In this document: positions 1-64,000 of the stretch, in pieces | Position numbering within the stretch: the stretch's first letter is position 1 | How the letters are laid out: every line of letters starts with the position of its first letter | Assembly: GCA_965285935.1 (NCBI GenBank) | Contig: OZ260667.1 | Coordinates: forward strand, 26,536,001 to 26,600,000 | Origin: Ophelia neglecta | Taxonomy: Eukaryota | Length of the DNA stretch: 64,000 bases | Direction: 5' to 3' | Made by a program: the position numbers and the translations under genes | The notes under the pieces: generated by a model | What the model was told of the DNA's origin: nothing | What the model saw: only the letters and a program-made list of their open reading frames with translations | Database searches by the model: none

Positions 1-3000
1 GAACACTGTCTGTTCGCATAGCAAATATACCCCTGGCTACTTTTTATGCTGCACGCTATTAAGGCGAGGCGTCCACAGAATAGTCGACGACCTTGCTGGC
101 TCCTGCCCTTGACAGAGTCTCAATGTATAATTGACGTCTCAATGCGCGTTCCCTGCATGTACAACTGTGCGCAATACTCAGAAATAGCGTCGCGTAATTA
201 GGTCAGCGTCTCGGCTTGAAGCTTCTTGCAGATGGACGCTGCTTTAATGGAAACCCCGCATAATGCTATGTTCTGCCAGACTCGCTTAGCGCAGGCAGCC
301 GACTCGGCGCAGTGTGCAACCTCTGAAGGAATTTTTGCCAGCTGCATGCGAATTGATGAAAGGCAGTCATGAAGGGATGACAATGGCACCTAGCTGCCCA
401 TGTCACCGATCAAGCGTGAGGCTGCTAGCTGCAAACCTCGATAGATAGGAAGCTGGTGTAAAAAACAAGATATCATTAACTGAGCTTGAATGGAAAAACT
501 GAAACCGCGAAGCAGTTAATCGATTGGCTCAAACTGGAGGTAATTGGATCAGTAAGCGTCCCGGGACCCTGTCGTGTCACGCTCTGCTAGTCTCCCGCCA
601 TTGTGGTGGCGCATGCCCGGTATAACTCGTTCTAATGTTGAGTTATATAACGCTTGTTTTTTAAACGATATTTTAAAGCGATAGGCATAACGATTGTGAG
701 TGCTGGATATCTTACCAAGGAATATCATATTGTATGACTATGCCAACATAAGTACTTTTTGTACTCTGCAAATATTGTAATTGAATGTCCGCCTTTTCAC
801 TCTCAGTTCATTTCAAATAAAATGTCCAAAGAGACAAGTGGATATATCGGGTCATTATAAATATTGTTATTCTTATATGCCTTATGCTAAAAATTAATTT
901 GAAGCTCGGTTGAATTATATTTCAATAGCCCTTAATATAAAAGCGATGAAATCCAAATTAATTTGAACATCAAACATTAAAGATCGGTTTAAAAATAGTT
1001 GACATTTTTCATTCGAAATGAAGAACCGAAATAGAAGAAGATAGCTCATAGGCAAGGCATACACTTTGCATTTGAGCATTCATATAGACATGTATAGAAA
1101 GAATTTGAAATTTTGATCATACACTCAATGCGCCTTGCCCATCGATGGAAACAATCTTGCGGAACGTATAGTAACAGTCATTCATAAAGTATCGCATACA
1201 CGCTTTGTTGGCGCCAAACCCACTGAGAGACGAGCCAGTTTTCCGTGCATATCGGGAGCCCTTATTTGTTTGCGGCGTCGTAAAAACGGAAGTCGGAAAT
1301 TGCCTTTATAGCTCAATCATTGGTAAAAATTGCATGCTGGGGACTTACTTTGGCTCAGGTGTGCCGAAATCAAGAGCTAAATTATTACCGTGACAGGAGA
1401 CTGCCCGACTTGCAATTAATCTAATGTCAGATAGGCCTCCTCAGCATGTAGTTGAAAAAAACAATACTGTAGTAGTCTCGTGATCATGATTGAAGCCAGG
1501 GAATGTAAAAGAAAAAACGGCCTCCAAGGTCAATAAATCCTGTTGGAAACGAGCGTGTAAACCTGAAAGGCTAGTCACATAATGGCTGTAAAAACCTTTT
1601 TCTAAAACATAACGACTTCTTCACTGTTCTTTATGAACATCTTAATAATGAAAAGACAGCTTATTTCATATGAAACAACTCAAGCACAAGGCCCCATCTT
1701 TCGCCAAGGCCTTTTCAGCAAATGCTGTTGCTTTGTCTCGTTTGATTTGATTCCCTAGGCAACAAATACGAGATCATAAAATATGTATAGGCCTGGTCGA
1801 CGTTTGAGGCTTGTCTGATCGTGTCCTTTTCAATGGAGTCCAAGTGATAAAGAGAATGAGACTTATTATGGGCAGACTGGTTATTGTGAATGCTGCAGAG
1901 TTCGGAAGCAGCAACATTTGTCAGAGTACATTCATTTCTAGCAGCTGTATCAGACTAATGTGCTTTTGTTAGAGAATAAAAGGCAAGAAAAGTGTGGCCG
2001 GTACCCTATTCCAATCCGTGTAATATCAAAAAGACTGAACGACATTTTAGACGTAGGCATAAGTCCTAACTCAATATGACATCGAAGAAATTTAATCTAT
2101 ATTTGTAGGCTCCTGCCTCAAGTTTCGAACTAACGTCAGAGAGTATTAATGTTTTCCATTTGTTCATGAAGACTCGCTTCTAAAACAAGTACTTACTCAA
2201 AAGTGTTTATTAGTTATTTACCGACGTGAGTCTTCTACACAATGTATAAACTAAGTCATTCGCCTCCCAGTAATTTCCTGTGCTAAATTGTATAAAGTAA
2301 TCGTTCACATTGTATCCCTATCAATGTGCTGCCTAAATAATTGTAAGGTGAAGGTCTTCTATGTTTTTGTCTTGTCAGCAGTATAAGGTTTTCCAAAATT
2401 TTAGGAACAACAGCCGATGTTTCTAGTTAATTGTATGTTTTATTTTATTACATTGTCAGATTACAATATTTATATTCAGATGTTCATACTATTGTGATAA
2501 TTATAACCTATATCGGTTGTTTGACCCACCATGTTCCTTTTTCCAATAAATACTATCACTATCACATGCAAACACTTCTTGCAAAAGCAATTCAAAGCGA
2601 CAGATAGTCAGTCACAAACTAGCTTTGCTAAAAGCATGTTGAATTAAGTAAGGGACGAATTCGATCTGAGGGAAGACGGACATTAAGGAGATCACACATT
2701 GATACAGCAAAGTGTTTTGGGTTTTTTCTTAGTAACTGTGTCTCTTTCCCCTGGCACCTTAAAGCTTCAGCCATTCCACGCCTGTGTTCTCGTGACACGC
2801 GCCATTGATTGATAGGCCATTAAAAACACCAATTTTAATATCAGCCGACAAGTTTCAACAGAACGCGCGCTATTTTGACCTTGACGAGTACGAAGTGGGC
2901 TTTGACGGTTATAAAATCTATAGACTCCTGATAAATATGATCCCATGTTGACGTTCTGTTTTCACCGATCGATAAAATGTATTTCCCCACAGGCCCGTTT

Positions 3001-3065
3001 TATGGTTTTATGAGCAGGTAGACGAACCACGTTGCAAAAATCAATCCTCTTTCAGCGGTGATCTA

Positions 3066-3548
3066 TCATAGCGCGGTTATGTTAAGTTCTCTATTATCGT
3101 CCAACGTCTGATTAGCATTACCGAACTGATCCACGGTTTTAGTGTCATAGGTCGTGAGCGTCCTGAACAGTGTTACTCGGATATAAAACATAGTAGACAA
3201 TGAAGCGTACACGATTGCACCGATTAATATTCCTACCATTGACAGAATCAGACCAGTTAAAAAAAAGCAGCGATGTCCACACCTAGAATTCTCATCGTGA
3301 TCTGGGTCACGCCTTTGCCGTATGGCAAGGGAGGCGTATGCGACGGCAAATATACCGACAATGGGCAGACAGAGGATACATTGAAAAATTGCAAGTGCCA
3401 ATGACAAGTAGTATCGTTTGGGAACGTCCCGAGGAGGCGCTTCCGTCAATTTCCTTATAACTTCCGGCGGAAGCGGTTGCAGTTCTTCTGGTGTGGCGCT
3501 TTCGTTTTTATTCTTCGTCAGTTTCGTTCTTACTGCGTGTGTGGTCAT
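3066..3548 (-). CDS. CD225/dispanin (IFITM/PRRT-like) membrane protein, 160 aa, single coding exon
   Basis: Acceptor tttcag|GAAAGAGCCATG (exon starts 3557) puts the start at 3548. Motif PKRYYLSLALAIFQCILCLPIVGIFAVAYASLA followed by a second hydrophobic helix FFLTGLILSMVGILIGAIVYASL matches the CD225 layout. Pro-rich N-terminus; C-tail sequons NQT and NIT. Confidence 0.72.
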   Translation of the reverse strand: MTTHAVRTKLTKNKNESATPEELQPLPPEVIRKLTEAPPRDVPKRYYLSLALAIFQCILCLPIVGIFAVAYASLAIRQRRDPDHDENSRCGHRCFFLTGLILSMVGILIGAIVYASLSTMFYIRVTLFRTLTTYDTKTVDQFGNANQTLDDNRELNITAL

Positions 3549-6500
3549 GGCTCTTTCCTGAAATAGAAACAGGTTGTATAGTCTTATAGGGTAACACCTG
3601 AGACCCAAGCCTTTTTGGCATAATGTTCCTTACACACAAAGTTCGCGAGAGTGGCACGAGCAAGAAATGCTAGTGAACATATTAGGCAAAGTGGAGTCTT
3701 ATATTAACATTACACTAGACGAAATATATTACGGCTAACATAGACTAAGTTCAAATTGTGAAAACAGCCATTATTGCAAGTGAAATACAGTCTCTTTTGC
3801 AGGGATTGAACAATTTCGCATGAATAATTAATAATAACATCAGTTAATTTATAAAAATATCTGATAGGCTGCCGTCTCAATTTACGATGTTTTCCGAAGC
3901 TGCACGCGTGCCAGCGTTAAATTATGACTTGGATGGCTGCAGGGTACATCTCTTGATCTGCCTCTCGATTTCGATTGCTATCTCTCGATCGCGAAGTGGA
4001 ATGGCAATTGGTGGCAAATTAAACAAATACAATTACGATTTAAACAATTGGAAGGTTTTCGGCCCATAGAATTGACGACAATGACAGTATGGACCTTTTG
4101 GTAGCGAAACGTAGAGCCATTGACATATCTCATTAGGAGAGTTGCTCTGTTGTGTGAGAGGGCACACAAATGTTAGCACAACATCCCATGTTATCAAACA
4201 CATGTCTAAAAAACACAGCCTTGTTTATTAGCTATTACCCCTCCATCCGCATCCCGGGTACAGCAAGATAGATGCATGTCGTGTCGTCTGTGCCTAGCGA
4301 GGAGATAATGCCTCCTGCAAGCGCTCAACTGGTGAATAATTGATCAACAATATATGGGTCCCGAAGGAGAACCACGCTCCAGTCACTCCACAATACAAGC
4401 TCTATCCAGGCTGTCAAATTCACATTTTACAACATTTATGAAATACATTATTTAATATACACGCAAAGCGGGACCGACCATAAAAACACATTTAGTGTCA
4501 ATGCTTATAATTTTTTTTTATTGCGTCATTTTCGTTTTCGGCAACGCCCTTAACCTGAATTGTTCGATTTCCTTTTTTAATCAACGAGCCCGTGCCTTTT
4601 TAACAATTAGTTGGTGCAGATAAACTCTGAAAGCATATTCCATTAATTTTATCCAACAAAACCGTATTTTGCGACGGTTGGTTGACTAAAATTGTGTAAC
4701 AGGAACCCCTAAACAATATAATCAAAAGTGCTTGTTCAAATTTTATTTTTACATGTTGGTAAAAACAGTTGGCATTCTTAACCGGAAGTCGCCAGTACCG
4801 CACTTTAGCTGATGTTTATTCCTTATTGGTATCTGAGTCCAACAGACAAGCTTAAGGCCAATAAGGCAGCAGAAGGATCTGGCCTCGAGGTTTGGCTAGT
4901 GCGATTAAGATGCTTGATGGCTGCAGCGTGTTTGCTAGCAGCCAAACAATGCTTTTAGATGCCAGCTTAACTAACAAGCGGTGCAGGGTCACATTTTCAA
5001 ATGAATCGTGTATTGACATCCTTACATGTGATTGGAGAATGTTCCTTTGACTTCGGCCTTAGCCATGATAATCCCATTGGTACTGAGTCTCGTTTTCGGC
5101 GAGCATGAATGCCATTAGACAGCAGTGGGCATGGGCGTGTGATTCAATATGCCAAGCGAGAGCCAGCGTCAAAAGCATAGGCCTATGTAATGTGGGTAAT
5201 GGCGGCTGGACTGCCTGTAAAGATAATCGCAAGTCCGGGATTCTGTAATACATTGAAAGCTCCGTAGAGACAGCTGAAGAAAACCACCGTATTGTACAAC
5301 AAGAGTTGGTCTGATTTTTTGTTTTGTCTTCTTTTTGTCCATCCGTTGTCCCTGTATTACTATATCCAATTTTCCAATCAGACTAATCTTTTCACCCTCA
5401 CCTTGCGACGCATCCTATGTTAGTCCGCAAGGACTGTCATTTTTTGGGCCCGTAAGCTTCACCTTATAGCATTCGAATGATAAATTTCGTATAACAATCA
5501 CTAGTTAGCCAAACTCATTGATTTCAATAATGTATCATTAACGTGAACAATATTCTACCCGTACCGGTGCTGGTGAATCAAAGAAGAATTGGGCCATCAT
5601 TGACTTTTAACACTTGCAAGGCAATGCTTTGCGAGGAGGGCAATGGCTAGTTTAGCCTGCAAAACCAAGAGCTGCATTCAATATGACTCGGCCATATCTC
5701 ACACCCTCGGGACCCTTCCCCGTCCTATAGTTATTGGAATTATCCGCACGAATAAGCCTCAGCTGGTCGGCAAACGAAGAGCAAGGGGGAAGGGAGGGGG
5801 GGGGGGGCTGCTATATAGAGCATATTTGACAGGCCTCGTTGCGTTTTTGCTGTAGAATAATCTCGTAAACGACTCATGAATCCTGAAGGCTGGTTTATTT
5901 TTGCTAGACGAAATAGCCAATCAGCCTGTCGGATGCAAAATAATCACATTTTAGAAAAGATAAGAGAGAATGGTGGTATAACCTGGCGTTACCCTTATGA
6001 AGTGGCATATTTGAGTGAATACCTCGTCTAAAATAGATCAAGTAGTGAGATATTAACAGCAAATTATAGACATCATTCAGCACAAAGGTTATGGGCATTG
6101 CTCTTTATTATACCAAAAGAATAATAATGACCCAAACGGAAAAAAAGAGAGAGTTTGCCGTTATTTATCGTCAAGGCAGCCGCTGATAGATGACTGCGTG
6201 AAAAAGGAAAGGCCATGTCGGCTTTCATGGAGGTGGAACTACAATATGAGTTTTTTGGCGGGCTTAGTGTGTTTCCAAGACATTTATAACCGAGCATGGT
6301 AGTGTATTGTGTTGAGAGAGACAGGAAGAATTGGTTTGCATTGGCTCATTTGTTGTACGAACTGCCAAGCTAGGCCCAACTAAGTAGACTGGTACATAAG
6401 GACGGATCTACAGGGAGGCTCAGTCGGTTTAGGACCCCATTATGGATAGGTGCTGATCCTTTATTGTGGAACCCGCCCCCCCCCCCCTCCCCTTCTTTAG

Positions 6501-9336
6501 GCAGTTCATGGGGAGGCAGTCTCAAGGGAAGGGTGTGGGACGACTCACCGCCCAACGAGTCGACCTGCCTAAATTGCTAGATCCCCCTCGGTTGCAAGGT
6601 TGCAACTAATGAACCAGAAGCATACAATGAACTGTAAGGGTGAAATCAATACCTAACAACTTACAGGACTGGAGTACGGTAATGTTGTCATCCCAAGAGA
6701 ATTTCTGATGAAAAGCGGTCCATATAGATTGTCATCGATCATTAAATTACTATAATTTGTATACGACTATAATAATGATTGTTGGATATAATCGATAATA
6801 ATGGTTTCTTAAAATCAATTTACGGTTTTCCCGAGTGGGCTTGGTCAAATGTCGATAAGACCGTCCAAAAATAGCTGCACCTGACCCGGGAGGCTAAATG
6901 ACGGTGGAAAGCTCTAGAACAGTAGGCCTGACAAGAAAGTCATCCATGCTTATGCGCTATTTGCCATCACAACATTGAGTAAATAAATGAGCGCCTATGA
7001 ACCGTCCATTGGCTGTACAAGGCGTAGCCGTAGCCGTGATTTATTACTGTAATGCACAGCAGCGCAAAAATAAGCAATGGAAATTATCTCGTAAAAGTCA
7101 ACTTGGGAAAGGGCTTTGAGCATTTAGATGGAAGCGCCTGATACATTCCTTAATAACCGCACATGCTGACGAATCATCCAGCAATGGCGTTCTGAGGGTC
7201 ATACCAAAAATCTAATAATCTAGGCTGATGGGAATTAGCTGTATTATACACTGGAACGAGGAATGTAAAGATGTCCAATACAGTAACCCCCCTGCAGTTC
7301 CCTGACGCCAGCTAGATTGCTCAGGCTTTTCGTACAGTCTGCTCACGTGTCAGGCGCTCTTCCGGTGTTCGGCTATCTACTTTAGCAGAAGGACGTGTGC
7401 TACTTGCTGTATAACCGCCGTCTATGCCCAACAATCTTTAAAAACTCCCTGATCGACCCCTTTTATCATCTCAAAGCCGCCCACTCCTACCTTTTATAGT
7501 CAAATCTGGTTCTTGTAGTGAAGTTCGGTGAGCATCAATATGCAGGTGACCTTGAATTTTCCCCTTTCGCAGTGCAAACCGTCGTTCTCCCTCTAGATCT
7601 TGTGCTCTGGTGGTTCGTCCGCAGATGATGACTTCCGAAGTCTGCAAATACTCCCCTGGCTTGTTTCCCGGTCAATAACAAGAGTGGGCTGCAGCAAATA
7701 AATGATTATCTCGACAGCACACTCACGAACCGTTTGGTTATCTTTAACGCGTATACAGGTCGACGACAAATTTAAACGAATTGAGTCCTGGAAAGTCGTT
7801 GGTCCAATCAGCCACACCCAGGGAATTATGAGCATGACAGGCGGCTTATATACTAAATTAATCAGGACTGCAGCTACCACAGCTGCCCTAAAAACGACTA
7901 CAGGCCGGTACTATGGCGTAAACACATTAGTTCTCTGTCGTTGATGTTTATGGACCCAGCAATAAGCACATTAATCCGGAAGGATGCAGCAGAAGGGTGC
8001 CGTTTGCAAAAGACACACTATCTTTTATAGAAACGATGAACTGAATCAAAAGACGAGCCCGAGCATTATACACCCAATCCCCGAACCGACAGCGCCATTC
8101 TAAATCAGTCAACCCATACATCTTCTCGGTTAAAATCGTCTTCCGGGCTTCAATTTGAGCTAATGGCATGTTTTATACACGGATCGATAGTATACGCCAT
8201 GTTAGGGTGACCCGAGTTCTACTGTGGACTCCCTCGGGCTCTACTGTATTACCCAATTAGTGAGTAAAATCATCGGCCGAGTATTGGAACAACAGTGGAT
8301 CCCCTCCTTACTCTAGTGGCTTGATAGCTGACTTAAGTCTTATCTAGTGAGCGGGTACATCACGGCAGTCAGCTTACATTTATGAATAATTTATTCATAT
8401 TTCCATTGAACCCACTATATAGGCACATTTAAAGACCACCCTACCATTTCCTGAAGGTCTTTGTCGGATTCCTGTAGGTTCTGCTTTGACCCTTACTCCT
8501 TCTGGCCCAAGACAACAGCCCCACCTACCGTCCCTCAAGCTAACTCACTTGTATTCCTTTTATTATTCATTTTATTATAAATCATGCCTGATGTGGCTCT
8601 ACTACTAAGATCGGTACTCAATAGATCTATATATCTATGCATTTGATTCAACAGTCGATTAGCCACGATCGTGTTATTGTGAGCCCTTAGTCGACTGGTG
8701 ATATGGCTTGCTCAAACACCCCTATTACAGAAGGTAAGAACGGCTAGGATTTGAGTCGGCCTTTATACGGATGTCTCGTGCTCAGACTATAAATGGCCGC
8801 CACCATCACTAAAATAGCTGGCCTCATCCTTGTGCTCGAGGAATGCAACCAGGCCTGCTTTCAGCAAGGCATTTACAAAGACTTTTATATCGATTTTTCT
8901 GTGAATAAAGGGCCATCTGTCTTCCTCCAGGGTTTGGGGTCAGTAGATAGCACTGTCACAAGGCTCTAGAGGTTAAAGGCCAACTCGTGAATAATAAATA
9001 TCCGGGCCCCACTGAATGCAATACCCTCAGTGAGTGTATAGAAGAAACCGAAGGATCGTTTTGGCTAAGAATACAGCTTTATTTCCAATTAGTCTTTAAC
9101 AAACCCTGTAAATAATGCACAAATTTCCGAATGTTTTTCAGAAAGGCACGGGCATTGTCTTTGCATGGTATGGCGATGCAATTTTTTAGATGCATTAGGT
9201 TCGAATTATGTCTCGCGCCATGGTTGTGTCCTAGCTAGATAGTTGCAAAGCGTATAAGCGCATATCTCTAGTCACATATTGGCCAATATGTGATTGCTCA
9301 ATTGTCCTGCGATGCACAGACTGCATAGGAGGGCTG

Positions 9337-12300
9337 TCAGGTGACAGTAGTATTCCGCTCAACTTTCTCATAGTCATGGCCAGTTTCCTCCTGCTCGTCT
9401 GTCCCTAAAGTGGTATAGCCGTCGCTGTCATCCTTATCGTCTTGGAGTAGTTGATAACTGATGGATCGGATTTCATCCACTACCGCTTTGGACTGGTCTG
9501 TATAGAAATGCCACAAACCCTCGCCAGTTGGCGCCATACGTCCTGCTTCAATCGTCACCAAATTATCGGCTTGGCCATACTTACGGATAGCTCTGAAATA
9601 GAAATAGCGACACAAAATAGAAAAATTAACAGCAATTTATACTCGCAAACCGAAAAATCTTTTTGTATCCCTGAAACCGGCAGCAAATCTAATGCGAAGT
9701 TAGAAATTCACAACGCATGTTGAAAACAATAATTTATTTATTATGTAAACCCTTTCAATCAAAAAACCATATAGGCAAACCGTAGAGGCCAGTGGTTGAT
9801 AACATTGCCATCTTCTGTCTTGAGATACACGCCCCTTTTCTGGATATTTAGCACACAGGCCTTTCCTACCATATCACATCTTAACGACTGTGAAGTCTCG
9901 GCCACGAGCACGCCGAAAGTCATCCCTGTAGTAATACAGTAGATCAAACGATTAAAGAGGAAATGATAAGGCCAACACACATCGCAAACACTGGCTCATT
10001 ATGTGGAGAGGCGGGAAGAGTTAAAGGCTTGCGGATCTGCCCCCCCCCCCCCTCCTCCAACAAACACTCATATTATTTTGTTTGCGCGTGACAGGAAAAA
10101 GCTAGAGTAGAGGAGAGGAGTCACCCTTATCCCATAGCCCCACAAAAAATCTATCCCCCACTCCCGCCCCACCCATCTTCATGCTCTTATTCCATCCGTA
10201 TTTTTGATAATCCTATATCCACTCATGCAAACGAACAGGAAAACACTATAGCCTTGGCTTTGCAAACATCGGTCGAGTTCTTCCCATGCGAATTTCTCAA
10301 GGCTAAAGTACCTTCAAACATGGGCTAATGTTGAAAATTGCATAGGAAACACAATTCTGCTTTCAAGGACTAAATTAAGTGATGAAACACGAAAAAAAGT
10401 GGAGGGAACAAACCTCTTTTTGGCATTTTCATCTTCTTAAAGCTAAGGTTAGTTGGTCTGGAAATCGGTCGGAGTCGGTCCAGTTGCTTTTTGGCGACCA
10501 GGATGGTCTCATACCAGACATCTATGTCCTTCTTTTTAGGGGTTTTGAGTATTTTTTGGTTGACCATGAGCCCGTCACGTGGGTAGAGCACCATCCTCTT
10601 CCCGGATTTATGTTCTTCCAACTCAACCGTAGCTAGATCCTCTAAAAAAAACGCCTTCCGCTTCCTGCTAACCGTTCTGAAACATTGTCTTTATTCTCAG
10701 TATCAAGATTTAATGTACATATATCAGGGGTTGTTTTGGCAATAGCAATCCACTAAATATTAGGTTCTTGGAATTTACAAATGGAAAATAAATAAAGAAC
10801 TCATTCTGCTTCTTGAAGGTGTGGATTGGAAATAAACATTAGGAATATTGAATTTGGTATAAAAATAACCCTTTATTAATCTTTCCAAATCTCGAGTGTC
10901 CATGCAGGAAAACACAATGCCCTGTTAATTTTCTTTGCTTATTTAAACCAAAATATGTCAAGTTCCACACACCAAAGCTGTCGAGATGAAAGTTAATCTT
11001 AATCACATATGTATACTTGTTCATTGATAGAACACATTCTATTCAAACTTAAGTAGGGTTGACCCACTTGGCTTCCTCGAAGTCTGATCGGTACTCGTAC
11101 CACTCCAGTCGCGCGCATGAGCAGTCCGTCTGCCCCCACAAGACAAAATATCGGTTCACCCAGGACTCCTTAAATGAATAATAAAAGGATTCACTCTTTG
11201 CTGATTCATATATAAGATCCAGTCCGAGAAACATCACAGTATGTCTTTGGTTGATGCTATGCTAGTAGACGTTTAAAGCCTGTGCTTGGTTGCATAATTG
11301 CTCGCCTGCCTGTTTAATTGATGGATGGATTGCCTGATGTACTGATTAATTGATGGATTGATATATTGATGAATTGATTGGGTTTTCATGTTAAGGGGCT
11401 AGAAGCTAAATAACATACAGTATAATTATAAAAGTTATAAAAGCGACACATTCAAGCAAATGGTATTTATAATATAGCTTCTGAGATAAATTTAAATATT
11501 GGGTAAACATGACGGCAACGAAAAAATAATGATATTTATTAACACTGCAATAGTCAGCACTGTGAGAAGTATTTTACAGCAATGGATCATATGCTCCATG
11601 GCAATCCTTTTACCACAATGGCAGTTCACTTCTCTTGCTTTGGTATAGACGGGTCAACTAATAACTATCATCAAAAACGTGTCCCCGTTAATATAAAGAA
11701 TAACAAAAATAATTCACATTCTTATGCAGAACGAATGAGTCAACATGATTGTTGAGTTTTACTCATTAGAAACTGCCCAAAAGGCATTTTTCTAAATTCC
11801 ACAAATTTATTCTATTTTCCCAGTACACAGAATTAAAACAAATTACAGAAACAGAAAGGAACGGCTAACAGTTGCCGTATACAAGACCATCAGGCCTAGG
11901 GTAATATATTTTTTTTATTTAAATATACAAAAGTACTATGTCCTGAATAGAGATAAAGAATATAGGTGATATAAAAATAAACTCCGATCCAGTTTCGCCA
12001 AAGCAGAGGGATATCACCCTTAGAATATAGATTTGATTAATAGAAATGATCTTAGAAACAATATGCATGTTTGTTTGAAAGTTGTTATGAGTATGAATCC
12101 CAGTGTCCCTAAATTGTATATCACGTATGACCTTATGACAGCTGTGCATGATGTGTTTACAACACTACAGGACACTATCATGACTATGGTTCATGTGCAT
12201 TTGCTATTGTTTTCGAATATAGACCTGACAACCCCCTATTTTCGTTCACAATCTGGGACCATCTTCAGTTGGTTAGTACAGTCTTGGTATTATATCACTT

Positions 12301-13376
12301 GACTGTCATACTAGATGAGCGAACCGACCATTGGACAATATTAATAAGATTAAAATGTACAAAACTACGTGTTATATATTTTCTAAATCGTAAATCTAAA
12401 AATATAATGGTAACTATTTTGACATAATTTTTCAGTGTCGTACGGAATTTCTGGGCGCACTTTTGTATTTGAAATAGAAAATGACACTTTATACGTAATA
12501 AGTAGTTGATGGGACGGAAACCTAAGGTGATTTTTTATTCTATTCTGCCAGAGACATGGTTATGGTTAACTAAGTCTCTGAAAGCAGTGGTAGCCAACTT
12601 ATAAATTATGCGACCTACATCATACATTTTATTTTCCTTTATGCAGTAGATCAAATACTTTAATGTTTAAGGTAATGAATTGTTAGAAAGGACGTTACGA
12701 ATGGTCTCCTCTCAATGCTTTAGATTCTCCAATGTTTTTAATGCTGTGACATCTGAACGGATAATAGGGTCACATAGTTATTTATTCAATAGTATCTGGA
12801 TAGTAAGTGGGGCGTAGTAGAAACACGTTTTAGAAGATCTGCTACAAACAAATAATACCACACCAAGCTGTACTTTGTTGGCCTATAGGTGTAGGCCGAT
12901 AGAGCAGTGCATGGTGCATGCAAAGAATTACCAATGATTCGAAATTAAGGGAATCGGTCGATTTTAACGAAATGGCACTTTAGTGGGCTTTATTTAAACC
13001 AATATTACACCTAAGCAGTCATTCTTGGGTGAACAGCAATAGGCCTGTGTAATAGTTGTGCAGTTTTTCCCCAGTGTTAACCTACCATGTGTAAAGCTCG
13101 GTAATGAAAGTGCAGGCATGTAAACACTGTACACATACACACATACACCCACATAGACGAGTATTCGAAACGTATTAAATTAAAACTTTAAGATCATTTT
13201 ATATTACCGTTTTTTTGGCAAGCGTGTTATGTTTCCTTGATCTGCCACCGAAGAAACAAGATGGCTATACTAAGTTAGGTCTAAAACTACTATGTGAACA
13301 AACCTACCTTTTCGGCTGAGGGACAAAGGAAGGACATGTATCCTTCTTTAAGCGGCGGTGGTTTACTGGCGGCCAT
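9337..13376 (-). CDS. Dok/IRS-family adaptor (PH + IRS-type PTB), 5 coding exons, 277 aa
   Basis: Exons 13376-13308, 11168-11068, 10676-10414, 9925-9781, 9592-9337 join in frame through GT-AG introns (834 nt). PH motifs LKEGYM, WVNRYFVL, RLEWYE, DVWYETI; PTB motif HWPLRAIRKYG..NLVTIEAGRMAPTGEGLWHF, typical of Dok proteins. Confidence 0.88.
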
Positions 13377-14272
13377 CCTATTCACTCAAGTTTTACTGTT
13401 CTTGTGACGAGTTCATTCAGGTCTTAATCTGGAAATCATATTAGGACAATGTTCTGTAATAGTACTTCAATTTCAACAGAAACATGTTTACAGACTGTGT
13501 TTTTTCGCCCTGAAAATGAATTTAGTATAGGGACGCCTCATTCAGTATGTATACAAATACTGCGATGAAACTCACCAGGAAGTTAAACACCGATCACACG
13601 ACCAACTAGGCCCATGTAAAGTGACAAAATTTCTATACATAGAGCTAGAGATTCTCAACTCGGAGGGCGCGGTTCAGTGATCTGGCCTAATATCAACGCA
13701 AGGATTCATACTACCGGAAAATGAAATAATAATTCACAGTGCTTTGGTTATAATCATGTTTGCAATTGATATACACAGCTCAATTGTAAGAAATTAAGTA
13801 CCTAGACTTTGGTGCCCGGTGTTTTCGTATACATGAAATTGACTCTTCATACTATTTAAAACATTGTTATGACGTCACGCTATTCATTCGCAAGTGGATT
13901 CGTAGGCACGAATCCATCGTATAAGTTCGCGTGACTGATTTTCCCTTGTTGTGTACGAATACACTCTTAGACGGCTTTCTACGAATCCACTGTACATTTG
14001 CACAATGTTTTAAGTTATGGGGAATTGCAAAGGATAAATGGATTCGTAGAGTCCGAATTGCCTCGCGCTGACGCGTTCCGCAATCCGGATCCACCAATCC
14101 ATCTTTTCTTGGCAACTCCCCATAACAGACTGTTCGCAGCAGAAATTCCCGGACCGTTCGTCTACAGTACCCAAGACCTTTCGTCTTAAATTTTTTGATT
14201 TGTACCCTGGCCTCTCGTTTGGAGGTCGTTTCATACTCACAATTGAACTCCATAAATAATGATGATGTGTGC

Positions 14273-14976
14273 ATAAAGGGGTTATCAGTCGAAAACTACA
14301 GAAGAATACCCGGACAACCCCGAAGACTCACAACCAACATAATTGCCCGAGAGGGATATGTTTATATGTATCAATAATACAAATAAATTTGCGAAAATGG
14401 TCCGCTGGCCAATTTTAAGCCCCGTTGTCAAAGATTCAACTTGGCAGACGACGAAAAAGCTAACTGTTTTTTTTATCGTGTACGATGGCACTGGAAGTTA
14501 TCAATAGCATGTACAACCGTCGAGTTCATGCAAAACGTGAATTAAATACATGTTTTGACCGGTAGAACAGCCTAATTCGCGCGAGACTTATGATGTACTA
14601 TAAATGTTCTCTTGCTTCAGGGCCTATTAGATCCCATTACTGACAGACTAAACATCTCCTATCATGCATATTGATGTATTACTATTCATGTACTGTAAAT
14701 AATGTTTCCTTATTATTAACCATCATTGAGTGTACACTCTCCGGAAAGCGGAGGAAATAAATAAATATATATATATAAAGGGGTTATCAGTCGAAAACTA
14801 CAGAAGAATACCCGGACAACCCCGAAGACTCACAACCAACATAATTGCCCGAGAGGGATATGTTTATATGTATCAATAATACAAATAAATTTGCGAAAAT
14901 GGTCCGCTGGCCAATTTTAAGCCCCGTTGTCAAAGATTCAACTTGGCAGACGACGAAAAAGCTAACTGTTTTTTTT
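14273..14976. repeat. Exact 202-bp direct repeat (14273-14474 and 14775-14976) separated by 300 bp
   Basis: Base-by-base reading shows both copies identical from ataaagggg to the terminal T8. Confidence 0.93.
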
Positions 14977-17900
14977 CTAAACTATATTTGAGCATATAAT
15001 TATGGGCTTATATGGGTGTTAAAAATGAATATGACTGGAGACACTGTTTATATAACATGATGACTCTTCCCTCTTATATAATGGCAATATAAGTGAGATA
15101 ACTGTTAGTTTTTTCTACAGATATGTCGGATGTGTTTGGAAATGTGTCAGAAATATAATTATCAATGATAGCATCTCCAACCGCCTGTCGTTTGTCAATA
15201 TATATGGTTTTTGGTATATAAAAGGCCATAATGATATAGTAATCTTTTAATATTAATCAAAAGCATAACTATATTAGACATGTATTAGAACAATTAAGAT
15301 AGGTAATTATTTCATTTTGAATTATACCTAAGAAGCATGAAAAACTAGCAGACGCCCTATGACACGTTATAGGCCAACGTTCAAAATGTAGGGCTCAATT
15401 GTGGAACTGAAACTGTTGTTTCTGCTTCAAAGAGTACGTCATGCCATCTTACCTCTTATAATTTTCATCTGGAAATTGTTTGAATATGCCTATATAAGTT
15501 AAAGATTTGAACATTTGTTCGTAATACAAAGTCCTACCCATACTCACCCGCATTCCAACCTTCTCCCTCCATCCTCCACCCGTCTCCTATGGGATTTGCC
15601 CACGTAATTCTCAGTATCCAAGATACCTCAAACTTGTATGTGCCTATAAACTCTTTTCCCTTCCTGGTAGACCACTCGTTCTGCCATCACTGCGCAGTGC
15701 ATCAATTGCACTGTTCATTGATGGGTTACGGAGTTTTGCAATAATTGCTGACATGTAGGCAAAACCGCATTTGCATTATAAATGAAATAGGATTTATTCT
15801 TTTGTAAACTCAAATTTAAGGCATTTTTTTCATTTTGTTTTCCAGTAAAATAATCATTACTTTTTATCCTAGGTAACAGCTTACCACTTTAATCTTCACT
15901 ACATGCAACGGCCCCTGTATCTAGAATGAGATGCGAATGGTATCTCATCCAAGATTACAAGACCTTTTGGCCCTCTTCTCTGTACCGCTGTACAAAATTA
16001 GGCCATACATTATCGCAGATTTCCTTTTGCATGTCTAAGTCTTTCCTTGCACATAATTATGTACATGTCAAGGTCAACAGTAAATTTAAATGTTATCTAA
16101 TCTAATCGATAAGCTCGACTCGGAAACATGGAACGTGTAGAGGCCTCCTGCATCATTACTAGTAAAGTAGTACAAAGTTTGATCAACATTGCCTTACTTG
16201 TATATCTATATGGGAAAAGTTGTACAGGAGATACAGCAACACACACATAAACAAGAATCTAGAATTGAAATGTTCCTCGACAGGTGAAGGCTCGGGTAGT
16301 CATAGGTAACAACACATTCATTCGACAATATCTACCTTCGTCAAGGCAAGATTATGTTTCGCCTTTTGTCTCCTTTCTGTGTTCTTTTTTTGCCAAAATA
16401 CTCGTAAGTAAAGACCCGATTTTGTAAACAATGGATTCAGTAGCTGCATGTTAGGATGTACCCTCAAACTGCAGAATAGAAGTACATAGTATGAACCGAT
16501 CTGATACTCGTTTCATTTCACTTATATCTTTTGCCCAGTTACAACAAATTTTGAGTTCAGTAATTTATGAGGATTCCACCCTTTTGCTATTATAATATCC
16601 CAACCAATTTTATTTTTGATATTACCGATGGCTTTCGGAGCCAGCATTAATTTACGTTTTAGAAGCGCCAACTGTTGGTCACTGCCACTGAAATGTGAGC
16701 GCGTTAATTAGTGCTCACCTACACGGCTATTATCGCGCATCGCTTAATTCCGCGCGGAAAGTAGGCTTATAATCAGTACAGCATATAGGCTTATTCCGTG
16801 CACAGTGTAAAGGAAAGTATTTTCTGTCATCGTTTAATACCGCGCAGGAAGTACCATTATTCCGCGCACAACAGGAGCGGAATAAGGCTAAACACTGCAC
16901 GGAATTATACTACGCGCAAAATTTACCGACTTTATCCTACTCATCACAGAACAGTGTGGATCGGGCGGCCCGGAGGTTGATAACTGTCTATCCATAATAT
17001 AGCTCCGAAGTTTCAAAACGTGAAACTTGTGTTTCTAGTTACCTGTGTATTAAGATCACTTGCCCACCAAGTTCCCTAAATAATTGCATCATCTTCATTA
17101 ATACATGTGTTAAATGAACCGCCTATTAAGGACACCTGCAAAATGTGCTAAATTTTTTGCAGTCCCTTGACTGACCTGATTAGACAGGTTTCAATGTATA
17201 ATAGAACGTGGCAAAAGTAGAAACAGCATCTGTGAAGCTCACTATGAAAAACAATGATGCTTGAACTTAGTACTAATCCGTTGGTCTTGAATCCCAATCA
17301 CCCCGGCTTACAGGTGCCGGGGAGAGGGGATGGGCTAATTTATAATTTCCACCTTCCATAGACTTCTTTTATGTATCTTACATTTTGCAATAGCGGGCAA
17401 TACCTGGCAGGGTGCACATTGTTAATGTGTAAGTTGGACATATTTTCGTCCATGCACGGCCCGGCTTGACAGCTGAAATGCCAAGAGGTACTACTTTTAG
17501 GTATAAACACTTAGATATAAAATGAAATTTTATAAACATGAAAAAAATCACCTTTGTCATTTGTACATATTTGAATATTTTTCAATGTATTAGAAAGGGG
17601 GACTGCGCAACACAACAGGTGTAGGAGTGAGCGGATGAGAACATGAAATGTTTTTTTCATTCCCAAAATAGTGTTATAAAAAGATGCCTCGTAGTTTAAC
17701 CAGCTGCAAAAAGCACGCTTTATTGGCTGAGTAACCCTGTTTTAAAGTAACGCCAGGAGATAAAACACAAACTTAACTGTTGATTGTCTCCCATCGAAAA
17801 ACATTGCACAGTCACTCCAAATGTCGCATGAAAAAATGACAAAAAAGTGAAAAATGTGGCAAAATATGGACACAATAAATGGGCCAAATAACAGTTTTGA

Positions 17901-18974
17901 CACTCCCAAGAGTTTTATTCACAAATAAGTAACGTTATGTGGTTATCCTCAACATTTACATCTGTGCCTAACCTGTAAGTCTGTTTGTACAACATTATCA
18001 GATTAGTTATACAATGTATGATTCAATTTAATTTCTATTCGACATCAGCAATGCATTTTGTATGGCTCATTTCTTTACCAACAAAATGCATTATTACGAC
18101 ACAGTTGCTAAATTGGTTCGAGTCAAAACCTCATGAGCCTACCAAAACGCCCAAGCGACAGGTTGCTATATAAAAATGATAGTTAATTATAATGTTGTAC
18201 TTGATATAGAATACTGTCTCTAGCTGATAATATTCTCTTTGAATAATCGACATATACTGGCAACTTGCAAATTGGTGTTTCCCCCCTTAACAAGATTTCC
18301 AACGGTGAAGAATAAAGGATTTTCTGAATTCATGGACAGAGTCTATGATGTGTGTCCGCTCTCAGTGTGGGTCTGTGGGCCCATCGCTGAGAGTGGGTTA
18401 CCCTCCCGCGGGGATCTTTGGGCTTAACCCACACACTCTCTGGCTGATTGTCACCTTATTCAAGTTGTCTCAGAATCTTGGTCACCTTGTAAAAGGAAAT
18501 TACTGGGGCATATTTACTTCTGCAAGATGATCCTGATCGCCGCCCAACCTTTGAATCCGCCAATGACAAATTATGAGCTTTGATGTCAGCTGCAGCTGTC
18601 CTTGGGCTTATCGCATTGATTTTATATACAGATGTTAGTTCTTGCTGGTGTAGTGTGCTTAGAATTTAACTATTCAAATCAAATTGGATTAACTTTGTAT
18701 GAAAAGTAAAAATCAATCATCACTTGACAACTTAACTAGTACAAACTACACTTACTATATTTGTTGTTTTGATGCTTCAGTATTAATTCTGTTTTTTTAA
18801 TGATAGAATACATTATTTCCAGTTTCGGACATGCATAAGAAGAGACAATAGCTGTTGAGGCCTATACAAATTATCCTTTGAACATTTAGGCTTAGACGAG
18901 GTCAGTTACCAATTTTATTTGTGTTTACTATAGCAAGTGTACCATTCCCCATTATCTATTTTGGGGTGTGTAAC

Positions 18975-19057
18975 CACAGGGGCTTGTGTCAAAGCCTATG
19001 TATTTATATATACTAACTACGTTATATAGTATAGGTATGTTGACACAAGCCCCTGTG
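18975..19057. mobile_element. 83-bp MITE with 18-bp perfect TIRs and 8-bp TSD (P-element- or hAT-type)
   Basis: cacaggggcttgtgtcaa (18975-18992) and ttgacacaagcccctgtg (19040-19057); tgtgtaac flanks both sides (18967-18974, 19058-19065). Confidence 0.85.
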
Positions 19058-20281
19058 TGTGTAACACGACACCTTTGCCCACATTTCTACTGTTGTCTGG
19101 TTTTATTGTTGTGAGGTGCCGGCCCTTTTCACCTAAACAGTCTGCCTTCTTACGCAATACAGGAGTAAATTATGCGTAGGTATATCAATATAAAAATTGT
19201 ATAATCAACACATGGAGCATCAATTGTATGGCAAATGATCTGAATCAGTATGTTTTGTCCTGTATGTCAGGATACCTATGACACAAGTACGATACAGTGC
19301 CAACGCAAAGCACATTGCCTTTGGAAACAATCTACACTTCGGTTAGATTATAATAGCTGACGTCCCAGCCTATAATTATACCTGTTGCCTACGCCAGCCA
19401 CATCATATAGTTCCCATAGCAACATGAAGAATCAATAGCCTTTCGTCTACAGTGAGGATAACAAATTGGACGCGCTGTTTAGTTGTAGCGAGATCTGGGG
19501 CGAGGCCCAGCTTTCGGATGCCTACAGGTGAGTGGAGGAGTGTATACATTTTCTTTGACCGATTGTTTTTCGTCATTTTGTGAAGTTACCTGTCTGGGTC
19601 CCAATCACGTGATACATTCGTATTTTGTCTCTTCTCTAACAAATTTTGTATTTTGTAAAAATATTCTTTGCCAAAATGTTTAAATACATATAAGTACTTT
19701 TGCTTATTAAATCTAAGTTGATTTGCCAAGAATCATATAGCCGGATAAGCTAAAATATTATATAACAAAATTTACGTTCCTTAATTCACTTTTGACGACT
19801 TCTTTTTAAGATTGACGTCATATAAATCATCAAACATGTATGTTTTAGTTCTGTCTTGGTTGGCCATAACATTAGCAATGAGATATAATAGCACACAAGG
19901 TGACCATATTTATTGTAAGCTGCACAGGCGGCTAGCTGCAGTGTAATGGTAAACACATGTGTGTTTTCATTGACAGCTGTTTACAAATAATCAATATTAA
20001 TAACTATATCCTACTCCTATAGAGGTTTTCAACACCAATTAGAAATGAACTTTTTGCGATTTTAAAATATGCATTAAATAGCGTTCGATGCATATTTTGG
20101 CTATATATGTCCAATTTTTATTTGTTGTGCGACATCCTGAAGTTTCCATCTTGTTTTAACTCCTTAGTTTCGTCTGGAAATGTTTGTCTTTTGTACATTT
20201 AACTGCCATGGCAACGAATTGAAACGTTATATCGTATTTTGTTTGTTACAGGTTTTTCAAAAGCTAGTAGATAAGAGAAGT

Positions 20282-20959
20282 ATGGCAGACTATGATCAGG
20301 ATAGTTTTGACACCATGGTCAAACTGAACGTGGGCGGCACTTGGCATACTACTACAAGAGGCACACTTACTTCTCAACCATCTGAGGTTTTTCATTCACT
20401 TCTTCAGGAGGGAGAAAAAGGAGCCAAGATTCAAAATGGAGAAAGCGGTTATTATTTTATCGATAGGGACGGATCATTATTTAGACACGTTTTAAATTTC
20501 CTAAGGACAGGAGAACTGAATTTACCGTTTGACTTTAATGAGTATGATCTTTTGCAGTCGGAAGCCAATTTCTTTGGGTTAACCAAATTGGAAAATGCAA
20601 TTATGGTAAAAAAATCGGTTAATATGAAATGTGATCATATTGAAGTGATTGAAGTGGCCCACCCGGAAAAAGTAGGATTGTGTTGTACTCGTTTGGTGCT
20701 CACGGAAAACCTACAAGAAGAGGCGCCATTTTGTGATGTTATCAATCCTGGCGGAAGTGAGCACGAAATGTATGAAGGTCAGCGAGGACGTTTTTGGGTC
20801 CGCACCAATCTCACCCGTGTCGAGTGGGCGGAAAAGCTGCCCCAGTATGGTTGGAACATGAAATACGTTACGTCATTTTGTCGCAAAATACCGGACATAA
20901 CCGGGACGGGAACTGACATTTGTCACATTGTCGAGAGATGGTATAAAGGTATGAAATAA
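20282..20959 (+). CDS. KCTD-family BTB/POZ (T1-type) protein, 225 aa, single coding exon
   Basis: VKLNVGG.WHTTTRGTL, YFIDRDGSLFRHVLNFLRTGEL, EANFFGL are KCTD BTB signatures, followed by a C-terminal domain ending L..YGW..VTSF..VERWYK. Acceptor ttacag| ends at 20251; a candidate upstream non-coding exon donor (cag|gtgagt) lies near 19527. Confidence 0.9.
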   Translation: MADYDQDSFDTMVKLNVGGTWHTTTRGTLTSQPSEVFHSLLQEGEKGAKIQNGESGYYFIDRDGSLFRHVLNFLRTGELNLPFDFNEYDLLQSEANFFGLTKLENAIMVKKSVNMKCDHIEVIEVAHPEKVGLCCTRLVLTENLQEEAPFCDVINPGGSEHEMYEGQRGRFWVRTNLTRVEWAEKLPQYGWNMKYVTSFCRKIPDITGTGTDICHIVERWYKGMK

Positions 20960-23900
20960 ATCATTTCTGTGGTCACTTGTTTCTAGTGGCTTAAATCTAA
21001 TGCAATGCCATGAAAATGCCTTTGTTGGATTTATAACAGACATTCTAAAGGCCTTTGTCATAAATTATTGCGAATGGATTCGGGCCAGTGCAGTTTTTAG
21101 TCAGACCTTAAACAGGACGAGACCTAATAGAATAACAGGGAGCTTTATCATATCGCATTTGGAGTTATCTTCCTGAGAAAAAACAGTTAACAATCAAGTG
21201 AATTATTATTTTGCTCACATATATATTATGTTGCTATATTTACCTTCAGTCGGTTTAATAAAAAAAGCTCTCATTTGCTGTAAATTAAACTTGATTTAAA
21301 TGTTTAGTTGAAAAGTGTATTTGTCTGAATAAAGTCGTTTTACTCTCATATCACTAAGTTTTATATCATTGCTGTATTAGAATTTCATAAGCCTCTAAGA
21401 ATATCGCTGACTTCATATCTAAACTGATTCAAAGTTGTTGTTTTTTGTACTGCATCCTTCTAAAGCACAGAATTAGCTTCAATCGTTGATTAGTTTCTGT
21501 CTAGGTCATACAACTAGAAACGGAACAAAAATTGGACATATTTTGCAAATCCTACAGGTAGAGGAGGCACATTTTACTGTCTGACTTTTATAAGTATGGA
21601 CTTTTTGAGATCAACTCTATTGGGTTTTAGTGCCTAAGAAAACGCAATTATTGACAGAGAGACGAGTGATAAGAAATTTGAACGCGTCTAAATACATGAT
21701 TGGAGTCGCAAATCCGGAAAAAACTAGGGTTGTGGTGAACTTGTCCCGTGTTGTATTCGTGACGGACAGCCTACGGAAAGGGGCGCCATTATGAAAGGTC
21801 GTCGGCCCTGGAAGGGAAATGATAGCACAAAGGGCAATTTGGACGCTTTTGGATGTGCACCATATCTTCTTATACCCGTATCGAGTTTTTGGAGACACAA
21901 AGACAACTCAATTAGGCAATGAAACACGTGACATAATTTTGTAACTATAATCGTTATGTTTCAGTAATAGGTGAGCTGTTTCCAATGGAGATATTGAATT
22001 GATTGTGTATTTATAAGTGTTTTTTATCAATGGTCTTCGCCTGAAAATAACCCATAAACACATTCTCCATTTTGACACGTTCAGTTTCTGTATGATTGTG
22101 AGTATTGGACAAATAAATCATTATCAGTGAGAGTGACGGGCTGAAAGAAGTCTTCAAGAAGGCAATAATAAAATCTCTTTTTATGACTGTATAGATATAT
22201 AATTTGCGGCTTAAATGCCTTAAGCTGTTTGAACTTGGACCCTTACTTCAAATATGGGCCTACCTACTTTTTCCAACATTTACGACATTGCTGAAAATAT
22301 TGTCATTTATTTTTATGATTCAATAGTTACTTTAAAAAAAGAGTGTATATAGTACCGTACTATATACAGATTTACGTCAAAATCTCATACGTTATGGAGT
22401 GTGCGCATGAATTGAGAAAGGCAAGAATCAAACAGCAAAACTAAGTCAAATATTGCTTTCTTAACATTTTTATTGTAAGCACTATGGCAGGTATTCCATT
22501 TGCAAGAAGTTTGTTTTGTACATTGACTTGACATATAGAAATCGTTTTCACTTGAGAAATACCATCGCACACAACCTTAGTTTCCTTTGTGAGAGGCGCA
22601 TAGCACACTCGAGTGATCTATATGATTGATATTAACATGAATGGCTGTTTGTTCGCCGAGACAACGCCCAATTTCAACCCACTTTTAAAAACTGACAAGC
22701 CCAGCACTTTATACAAATCTAAAATGGCAGTTCACAATTAATAGCAATTTCCAGTGTACAGTAATTCTCCATTAGTGTGTGGTGGGGGAGGGGGGTATGC
22801 ATTTCTTTAACTTTTTCAATCTAGCATATACAGTCTATAATAAGATTCTCTTACTAGCTAACAGTTATCACAAACGGCGCGCCCATACATTTAGCTACAT
22901 ATTATCCTACATGCTAATATAAAACATACATATTGCACATGTAATATCTGCTGATATTCTTTTGGTTATAAATCCCCGTGAAGAACCCAGATTTATAGGT
23001 CTCGATTCTCACAACTAAAACCTAACACCCGTTAGATTACAGCGCCACCCTGTTAGAATTGTGACAAAGATTGTTTTTGTTGTAAAGACCGCCATTATAC
23101 GAGGAGTTGGACATTAATAATAAACATGCACGACTAGTTTTTATAAACATATTTCACAGATATGCACATTCTTTCGTACAAAATGGGCCATGAATTGTGA
23201 TATTCGAATAGATTGTGAAACTTAAAAGACGAATAGACATTTCACTTTAACCCGCAAAGCCAAATATAAGTAAATTAACCACCTACGTCGTATTACAGGT
23301 AATGCCTACAAGTTTTGCACATATATATTTCAATGTAATACATTAATAAATGTCATTTTAATAAAGTCCCATAATCTTCATGCGAGCATATTTTCGAAGT
23401 CGCTTTGCGTTCATACCGAAGTTCAGTAAACAGCAGCCTTCGGTATTTCCTCTTACTGTAATGATTGGGTGCATAGGGCATTTTTCTATCATAGTTATCT
23501 CTACTATATAGCATGTGATTTGTTTTAATGAATTAAACCCGTTATGATTATGAAGAACATCCAACATATAGACATGATTTAGGCACCACAATTTAATTTA
23601 TGATAGGCAATTTTGAGTGATGATTAGTACTAAGAGTAAATGTTGGACATACTTAAGGTTTTGAACGATGTATTTGTGATCATAATATATAGTTTATGTC
23701 ATCGGGTCTTGACCCAAATGGGCGAGTAATCACAGGCGGTCTATAAAGCATGCTTTGGGTTCTGTTTTTATACAGATATTGTTAAATTCAATTGGAATAA
23801 ACCTGGCTTCTCATACCAAAATGTAATGCTTTAAGGCCTAGAGAAATGCATTTCCGAAAATTAACCTAGAATATGAGGAAATAACTGAAATAGTGTTTAG

Positions 23901-24627
23901 AAAGCTTTGTTCCATTTTGGCTCTTCTCTGTGAGTTTTAGGTAGAAGTTAAATAGGAGGGGTCGGTAATCTCCTTGTGTATTCGGACATTTGTTGATCTT
24001 GGGTATAGCAAAGTTTTTACTGCTTGTAATAAGGATCATATCCTAATGTCATTTCCAATAAATACTTTAAATAAGTATCGGCGATAGAATTACTATTGGG
24101 GATCATTAATCCTCTGTATAACCTTGGAATGTTAAATGAATATGATTAAAATGTCTAACATTACAATTTTTCTAATTATACGGTATCAAAATAATCCGCC
24201 ATATTACGTTGAGCAAAATTTAGGTTTATGTCAGCAAATCTTGATGAGGCTCTTGCTCTAACACTCTATTTTATCTGATATACGTGAGAATGTTTTAAGC
24301 AATCCATTAAATAAATAAATGTTAATTATCTAATAGAGATGTTTAAGTCTTGATTGAAATGTTTTACAAGTCTGTATATCATCACTCAATCCACAACACA
24401 AGCGTTACATGTCTCACTGTTTCTGTGAGAATTCCATTAGTTTCATATTGAAGAGGAAACACTAATGTTTTTTTCTTACTTGGAGGATCTGGTTCGTTTT
24501 TAAATTGGTCTAAGCTAACGAAGGTACTGAGAAATTAGAACTGTTTGAAATCACTCCTATTGAGTTAGAGTGGATATCCATTCCTTTGGAGCTTTATATG
24601 TGCTGAATATTCTACCCCGTGTATGAA

Positions 24628-27600
24628 TTAAAACCGTTGATTATAAAAGCCGTTTTCTGCTCTATAAGGAACTATATCTCGGGAATTCGAAATCGTTGTT
24701 ATTTTCTCACGTGGGGGGTAAACAGTTTCCCGAATGTCGTCTTGCTCATAGCGCGAGTTGTCGCAGCAGACGGAGATAAGAAGACGAACAAAGATGGCGA
24801 TCACATAGATGATGCCAGCTATCAGTACAACGTCACCCAAGCAGAACAGAAGGATGCTGGCAGTCAAAAGTTGGTGGCTGTAGCCCGTCACAGACATAAC
24901 GGCTGAAAAATAGGGATAAAGCACTTTTAAATATGGTAAAAAATATCATACAGTGAATAAGATATGAATGGAATAATATAATGTTCAGTTGATGTAATAT
25001 TGTTTAATTCTACACATAAATTAAAGCAGATATGGATCGATCATATCGTATTTAGCACCTATTTAGTTTGCAAGTCGACTTTTAAGAACTGTAGATAAAA
25101 GGCTTATTATCCGGCCCATTTTTCCAAGTTTAGACAATACAGGAGGGGTACACTTACTGGATGATCCTAGAGCCACAATATTGTCATACATGCCAATTGA
25201 ATTGACCACGAGGGCAACGACAATGCCCACGAAAGCGAAAAACTGCAGCAGCAAACCCACCCCCGCCTGAAAACAAGTGAATAGCGACAAAAGTCAATTA
25301 GATACAATGATAATTGATATTATCAACATGAATCTCCTGCAATAATTACAACTCGCGGACTTTTCTTAGAATAAAAGTAAACGACCGTGCAAAATGTTTG
25401 TAGTCAGGAATTCCGATTTATGGAGGCATTTCTAGCAAGCATATTCTGTATAGAATAGCAGTCACGTGTGATTCTCATGGTTAACCCGATCTTTTACATT
25501 GACAAATTGTATTGTTTTGTTTTGAAAGTTCTTAAATTGATAATTCTTACCAAGAACCAGTTGTCTTTATCAGACCTTTTGAGGGCAATAGAAGAGACAA
25601 ATCCAGCAATCACCGGCTGAAAAACAATAGATTTATAAGATTGTTGCATCATACCAATTCCATCTTGATAATTATTTATCATTATGAGTTGAAGCATGTG
25701 CTTTATACACTTTAGTGAGGATGCAAATGGATACTAACGATGACTCCCGCCCAAACTGGTGCCCAGATGTTCTGCCATCTGGTCAAATTGTTCCCGTGGA
25801 CAGACGCCTTGAGCACCAGACCTACGTAAATTATGGCTTGTCCCAAAGAAATCTGGCCAAAAGGATTAAAGAGAACTGGGTCGCAGAAAGGAAGAATCTG
25901 TAAAGAGATAAACAATTTAGGAACAAGAACAATCCTATGAAATTATTATAGTATAAATCACCGAATAATAAACAAGAGACAGATGTTCTTTTGGATAGAT
26001 ACTTACTACTCTGATGAATTCAAAATTTGCGTCATAGTAGTGATTGAAAACCCTGACGGTAGTTGTCAGCACCAGCAAGGCCACCATCAGTAGTATGCAG
26101 ACGACCCAGTCTATACTGTAACACAGCCAGATATTGGGCACCAGTCGGGAATCGTCCAGTTTGTACTTAGGTCTGTAGTAACAGAGAATAAAATAAGTTG
26201 AAAATACATCTAGCAGTATTAAGTTGTAAACAGAGTCCCATATAATGTTGAAAAATATAGATTTGACATAGAGGTAATTTTTTATTTTCATGGTGCATTG
26301 TTCCATGGAATACACATATCTTTAGTGGTGGAGTACCTTCAGTGACACTCACATTCTTTCTTTGAGCCAGTAATTCTCCTCTCGGTCGGTCCAGTCAGCG
26401 CCGTTTTCCTCTGAGATTTGGATGGTGTTGTGACAGAGTGTTATCAGGTTGAACGCTGTACAGGCGTATACGGCAACGCTTGTGATCAAGCCAAGGATGA
26501 TATACCCATAGTTCTAAAGAAAGCCAACATCAATTAACAGTGGAATTTAAAGTTATCAAATCATGTCATATTGAGCATAATCATTACATGTGTACGCACG
26601 AAGTCATCGGCGTGTGTTGTTTTAGTTTTAGAATTCTGTCCAACAATTGAAACAAAATAGGTATCGAGCTACATCCAAAATCTTTTCATTCTGTAGGATA
26701 TTAATGTGAGGACATCCATGATATAAAGTGATGTCACACCTGTCTCTTCTCATTGTAAAGCACATTACAAAGTTTCCTGATTAGCAAGGTTATCAGGTTG
26801 TATGCTGCAGCTCAGCCCTCATCTTACAGTTCTTTGTTCCATATGACTGATTACGTCTCGAGTAGGACATTATTGGTACTCAAGTCATACATTTCGTATT
26901 AAAACAGGCTATCACAATACATTATTTTTGTAAATATTTCACAGTAGCTGATAACTTATTATTATTATCGTCCGTAGTATATTACTAGATCATTATTTTG
27001 TATCTTACCTTCCACATCGACTTATAGTTTCCTCCGTGTATAAACCCAAACGCCCCGAACATTATTAACTGTAAATAGAAAAATTGTTACATTATGAGTT
27101 ATGAAAGCAAACCAATATTGTAGTATTATGATGCTTATGAAGCGCAAAAACTCATTCACCCGATAGATCTGTCGCTGGAGTGTTATTTCGTTATTGCTTG
27201 AGCGGTTCCAATATTCCATAATTTGTATAAGTTGTGGATGTCGTGGATATCATTCGATTTCATTATATTCATCATTTCAATAAGTAAATGTACAAGTTTT
27301 ATGCAACGGAGACTTGTTGCATATAGTTTTATTCTATGGTTTCATGGTTAGTTGACATAAATACATTTGAAGTCAGATTTTATGTTACGTGCCTTTAGGT
27401 ATAGGTATGGGCAATACCTTCTTAAAAGAGCAGAACTGTTCCGCTATTAGCCTAAGGTAGTTGTTCTACAGGTATATATAAGGACCGGACTGTATATATA
27501 TATCGCCTTATTATAGTTGGTCTCTTGAAAGTGGAACCCAGGGACCGAATCCTATTAAGTAACCCTCCAGTACATCCCGCTTTTTATGACCATGCTTTTT

Positions 27601-30600
27601 CAATAACATAAAAGCTTGGTGTTGGTAAAATTAACGACCACTAGACAAAAGCGATCAATGAGGAATAAAAAAACAAGAGGTTAAACAGCCCGTCTGAAGT
27701 CATTAATCACCTTACGTGATGTTATCTTTTATCGGTATTGTGGTAGGGGTATGTGTGTTGTAGTTTTGTAATTTCATTTGCAGGCGCACACTTGCGTGAT
27801 ATGTCCGCGTGGATATACATTTATGCCTGTAGGCCCTTGCTTGTGTGGGTATTTTTTTTCGTATTTATAAATAAATAATTTTATCCCCATCTTATATAAA
27901 CACATGAACTTATCATATATTTTATCTGTTTATATGCATTATACTGTACTTTATGTTCGATTTATGAATTAGATGATTCAAATAAACTTTTAAAACTTAC
28001 AAAACTCAATTTATATCGAGCCATAATAAATTTTTAAGCGTCTGAGTGGCAAATACCGTCACGGTGGTTTCCTTTCTCACTAGTATATTTCAACAGAAAG
28101 AGGGAACCCAGTCACAGCTTGAAAATATTATTAAGCTATGACATATTACTTTCTATCAAACAGGACTTTTTTCACTCGGGTGCTGTGATGCATACAATAG
28201 GAGTAAGACTGGGTGGACTAATATAATGGTGAAAACAGGCAACAGGTGCAGGAACAGGTTTTATACAGACAAAGGTGGCAAAATAGTCCTGGGGTTGAAG
28301 AAAGAAGTGCCTAACTAAACCTGAATAAAGAGCCAACTCATTTTTCAATACGTCCGACACATTGTATAACTGCGCAGGTATCATCCTCATAAATGCCTAA
28401 CAGGTAAACATATATACGACAATTTAGATGAAACTTTTCCAGTGACATTTAATCTTGAATCATGGTCTCACTTCTATAGTCTCACCTCTATTATATACTG
28501 ATTCAAAGTGCCTTCGATTTCCCTTCAGTGGCAATAAGTGAAACTGGATTCATGAAATTAAGTTCAGCATTTCTAAAGTTATATATTTAATCACACCATA
28601 AGGCGTGTGTTATATGTTTATAAAGTTGCGTAGTCATTATCTGATCACGACATGTATGTATTCACATGTAGAATAGAATGGGTGGGGTTAGTTTTTGGTC
28701 ACGGTACATGTACTTTTTGACCTAGTCGAAATTTCTCTAGTCAAACAGCACACTGTGCACAAACGATGCCTAATGGCGGTTGCTTCATGAGACCACAGTC
28801 ATATATCAAATTTGGGCGAGGTCCTCAGTTCTGACGATAGGCCTATGGTGCGTTATATCAGCAAATAAATATTAAACACATGTCTGGCTGTTATGTTTTG
28901 TCTCTCGGCTTACCTGTGGGGTTAAGACCGCCTTTTCATTACGGCAATTGAGTGAATGAAGTGGAAATCATTCAAATATTGGAACACATAATTGTTCTTT
29001 AGAAAAGTGACAATTAATGAATCCTGTGATAACCGGTAAATGAGTTCTATAATGATAATATAGTATATGTATATAATTATATTGCACATGTACAATGCAC
29101 TAACTTCGAGACACATCTTTGTATGAAAGTTTTCTGTTCAATGCTGGGCTTAAAAAATTTAAGTACAAAAACAGTCATTTGGTCCATGAGTGGCCCCAAC
29201 TCTTAAATGTAATTTTAATTAGTTGTATTTCAAATTAAAGAGGTTTATTAAGAGATGAATCTGTGTGAAATAGTATTACAATTTAGCGGGGGCAAAATCA
29301 TTATTGTGTACGGTAGGAATATGAACTACAAAACTTAATATAGGCAGTATATTATTATCGGTCACGGTTTGGTGCTTCAATATGCTAGTACTGTCATGAT
29401 TTCGCCATGAAACTTAATAAGGTCGGAGAGATTTCAGTTATGAATGAGTGGTTTTATTTATCATATAAGAAGCTATATTTGAACAAGTAACCTAGATGGG
29501 CTTTTAGTTATTTCAGGTATACATTCGTATGAATAGGGTCTACTAGGTACACAACACAGATCTTTGCATACTAGCTAGATCTTCAGGGAAACCAGATCAA
29601 GAGAACACTTTATATCAATGGAGGGCTGAAATGCTGGTATCCGCCTGCCATTTAGCAAGTGTAGGAAAACCTTCAAACTTGCAAGAACATGATTGTAGCT
29701 TTTTTGTGTTGATTTGGTGAGGATTAACGATATATTATATTATTATGTCTTGAAACTTGACAACTGGAGCTAGCTAGGCATTAGCGAAAGGTGAAATAAT
29801 GAATATCCAGATGAAACCTTTGTGTAATTGTAAAATATAAAATCCTAGTAGAACACATGATCAACGTAATAAAGATGCATCCCATCTTTGCCAACTTTTA
29901 GTGTAATGACAATAATTGCTATTTATTAAGAGAGGAATTATAAGTTATAAGTGTGTAAATGAACCTAAAATACCCATAACGTATATAAATGGCATATTGC
30001 TTTTATGTGTTTCATTTAGTGTTACGAATGTGTTTTTTGTGTGTGTTATGATATTACAACAAGGGGCGTTTTTTATGTGGTTATGGAGCTTATCCGCGTG
30101 TTTAAATTGCAGACTCGAACAAATATAAAGTATGAACAATGAAAATTCGTTACTTTATGCTTAATTTAAAAAAAATTGCGGATCAGACAAGAATGAGTAG
30201 AGTGCCACGAAATATTTACTTTTATTAAATAGATACAGGTAAATTAACGAGATTACAACTATTGCTACGCAAGTGGTTGACACAAATACCCCCCCCCCCC
30301 CCCGAGCGTCTTATCTGTTAAACTCTTTCGCATACCAAGAATAGAAGTGACGTAACAGTGTATCAATTGAATTTAGGTTACCCCTGTGTACTCGTAAAAG
30401 TCAAATATGAATATTTCGTGCGTTAGAACAGGAAATACAGATGAAAGGTTTGCAAACATTGCACCAATGTTAATTTTTTGAATTTTGAAATGATATTAAT
30501 TCAATATTATTTAATTCTGTTAAAAATGCCCAGTTTTCAAACTAAAATGCGCTTATGGACCAGGTAGGGAAAATTGGTACACATGCGGAATCATGTCTTC

Positions 30601-32642
30601 TATGGAATTCAGGGTTTTCTTTTTTCGAGCAATTTCCAATACTTTAACTGGTGTGCCACAATAACACTGGGGTCATCATGCACATTGCACGGAGAACTGT
30701 AGAATTCGGTGTTATCGCTCTTAGTATTGCAGTCATGTGTATTCACTCTTAACACTTCATAGAACATGTCAGAAAGGAGCAGGGAATATAGTTTTGTACC
30801 GTAAACCTATTGACTAACACCATCTTACAAACATAAATCAGCCGGTGGAGGGAGCTATTTGGGTAAATCATTTTTTGATAAACCCAAGAGGTACGGAACT
30901 TAATTAAAATGGATGGTGTAGACTCTACATTATTTAGTTATTCAGTTGTCTGTTAGAGTCTCGTGTCAGGGAATAGTCGCTTTTGGAATGTAAGGTGCCA
31001 CAGGGGGTAGGTCTTTACAACTTCATTTGGCATTCTAAGTAAGACTGCGATAGTACGAAAAATATTAATGGTTGCTTTGCATATGTTTATCTCCCCAAAC
31101 TAACATTGCGTACGTGTTTTTTTGCAAGAGGATTATACTCAAAGACTTACAGAGTAAAAATTGTTCCAGTCCCAAGTTGCAATGGTAAATACAGCACATG
31201 GATTCTTATATATAGAGCTATTTTTGTCGCTGGCACACTTGGAATTATATGTATATTTAAATCTCCCTGTCATGTGTATAGGATAAGGATTTGCAAAATA
31301 ACGTTTAATCACTGTTTTTGCAAACCTCCATTATGTTCAATTTTTCGACTTTTAGCTTTTAATTCAGAACAACACTAAGTTCGATGTGCAACCTCTCTGG
31401 CAAATCGTTGAGCTTTAGTACTAGGTTGTACCATTTCAGTAGAAATCAACATATACTTACTGTCAAAACCTTCTAGGAGCACGGCTCTAAACAGGTTTTA
31501 ACCCAAACCTCCTATGTGCACAATTTATGCATATAAACTTTGCTAACAGAGAGTGATAAAGCTAATATAAACCACTGAACAATTAAATGTTTGCATTTAT
31601 AGTTCTAACACAGTTATTAGTTAACGGGATGCATGGCTTTTTTTCTGGTAAGAAAAATGATGCATTAGGCGCCACAAATGCACAAAACCGTAGAAAATAG
31701 CCACCCACAGATCATTATGATATCCCGTAATATATGCATCTTTCTGCGAGGCCAAAACCTCCTATTTGCACCCTTCTTTGAGGCTCAAACCTCATAAGTT
31801 GTAATATATGTGTACTTTTGGTTATTTCTAATCTTAAAGGTTTTAGTCTAGACTTAATCATCACGACTTATTTGTTAACCCTGAAAGCAAGTTTTTATAA
31901 AATACCACAAGGTTTTTATTTCCAATGTCAGTAATGCACATAAGAGGTTTTGACATGACAAAGACGGTATGCTTCTTCAAAGTGACCAATCCATTCTACA
32001 AGCTTACCTTTTATAATAATATATAAATAACATATTATCGATTGTACTTACCAGTACTCCTGTCCATATTCTGGAGTAGTAATGAAAGTCAATACACAAC
32101 AGGATTTGAATGATGCCTGTGACGATAAGAAGGATGCCTAGGATAATAAAAAGCCACCAAAACATCGGCTTCTCTGTGGGAATAATCCGCTCTTCGACCA
32201 GTGTCGTAGACCGATAAGACTGCTCATTTATCAGCTCTCGTTTATCATAATCGTGCGTAACCTCGTGGTGAATCTCGCGCGTACGAGGGACGGGGTCTGA
32301 GTAAGCGGTCCGGACGATGCCGTTGCCCGCATAGTCCGTGCTATTGCTGGAGGTTTTGTAGGTCAAGGCCGGGACGCTCCTATGGTCGTCGAACCTCCGT
32401 ATGGCGATAGGGGTGTTTGACGCCGTCACATAGCGTCTTTCTGGTTCGCGCCGGAAAATCCGACTGATTACGCGCGTTCCTCGTGACTCCCGATCCCGGT
32501 AGGGGTCGTATGTGTAGTAACCATCGCTTCGCATGTCTTTTGGTGCTCCGAATCTTGGAAGACTTCCGCTTCGCCTAGTCAGCAAGCGTCCTTCTCCGTC
32601 GTAATATATATTTGGGTTTACACTATCCCTGAATCTATCCAT
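24628..32642 (-). CDS. Tandem double MS4A/CD20-like membrane protein (about 8 TM), 8 coding exons, 528 aa
   Basis: Exons 32642-32052, 27068-27009, 26513-26353, 26172-26007, 25897-25739, 25616-25551, 25266-25158, 24902-24628 splice in frame (1587 nt, all GT-AG). Two CD20-like TM2 motifs, IWTGVL|LIMFGAFG and PVWAGVI|PVIAGFVS. About 160-aa Arg/Tyr-rich N-terminus. Confidence 0.8.
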
Positions 32643-35600
32643 TTTTCTGCAAGTATAATGGAATATCTTAAATCTCATCTCTGAAATAGCATGTCAAGGC
32701 TAACGATGGATTCTCACAAATGTTCCAGCATACGTAAATAATTTCGGCTCACATTCCCTTAGTCCTGGGAGTAAAATCATTCATTCTACTCCCAGATTAA
32801 CCACATGACCAATAACATATAAAAGATATGTCAAAATGGGCATGGTCTAACACCCATATTGCATTATGTTGTTTTGTTATATTCATATTTTGAAAAAAAA
32901 AAAATGATCTGGTCCAAATAAATCTTACATCGTTCATTGTTGACGCTTTCGTGGCTCTCGCCGCGTCATCCGATCTCTCTCAAAAAGCCATAACTGGCCA
33001 TGGTGTGAACATGTGGTATTTCGTTCAATCGAAAAGTATCTCATTTCAGCAAGCATTCATTCCTCATTCCCTTAAGATATGTGTATGGTGGTCCAAAAGG
33101 ACAAGAATGTTGATTTGCAGCATACATATTGAGGAACCATGTTGATTATGATAAAATTAATTAACCGTTTTGCCTGATATGGTTTATCGTTGCCAAATAA
33201 AGAGTTCATTTAACCGGACACCGCCGTTTATGGTCCTCGATTCGCTGCCCAATATTGAAAACCCCATTTGGTTTGCATGCAATAAATATCAACAAGGATA
33301 CATCTTATCTTTCTCAGCATGTTATCGCTTATTCAATCATGTACTCTAGAGGTTTAAGGGATTTGGAAGCAGTGTCCCATGGTTTAATGTAAGAATATGA
33401 TTTTGAATCAGGCAACAAATGTTCAGGAATATGGCAGTGTGTCAGCATAATATTAATATGTAGTTAGATTTGCAATTAAAGTTACTGTGTTACAAAATAG
33501 TATGCAGACTGAATCTGTCCTCCACGGCAGTGATTTATATAGAACTTCCGAAACATAGTTTAACATATGATTTTTTACTATTTGATCAACAGACAGAATC
33601 CTTCTTTTCTTCACACTTACCCCCATGTTTACAAGTTTCATATTTGAGGTAGTAACTTATGATAGCTTAATACCAACCTTTGATGTTGTCCTTTTTTTAA
33701 AGTCAGAATTAAACTATCCTTTTTTGGTTAAAATATTATTCCAAACTATGCCAAGTTGTTATCCAGTCACTAAATGTCGTCTACTGTTATCATTAATACC
33801 ATCTTGTCTTTTGTCAGTGGTGCGAGAAAGCGATCGCTCCCAGTTAAATTCCAGTTAGGCTGAGTCCTTTCCGTCCTCAGAGATCGACACCACCTAGGTC
33901 TGTTCGAAAGGCGAGGACAAACTCCCAGCATTCACAGCGCCTGCTTGGGCGGATGCAACCTATAACCACTCGATATTATTAAAGCTAACTACGCACAGTG
34001 ATATGTTTAAAGGGGGTGCTTGACATTAAGGCGTTCCTGAATCCGTCTTGGTGTGAATTCCACCCAGAAGCGTTAATGGAGTAACAAATAGAGGAGTGCG
34101 CCGATGAAACCATGCGTGAAATATAGCCCTTACATGCCTGAAAGTATAAAACATGATGCTGGAATCCGCGAAGATAGATTTGGGCCAGAACTTTGATTCG
34201 AGTATGTCGTTAGCTCAAATTTTGAAACATTTGCAACAAGGATATATTCTGGAGCTTGTTGAAATAAGTTAATCATAATAATAATAGTTATAATTTAAAT
34301 TTCTTTAAATCATAGCATTACTCGCTTGGTCAAAACACTTTAGCACGTTTACGCCATTTAGGTACAAATGCACGTTCAACGTTTAGCTTTGAACCTGCGC
34401 ACTTTTTTGCTCTTTCTGGCATGCCTCGAATGAAAATGTCAAGAGCTGAATATTTAACAACAAAGCGGCTGGATTTTACTTTAGCCTAAATCGGTTTCTA
34501 CGATCCTGAGAAACAATTTAACAATAGTCCATCCGTCTTTCGCCTATAAGTATATATCTACCGGTAGGGCCCTGATATTGGTAATCGCGTGAATCGTACA
34601 TGTAATTATCATAGTGCTCGCTATTACATACATAGACGAATCTAGATTCCATGATCTTGTGCCATGCCCGTTTCTTGCGTATGTATGTTTCTTTACATAG
34701 TCGACTGGGCTAGGCAGGGCGTGGCCGGGCGTGAACTCGTCACAAGAAACCAACCATGCGTAAGACAGAAATAGCACGCCGCCCTGGCTATATAAATGAA
34801 AGCCGCCGCTCACGTAGACAATATCTGTATGAATGACAGTTGAATTAAATATATGTTTGATATTGAGTTTAATCTTAACCAGTTAAGACGAGACGGATGA
34901 ACATAATACCTGCAAGAAACACAGAAACTATTGAGCACTTCTATATTTTACGACCCCTAACTATTAAAGCATGTCTTCTTTGAAATGGAACCAGCGTGCT
35001 GACAGTAGTCGTGTATTCATCTATCCAATGAATATAGTCATAAAAGTGTCTTTATTGTGTGTTAAGGACTACATATACTACTAAAATCGCATTCGTGAAT
35101 ACCACATCCATCCCCTCTCTACTTACTCTCCCCACAGCCCAAAACCTTTGAAAATCTATACATTCAATTTTGTAAATGAACTTTTAATTTCTATATTATA
35201 TTTTTATGATTATTTCACTATGCGTATCCCATGAAAGAGTGTGGTATAAGTAATATTCTAATATCTTTCAGGACGGGTAGGGCTATCTGGATACTAGTTA
35301 GACGTTAGAAAAACAAGCTAAGGAACTATCAATCATGCATATGGCAAGTCCTAGATGACATCAGAATTTCTTTTCCAAACATGAAAAGAATACATGTATG
35401 TAAGTAAGTTTTTGTCCGCCTATGTTTATCGACAAGTTTGCATTTAAATAATAGTGTTTCTCTTCTAATAATTAATGCTCACATTAAGGTTCACACACAT
35501 CCCAACCTTGTTACTAATTTTGGTGTATAACAAGTTCCGAAGTGCATATAAATGTAGAACTATAGATGTTTGCGTAATGTTACTTGTTATGTCATCATGT

Positions 35601-37707
35601 AGGCTATTCGTTAAAAAAATTCATCGGTTATAAGTTATTGCATCTTTCCAAGTGCACGAGACGGGTGTTTCGTGGCATGTCGTGGCAGGGGCATGAGCAA
35701 CCATGTTTTTAGTATTTGTGTTTGTATTTGTGGCTCGTATGGCGGCACTGATCATAAAGGTGTTCCCTCCAGGTAAGATACTTTTTATTTTCCCATCGAA
35801 AGGTCGTAATAAGGAGTTGCTTTTGACGCTCTTTGGTGTAGACCTACTTATGGCAGGAATATCGCTGGCCTGTTTGGTCTATCTTAAAAAAACATGCCAG
35901 TGATTTATTGATGAATAAGGAACTGCCATGGAAAATAAATCCAAATAATATTTGAAAGTGAGGCAAATATCCTCATTTTCACTGAACTAATGCGATATGT
36001 GTGTTTAATTAAAGTAAGAAATATAAGACACCAGGAGACTGGTTTGTAGCAAAGGACGGTAAGGTGAGATATACCTGCTAAGATAACCAACATAATAGAT
36101 ATAAAAGTTCAAGAAATTAGTTTGTGAACAGAAAATCGTGTTATGCGCTTGAAGAAAAAAATTTATTTACATTTTACTTTTAACAGCACATAACAATTTA
36201 AGTGAAAAATGTTTGAAGTAATAATGTCACTCAGTTCCACGAATATTCATATCTTATATGTGCTGATTCTAAAAGAAAGGGTGAATGCTATAAATCTTAT
36301 CGTCTCTATTTAGGTTGTACTAGGGCTATTTTCAGATTAATTGATGTCTGCAACAATATGTAGAATACATACGTTGAATACATATTGAATTTGGATTTTG
36401 CTGATTTAAATCAATACAGAACATGAACAATCCCGTTTGTCGATATAATTACCGTTAGAACGAATCCAATTTGTGAAACCCCTTGCTAATTCAACGAATT
36501 ACTGTTTACTACAACTGGAAATGCAACAGGCGAACTGTAAAAGGATAATGTAACACATGTCTCCATATATAAAAAGCATGAAAGAAAAGTCTAGGGTCGG
36601 ACCAAAACATGCCTTTGTTGTATTAGCAAAAGCGTCCATTCTCATTCAACTAAACATTATTTGCAGAGCTTTACTCTAGTATGCATTTATATTCCAATAG
36701 TTTGGCACTAAATTGTCACCGGCACCTACAACATACATCGAGCAATTGCTGATTTTTGTGGGCGTGCTTTCTACCGAGCGCAGTGTTTTTCTTGAAGTTT
36801 GAATTTAAGCAGCTTAATTGTAATTTTATCGAGCAAGAATCTATGATAATCGTAATATATGCTTCGAGGCTTAAACTGATAATATTTAGTCAAGAGTGGT
36901 TGTTATATGTTTAGTTTTTTTAAATGCATCTCATACCTCTTGATTTTATTCGAGAAACTTTATAATTTATCAACTACACATTGATGTCGCGCTGACAGCT
37001 ACCATCGTGTAACATAGATCAACAGTAAACACACCTTACATCAGGTATATGGTCAAATACCTTGACGTTTACAGTCATATTTTTCTCAATCAGAGCAACA
37101 TTAAAAGAATATAGTATGACAGAAAGAAAGAATTATCGCCAGAACAAAATGTATACGTGTTTCGCATTTGACAACAATGATAACGAGAAAACTACGTGTA
37201 TTGGAGTAATTTGAATTTAAATGCGCGGGACCTTAACATTTTAAACAATGAAACAATGAAAGTGTAACCAACGTCACCCTCCAATATATATGTATATATA
37301 TATAATATAAATGTGAACTACACAACCTACTCTTATATCCATACTCTTATATTTCGTCCTATATTTGTCCTTATCTCAATTTATGTCCGGATATTGCGAC
37401 CTGTTATGCATGCCTGTAACTAGTGCTTATCACTTATTTGTTTGTATTCCTTTTTTATATATACATGTATTTCGTTACAAGTTATCACATTTAATGTCCA
37501 CGACATGTATGATATATAAATTCTGATGTTTTATGGGTTTCATGGCGGAAACGAAGCAAAGCTGTTTCCTCTTAACGCTCTTCAAAGCATGAATTCCTGT
37601 TTGATATTGGCAAATTGACTTACATATAAATTATGTTTTTCAATCCATTTATCTTATTTAATAATCTATTGGAAAACCTGCCAAATGAATCCGAATGAAA
37701 GTCATGT

Positions 37708-40700
37708 TCATTGTTGCTCACATCCACGCCTCATCGGCTGACGGACTCCGGCACTCCCAAGTTCTTCAATCTTGACCAATAAGCCGGTGAGTATAGTGAC
37801 ACCTCGCCGTTTGGTCGCCCACTCCAATTGGGAGTTTGGTATCTGAGGGTCCAGCTGAGTTTTGAGTCCTACCGTCTGGTCTCCTACGTCATAAGATCCG
37901 GGCTTTATGCGAACCTGGAACGCTACACGTGCTATATACGCTTTGGACGTTGTACTGTCTTCGTACCTGCAATGGAAAAATATACTGCTGTTTTTCAGCT
38001 TTGGACATGATTATTTTGATTGATTTGCATTGAAAATAAATCGCTCCATTGATCTTAGACCTTGACGCCAATGGTTATATGTTTATATGCGACTGAGCCG
38101 AGCGGGATGCAAGCGCCTGCGAACGTAGGTCACTCTATAGATACCATATATGTAGGTAAAAGAATGATATGCAAAAGAACACAATAAGAGTGCTAAATCG
38201 AAAGAGAATCCAATAGGGTATGCAAGTCAGTCACTACCGTTGGTTGTTGTGGCAGTCTCAGTAGCTTATATGGTAACATAGAACTACTAGGCCGTTCTTT
38301 TGTTATTGGGTGTTTTCCTTTCCAAGGTACGAAATGTGGCATTGATCGTTGGTGAATTTCGATTGTATTTTTCGAAATACTTTAAAGTGCAATTCACAGT
38401 TCAGAATATCCAATATACAATCAGATCTTCATCTTCAAAGAGAAATAAAAGGCGTTGTGCTCTAGTTTGTTTGTCACTGCACGAACTGTGCATGCTGAGA
38501 CGGGATCTGCTTCGGAAAGAGATTTGCTTTTTTTCGATTTATTATTCGATAGTCAAACTTAGAGAGTTACGTCATACTTTTTATGGCCCAAAATGAATAA
38601 TGTATACTGAGAAAGTCCGCCCAGTTAATACGAATGACTTCACTTGCATTCTCGCACAGTGCAAGTGTCACGTCGTTACGTGAATTTTGATGAAGTTGGT
38701 ACTATATCCCGGATCGTGAAATTTCCGTCAACGGTTAGGTCCGTTTCCGGTAAAGTCCGATATTTGAAAGACAAACCATCGCTCGCACACTAAACTATGT
38801 CTATATGTAACAGACGAGATTGATGATTGTAACCATATATATCAAATATGTCGCACTTAGCTGGCCGTGAATAGACATTACATCCTGCGTATCTGATGGA
38901 AGGAGACAAGTAGATTTTGTTGACATCATGTCCGGGTGGAGGTTTCATATCCGGATTGCTTGGATCATAGTGGTTGTCTGGAGGACGTAGTTCGTCGCCC
39001 TCTGGTGGCAAATCACCTGTGTAAACAAGGTTCCTACATCAATGATCGAAACGCGTATTCTTCGCTTACTCGCACACCAGACATCCCACAATAAAATCGG
39101 CGTCCAATTTGCCTGTAACGCTCTTCATGTACGTATAAAACCAATATTTAAGTTTTTGTAATCTAATTTCACAGGTAATAATAACTTTTTTGGGGAACAT
39201 ATTCAAGTAATTATAAAGGTTTCTTATTGTGCCAAAATTATATTAGATGTTCAATGACTTTGTTTAGTAATATACTTCTTTCTGACTAATGTTTCCGATC
39301 CTACAAACGAAAAAATATTTACCACTGACAGTGTTGATGGTTCCAACTGTCGATTAATGTATCTCACTTTAGAATTAACTACTATATTGCCTAACCTGGC
39401 ATTAACAGGTCTCCTGTATCCAGTATACTTTTCACACAATCGTGCCGTGTGCCGTGAAATGCCACGTGCCACATTTTAAACACATCCAGACTATCTGCTT
39501 TCGCGGGAGTCCTGCCAAAGTAAAAGAAAAAAAATAGGGCAGTGCTGATGAAAACTATCTGTTTTATTTATTTTTTTCTTTTATCTATTAATTGGTCTTC
39601 TCCACTTGTCTTACCTGAGACCAAACTTGTACCATCCTATCGGTACCCCGTAGATGGAGGTTGGCACCCCCCGTCTGTAGTACGGCTGGTCTCCACGGCG
39701 GCCATGACAGTTACTGCAGAAACACGTGTCATATGACTGATCAAAGTACTTGTCTGAAATTGATCATAAAAGATAAAACATTACAGTATTAATTTCAAAT
39801 TATGTAGGGAAAAAGCGTTAATCATTTATCAGTATACAAAAGGCCAGTTATACGTCAACAATTAAACTTAATGTCTAATTACCAACCTCCAAGACAAAAT
39901 CACTTATAAGAGAGATTTATAAGCACAAGCCTTGAGCACCGATCCCGATCCACTGCCTCATTTTACATAATTAATATATGTGTAGGTATATTTTATTACC
40001 TGAGAGCCCCAGACAATTCTTTAGCCGCTTACAGACGCCCTGAAAGCTACACTCCTGTTTTCCGCTGATAGCATTCGTTGGAGGAAAAAATTGTTTTGGT
40101 GCAGTGGCTGCAAAAAAAATACAAAGGTACCATATATATCGTTAAACCGCATTATTATATGAAGTTATCTTGCCTACAACTGTCATTTGAGTTGATTGAA
40201 TGAAGAAAAATCACATTTTTGGCTTTTCTTAGTCACTAATAAATGAAATGAGTAAAATAATTGTAATATGAAATAATAAATTACCTCTAGGTGTTCTCGG
40301 TGTCGCAGCGCTCTCTTCAACGGCCTCTTGTAGGGCCTTGGTGAACCACCAAAGAAGATCCTTTCGCTGGCCTTGCTCGTCTAAACAAATTAGCAAATAT
40401 GGTGAAAGCATACATTCTTTTAATGCCTTGTAATGATTCTTTACATTAATTTTATAATGAACACCTGGTCTGAACAGAATACTTTCGTTATCACGCCTGT
40501 CCATTAAAAAAAATCACAGACATTCCCTGCCCACGCGTTCTAAGAGCAACTATAGGTGATCATAATACCTGATTCTTCGTCTGAGTCGCTGCTGTCGTCT
40601 GACTGCCATGCAGTCGCTTTGGCCGTTGATTCGGACTGTTTTTGGCACTTAACTGTTGCTATGTGCAAGAAAATTGAAGTTAACCATAAATGCAGTAAAG

Positions 40701-43700
40701 GCTTTAAGAGATGCACATTTCAAACATCCATGATTTTGTGTGATTCCGAACTATGTTCTTTTTTGTATTACATTTCTCCAACTACTAAGAATTTGTTTAA
40801 ATTTCGCAACATTAACTAATCTGTTGTTGACTTAATTTATTTACCAGCTTGTTGCTGCACTGGGGCACATCGTTCCTGTTTCGTCCGCTCGGCTGATACT
40901 GCAAAAATATATATAAATACAGGGCGAGGTAGCACATTTTAGCGAATTGGTTTAAGATAGGGGAAACAATTTTGAGGAATAATACCTGTATAGTTGCAAT
41001 ATACTGTTAGTTCTGGCTCTATAAGATCTACCAAGATGAAGGGACCACAATGAACGATTTTTAGAGAGATTATTTTTGCACATGATTGAATGATTCTTTT
41101 AGTTTTATTCAAATATGTTTTTTAACATTTAATGAAATTAAGTAAATAGCGAAGAACATCACCAAAAAAACGTTATGGATTGGTGTTTATTGACAATTTT
41201 GAATAGTACCAGGTTAAAATGTAAGGACTTGTGAGTCCTAAAAAAACCTAAAAATTCTACCATGGCCCAGCACAAATAAATGCATCATGGACCCATGCTG
41301 GCATAAAAATAACAAACTCGAACTAATTATTTAATAACTTCAATCAGATACCTGATATAAAATTTGCAAACAACTAACCATTTTCTCTTGTAAATATGCT
41401 TATTTTCATAGCACATATATAGTTTTTGAGCGCGACAATTATTAATAAACCCAAAAAGGGTATTTCAAGACTTGCCTGCAGCTAAGAATGTTTTATCTTT
41501 ATTGTGTATCTTGGATTTCTTATTGGAATTCTGAGAGTAATCTACATGTATGTCACCAACGCACTTTTCATTTCACTTAGATCAGAGTATTTTGTAAACT
41601 TAATTAAAAGGAGAACGTGTAATCCGAGGCCCAAAATTGACCCTTTGGGAGCCCCATATAATTTTGTTTATTAACAAGTCCCCCACCCCCTAGTATACTC
41701 ATACACACAATCGGTCACATATTCATAAATTAAGACCAAATATTTGGTCTGCGGGATGTTTAAACCTGTATTTTTATATTTTCCATTGTCCTTTGGATCT
41801 TACCTTGTTTCCCGGTTACAGGCTTCTCTGTTGTGATTTTACAAATCTCGGACAAGATGCATTGCCAGCTTGCTTGCTGATCAAAATCTATTGTAACATC
41901 TCTCCCGTTAGGGCTGATCGCTGAGATTAACCAGCAAAATATTTATATTTCTTAAGTGCTTGCAGAATATTAGAATGTAAATCATCTAAAATATTTATAT
42001 TGGATTTAAGTAGCAACAAGTAAGTCAATTAACAGTTATCATTCATTACTTGTATATGCACTGTATTCTAGTCGATAAAATTATACTTCTAAATCTAGTA
42101 ACAAACGATAGTAAAAATGTGTTGAAGTTTATCATTAGATCAAATCGATGTTTAGCCATATTTTATTTAAGGTTTCAATTTTATTATATTCAGGTCATGC
42201 TTTAACCTTTTAGTTGTCCTACGCTAGTTTTGGTCACTTTACCCCAGCCGTATTTCGGTTTATCCACTTCCGGTCTGACACGAACTTTGTCTCCCACAAC
42301 AGTTATCTCCTCTGAGGATCAAATAACGCAAATGAACTTAAAACGGTTTTGTGTTAACGGCGAAAGCGTAAGCTGTTGCGAAAGCAACATTGATGACATA
42401 ATAATCTAAAATATCAGTAATTTTATAACCCAACCCTAACCCAGGCATCTCGATTTTGTTTTTGTTATAAATGGGTAAGGGTCAGGTTATTATTGTGTTC
42501 ATATGAGCTCAATTTTAGAGGCCATGTGGCTTTCGCCGAAGCCTTCGCTTTCGCCGTTAACACGAAGCCACTTAAAACCACTTATACAGACAACACATGT
42601 CATCAAAGGGTACAGTTAATATTCGACACGAGAACTAATTTATGCCATTAATCAAGCAAGGGCTAAGGTTTGAGGGTTCGTCGTGTACCTGGTTTTCCCG
42701 CTTGAACGGCGTGACTCCCTGGACAGACGATCCTGGCAAAACTATGTCTGTGGACATTTTTGTTAATGAAACACGTCTGACAGAGATCAAACTGTGAACA
42801 TTCGGCACACTTAAACCTTGACCCATGAAGCGGCAAGTCCTGGCAACCACAGCACCTGACATACAAGATGTATTGTTAAAACAAATATAATATCGATTTT
42901 TCTCAAGATGATTAAATAAACTCGGTCATTTATTAACCACAGTGAACCCACATAAAAAGTGCTATCACAGCTCAATTTAGTCACTTTACGCATTGATGTC
43001 GTGAACAATCTAAAGGTACAGTAAGTTTGTCAACGTTTTTAAGCACAAAAATATTTAACAAAGTGGAACAAACTACTTATTATGCTTTTAAAGCATCTAA
43101 TAACTGTGTGTGTACAATCATGTTATATGATACATTTGCACGTGTGTAGCAGTTGAGAAACTGTGATTCTAATGCATTTTTGACATTATGATAAATAGCA
43201 TTAACTTAACGCTATCTCAACGCATTTCCATGGTTATCTGCTCATAAATCGCGTGTGATTCATTCAAATCGCGTGGTAGAAGGAAGCGACTTTTGTGATT
43301 GGCGCAGCATTTACCAAACGCCGCAAAAGGAGTCTCTCCTGACCACGAAGTGCGAACTGCAGATCGCTTCTATCGGGACAACAAAACTAAATGTACCATG
43401 TTAAGCAATTAAAAATCGTCGGAACATGAACGCGAAATAAGTTTCAATGGTTATTATTCTTCGTTTGGTATTTCTATTTCAGGACAACTCTTGTCACATC
43501 CGGTTATTTAGGCCTATTCCTCGATATCAGTTATTCGTGGTTGAACGGTCCAGACGCTTATCGCAGCCAACTGTTTAGTTGTATTAAAGGTGAAATCGGG
43601 TAATTTCATGCATCGTTTAATAACAGTCGGCTAATTACGCGCAGGAAGTGGTATTGTGTCGAGCGGGAGTAGGTAAAATCCGCTCACAATGTGAATTCAA

Positions 43701-45254
43701 GCGATTTTCCGCATCGTTAACTTCGACAGGCTACTAACTGTGCGTAGGTAAGAATTGTTGATCGTATTGAGATGCAAATGATACAGGCAGTGGAGGGAAT
43801 TATGCAGGGTTGAGAAATAGTCCAAACTATCGCATGACTTGCAGTGGAAGTCGTGTGAACATCGCACTTGTGTTATAACGAATGCCTTGATAGTTCATGT
43901 TTCTAACCTACATTTATTATCCCTGGCAGATGACTACGATACTTAAGCCCAATTCAAATATCCTCGTTGTGCCTGATATAGTGCGTATAACAGTGTTGAC
44001 TCTTAATGTTGATCGAAAGTACTTTTCTCAGTTATAGAAGGCTTTCAACTTATGTGTCTAGGTCATGGATTACATATAATAAAGCACAGCTTGGGCTTTC
44101 AATTTAGCAGGACATGCATGAGCTCTATGTGCAAACTGTAAATTGTTATACTTCATATGATAGGAAACAAAGAATCTATAATTGGAACATTAACATCACG
44201 TAATCAAGAGAGTTTTATTGTCTTGATCAATCGGTTTTAGTGATATCTAAAGTATATGTTTTTGAGAAAACATACATGATTCCTGGATGGGTTTGCACTA
44301 CAGTCTCCAGTTCTGACAACAACCCCTTCCAGGCGTTCTGCTGTGGGTAATCAACAGTGACGGCATCTATAGTAGGATTTAATGCTGGAACGGAAAACTT
44401 AAATTAAAAATAGCTATATAGTCTTGCGTCAGATATATTTCTTGCCATGCCATTGGATATAATCTGGTCAATAGCAAGCTTAATACTACATGGTTATTAT
44501 TTTGCAAAGCTGAATGTAAAGGAAGGAAAATGCAATTTTAAGAATAAAAATATCAGCGAGAGGTTAAGTTACTATGATGAGCATCTCTTTTTTTAAAATC
44601 GACTGAAGTGTTAGACCTGCCTGTGACTATTCCTATACTGCGACGGTTGATATCACCCCAGCCGTATTTTGGTTTATCCACCGTTGATTTGACCTTGACC
44701 CAGTCACCGACCTTGATTTTTTTGACGTCCAGGACGCCGACGATCTCCACGTGCATAAAGGACACCCAGTACTTGTCTCCCTTGTGCTGCCAGTCGACCT
44801 GGACGTTAAGCTCGTGCAAATCACCTTTATCAAGCTGGAAAATGTCCACGAATTTGTTAATGTGTGCCATTAAATTCCGCCACTAACGTGGTAACATTAA
44901 TTTTTACAAGTCTAATATATGTACTTTTATGCCAAAATGTTTATAATAGACGAGCTGGTTGCCCTTCTATGTATTGTAACGGTTAACTCATAAAAATGGT
45001 CATCAGCGAAAAAAGGCAGCGAATGTCTATTGTAATTACAATATCAATTTAGGCCCAGCTAACACGAAATCAGTCCTAGTTAGTTCTAACATAGAGATGC
45101 TCACCCTCATAACTCTCCCACTATCCCCCACTTTGACCTCCTCGTATGTTCGGGAGCACAACACCGTCTGTCCTATCGCGATGTTATCTCGGACGTATAC
45201 GGCGTATATGTCATCGTTCGAGAAATCCGACCTCTTTCTGAACGAAACCGCCAT
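37708..45254 (-). CDS. Paralog A: CPH-SH3like-ZZ-SH3like-linker-NEURL4-type ADP-ribosyltransferase chimera, 14 coding exons, 627 aa
   Basis: Exons 45254-45105, 44834-44621, 44384-44276, 42855-42689, 42311-42207, 41920-41804, 40898-40845, 40658-40569, 40380-40285, 40107-40000, 39753-39615, 39511-39396, 39016-38857, 37966-37708 (1884 nt, open). N-part RKRSDFSNDDIYAVYVRDNI..LHELNVQVDWQHKG..YWV..HVEI..KVGDWVKVK..PKYGWG..HPGIMCCGC is HERC2-like. C-part CFCSNC..YGVPIGWYKFGL..WHVAFHGT..IYLSPSIRYAG..AFQVRIKPGSY..LEWATK..LLVKIE is NEURL4-ART-like. Confidence 0.9.
42345..42569. mobile_element. 225-bp Mutator(MULE)-like MITE in intron 4 of paralog A
   Basis: TIRs ggttttgtgttaacggcgaaagcg / cgctttcgccgttaacacgaagcc; 9-bp TSD acttaaaac at 42336-42344 and 42570-42578; internal taaccc/gggtaa-like subterminal repeats. 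Confidence 0.85.
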
Positions 45255-46079
45255 CTGTCATAGAATGAATTCTTAGAAGCGAAGCATAAGTAGACAGTAA
45301 AACGAACCAATTTGATCGTAAAATGATTAAATACTTATAATAATAAAAATATGAGGTATTTAATTACTATTAATATTCATAAACATCAACAAGATATAAA
45401 CACAAACGCAATTGTTAAAAAATGCTGATATACGCTCTCCTCTCAAATAACAAGAACAAATTTTCGTTGTTCAAGGACAACTTCAGACGGATATGACTTA
45501 ATCAAAACAAAAAGTGTTTTCAAGGTTAAACCAGGGAGCAGAGAATGTTCTGGTTTCTATCTCACAAATATTTGTGCATCATTTATACGGATTAGAATCG
45601 CAATGAAAAGAATAAGCTAACTATTATAATTTCACCTGTTTTGTCTTTCTTTTTTGTCTTAAGAAGATGAAATATTGTTTCTGTACTTCATCTGAATTTA
45701 TCAAAAACCACACGCTGTCAACCGACTGACACAATATATTCTACCTACCTCAATTATGATCTTCAAGTTTAACATAAAGGAACGCAGCATCAGTTTATAA
45801 TCAACCCTTTACATGAATACCTGAGCTGTCATATACCAACACTTTGAATCGCACAGTATTAATGCATGTAAACAAACTTTTATAGTCCCGTTTAAGGGAG
45901 AGCAAAGTACAACAAGTCAGACAATCATGTATTACAGAATTTATGCGACGGCCATTTTGAGTGGCGATATAATTATATATATATAAAATAACATGAAATA
46001 GATGCATGGCTGGCTAAGCCAGTTATGAAACTTGAAGTAGGAACAAAGATGAGCAATATTTGAAATTGTTTTGTTTTTA

Positions 46080-46113
<34 letters not shown>

Positions 46114-47002
46114 CCAGCCTCGATTTCAATAAATAAATATATATATATATATTGGGACAACCCCTTTGTTCGTACTAACTAAAATCACCAAACGGCTGGA
46201 GGCAGGGAGGCAAGGAGGCAGCCCTATACATAGCTGCCGCTGAAATATGTTTAAATTATAATCATTATCAACGGAATGGCGTCTTACCTCTTACCTTGTA
46301 CACTTGACTATTTAAGATTGCATTCGTTTCGGTTGTTATCAAGCATGTAAAACTGACGTTCAATATTCTTTCTTCTGATTATTCAAAGGGGCATTTGCCG
46401 CAGACGAACAGCGCATGCGTGCATATGAAATATTTCCCGAAAGTGGTGGAGGAACAACTAAGAACTATTTGTTCATTTGTTTTGTCATACTGGAATTTCC
46501 ATTCAATGAGCTGACAGGATTCCTGCTCAAACGTGTGTAATCAAGTGTATAACGTGACCATCGAAAAAGTGGTTAATGAGCCAGTGTTGTCCGTAGTTAT
46601 TTAAACGTTCTGCCCTGAATTATATCTTTAAGGTTATATGGTAGGCGACGGTTTGCAAGGAGTTAGGTTTCTATATACTGGATTTTTAAGCTGAGTTGAA
46701 GCACAAGAAGAAATAATTGCACCGCTGAGCAAAATGAGTGTTACTCAATAGAAGACGGACTGAGGACCAGCCTTCCACAAAGTAAATTTTTATGCACAAA
46801 ATTCGCTTATTCGTTTTAAGGATGCATCTATTTCATGTTATTTTATTAACATTAAATGCACTGCCACCCCATCGTTTAAGATTGTCCTATTTGATTAAAA
46901 TGACTGACATTCTCGATGACATTGAACTGACCATGGATTGTTATTAATTAATATTTCTGCTTTGCCAGGCAAGTATCTAACCTCTGATTTGAAACTGGAC
47001 AC

Positions 47003-49369
47003 TAGTCCAGTGCTTTTACGGTTTTGGCAGGAACAAATTGCAACAGAAGGTTTCTTGGTATTTTTGTAATCCTTAGGGTGTCCACAATCACCCAAAAAAA
47101 GTCCCAAGTGATAAAAATTCAATTAACAATTTTACGGCTATTAATGCATTTTACAGCTTTTAGGTCCAAAAAGGGTCGTTTCAAGGCAGATTTCTGTATT
47201 ATAATGTTTAATTTTTCTGTGTTGTCTGCTCATTTAAGCATGAATTGGCACAATGTGAAAAGTATATTGCAATGTATAACACGCACACATATTTTCTTTG
47301 AAATTACTAATAAAATAAATTAAATTATGTTCGCAACCGATAATTGGCGGATACTGTAGTTTTGTATGGATTGTGCTGGCGACTACCACCTCATCAATTT
47401 TGGCATTAACAGGATTACTAAGATATACCAAGGAATTTCCTTCTTATTGTGTATGTAGGAGTAGAAAGACACGATCTACGTGTATATACCCCTTATATTA
47501 ATGCCTAAATGTATTTCTATACATTTGTTATAATAGTTTGTGGGCAAAATGTGAATAAATTGACTAATACTGTTGCCCATTATTACTCTTTCATGTGGTG
47601 GTGGTGGTAGTTGATTGCAAGTGAAGTTGAATAGTATTAATATTGACTGTCATGGCAGACATTGAGCGTTGTGTATTCTGCATGCACTCAGTTGTAAGCA
47701 AATTGTATGAAAAGGGTTACGGTTCCATTAACCAGATCAGCATATCCCGAGGTTACTCCAAGTAACAGTTCCAGGGCAGTTGGTTCACTCAGATTGTCCT
47801 TGAAAATACTGCCGTCCAGCTCATACAACTTCAGCAGGTGGTACCAAGGACAAAATGAGTCAGTTCCTACAAGATTCGAACAAGGCACCATACAGTGAGA
47901 AATACATGAGAAGTAAATTGGCTGCGTTTTTTGGTAATAACATCATCAGGGAAAGCTTGAGAAGTCAAGTCTGTGAAACCATGATGTTCATACACGAAAT
48001 CAGTGGCTGTGATTCTACTTTAAGATTGGTTGGTATTCGATAAGGCACATCACTCAAGAAACTTTTAACTAACAAAGTTCTTTTGGAATGTAGTGATGTC
48101 CTCAGCGCTAAATCATCTGGAGCAAACTAGGTTGCCACAGCAGGAGAAAAAGTACTGCTGCTTTTATGATGGAAAAGCAGATGGCAATCTCAATAGATTG
48201 AGATACCAAAAGTTCTGTGAGAAAACAGCAGCAAAACAACTCAGCTCCATCAGGGAGTATTGCCGCCTACTTCAGCAGCTGGGAAATACCACAGCTTTAG
48301 GGCATATCTACAAGTTCAGGAGTGGAAGGGCTGTACTACTCTGAGGACCACTGACTGGGGATGGAAGATGGTCGGGGCACATTTGCTGCGAGTTGTAACA
48401 GATCAGCCAGCCGCACCTGATGTCTTGCTCCGAGTGACTGTGCCTGACTGCAGTGGGGATTGCAGTACTGCATGTTGTACATGGTTGTACATACAAGAAA
48501 AACAATCTGGAATGTTCATCTGCCTGCAACCAGCGTCACGGAACGTCTTGCAGCAATTTTACTGTTGTTGAAAATGAAAGTGACGATGATGGATTGAATG
48601 ATGGGTGTAGTTCATAAAATATGTCTCGCTTATCTGAACTTCAGTTTTATTTTCTTATCATCATACGTATCAGCTTTTTGATGTTCTGCATGTATCCATG
48701 ACAAGGATATGATTGGTGATCTCAATATCGAGTTTGTGCTATTTTTGTATTTGTGAAAATAAGTATAACTTTTCAGGTTATTTCAAAGAACGGTTAATAT
48801 TGAATTTCGACACCAACACAAACAAGCATTCATATATTAGATTTCTGAGCATTTTAGTGCAGGATAATATGGAAAACACAAACATGTTAAATTCTCCAAT
48901 TATAAGTTAATATTACGTGTCACTTATATAAACAACTGCTGGCCAATAAACCGGATATATATTGACTTCAGATTCCGTATTTAGATGATTGCTAATTGCA
49001 AATACATGTATCCCTACTACTGGAAACATAGTCAATCAAATAAATCAAATCAAATCTCAGTCTAATCAAATAAACCAAACATGACGAGTAGTTGACAAAT
49101 ATACCAACATATGTGGAATGGCTTAAGCCCGGGCCATCATTCGTTGTACAAAGTTCTACATGAAATTGAAAAAAATAGGTTTTTTCGACACGGATTGGCG
49201 ATATTGGGTACCGTCATATTTATGGCCATAAAAAAATATTCTGAATTTTTATTGCTCGGGACTTTTTTTTGTGATTAGGGACATGTTGCTGATTCCAAAA
49301 ATACCAAGAAAGCTTCTGTTGCAATTTGTTCCTATTTCGGCCCATTTTGGAGCTAAAAGCACTGGACTA
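47003..49369 (+). mobile_element. Internally deleted DNA transposon, about 140-bp imperfect TIRs (TA-GTCCAGTG...CACTGGAC-TA)
   Basis: Left end tagtccagtgctttta..aggaacaaattgcaacagaag.tttcttggtattttg matches the reverse complement of 49230-49369. TA at both outer ends. A decayed ORF lies inside. Confidence 0.85.
47652..48600 (+). pseudogene. Decayed transposon ORF: N-terminal CxxC..HxxC motif joined to a C-terminal 'H.ISGCD'/LPPT/WGW/Cys-rich (CXC-like) region
   Basis: Fragments MADIERCVFC..GQLVHSDC, MFIHEISGCDSTLRLVGI*, AGEKVLL, LRYQKFCEK, LPPTSAAGKYHSFRAYLQVQEWKG..DWGWK..PAAPD..CSGDCSTACC..CSSAC..SCSN, interrupted by stops and frameshifts. Confidence 0.75.
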
Positions 49370-50562
49370 ACATGTGCTTCATTCAAGTCAGAATTCTTGA
49401 AAGTTCGGCATATGGTTGAATCATTTTACGATTAAACCACATAGTACAGTAAACATTCAATTGACAATTAATGTGTGCAAAAAACTGACATCACAATTTA
49501 TACAATATAAGCACAGTGATTCAAATGTCTCGTTAACAGTGAACAGTCTAAAGCCAAGTTCAAATCTACTTATATTATCTATAATGGCAAAATTGATTCT
49601 ATCATTTGGAGCAGGACTACATGTTTTTATACTTAGACGAAGTAAAAATCCTATTTGTTTTCCTGTAAGAGTCTGAACAAATCAGATAATGCCCCGGGAA
49701 AAGGATTTAAAAATATATTGTGGCGGGATTCGTGTTCAAACACGTATTATCACGGGTTGTTAAGTCCAATGCGAGTGGTTTGTTCAAGTACGTTTGTTCA
49801 AGTACAGTCCTATTTCAAATAATCACATATCCCTCGCGCAGATCATAGATTGTGTTTTTCGTCACGGTTTTCTGCCATGCATTTTTTCATCATATTGTCT
49901 CATATAATGTTTTCCTAGTGATTGTTACTTTACTTGCACACATTCTTTCATTGATATTTCAGTCAGTAAAGTGTTCAAGGCCTGGATATCTACTCTGTGT
50001 CACGGTGCTATTTTATAAAATAACCAAATGACATTATCTTCGCTGTTTATTGATTTGCAATTGATATTTTGAACACGTAACCTTATTTAAATCTATAACT
50101 CTTGTTAAAGCAACTGTTTTGTAACTGTTGTGTTACGGATTGTATCAACTCGCATGTTTTTTCACTTATAGGCCGTAAAGTTATGACACCATAACAAGCA
50201 CAGATCAACGTATCCGACTGTATGCATAATTATTTCATTTTTATTGTATATGTAGTATAGAATTTAGAAATGTTTATGTATTAAACACACCTGGTCTGTT
50301 GTTGGTCTTTTGTCATGGGCAGTGGTCTCATTAATGTAAGAGATCACCTTTTATTAAGCGAGAAAAAGGTGTCCTTCATTATCAATATATTAGTGTTTTC
50401 GTTTAACTCATGGAAAGATGCTGGACAAATCATCCTTGCTAGGAAATCAAATAATCAACCTTATTGCCCAATTCCTTTTATGGCAATATGAAGTATCTGC
50501 AAAAAGAAATGTTTATAAATTATGATACATTGGTTTAGTTGTATTATCTTCTTTTTAACAAG

Positions 50563-53500
50563 ATGCCTTTTTTGATGAGAAAGGACTTCCCCTCCGACGA
50601 TGCCTATGCCAAGTATGTACGTGACAACATCGAAACTAACATGATGGTACTTTGTGTCAAAACGTACGAGCAAGTTCACCTGGCTGACTATGGAAAAATT
50701 ATAGAGGTGCCTTGTCCTTTCAATATGCCACTATTTTCCGGTTCAATAGGCCTATAGCCAGCTATAGCAAACTTCCCCAATAATGTATCAATGTGGCGCG
50801 GGGAGAAGCAACTTTTATTAAAATGAGTATCGATTCCTTAACAAAGCATATTATGAACACTTTGGGTGTACTGCTATGTTTGACAGTGTACTTTTAATCT
50901 CTGTACAGTTTTTAAACGTTGATACGTTGTTATAGCTCGACCAAGAGGATCCCCATGGCCTCAACGTACACGTTGACTGGCTTGGGAAGAAAGGCACCTA
51001 TTGGGTGAAGTACATTAATGTAGCACTTCTCGGCAAATACCCTTCGGATAATATAGGCGAAGGAGACTGGGTCAGGGTCAAACACAACGTGGTCGAACCA
51101 ACATTCAAATGGGGAAGTGTGAAAAGACGAAGCATTGGAATAGTAACAGGTAGATAGTGTAATGTGAGGGAAGTTTTTATGAGACAATAAAAAAGAAGTC
51201 TGAATAAATGATGCTATTAATATAATTAAGCATATGGTAATCTTTGTAAATTTGATAAATATTATATACCACTTAGCGCCGCTTATTGCATATGTTTTAT
51301 TTTAAGCAAAATCAGACGATAGTTCAGTGATAACAGTTGATTTTCCCGAACAGTCCAATTGGAAGGGGCGTCGCGATGAGATGGAAGAAATCCCGAAATT
51401 ACATCCTGGTGTTATGTAATTATATTGTAATACAAAAATAGAATTGCATATATTAAAAGAAAGGGCTTATTGTGAATTACAAATCTATCACTCACAATGT
51501 AGTCGGCGAATATGGTCAAGTACATTTTCTTTTGGCATAGAAAAATTAAATTTGTTTTTATTGGAAAACTGAAATGTTATGACTGCAAATGTGTATATGT
51601 GTTTGTTTTACATTACAGATGTCGTGGTTGCAAATCTTTTCCATTGAAAGGCTCTCGATACAAATGCTCCGAGTGTGACGATTTTGACTTCTGCCAAGTT
51701 TGCTTTCAGAAGAACACTGGCCACAAACACAAGTTTAAGAGAATCATTTGCCCTGGAGGCACCCCCGTTGATACTGATTCATCAGGCAAGATGATGTTGA
51801 ATTGCTCCGAACAGAAGTGTGGCCCATCCTAGAAATGCATAGTTATGACTATTAGTTTGCTGATTTCTGAGGCAGAAGAACTCTTTTTAACGTTAAGAAC
51901 ATCCGGACGGAAAGGAACACTTGAACAGTCATTTTCTGTTTATATACAGGCATATAAGACAGTTTAAACCGTAGTTTTTAATATTGTAACCATATTTAAT
52001 TCCTTTCTATCTTTTACCATAACATAGGTTCTAACATAAGTGTTGGCGACTATGTCCGCGTGAAAGCGAGTGTCAAAGCTCCCAAATATGGATGGGGAAA
52101 GATTGAAATCAAGGATCGACGCAGTATCGGACGGGTCGAAGGTATTATTTTCAATCGTCATTGGGTGGGGAAAAGAGAGCAATCTTTTTAAAAGCAAGTT
52201 TATATTTATAAAAAAAAACCTTTTTATTGTTCATTGTGGATTTTAATCCCTGATGATACTGATCTGGTAGAAAAAAAATACACATTTTATTTGTTTTTCT
52301 ATGCCAGTTATATGTGCCGATGGCAAGGACCTTCAGGTCAATTTCCGAAAGCAAAAAGGCTGGAATGGTGTTATATCCGAGATGGAGAATGTCGATGTTG
52401 TCCATCTCTCTATCAGGTGAAAAAAAATATTATTATCATTAACCAACTGTGTCAAGCCTTCCCCTAAGTTATCCTAATTAGACTAAATAGGCCAGTGGAA
52501 AAATGCATTCAAACTGTTAATTCACAAGAATCTGTTCAAAGAAAATGTCGTTAAGATGTATGCTACCTACCAACAAATAACCTGTAAAGAAAATTTTACG
52601 ATTGTTGGTCTGACCTTTTATTTTCACCATATTGTGAGATCTGGTACTAACAATTTGATAAGTTAATCTGCTTTCATAACATATTTACCTGTAGATGTGA
52701 TGGGTGTAAGCTTTGCCCGGTAGGTGGAATTCGGTACAAATGTAAGGAATGCGATGACTTTGACTTCTGTCAGGAATGCTTCATAATTATAGACAACCAC
52801 AAACATGACTTCATGAAAATAACAAAGCCCGGGGACAGGCCCCAGATGGCGGGAAAACCTCGTAAGCAGCTAATTTGCATACAAATCCGAATATCTACGT
52901 ATAAACGCCACTGTGCTGTTATAATACTGCATTATATCTAACAGCAGTTACACTTTCTGTTCATAATTTTATGATTGCTTCCAGCAAATGCCATCAAAGT
53001 AGAAATGTCAGATACAGACTCTGATACCGACTCTGATTATTCTACAGTTGGTAATGGATCTGTCTTTTATTTTTTGTCAATATTGCCGTTGCGCTAACTA
53101 ATCGAAATATATTTTATTTTTGTTTCGAGGTATTTCACTGAGAAACTAGTATTATTTTCATATGTCAGAGCTCCTCCTTGCTGCCAAGGCCAATTCCATA
53201 GATCGTGAATGGTGGAAGTTACTCGCAAAAGCCATTGGATCTGATGATTCCGAAGATGAACGTAAGAAAGAAAGTAATGACTCAACATACTTAATCCTTC
53301 CAATGCTATATTTATGAGAAGCTGTATCATTATACATGCTAAAGTTACCCATATGTTTAAATGGAATAGACATGTGACCAATTCAATTAAGCGAATGTCA
53401 AATTCAAATATACTTGTTTGATACGAATTTATACAAATTCGAATTAATTTCTTGTTGCAAATAAGAAAATGAATCCAACATGTGTGTCAAAACTTTCATA

Positions 53501-54350
53501 CATGGGAGCATTCATGCAAAAGGGTTGAATTGTACAACAGTGGCTTAATTAGATAAAGAGCATCGAAGAATCACAATGTTTATCAATTCACCATCAAAAT
53601 TGCTGATTTGCTACAGTGAGTAAGGCTGCCTAAGGGCATATATGACGCTCGTACCATAAGGATTCTATTAGTGATAAAAAAATATCATTTTAATTGAATG
53701 TCAACAGGCAGTGGGATATAAAGCATAAGTGTCCCTTTTGCTCGCATTTATTCTCTAGACGCGACCTATATTCCCATTTAAAGTGTAATGAGAGGCAATT
53801 TAAGGTTGAAACAAACATGATTCTTATTCTTTGATATTAATATAGGTTTTAATTTGCAACGGGGCCAAGTTGCCATCAGAGACAATTTAGCACAACCCCC
53901 TCGGGCCAGTTAAAGGTCAATGATGCCTAAGATTCAATCACTTTTGCTGCATTTCAGAAAAAAAAACAGAATATCCTTAGACATCATATACTATATTGCA
54001 CCCCATTATTCAATATGTACACGATACTTGAATTTCAAACATACCTATAAAGCAGTTCTTATTTGTCAAAACAAACGAATTGACTTTTGCATCATTTTAA
54101 CTTATTAATCACTGGCTACAGAAAAGACTGCTTTGGTGGGCAGCTCTCGCAACGAAGAACCTAAAAACGAAGGAGGGGAAGGAATCTGTGCGTACCAAAG
54201 TCTCTGCAGGCGCTACAAGGATAGTCTCTCTCTTGATGGTATGATATGCACTAAATACAATGATTATTATTATTATTTGTATTATAATTATGTTTTATTT
54301 GTATAATAATAATAATAGTAATAATTATAATATTTGTAATAATAACCATT

Positions 54351-54394
<44 letters not shown>

Positions 54395-56215
54395 AAATAA
54401 ATGATGAATCAAAATTACACCTTCAATGTGATTGTTTTCCAAAAAGAAAACTTATTTGAGGTGGCGGCAGACCAGTGTTTTTGCCAAGGATGCCATGAAA
54501 AACGTGGGGACAATCTCTATTATACCAGAGGAGTACCTCCAAAGAATTATGGTTTGCCTATTGGTTGGTGTAAATTTGGACTGAGGTAGGATTCAGCTTT
54601 AGACTTTACACATCAATCTAGAATGAATACTTCAAATAATGATTTTTATTTTCAACATTAAATGCTAATTTGAAACAATTTAAATAAGGCAGAATGCCCA
54701 AAATAATACAATGATCGAAGTAAACGATATGGTGTTCATACATATTACATTGCATGTTCTGATATGTAGTTCATACGGCAATTGTGACCAACAAAAGTTT
54801 CAATTAAATGGTACAGTCTTTAAATACTTTCGGGCTAATGATGAAACAATGTCATTTATTCATTTTACCTATTGTAAAAACGTTGTCTGCATAAATAGCA
54901 ACTTTGTGGCCACCAGAGTTAAAACTTATTGCCATATCATGATAAATATCTTGGGTGGTGTTGGGGGTGGGGGTGAAATGTTAAATGTTTGGCATGTTTT
55001 GGGTTTACCATTAAAGATATATACTTAACTGAAACCATGAAAAATAAGCTTGGAGGGAAACCCTATCTAATGTACCTTATGCCAGTGACCCTCCTATAGA
55101 ATTGGGTTATCTTTTCTAGAACTCCAGCTAGAGCTCAGAGTTTAAAAGCCTTCCAGCTGTGGCACATGGCATTTCATGGTACAAAACCAGAATGCATCGA
55201 GAAGATCCTTCACACAGGGGACCTCCTAATGCCAGGTATGTCGAAAGTGTCCGGATTAGTGTAGTTGCGACCAATCTTACGAACAAATTATTTAAGAAAC
55301 AAAAGAGAGACAGACAGACAGGCAGACAGACACAGAGGGAAAGAGACCGAGAAAGCTACGCTGAACATATTTTAAAACAAACGTACCAATAATTAATCAC
55401 AAAAGAAGGCGAAAATAACAAATACAAAAAGAAATCGATAAAACATGTGGAAAGACAATTAAATGTAATCCTAAAAATAAAATGGAAAAAGAAAAAGGAA
55501 ATAAATAATATAAAAGTGGACGAAAGACTATACTTTGATGGAATTATATTGTCTTTCTCAAATTAATAGGCGACGAAACGATGGAAGGTGGTCCAATTCG
55601 TCCCCCACCAAACCACTGGGACCCGGAGAACCCTGACATGATGCCCCCTCCTTGTCACGACGTAAAAAAGATATATCTTTCCCCATCGATCAAATATTCC
55701 GGGTGTGGTGTTTATGCCCCTACGAAAAGGTATACATATATATAAAGTTCATTCCTGTTAGGTAATTGTTTTACTGGAAAATAGACTTTTCTTAATGTAC
55801 TATCACTGGTAAATTTTCAGATTACAACTTGTTATAAAATAGCGGTCACAGTATGGAATGACAATAAGAATGGAGGCTGTTTGCCTCGAATGATGGTATT
55901 CAATAAAAAAAAAACCGTGGTATATTATTGGAGTATCAATTATTTTGCTACTAGCTTCGAGGACTTCGATCAACTTCTAAGACGTACGACGCTCGTGTAG
56001 TCTTGCAAGTCCGCATCAAACCAGATGCATACCAAGTAGGCCCAGAAACAATTGGTGCCACATCCGAAATGGATCCCAAATTTCCTAACTCGGAGCTCGA
56101 GTGGTCAACCAAAGTCCGAGGAGGAATAATTCTCACTGGCCTCCTAGTCAAGGTCGAGGGCTTTTCCAGTATTAAGGGAGTCACACACCGACATCCGAGA
56201 CTTCCCCAGGACTGA
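50563..56215 (+). CDS. Paralog B: CPH-SH3like-ZZ-SH3like-ZZ-linker-NEURL4-type ART chimera; apparent frameshift in last exon (586 aa as read, about 657 aa if corrected)
   Basis: Exons 50563-50706, 50936-51149, 51307-51415, 51619-51785, 52028-52141, 52308-52416, 52695-52861, 52985-53050, 53169-53261, 54122-54238, 54447-54585, 55120-55235, 55570-55729, 55955-56215. Exon sizes 214/109/167/139/116/160 equal those of paralog A. The phase-2 splice into the last exon meets TAG at 55998-56000, while the conserved QVRIKP..ELEW..LLVKVE continues in another frame. Confidence 0.85.
54352..54392. repeat. (TA)n microsatellite in an intron of paralog B
   Basis: About 20 TA units, read directly. Confidence 0.9.
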
Positions 56216-59200
56216 CCGTACCACTGTGTACCACCATTTGTATTTAAGTTTTACATTTATGGAATGAATATTGTAAATATAATCAACTGATAACAAAGGG
56301 GAAAGATTAAGCAGTCTGTGCAATACAAAAAAGAGCTATCACCAGTAACATTTGCACTATATTTATGCTATTAGTTTAGTATATTCAAAAGGTATTCAGG
56401 TATTATATGCCATATCTATACAACTTTCCTGTATGTTCTCTTTATTTTTCACATTATTCCGGAGCACATTTCCGTGTTTATGTAGTTCAAGGTTGTTTAT
56501 ATATATATACTATTTTTTTTTAATTCAGAAAGCATTATGCTCTCTGTTACAATATGGGAAATGAAAATACAGAAAAGAATATGAATACATGAATAATATA
56601 GGTTCTCTATTGGTCAGACAAATAACAGGCGAAAAATGGCTTTTTTATTATGTTCCCTCCGTCGTTTAATTATTTATATAACTCTTAAGTGTAGGGGCCA
56701 GTACCGTTTTAGCAGTTCTCGGCAGCGCACGCGTCTGTCTTAATGTGGTCAACCTTTTTATTTCAAAGTAAGAAAGTGCCCCGCACGTCACAGGATTTTA
56801 ATTTTATGCCTTTTTTTTAACGAATTTCCCTTCCAAAATGACGTTTAATGCCCCCCCCCCCCTGCCTCACCCATCGAAGAACATGCTGAAGAAAACCTAG
56901 TGTCTTGTTTTACCCAATCAGTGACGTCAGGGACACCTGGTCTATTGCAACTTCTCAAAATAAGTAGGCCAACAAACGGGTACTTCTTGACAATGTAAAT
57001 GGTGCCAACTTTAATTTATTTTGTAAGCAGTCAATTAATTCATTTATTTCTTATTGTCTTATATTAATATGTTTGAACGAAATAAGTTAGCATTAGAAAT
57101 GTGGTAACATGATTCTTACTGGGCTAGGGGCTAGGAAATTAACAATTACATTAGGTTGATAACATTTCTCATCATCTCTGACGAACACCGAAAGTGGTGT
57201 TATCACATATGGTTTAGTGTATATAACTGAATTATAATTTGTAAACATATTTTTATTACATTTTATAGTTATCATGCTGACATTAATTTACATAAGATTT
57301 GTTTTATTTTTGACTAAGTGCTATACTGTCCAATCTGTAGATTTTATGCAGATAGAACAATGCTGTGTGCTATTTCTTATATACACAATAAAAAAAATAT
57401 GATAAACCTAATAAAATAACATCAAACAAACAAATAGATTGTGTTACTGTATTATGCTAACATTTAAATGTCTCAAACAACACCTTAGTCAAACTGTGGA
57501 ACAATTCTAACCGTACTAGATATCTAAATTGTGGCATATACAGGAAAAGTTTATTTATAACCTACGAAAACTAATGATATAATCGTAAACTTAACATGAA
57601 TACGCGACAAGCAAACTCAAGAGTTTTGGCATGCAGATATCTACAATATTTCTAAATTTTCTACGTATAAAGATTTTAGATTTGGTCTCCAACCGGAATT
57701 TCTGTTTCTGATATCAATGAGCCTTAATATTCAGGTGTTTTAACCATAGTTTAGATATTGAGACTCTGCTTTCGAATGTCAGTGGATAATTTTGTAATCA
57801 TTGTTGAAAATGGAAAAATCTTTGTTGAACATGAGTAGGGCATAAGTTTATGCTTTTCTTTCCCGTGCATCAAGACATAATATGCGTATTAATTCTTGTA
57901 GACTATAATTGTGTTAAGCCTACATGTTATGTCGTAACGCAAAAGTAACACTGTAGATTATTTTAATCACATTTAAATAATCTGATCGATTTTATACACT
58001 TATAAGTAAGTATACGCTGGGGTCGTCTGCAGTTAGTAAATTGCTTTTGTCCTGAGAACTATGCCTTTAGTATCTTCTTGATATTGACTTAGCACTTCAT
58101 TAGTGATTTATTGCAGGTAAACAATATCTAATAACCACAAGCTCTCCGTCCGATAGGTACTCATAAATAAATAATTTCATGAGAAGGAAATATAAGTGAC
58201 TCGATTGTATCGCGTTCCAAATCGTATATTTTCTTTCATTTCCTACCTAAAAATGAAAATAATATACATAAGGAATCCAATCTCCATACCACGTTACACA
58301 CATGTGCTGAAATGCGCCAAGACGTAAATATGCTGGCATTCCTTTGTTTGCCGCTATTTCTTTTCATCTTTTCATTGCTGCTCTTCTCTTGGTTTGCCGA
58401 GTACCAGTTTTATAGTATACTTAAAACTGGGGGAAATGAAAGATCTTTGCTTTGGTCTGACACGGATCTGTGTACTTAAAGTACCTACTGTGCGCGCATT
58501 GTTTAAGTTATTTCTGTATATGCATGGCAGCTAGCTGCGACACTTGAGCCACTTGTTCAAGGCATGCGCTTGTCAAACATTTCCCTACCCTTCGCAGCAG
58601 AGGCTAATTCTTATCACATAGCTTCTCCGCATTACCATGCTACAGGCGAAGATAACGGAGCTGTGTACTCTACTACGAAGGGAAACATTTCCCGAAAACG
58701 GTGCAGATTAAACGGCGAGATATCGGAATAGGGAACAATTGAAATTACACGATAAAAGGAACAGATATAAGTCACAAGATATAAGTCACGGCCGAACTTA
58801 GTTTAAGTGGTTTGAAGCAGCAAAGTTGTTTATGTTTAGCCTACTCGGTACATTTATAGCAAACAGCAACACAGGTTAAACAAGGATCACGCATATGTAA
58901 TACTTGGAGTATTTGTGCTCAAGTCATTTAACCATGTTTAAACGTTTGGCAGACCGGTTTGATAAACAAATCTATCATTTTAAATAAGAAGAGCACCGGA
59001 ATATCTTCTTTACAAAAGGTGAGTTCACAAATACTTAAATACATGGTATGGATGTCATCATTTATTTTAAACTCCAAACAATCGTCATATTATATTCACA
59101 TGACAAGTACACGTCACCGGATCACTGTTATAAACGTCTATCCCGACCCTTATAAAGTCGATCTGTTTAATTGTTTAGCCTAATTGGTAACGGGATAATT

Positions 59201-62200
59201 TACACAGTGGTCTTTAAACACGCCGTAATCTGTATTAAGACCCAATACTTCCTACGGCAGAGACGTATTTGACGGGTTTTAATAATTTTAAGAAGGGCAC
59301 AATGTGTTTTTAGACTGCCTGTCCAATTCCGGATTGCGCAAATTAATGATTATCAATATGATCAGTCTATAACGACTTTGGTCTTATATTTGTTGTGTAC
59401 GCTAATGTACATGCATGTGTATAGAATATCAATACCTTACATGTGAGCAAAGATGCCCTAGCTTCTACAGAAACGTGTCTTGCCCTTGGTGTGAACAATG
59501 TAGCCGGAAGTTGCTGCGTCCCGTTGACGGAGAGATGTGACCAACAATCCGTGACATGCGGAATCGTAGTGAATCAAAATATGAAAAATATCAAAATAAG
59601 CACTATGATTTTGGCAAGCATTGTGGCTCATAAGCAATATATTTAGCCATTTGTAAACATGGCCGTCTTAGATTTGTTTTTTTCATTGAGTGGGCCTGCC
59701 TAAAAGACACTTCTTTCATAATAACTGTAGGCCTACCATTTGATCCAAATTTCAACCAAGTATGAGTGCTTATTAGGCGTGTTATTCCAGTTGAAACGAT
59801 ATTTAAGGTGAAATATATATATACCATTAAAGCCCTGCCGTATTATCAGATTGCCCATAGTGCTGAAAATTTACTAAATTGCTGTTTATTCTAATAAATA
59901 AATTATTGAAATGTAAAGCTGCGTGCGGTCTATTGATTATGTCAGTATATTTCATTTTCTTTATATGGCAGACCAATTATAATATTTCAATTTCAAAATA
60001 GTATAAGACTATAGAACGAATGATACTAGACAACTTCGCCGTGAGGACTTAGATAAGACTTAACTTTAAAAAATACTCGTCAAGAACGAGCACATGACTT
60101 ATTTATTCGTTAAACAAAACATCACTTGATCTTTAATATTTGCATTAGGTCAGAACAAATGATGTAGGCAACAATCAATCAATTTATGACAAACTTAAGG
60201 TAGCTGGTTGAGAATGCTAACTTATATCAGAGGCTAGGAACTTCCACTTTAAGACGAAGCTGACCTCGGTTCTTTACTGAATTTCGCTCTAAATCCAAAT
60301 TCATCAACTTAAATATTCGCCATGTAAATATGTCATTTCAGATTTGAATATAATTGTCAGAGTGTTTCAACCAGGCTAATGGCCACAACTACATTGAAGC
60401 AACACTTGAAAGCTTGACTTTGGCAACTTTGTTCTTAATTCCAATAACTTGCATTGCAAAGCTAATAATTATTATAAGACGATTTTTCCCTAATCTAATG
60501 CATTCAGAAACACACTGGGAACCCTGTCAGATGATTATGACTATTGAAAATAACACCAGCCTAACCTCGAGTAAGTTGAGACATTTTCACAAATAATTCA
60601 AGTTCCACATAAAAGAATACATGAATATACCCAGAGTATATACCTATACACGTTAATTCAACTTCCTGAATGTTTAATCTCATTTTTATTGACCGAGCTT
60701 GTCTAAGTACATTCACAAACACTTACTAACCCACTCAAAAACTTTGCAATGGGATGATAAATAGGCAATAAGATTGTCTTATCATACTCACTCGAGGCCA
60801 CGAATGGACTGTATAATTATCTGTTTCTGATTGTTAGTTTACATTCGCTACTTTACCCGGGAATATTGGAGTGGAAATGGAAAATAAATGAAATTTATAT
60901 AAATTGTCTGTTAAAATCGACATCACATGGTCAATACAATGAATGGAATGAAACATAGTTGAGTAACCAACCAAAAAGTCATTTTCTAACTATTAATAAG
61001 TAATTACGTTTTATATTTTGTTCATTTCAAACAGTTGTCGATTCTACGCCAGGCTTCCTCGTTGTTAATTTTTTTTAGATAACAAGTTGATATCTTTAGT
61101 CTTGATTATTGTAGTTCCAGATGGAACTAGTTTCTGTTTTATTAAATAAGCAGTGAATTGATAACCATCATTTCAGTATACTTTGTTCTGCGGTCTAAAA
61201 ATTAGATCGCATTTTCAATATACCGCGCCTTTCGGTATTTGCAAACACCGAGTTCCTAATTAAGCATTTCATTGTAACGCTATCAAACATTTTACATAGA
61301 CTAAGACTATCACTGAATGAATTGAATAAATGGAATATTGGTTTAAATCTGCTACATGATACTAAACTACAATATTAAAAATTTACAATACCAAATGAAG
61401 CTGGTCATCACATGTTATATCTGTTCTACTAAAATCCAAAAATTAAAATTCAATAGATGTGCACCGTTTAACAAGACAAGGATAATCGCTTCAAACAAAT
61501 ACAACAATGAGAAAAATGGTAAAAAATGATGAAATCAAACAGGAGAAAAAGCGAAACTACGGAAAAATATTATGTGTCAATCAGATTAACCTCAAGGGTT
61601 GACTTAAAAAGTGAAAACTAAGACTGATTTACTATCCATCACAGTCGAAAGTTATTAAACAGCTTGACACATGGTACCTGATGTATTCCGGCATAATATT
61701 TTATCTAACAACTGTAACAAATACATTATTAGGCTGTTAAGTATAAGGGTTATGGGTGCTATCGATTATTTAGCAAATGTACCATTAACAAGGTATTAAG
61801 CGCTTTGAATGTTTCATAACAAATAGCATAATTTTACAGCTATAAGTGCAATTAATAGTAACTGCTAGCTTAATAAGTAAAATGAGCAGTACGGTCTCTT
61901 TGTTTGGACAAAGGTATTGAAGAAAATATTGCTCTTTTTCCTGATTAACAAAAGATGCAAGATCGAGTAGCTATCTAAGCTGAACCATGTACCTCAATAC
62001 GATAAGTAAAATTAGGACAAACAAAACATTAAACATTGATATCAAACTGGCCTGACTAAACAAACGTCAATTCGTTCAAATGTATCAATGTCCCTTGATG
62101 TTCTGCTTTAAAATAAAGAGCATGTTAATGACAATATGCAATCGATCATTACTAGTAATTTGGAGTCAACATAAAATGCAATCCCTTCACCTCCGATTAT

Positions 62201-62420
62201 GATAATGCTACAATTATAGGGAAGCCATTCTCGTTCGGAACTTAATTATTTATGTTTTTTCACATCAAATACGTACAAACACATTCAGTACGGTATTCTA
62301 ATGCGTCCAAGCACATTTAGTACAATATTCTAGTGCCAAACCTTCCAGGGATTCGCCTGCAAGGAACATTCTCTGATGAAGCTTAAGATTAAATTGTTTA
62401 ACACGTGCTGTTCTATTTAG

Positions 62421-64000
62421 ATGGCGTCCAGTATGACGAGGTCAGACGTTTCCTCTGATGAGGTCTACGCCAACTACGTCCGTTACAACATCAAAACTGA
62501 TATGCTGGTCGTATGTGTAAGACGTTTCAAGATTATTGAAGAGGCTGACTATGGCAAAATAATTGAGGTATGAAAATATGTTTCTCTTCTCACTGTCATT
62601 CCTGTTTTGTCGTAAAAATGTTCCAATATCGGAAGGAGTTTACACCAACCAGATATATCAATAAAGCTTGACAAATCCTACATTTCAACCTTGGTAACAA
62701 CAGTCAACAGGATCATTTACTTCTAATTTGGAGGAGTGGGGGTGGGGGGTAGTAAAATACCTACTCAGTTAAGATTGCCTGCTATACGTTAGACCACTTT
62801 TATATTGGTTATTCCCAAAGATCAACGAAGAAGACCTGCGGGGCCTCACCGTCCTGGTGGATTGGATTGGGGTGAAAGTTCCCTTCTGGGTTAAGTACGT
62901 AAACGTGGCACCGCTCGGGTTCTTCCCCTCAGAGAAGATAGGTGTGGGAGACTGGGTACGCGTGAAACGCAACGTCGTGGAGCCAACATACAAGTGGGGA
63001 AATGTGAACAGACAGAGCATTGGGATAGTTACAGGTACATGTTTAGTGTATTCCACTCGTGATAAAGTCTGCACTTCAAGATTGAAGTAACCATGATATA
63101 AAGCTATTATATAAATTAAAGGTGTTCCTATTCATTCAGAATTGTCAGTGCTGTCCCTTTAGCCATTGTATGTGAGAGATTTATTATTCAGCTAAGGCAG
63201 ACGATGGGTCTCTGATAACAGTGAATTTCCAAGAGGACTCCACGTGGAAGGGCCGGCGCGACGAAATGGAGTCAATTCCGTCTTTGCATCCCTGTGTGAC
63301 GTAAGCTTTTTACAAATATAAAAATAATTACAACTTCTTCACCTTCATGCCTTAAATACACTGATTAGTTAATCTTCAGGGCGGCGCAGGCCCATTAAAA
63401 AGAGAAATTAACCTGGAAATTCATCGGAAAGAAAATGTACTAAAAGATTTGTTTCGGCGAGGTAAATGAGGACGTACACGTATATTTTTTTGCTTCATGT
63501 TAAATAATTAAAACTAGTATACCACTTATTTGTTATAAGCAAATCAAAATATCGTCATCGTTACCGGCATCTCTTGGAGTGTATACATTGTAAAATGTCC
63601 GGAGATATTGTTAGTAAAAATGTGAAATTATTGTAGTAATCTACGCAAGCATGTGAAATCTACTACATTGTATTTATGCCTTCAAGTGTATGCCTTTAAA
63701 ACGCATACAGTTGTGTTTGGTGAATGTGATCATTTGATAGAGTTCTAGTGCAATGCTAATTTCTTGGTGCTTTATAATATTGATGATATCTCTTTATTCA
63801 GTGAGGCTGGTATGTGATTTGTACATATCTTTGAATATTGGTGTACACATAAGTTTCACATTAACCAATATATTGCCAAAACTTAAAAGGAAATTAAAAC
63901 TATATTTTACCAGTGGTAGGTTCAAGATGTATCACATTTGACCGTTGCAGGTGTGACGGCTGTAAATCTGCTCCACTTAAAGGATCGCGATTCACGTGCT
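62421..64000 (+). CDS. Paralog C (truncated by window end): CPH-SH3like-start of ZZ
   Basis: Exons 62421-62567, 62821-63034, 63192-63300, 63951->64000, with the same phases and the same 214/109 sizes as A and B. Most similar to B ([26 protein letters not shown]). No ART exon is visible inside the window. Confidence 0.85.

Follow-up and report, generated by a model that had tools for sequence, protein, structure and literature searches.

The window examined here, the whole stretch of 64,000 nucleotides, is intron-rich animal DNA with a GC content of mostly 31-46%. Exon models were assembled by hand from three-frame translations, and three diverged paralogs were found in the window, A on the minus strand and B and C on the plus strand (Table 1). 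As the original prediction had it, the genes match in exon sizes and phases: exon 2 measures 214 nt and exon 3 109 nt in A, B and C, the ART exons measure 139/116/160 nt in both A and B, and the phases are equal. The ZZ exon has 167 nt in A and in B and is cut in C. Identity over domain codons amounts to 54% for A-B, 65% for B-C and 41% for A-C. The head-to-head orientation of A and B was likewise borne out, with 5.3 kb between their ATGs.

Table 1. Features of the locus (positions in the window; exons given in the direction of transcription or as ranges)
Feature	Position	Strand	Content
Gene A	45254..37708	-	14 exons, 625 aa, open throughout
A exon 1	45105..45254	-	CPH N-half; Pfam Cul7 E 9.5e-13; ATG directly after acceptor AG
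A exons 2-3	44834-44621, 44384-44276	-	CPH C-half and SH3/INBD-1; HERC2 9L8Y E 6.7e-20 and 0.004
A exon 4	42689..42855	-	ZZ finger; Pfam ZZ; alignment to 6WW3
A exons 5-6	42311-42207, 41920-41804	-	second SH3/INBD
A exons 7-10	40000..40898	-	phase-1 linker exons, acidic stretch, WW motif, Cys-rich pre-ART start
A exons 11-14	39753-39615, 39511-39396, 39016-38857, 37966-37708	-	NEURL4-type ART, intact (HGT, YLSPSIRY, QLEW)
Transposon	47002..49369	.	degenerate multi-copy DNA transposon in the A-B spacer, its terminal inverted repeats flanked by TA; no part of either gene
Gene B	50563..56215	+	14 exons; product of 586 aa via the orthologous junction
B exons 1-4	50563-50706, 50936-51149, 51307-51415, 51619-51785	+	CPH, SH3/INBD-1, ZZ1
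B exons 5-7	52028-52141, 52308-52416, 52695-52861	+	SH3/INBD-2, ZZ2
B exons 8-10	52985..54238	+	phase-1 linker exons, Cys-rich pre-ART start
B exons 11-13	54447..55729	+	N-half of the ART (HGT, YLSPSIKY); 139/116/160 nt
B exon 14	55955..56215	+	net 2-nt frameshift within 55955-55970; TAG 55998-56000; ART C-half with ELEW out of frame
Gene C	62421..>64000	+	window edge cuts exon 4
C exons 1-4	62421-62567, 62821-63034, 63192-63300, 63951->64000	+	CPH, SH3/INBD-1, start of ZZ1

Intron 2 of A and intron 4 of B are GC-AG introns, both requiring GC donors, and the A donor at 38857 is weak, with the lowest score of 29. These two GC-AG junctions and the weak donor count against the HERC2-client reading given below. 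Because the ATGs of A, B and C all follow an acceptor AG, upstream non-coding exons are likely, and the strong donors at 46288/46295 are candidates for such an exon of A. The least supported part of the models are the predicted linker exons (A exons 7-8 and B exon 8), for which a homolog match was sought and none was found. All junctions being predicted, we infer that the CPH-ZZ and ART exons of A and of B are joined in a single fused transcript each.

The original prediction had C cut off after the start of ZZ1. A search of sequencing runs gave matches in three runs, all from one sample and none listed as RNA, which is no sign of silence; a contig of run X1 reached 1,940 nt beyond the match to C. 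In it, ZZ1 continued in register, and a second ZZ exon matching ZZ2 of B followed 1,312 nt further on; the contig ends 378 nt past this exon, short of the expected position of the ART exons. The copy count covers the 64-kb window plus this extension.

Domains of the encoded proteins

In a Pfam scan of 26 exon pieces, Cul7 (CPH) and ZZ were detected, while SH3_15 was weak, and the best PDB match of every piece tested was HERC2, namely 9L8Y for CPH and SH3 and 6WW3 for ZZ. The domain orders predicted originally, CPH-SH3-ZZ-SH3 in A and CPH-SH3-ZZ-SH3-ZZ in B, were thereby confirmed. The CPH, INBD/SH3 and ZZ cassette of HERC2 is present and accounts for the N-terminus of A and B; RLD, DOC and HECT of HERC2 are absent from the fully assigned models of 625 and 586 aa. 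For the exon after ZZ2 a HERC2 match was sought and none was found, and a HERC2 origin of the WW linker exon was sought and not shown.

In human HERC2, residues 2540-2700 bind NCOA4 through CPH and the SH3-like INBD (PMC12318192, in part), and p53 is a ligand of the CPH (PMC6944118, in part). According to printed alignments, D2598, L2605 and W2619 of HERC2 are conserved in A and B; in C, D2598 is replaced by N. In both A and B, K2655, Y2656, W2658, G2659 and Q2686 are retained by the second SH3, where K2677 is K in B but R in A. Fewer of the NCOA4-contact residues are retained by the first SH3s than by the second ones. In the HERC2 ZZ, D2709A or D2730A abolishes binding of Arg and H3 peptides (PMC9001736, in part). 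The corresponding pocket D2709/D2728/D2730, as aligned to 6WW3, reads C/Q/D in A, where two of three acids are lost, R/D/D in ZZ1 of B, and D/D/D, hence intact, in ZZ2 of B; in ZZ1 of C only the first D is visible. Since these residues differ, the readers vary not just in how many there are but also in the chemistry of their pockets. The sole ZZ of A being without D2709 and D2728, and the Q for E in its ELEW motif, speak against the HERC2-client reading.

The C-terminal half is an ART of the NEURL4 type, NEURL4 being a known partner of HERC2 in a complex with p53. The first motif, HG[S/T], which was named for the NEURL4 ART in PMC8932523, takes the form HGT in both genes, its H being shared by 55 of 58 homologs, and the second, S-P-S/T-x-x-Y, is YLSPSIRY in A and YLSPSIKY in B (Y in all 58). 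The catalytic ELEW is in frame as QLEW in A, with the invariant second E kept and Q replacing the first, which is E in 51/58 homologs. The ARTD/PARP-like fold was found on testing a homolog, not A itself. A short RPP..H..P insert is shared with P0066, and the ARTs of A and B are sisters in the tree (99/94) beside canonical NEURL4, whose intron positions are retained in the ART half of A and B. This placement, together with the retained introns, argues for a fusion at the DNA level. Neuralized (NHR) domains gave no match in the 26 exon pieces scanned with Pfam, and the same scan revealed no macrodomains, for which the unscanned linker exons of 18-39 aa are too short.

For the same combination elsewhere, no CPH-bearing ART was seen among 53 longer ART homologs checked for PF11515 or PF18346 (8,000 candidates scored), and Cul7 was found in 0/39 proteins of at least 200 aa among 150 matches listed of 381. 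Nothing was obtained with a CPH profile in 219 proteins or 26 loci, and 0/590 stretches were confirmed in a metagenome scan with the CPH exon. Single-exon word searches gave few candidates (1/26 and 7/17, the seven being plant KEG-type SH3 repeats), and the ESM Atlas gave generic SH3-like leads only. The HERC2-NEURL4 fusion was absent from the literature found, a search of limited reach, as family reviews may list NEURL4-family architectures; NEURL4 is mentioned briefly in PMC3417536 and PMC7955679 (both in part). Within these limited searches, the parts are known and their combination appears to be new.

Divergence, history and the broken frame of B

The original prediction had envisaged an old fusion that was kept under selection and then amplified. 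The divergence data agree: over 468 domain codons, A and B show a pS of 0.84 (saturated) and a pN of 0.30, and for B-C a dN of 0.22, a dS of 1.22 and a dN/dS of 0.18 were obtained (139 codons). Between A and B, pN was lowest in the ART core (0.22-0.23), reached 0.27 in ZZ1 and stood at 0.33-0.38 in CPH and SH3, so that the ART core diverges less than CPH and SH3, as had been anticipated. Across all domains pN/pS ranged from 0.21 to 0.57, none near 1, with A-B synonymous sites saturated. Purifying selection on the paralogs, as judged from these rates, is clear. The window was further compared with another haplotype over 44200-45750, where 19 differences are listed of 20 in the contig. Within the first three exons of A, 1/19 of these is coding, and it is synonymous, while coding bases make up 30% (P 0.009; P becomes 0.03 if the unlisted difference is coding).

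These data bear on a reading that we consider very unlikely, namely that there is no working fusion and that the HERC2-like exons and the NEURL4-like exons are pieces, unconnected or in decay, which were duplicated together. The linker exons without homologs and the broken state of B are in line with it, and read-through of the GC donor of B would end in a short CPH-SH3-ZZ product. However, all 14 exons of A read open and are bounded by canonical or GC-AG ends, the order and phases of A and B were kept despite synonymous saturation, no separate start exon serves the ART part, and the depletion of coding haplotype differences in A also argues against it.

The second SH3s of A and B start at one shared new acceptor and form a group (71), and the first SH3s of B and C group at 100. 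From these groupings and the shared acceptor it follows that the SH3-ZZ duplication predates the A/B split and that the B/C split came later. A relic of ZZ2 in A was searched for in 41803-40381, and none scored above shuffles. Since the end of exon 6 in A lies 8 nt beyond that of its B counterpart (117 nt and phase 1 vs 109 nt and phase 2), ZZ2 could have been lost in frame. In the history we propose, a partial HERC2 copy would have been joined to a partial NEURL4 copy through phase-1 linker exons, and a tandem duplication of SH3-ZZ would have come after the fusion. Upon the A/B split, A would have lost ZZ2, probably aided by the 8-nt displacement of the donor, which turned phase 2 into phase 1, and the B/C split would then have been followed by a recent frameshift in B.

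This frameshift was missed in the original prediction; with a net excess of 2 nt near the start of exon 14, B loses its frame in this last exon. The phase-2 junction 55729/55955, phase 2 being ancestral at the exon 13/14 junction according to NEURL4 loci, leads to the stop after 14 extra residues, and the resulting product is missing ELEW and the final strands of the ART. In all three runs (one sample), contigs bridge the site without an indel: the pieces over 55341-56127 have 0, 0 and 1 gap, the single gap lying at intronic 55904. Two of these contigs carry other-haplotype letters nearby, with 6 and 12 substitutions over the pieces. An assembly error is unlikely as the cause, because the contigs are free of indels at the site and two of them carry other-haplotype letters; the runs represent one sample, in which the frameshift may still be heterozygous. 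Rescue by other splice sites was rejected, since in-frame combinations need weak sites or delete conserved motifs; the sole strong alternative donor, at 55661, restores the frame but removes YLSPSIKY. With a pN of 0.23 in the out-of-frame distal exon vs 0.22 in the upstream ART exons, conservation has not dropped behind the frameshift, and the break is therefore recent. By its predicted exons, B in this individual cannot encode the whole ART fold. By its history B is no neutral relic, although the loss of a complete ART in this individual stands.

The truncation in the last exon, which leaves all readers of B intact, would suit proteins that act as competitors or scaffolds, mainly by sitting on HERC2 clients and so protecting these against ubiquitylation, with the ART being secondary and its loss tolerated in B. 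A stop in a last exon probably escapes nonsense-mediated decay, and so the B transcript probably does. An isolated HERC2 CPH fragment is active alone in cells (PMC6944118, in part). Yet A and B differ least in the ART core, which indicates long selection on the catalytic domain, and we give this explanation little credence.

Proposed function and comparison with known systems

Recorded in the DNA itself are two source genes, NEURL4 introns, purifying selection, intact motifs in A and a frameshift in B. The reading we prefer, to which we assign an even chance, is that the locus encodes a family of HERC2-client-targeted ADP-ribosyltransferases which arose by DNA-level fusion of HERC2 and NEURL4 parts and evolves by birth and death. 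By analogy with the human proteins, CPH and INBD would bind HERC2-type clients such as p53-family tetramers and NCOA4-like proteins, intact ZZ pockets would bind N-terminal Arg or histone H3 tails, and the ART, drawing on NAD+, would then modify the bound client or its neighbours. ADP-ribosylation of HERC2-type clients would thereby replace their ubiquitylation, and the HERC2-NEURL4 complex would be hard-wired without the ubiquitin ligase. A would then be the enzyme that works, though its ZZ is dulled, and B either a reader that is truncated and without catalysis or a null of recent date. The activity of the NEURL4 ART rests on little experimental work; a selected natural fusion of the HERC2 cassette with this ART suggests that the NEURL4 enzyme acts on HERC2 clients, and gene A offers a compact protein for testing ART action on them.

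A defence role fits the repeated duplication, reader change and copy loss at least as well as a housekeeping role. In marine invertebrates (proteins from amphioxus, hemichordate, coral and tubeworm), NEURL4-type ARTs are found behind a wide range of sensors, which suggests mobile effector domains in a pattern typical of defence genes; no description of it was found in the literature searched. It is possible, if rather improbable, that the proteins are integrated-decoy guards, in which the HERC2 cassette would bait pathogen proteins attacking HERC2 or its clients, and engagement would trigger the ART, which would serve as effector of immunity or of cell death. With readers that differ in number and in pockets, the bait would cover a broader range, and the head-to-head genes A and B would form a pair. 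In line with this, NEURL4-type ARTs elsewhere follow LRR, LRR-ZU5, GT4-conflict, kinase-TPR-NHR, SH2-ARM, NHR-ZZ and PARP14-type RRM modules, the ART core diverges more slowly than the reader domains, copies are duplicated and broken as in PARP14/15 (PMC4038475, in part), and PARP9-DTX3L is likewise head-to-head (bioRxiv 10.64898/2026.04.23.720386, in part). On the other hand, with synonymous sites saturated no positive selection is demonstrable, kB, ISRE and GAS motifs are not enriched between A and B in a crude count, and the dead state of B is recent rather than an old split into sensor and executor. The stricter version, an animal integrated decoy of HERC2 bait and NEURL4-type ART in which A, with its live enzyme and blunted ZZ, would be the executor and B, with a full reader but a dead enzyme, the sensor, like paired plant NLRs, seems unlikely to us. 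If the decoy explanation were true, the locus would also be a case of natural fusion between the genes of two known binding partners.

The comparison with PARP9/14/15 drawn in the original prediction holds only as an analogy, the fusion being no member of that group: the ARTD fold, the variable reader number, duplication and loss, and head-to-head pairing are alike, and gene birth and loss is seen here in three paralogs, one of them frameshifted. It does not extend to the domains or the promoter region, as the fusion has a NEURL4-type ART, no macrodomains and no enrichment of immune promoter motifs. Invertebrate NEURL4-like ART fusions (SPRY-NHR-ARM, LRR-ZU5, GT4-conflict, kinase-TPR, RRM) share the ART family behind changeable sensors and local expansion, with many NEURL4-like ART copies on a single 50.6-Mb sequence of Ptychodera; none of them has CPH or SH3_15, and they belong to other tree branches. 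CUL7 and CUL9 (PARC), whose CPH was taken from HERC2, are the only other described CPH carriers, and differ as ubiquitin-ligase scaffolds without SH3-ZZ repeat or ART. CUL9 is itself a gene fusion (PMC3940038, in part).

NEURL4 consists of six NHR domains and a C-terminal ART with reported activity (PMC8932523). The fusion resembles it in the Cys-rich pre-ART segment, HG[S/T], SPSxxY and xLEW, intron positions and tree placement, and differs in having the HERC2 cassette instead of NHR domains, the RPP..H..P insert, several copies and a broken B. With HERC2 at about 2550-2755 (9L8Y/9L93, 6WW3/6WW4) it shares the domain order and most NCOA4-contact residues; unlike HERC2, it is without RLD, DOC and HECT, its SH3(-ZZ) is duplicated, and the acidic ZZ pocket is degraded in A and in ZZ1 of B. 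The output domain of the fusion is an ART, whereas HERC2 is a ubiquitin ligase.

Spacer between genes A and B and further features of the window

Over the degenerate transposon in the spacer between genes A and B, depth in the sequencing runs was several-fold above that of the genes. A join from 47000 to 49370, leaving the transposon out, was present in all three runs (one sample), and the element may therefore be polymorphic. Elsewhere, a direct repeat of 202 nt (14273-14474 and 14775-14976) had copies that were 100% identical, which reflects either a recent duplication or an assembly artefact.

Features located in the window
Feature	Position	Strand	Remarks
CD225/IFITM-like ORF	3066-3629	-	E 1e-4, under the cut-off
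IRS/DOK-like adaptor exons	9337-11261	-	Pfam IRS PTB, E 1e-6 on 9340-9636
KCTD-type gene, single ORF	20285-20959	+	Pfam BTB_2, E 1e-18
Several unassigned ORFs with hydrophobic stretches	24628-25293, 32004-32693, 35621-35903
Two strong donors	46288, 46295	-	within 46288-46420
Degenerate DNA transposon	47002-49369		TA-flanked terminal inverted repeats; between A and B
Very high-copy short repeat	58586-58684		upstream of gene C, with a bin depth of 8,000-21,000

NEURL4-type ART in other proteins

Among the proteins collected in the ART homolog searches, NEURL4-type ART fusions (P0193, P0106, P0138, P0192, P0181, P0153) were found in Lamellibrachia, where PARP14-type RRMs are joined to the domain, in amphioxus (GT4-conflict and LRR-ZU5 modules), in Xenia (kinase-TPR-NHR and NHR-ZZ modules) and in Ptychodera (SH2-ARM). 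Judging from these architectures, the NEURL4-type ART is a mobile effector domain. Another collected protein, the 94-aa exon product P0010, whose exon sits on a 32-kb contig, showed 67% identity to the last exon of A and has QLEW and KRRGVT in common with it; P0010 is a possible ortholog of the HERC2-NEURL4 fusion.

Candidate promoter and SH3 repeats of gene A

Gene A may have its promoter and first exon in the region 46288-46420, where the two strong donors are found and an NRF1-like GCGCATGCG lies near position 46411. In the stretch that encodes the VDKPKYGWG loop (44655-44681 versus 42241-42267, minus strand), the two SH3 repeats of A match at 26 of 27 nt, although their protein identity is only 44%; intragenic gene conversion between them is possible. 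This loop corresponds to the NCOA4-contact loop in HERC2.

Follow-up and report, generated by a model that had tools for sequence, protein, structure and literature searches.

A predicted gene of Ophelia neglecta joining a HERC2-derived CPH-SH3-ZZ block to a NEURL4-type ADP-ribosyltransferase domain

The window analysed here, a 64,000-bp stretch of the Ophelia neglecta genome, contains a frame, referred to as gene A, which is best explained overall, and quite probably, as a single functional protein-coding gene for a predicted protein of about 580-627 aa built by exon shuffling. According to the proposed scheme, four HERC2 exons of the same organism, coding for the CPH, SH3-like and ZZ domains, would have been copied at the DNA level, the SH3-ZZ unit would then have been duplicated inside the HERC2 copy, and the resulting block would have been joined via phase-1 introns and the short linker L1 to a five-exon ADP-ribosyltransferase (ART) cassette comprising L2 and four further exons. 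In such a protein the HERC2-derived block may supply the choice of partner or substrate, with the ART modifying the bound protein. Gene A belongs to a cluster with two paralogs:

37708-45254, minus strand: gene A (A-type), HERC2 block and NEURL4-type ART
50563..56170, plus strand: paralog B, with the order CPH-SH3-ZZ-SH3-ZZ-linker-ART, head-to-head with gene A
62421..64000 (the part inside the window) and on to extended coordinate 68754, plus strand: paralog C, 13 exons, 661 aa, fully open

The spliced frame of gene A put forward in the original prediction (14 exons, 1884 nt, 627 aa) was rebuilt exactly from stop-free segments, splice sites and phases, with the ATG located at 45254-45252 and the stop codon at 37710-37708. 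The exons are as follows:

45105..45254, minus strand: exon 1, start ATG and N-terminal half of CPH (Pfam Cul7 3e-13, profile 1-47); donor AGG/GTGAGC, phase 0
44621..44834, minus strand: exon 2, CPH, C-terminal half (Pfam Cul7 9e-13, profile 41-76), followed by the first half of SH3-like domain a (SH3_15 0.014); GC donor
44276..44384, minus strand: exon 3, remaining half of SH3-like domain a; its last residues, HPGI(M), open the ZZ finger, and the HERC2 exon with which it is colinear ends in 'STHPGVT'
42689..42855, minus strand: exon 4, ZZ zinc finger (Pfam ZZ 6e-8); 167 nt, as long as its counterparts in HERC2, the ortholog and both paralogs
42207..42311, minus strand: exon 5, first half of SH3-like domain b (SH3_15 0.075), with matches in paralogs B and C and HERC2
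41804..41920, minus strand: exon 6, second half of SH3-like domain b ('AISPNGRDVT.DF', 53% identity to HERC2); donor AAG/GTAAGA
40845..40898, minus strand: optional phase 1-1 exon, unsupported, with no counterpart in paralogs B and C or the ortholog
40569..40658, minus strand: optional phase 1-1 exon with weak support, coding for a polar and then acidic stretch
40285..40380, minus strand: linker exon L1 ('DLLWW..KAL'), conserved in paralogs B and C and the ortholog
40000..40107, minus strand: linker exon L2 (C-x5-C-K-R), N-terminal extension of the ART cassette, likewise conserved in paralogs B and C and the ortholog
39615..39753, minus strand: ART exon 1, invariant C-x-C-x2-C-H cluster (C17, C19 and C22 present) and RGD..GW block, placed by tblastn to family proteins
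39396..39511, minus strand: ART exon 2, 'WHVAFHGT', the catalytic His motif
38857..39016, minus strand: ART exon 3, 'YLSPSIRYAG', Tyr of H-Y-E
37708..37966, minus strand: ART exon 4, 'QLEW' with the catalytic Glu (E199 present), and the stop codon

The introns of gene A are reported as 13 GT-AG, with the donor of exon 2 (after 44621) being GC. This donor sits at a conserved phase-1 position that is GT in the ortholog described below and in both paralogs, B and C, which themselves carry GC donors at further conserved positions. Three DNA contig sets agree with the window at the exon 2 donor, no difference being listed. Exons 40898-40845 and 40658-40569 are splice-compatible phase 1-1 cassettes, and the frame stays open, at 579 aa, when both are left out; these two of the 14 exons are without good support and are treated as unproven. 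For the second one, the ortholog has a similarly composed phase 1-1 candidate exon at the same place, a likeness that is compositional only. The public runs with the locus are three runs of one sample and are DNA-like, with contigs which span the introns without joints. In the DNA contigs from the same species all six indels found in gene A are intronic, and the exonic SNPs are four synonymous to one non-synonymous.

The Pfam, PDB and homology searches of gene A were run exon by exon. The N-terminal half proved to be colinear with the central HERC2 block, as originally proposed, although of the expected domain profiles only Cul7 (both matches above the cut-off, confirming CPH) and ZZ were recovered by Pfam, SH3_15 scoring weakly and below the cut-off in exons 2 and 5 because each SH3-like domain is split between exons. 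The best solved relatives of this half are HERC2 domains, since in the PDB sequence search HERC2 9l8y matches exon 2 at 7e-20, with an alignment spanning the first half of the SH3-like domain, and the HERC2 ZZ structure 6ww3 matches the ZZ exon at 1e-12. The domain order and introns resemble those of the HERC2 central block (human ~2550-2760; PDB 9l8y, 6ww3, 6ww4), the intron positions are those of the genome's own HERC2 (C7:56.22 Mb), to which identity is 45-58%, and no CPH occurs elsewhere in the genome besides HERC2 and the gene A cluster. These comparisons show that the N-terminal half of the predicted protein was copied, exon for exon, from the HERC2 of the same genome. Unlike HERC2, gene A has no RLD, DOC, HECT or solenoid body and has the SH3(-ZZ) unit duplicated. 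The claimed absence of HECT, RCC1, DOC and NHR holds on the exons scanned, none of the four giving a Pfam match on the ten main exon-bearing segments, with the linker exons lying outside the scan.

Pfam matched no family on the four ART exons, including no PARP catalytic match at E up to 1, so the ART identity rests on phmmer matches and on fold comparison. The phmmer search with the last exon gave 392 matches, the best at 2e-26, the long ones bearing Neuralized domains and ending in an ART domain, and the four ART exons are colinear with residues 785-994 of P0004, a Lingula protein named 'neuralized-like protein 4'. All 19 family-invariant residues are present (19/19), and the motifs HGT, YLSPS and QLEW correspond to an intact H-Y-E, the reference catalytic motifs being HG[ST], [Y/L]LS and (E/Q)LEW (PMC8932523, PMC7955679). 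The AlphaFold2 model of a 53%-identical family member (P0018:590-807, not gene A itself; pLDDT 84.8) matches only PARP ART domains (Foldseek E 2e-5, probability 1.0), with Z of 10.8 to PARP16 and 10.4 to PARP10. The C-terminal half thus agrees with the NEURL4-type, PARP-like ART that had been proposed, and gene A is predicted to encode an ADP-ribosyltransferase that acts inside the cell and has all of H-Y-E in its active site.

NEURL4 has a homologous domain of ~210 aa at its extreme C-terminus and shares C-x-C-x2-C-H, HG[ST], [YL]LS and LEW with gene A; the ART of the genome's own NEURL4 likewise has the same four-exon structure. In contrast to NEURL4, gene A has no NHR repeats, its N-terminus is CPH-SH3-ZZ, and it has Tyr (H-Y-E) at the second catalytic position, which is Leu in human NEURL4 (PMC7955679). 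The human protein has HGS at the catalytic His motif, and both the HGS mutant and the ELEW -> ALAA mutant are inactive (PMC8932523). NEURL4-type ARTs are regarded as 'PARP-like' and not as members of the PARP family (PMC10450202). Tankyrase and other PARPs are likewise built of a head that binds proteins and, at the C-terminus, an H-Y-E ART, and PARP16, 10, 12, 14, 15 and 1 align with the modelled relative of gene A at Z 9.4-10.8 and 10-14% identity, a likeness at the level of fold only; unlike them, gene A has no PARP regulatory or WWE domain.

Neither Cul7 nor ZZ was found in any of the 29 long or mid-sized phmmer matches scanned with Pfam or in any of the 26 region-search matches, a word- and length-limited set. 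The view that the architecture is new among described proteins is in line with this, none of the annotated matches examined having it. Automatic annotation would probably call the gene 'HERC2-like' or 'neuralized-like protein 4', hiding the architecture.

Full-length HERC2 and full-length NEURL4 both exist as separate genes elsewhere in the genome, the former at C7:56.19-56.22 Mb with HECT exons at C7:56.191 Mb, and the latter at C2:25.65-25.67 Mb with an NHR array at C2:25.654-25.669 Mb. In the ART tree gene A falls into the starred clade (98/98) together with the genome's amplified ankyrin-ART copies, whereas true NEURL4 pairs elsewhere, with a bivalve NHR protein (100/99), and a constraint joining the ART of the gene A group with NEURL4 has a p-AU of 0.0475. 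The closest ART relatives (65-68% identity) lie in ankyrin-ART arrays at C12:62.5-64.4 Mb and C2:4.0-4.7 Mb, which share the starred clade and the exon structure of gene A and differ in having ankyrin repeats as heads. The clade has at least 150 copies in the genome, mostly in these large tandem arrays, as opposed to the HERC2-headed form with its three local copies. The same cassette is fused to NHR, SPRY, ARM, LRR, ZU5, kinase, GT4, CCCH and ANK domains. As these comparisons indicate, the ART cassette is a promiscuous, freely shuffled module and is not derived from NEURL4 itself. In many family members a weak match to L2 lies at a consistent position immediately before the ART, unlike L1, which has no match in other members of the ART family and is so far found only in the group of gene A, its paralogs and the ortholog. 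A single clade of the ART halves of A, B and C is neither resolved nor rejected (p-AU 0.33), and a single fusion event for the three is likely.

The company of amplified, variable-headed ART genes is the ground for a tentative suggestion, made at less than even confidence, that gene A would act in stress, immune or genome-conflict signalling and not in core housekeeping.

The strongest rival to a shuffled module is the reading of the original prediction, in which the substrate reader of HERC2 has been rewired onto the ART of its partner NEURL4, so that HERC2 clients such as p53-family proteins and free or neo-N-termini like that of H3 would be ADP-ribosylated instead of ubiquitinated. HERC2 physically associates with NEURL4 in human cells, and a HERC2-NEURL4-p53 network has been published (PMC5617467, PMC8932523); the fusion architecture is real and conserved, its N-terminal half is an exon-level HERC2 copy, and its ART is NEURL4-type with H-Y-E. 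Despite that, the placement of the ART in the ankyrin-ART clade and not with true NEURL4 speaks against a writer taken from HERC2's own partner, and with more than 10 unrelated heads carrying the same cassette, a single joining to part of HERC2 may have come about by chance. Moreover, the NEURL4 repeats that bind p53 in human cells, NHR3 and NHR4, are both absent from gene A.

The ZZ pocket bears on the same reading. Exon 4 matches the ZZ fold family itself, but not the full acidic pocket of a HERC2-type ZZ, as the residues at HERC2 Asp2709/Asp2728/Asp2730 are Cys/Gln/Asp in gene A and Cys/Glu/Asp in the ortholog. Asp2709 is essential for the binding of H3 and Nt-Arg, and D2709A abolishes binding in HERC2 (PMC9001736), so the suggestion that this ZZ reads free N-termini is not supported for gene A or its ortholog. 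In the B/C-type copies ZZ2 retains all three pocket aspartates and ZZ1 does not, which speaks for the rewiring. Altogether, a rewired HERC2 reader is considered unlikely. The same low probability is given to the view of gene A as a 'Rosetta-stone' fusion, in which the HERC2 block and the NEURL4-type ART would act on the same clients and HERC2-NEURL4 would be a combined ubiquitin and ADP-ribose writer; if so, the A-type and B/C-type proteins would be stand-alone, differently aimed versions of the HERC2-NEURL4 complex.

An ortholog of gene A was found in another genome (ENA ERZ25069296). It has 12 exons and 593 aa within ~4 kb, is 65% identical to gene A and shares its exons, phases, L1 and L2. 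Between the two dN is 0.19-0.44, with synonymous sites saturated or nearly so, and dN/dS in the N-terminal half is ~0.10. The predicted gene A is therefore conserved in at least two species under purifying selection. A B/C-type copy stands head-to-head with the ortholog in the second species, and the comparison of the two genomes demonstrates an old cluster of predicted genes of two types, A and B/C, the A-type having one ZZ with a degenerate acidic pocket and the B/C-type two ZZ. Paralog C is fully open although its synonymous sites are saturated relative to gene A, so that only dN is given for this pair. Paralog B has 12 open exons and a frameshift in the last, catalytic exon; decay does occur in this gene cluster.

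That gene A is itself a decaying duplicate, a pseudogene lacking function or expression that remained from the turnover of ART copies and HERC2 fragments in the cluster, would fit its GC donor at exon 2, the loss of the ZZ2 exon, the degenerate ZZ pocket and the frameshift in adjoining paralog B. The 579/627-aa frame with its invariant ART residues is nevertheless intact, the ortholog comparison points to constraint, GC donors occupy conserved sites elsewhere in the family, and the Cys at Asp2709, being common to the ortholog, represents an old, maintained state. A pseudogene is accordingly held to be very improbable. Least credible of all are two adjacent genes, one for a small CPH-SH3-ZZ protein and one for a separate ART protein, with frames that happen to be splice-compatible. 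The ~1.4-kb gap between exon 6 and L1, holding the unproven cassettes only, would fit this reading, but it shrinks to ~330 bp in the ortholog, and the three paralogs and both species share the order, the phases and the linker exons. Compared with paralogs B and C, the donor of exon 6 is displaced by 8 nt in the downstream direction (117 versus 109 nt), a shift which restores phase 1 after the loss of the ZZ2 exon and keeps the frame into the ART half. Between residues 158 and 415 Met is absent, hence no in-frame ATG after residue 158 lies upstream of the ART.

As a single shuffled gene, gene A would place a head with solved human structures and mapped ligands on an ART domain with a full set of catalytic residues. 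NEURL4-type ARTs are among the least understood ADP-ribosyltransferases, substrate targeting included, and a compact ~600-aa system with two natural versions of the ZZ pocket suits the question of their targeting as well as the question of a common set of clients for ADP-ribosylation and the HERC2 central block. It would also record, exon by exon, the passing of a recognition block from a giant E3 ligase to an amplified enzyme cassette through phase-1 shuffling.

A larger HERC2-like gene of which gene A would be a part was considered and rejected because both paralogs and the ortholog likewise have their ATG at the start of CPH, with an in-frame stop directly upstream of it in paralog C. The flanks in the window contain no HERC2-type exons. 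The neighbours of gene A in the window are BTB_2 and CD225-like genes, which are unrelated to it.

The minus strand at 45254-37708 carries a run of stop-free segments whose translations resemble pieces of CPH, SH3-like, ZZ and ART domains. Frame-keeping GT or GC donors and AG acceptors were enumerated and the best ones were joined by a script, giving a model of 14 exons and 1884 nt coding for 627 aa with only one stop, at the end, which reproduces exactly the open frame of the original prediction. GT-AG introns number 13, and the donor of exon 2 (after 44621) is GC. The latter intron is regarded as used and not as a lesion, because GT occupies the same phase-1 position in two neighboring paralogs, B and C, and in an ortholog from a second species, and because B and C themselves have GC donors at further conserved junctions. 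The genes clustered at the window are:

37708-45254, minus strand: gene A, HERC2-type CPH-SH3-ZZ block joined to a NEURL4-type ART
50563-56170, plus strand: paralog B, adjoining A, with order, exon sizes and phases as in A
62421 to ~68754 (partly beyond the window), plus strand: paralog C, with order, exon sizes and phases as in A

GC-AG introns at family-conserved junctions are located at 44619-44620 and 51786-51787 in the window and at 3118-3119 and 6256-6257 in the extended locus L001, which holds the rest of C (exon 2 of A, the ZZ1 exon in both B and C, and ART exon 1 of C), suggesting that GC donors are well tolerated in this lineage. Exons 40898-40845 and 40658-40569 of A are flanked by phase 1 introns on both sides, so each of them is omissible, and the 12-exon model lacking both is equally open (579 aa). 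Intron 4 contains a very high-copy repeat (42335-42732) with a summed contig depth of ~8,000-32,000 compared to ~10-35 elsewhere and with contig breaks at the repeat edges. Two long uninterrupted ORFs unrelated to the fusion gene, 20180-20959 (plus strand) and 3066-3608 (minus strand), were also found in the window, one possessing a BTB_2 (KCTD-type) domain (1.3e-18) and the other showing weak similarity, below the cut-off (1.2e-4), to CD225/interferon-induced transmembrane proteins.

A Pfam search performed exon by exon assigned Cul7/CPH to exons 1 and 2 of A (3e-13 and 9e-13) and ZZ to exon 4 (6e-8), with SH3_15 matching the split SH3-like exons weakly. The closest solved relatives are HERC2 structures, namely 9l8y for exon 2 (7e-20) and the ZZ entries 6ww3 and 6ww4 for exon 4 (1e-12). 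Genome-wide, the CPH profile detects four loci, three of which are the clustered copies at the window. The fourth, C7:56.22 Mb, is the real HERC2, as HECT exons follow on the same strand, 29 kb downstream. The CPH, SH3 and ZZ exons of this locus and of A terminate at matching residues (…KVIKV|, …VVTG|, …HPGVT|, …AGKPG|), with an identity of 45-58%, and these shared ends identify the N-terminal half of A as a copy, made at the DNA level, of four exons of HERC2.

The last exon of A matched 392 proteins in a phmmer search of 1.8 billion representatives. In the long matches, which come from amphioxus, hemichordates, a brachiopod and a bivalve and are in many cases named “neuralized-like protein 4”, the ART domain is C-terminal and is preceded by Neuralized repeats, SPRY, ARM, LRR, ZU5, thioredoxin-kinase, a “conflict-system” GT4 glycosyltransferase, CCCH fingers or ankyrin repeats. 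The region search added matches from corals, an annelid and a priapulid. The four ART exons of A are colinear with the final 210 residues of the long proteins and retain every one of the 19 columns that are invariant in an alignment of 21 family sequences, with the motifs HGT, YLSPS and QLEW. In human NEURL4, mutations of HGS and ELEW lead to the loss of activity (PMC8932523). The AlphaFold model of a family member 53% identical to A (pLDDT 84.8) matches PARP catalytic domains only (Foldseek E 2e-5, probability 1.0), and VIA-align gives Z values of 10.8 to PARP16 and 10.4 to PARP10 over ~135 residues.

The three public runs containing the locus yielded DNA-like contigs with covered introns and no joints, and the case for A being a single gene is based on comparison with the paralogs, the ortholog and polymorphism. 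C is open across 13 exons (661 aa) despite synonymous sites being saturated relative to A. Both paralogs carry the SH3-ZZ unit twice. A lacks the ZZ2 exon (167 nt, phase 2 to 1), and its exon 6 is 117 nt long compared to 109, which restores phase 1 into the linker exon L1 (40285-40380) despite the loss. L1 (“DLLWW..KAL”) and L2 (40000-40107) are conserved linker exons, the former seen only in the HERC2-headed group (A, B, C and the ortholog), and the latter having weak, consistently placed matches directly ahead of ART in many family members, so L2 is part of the ART cassette. In the 12-exon model, Met is absent between residues 158 and 415. The polymorphisms of the DNA contigs, although few, agree with a single coding gene: all six indels fall in introns, and the SNPs in exons comprise four synonymous against one non-synonymous. 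Paralog B (CPH-SH3-ZZ-SH3-ZZ-linker-ART) has 12 open exons, while its last exon, coding for the catalytic Glu, shifts frame between “FED” and a ten-residue stretch (~55955-55985), so B is likely a pseudogene or an assembly error. An additional ART-like stretch (~54935-55060) lies in the intron ahead of its ART exon 2.

A search with the exon 2 peptide of A retrieved a single protein with 75% identity, encoded on a 32-kb ENA contig of the second species; this contig also carries the best short match of the ART exon. The orthologous gene lies on the plus strand and consists of 12 exons coding for 593 aa within ~4 kb, with all introns being GT-AG and only 100-350 bp long, which leaves no room for two genes. 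It shares with A the phases, L1, L2, the single ZZ and the HGT/YLSPS/QLEW motifs, and is 65% identical to A overall (65% in the N-terminal half, 51% in the linker and 73% in ART). A two-ZZ copy of the B/C type is positioned head-to-head with it, as in the window, and a third CPH first exon at the locus edge (L018 332-478, minus strand) indicates a cluster of at least three members in this species too. Beside the gene pair, L018 14521-17942 (minus strand) contains several long ORFs, one with a weak phage-integrase SAM-like match, which may represent a tyrosine-recombinase transposon of the DIRS or Crypton type. The open frame, both paralogs, the ortholog and an N-terminal dN/dS of ~0.10 between the ortholog and A uphold the predicted fusion, and the CPH-SH3-ZZ-ART architecture is real, selected and conserved. 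In a limited census of annotated proteins and of the accessible literature, it had no match.

The proposal that the ZZ finger of A binds free N-termini, such as that of H3, fares less well. In HERC2, Asp2709, Asp2728 and Asp2730 form the pocket in which the ZZ finger accommodates the free N-terminus of H3 or Nt-Arg, and D2709A or D2730A abolishes binding (PMC9001736). Aligned to 6ww3, A has Cys/Gln/Asp at these positions and the ortholog Cys/Glu/Asp, so the change in the A-type pocket is old and maintained. In the two paralogs the three Asp are complete in ZZ2 only, with ZZ1 having Arg at Asp2709 in B and Asn at Asp2728 in C, while both fingers of the ENA B/C-type copy keep all of them. This makes the reading of N-termini plausible in the B/C type but doubtful in A.

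The original prediction also viewed the gene as a HERC2 substrate reader rewired onto the ART of its own partner, NEURL4. True NEURL4 is located at C2:25.654-25.673 Mb, with many NHR matches followed by ART. In the 762-Mb genome, the 223 candidates for the last ART exon include at least 150 scored copies, most of them in tandem arrays at C12:62.5-64.4 Mb and C2:4.0-4.7 Mb with a spacing of ~10-15 kb, and others scattered. Sampled copies share the four-exon structure, and several (C12:59.4 and 62.8 Mb, C2:8.3 Mb, C7:100.9 Mb) have ankyrin heads matching the repeats of the ankyrin-bearing family protein P0078, which partly confirms fusions of ankyrin repeats with a NEURL4-type ART as the predominant amplified form. 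In the maximum-likelihood ART tree, one starred clade (98/98) unites A, B and C with the amplified copies, and the partner of NEURL4 proper is an NHR protein from a bivalve (100/99). A constraint uniting A, B and C is not rejected (p-AU 0.33), and a constraint that groups them with NEURL4 proper is rejected marginally (p-AU 0.0475). The enzyme half of A is therefore a NEURL4-type cassette from a lineage-specific radiation and not a piece of HERC2's partner, leaving partner rewiring as a minority reading. The gene is best classified as a new domain architecture of the NEURL4-type ART family that arose by exon shuffling from HERC2. A single-copy ART gene at C9:30714500-30724499 clusters in the ART tree with B and C (80/84). 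Its upstream part has weak similarity to the central region of a Lingula NHR protein, and among the relatives that lack a HERC2 head it may be the one closest to the fusion genes.
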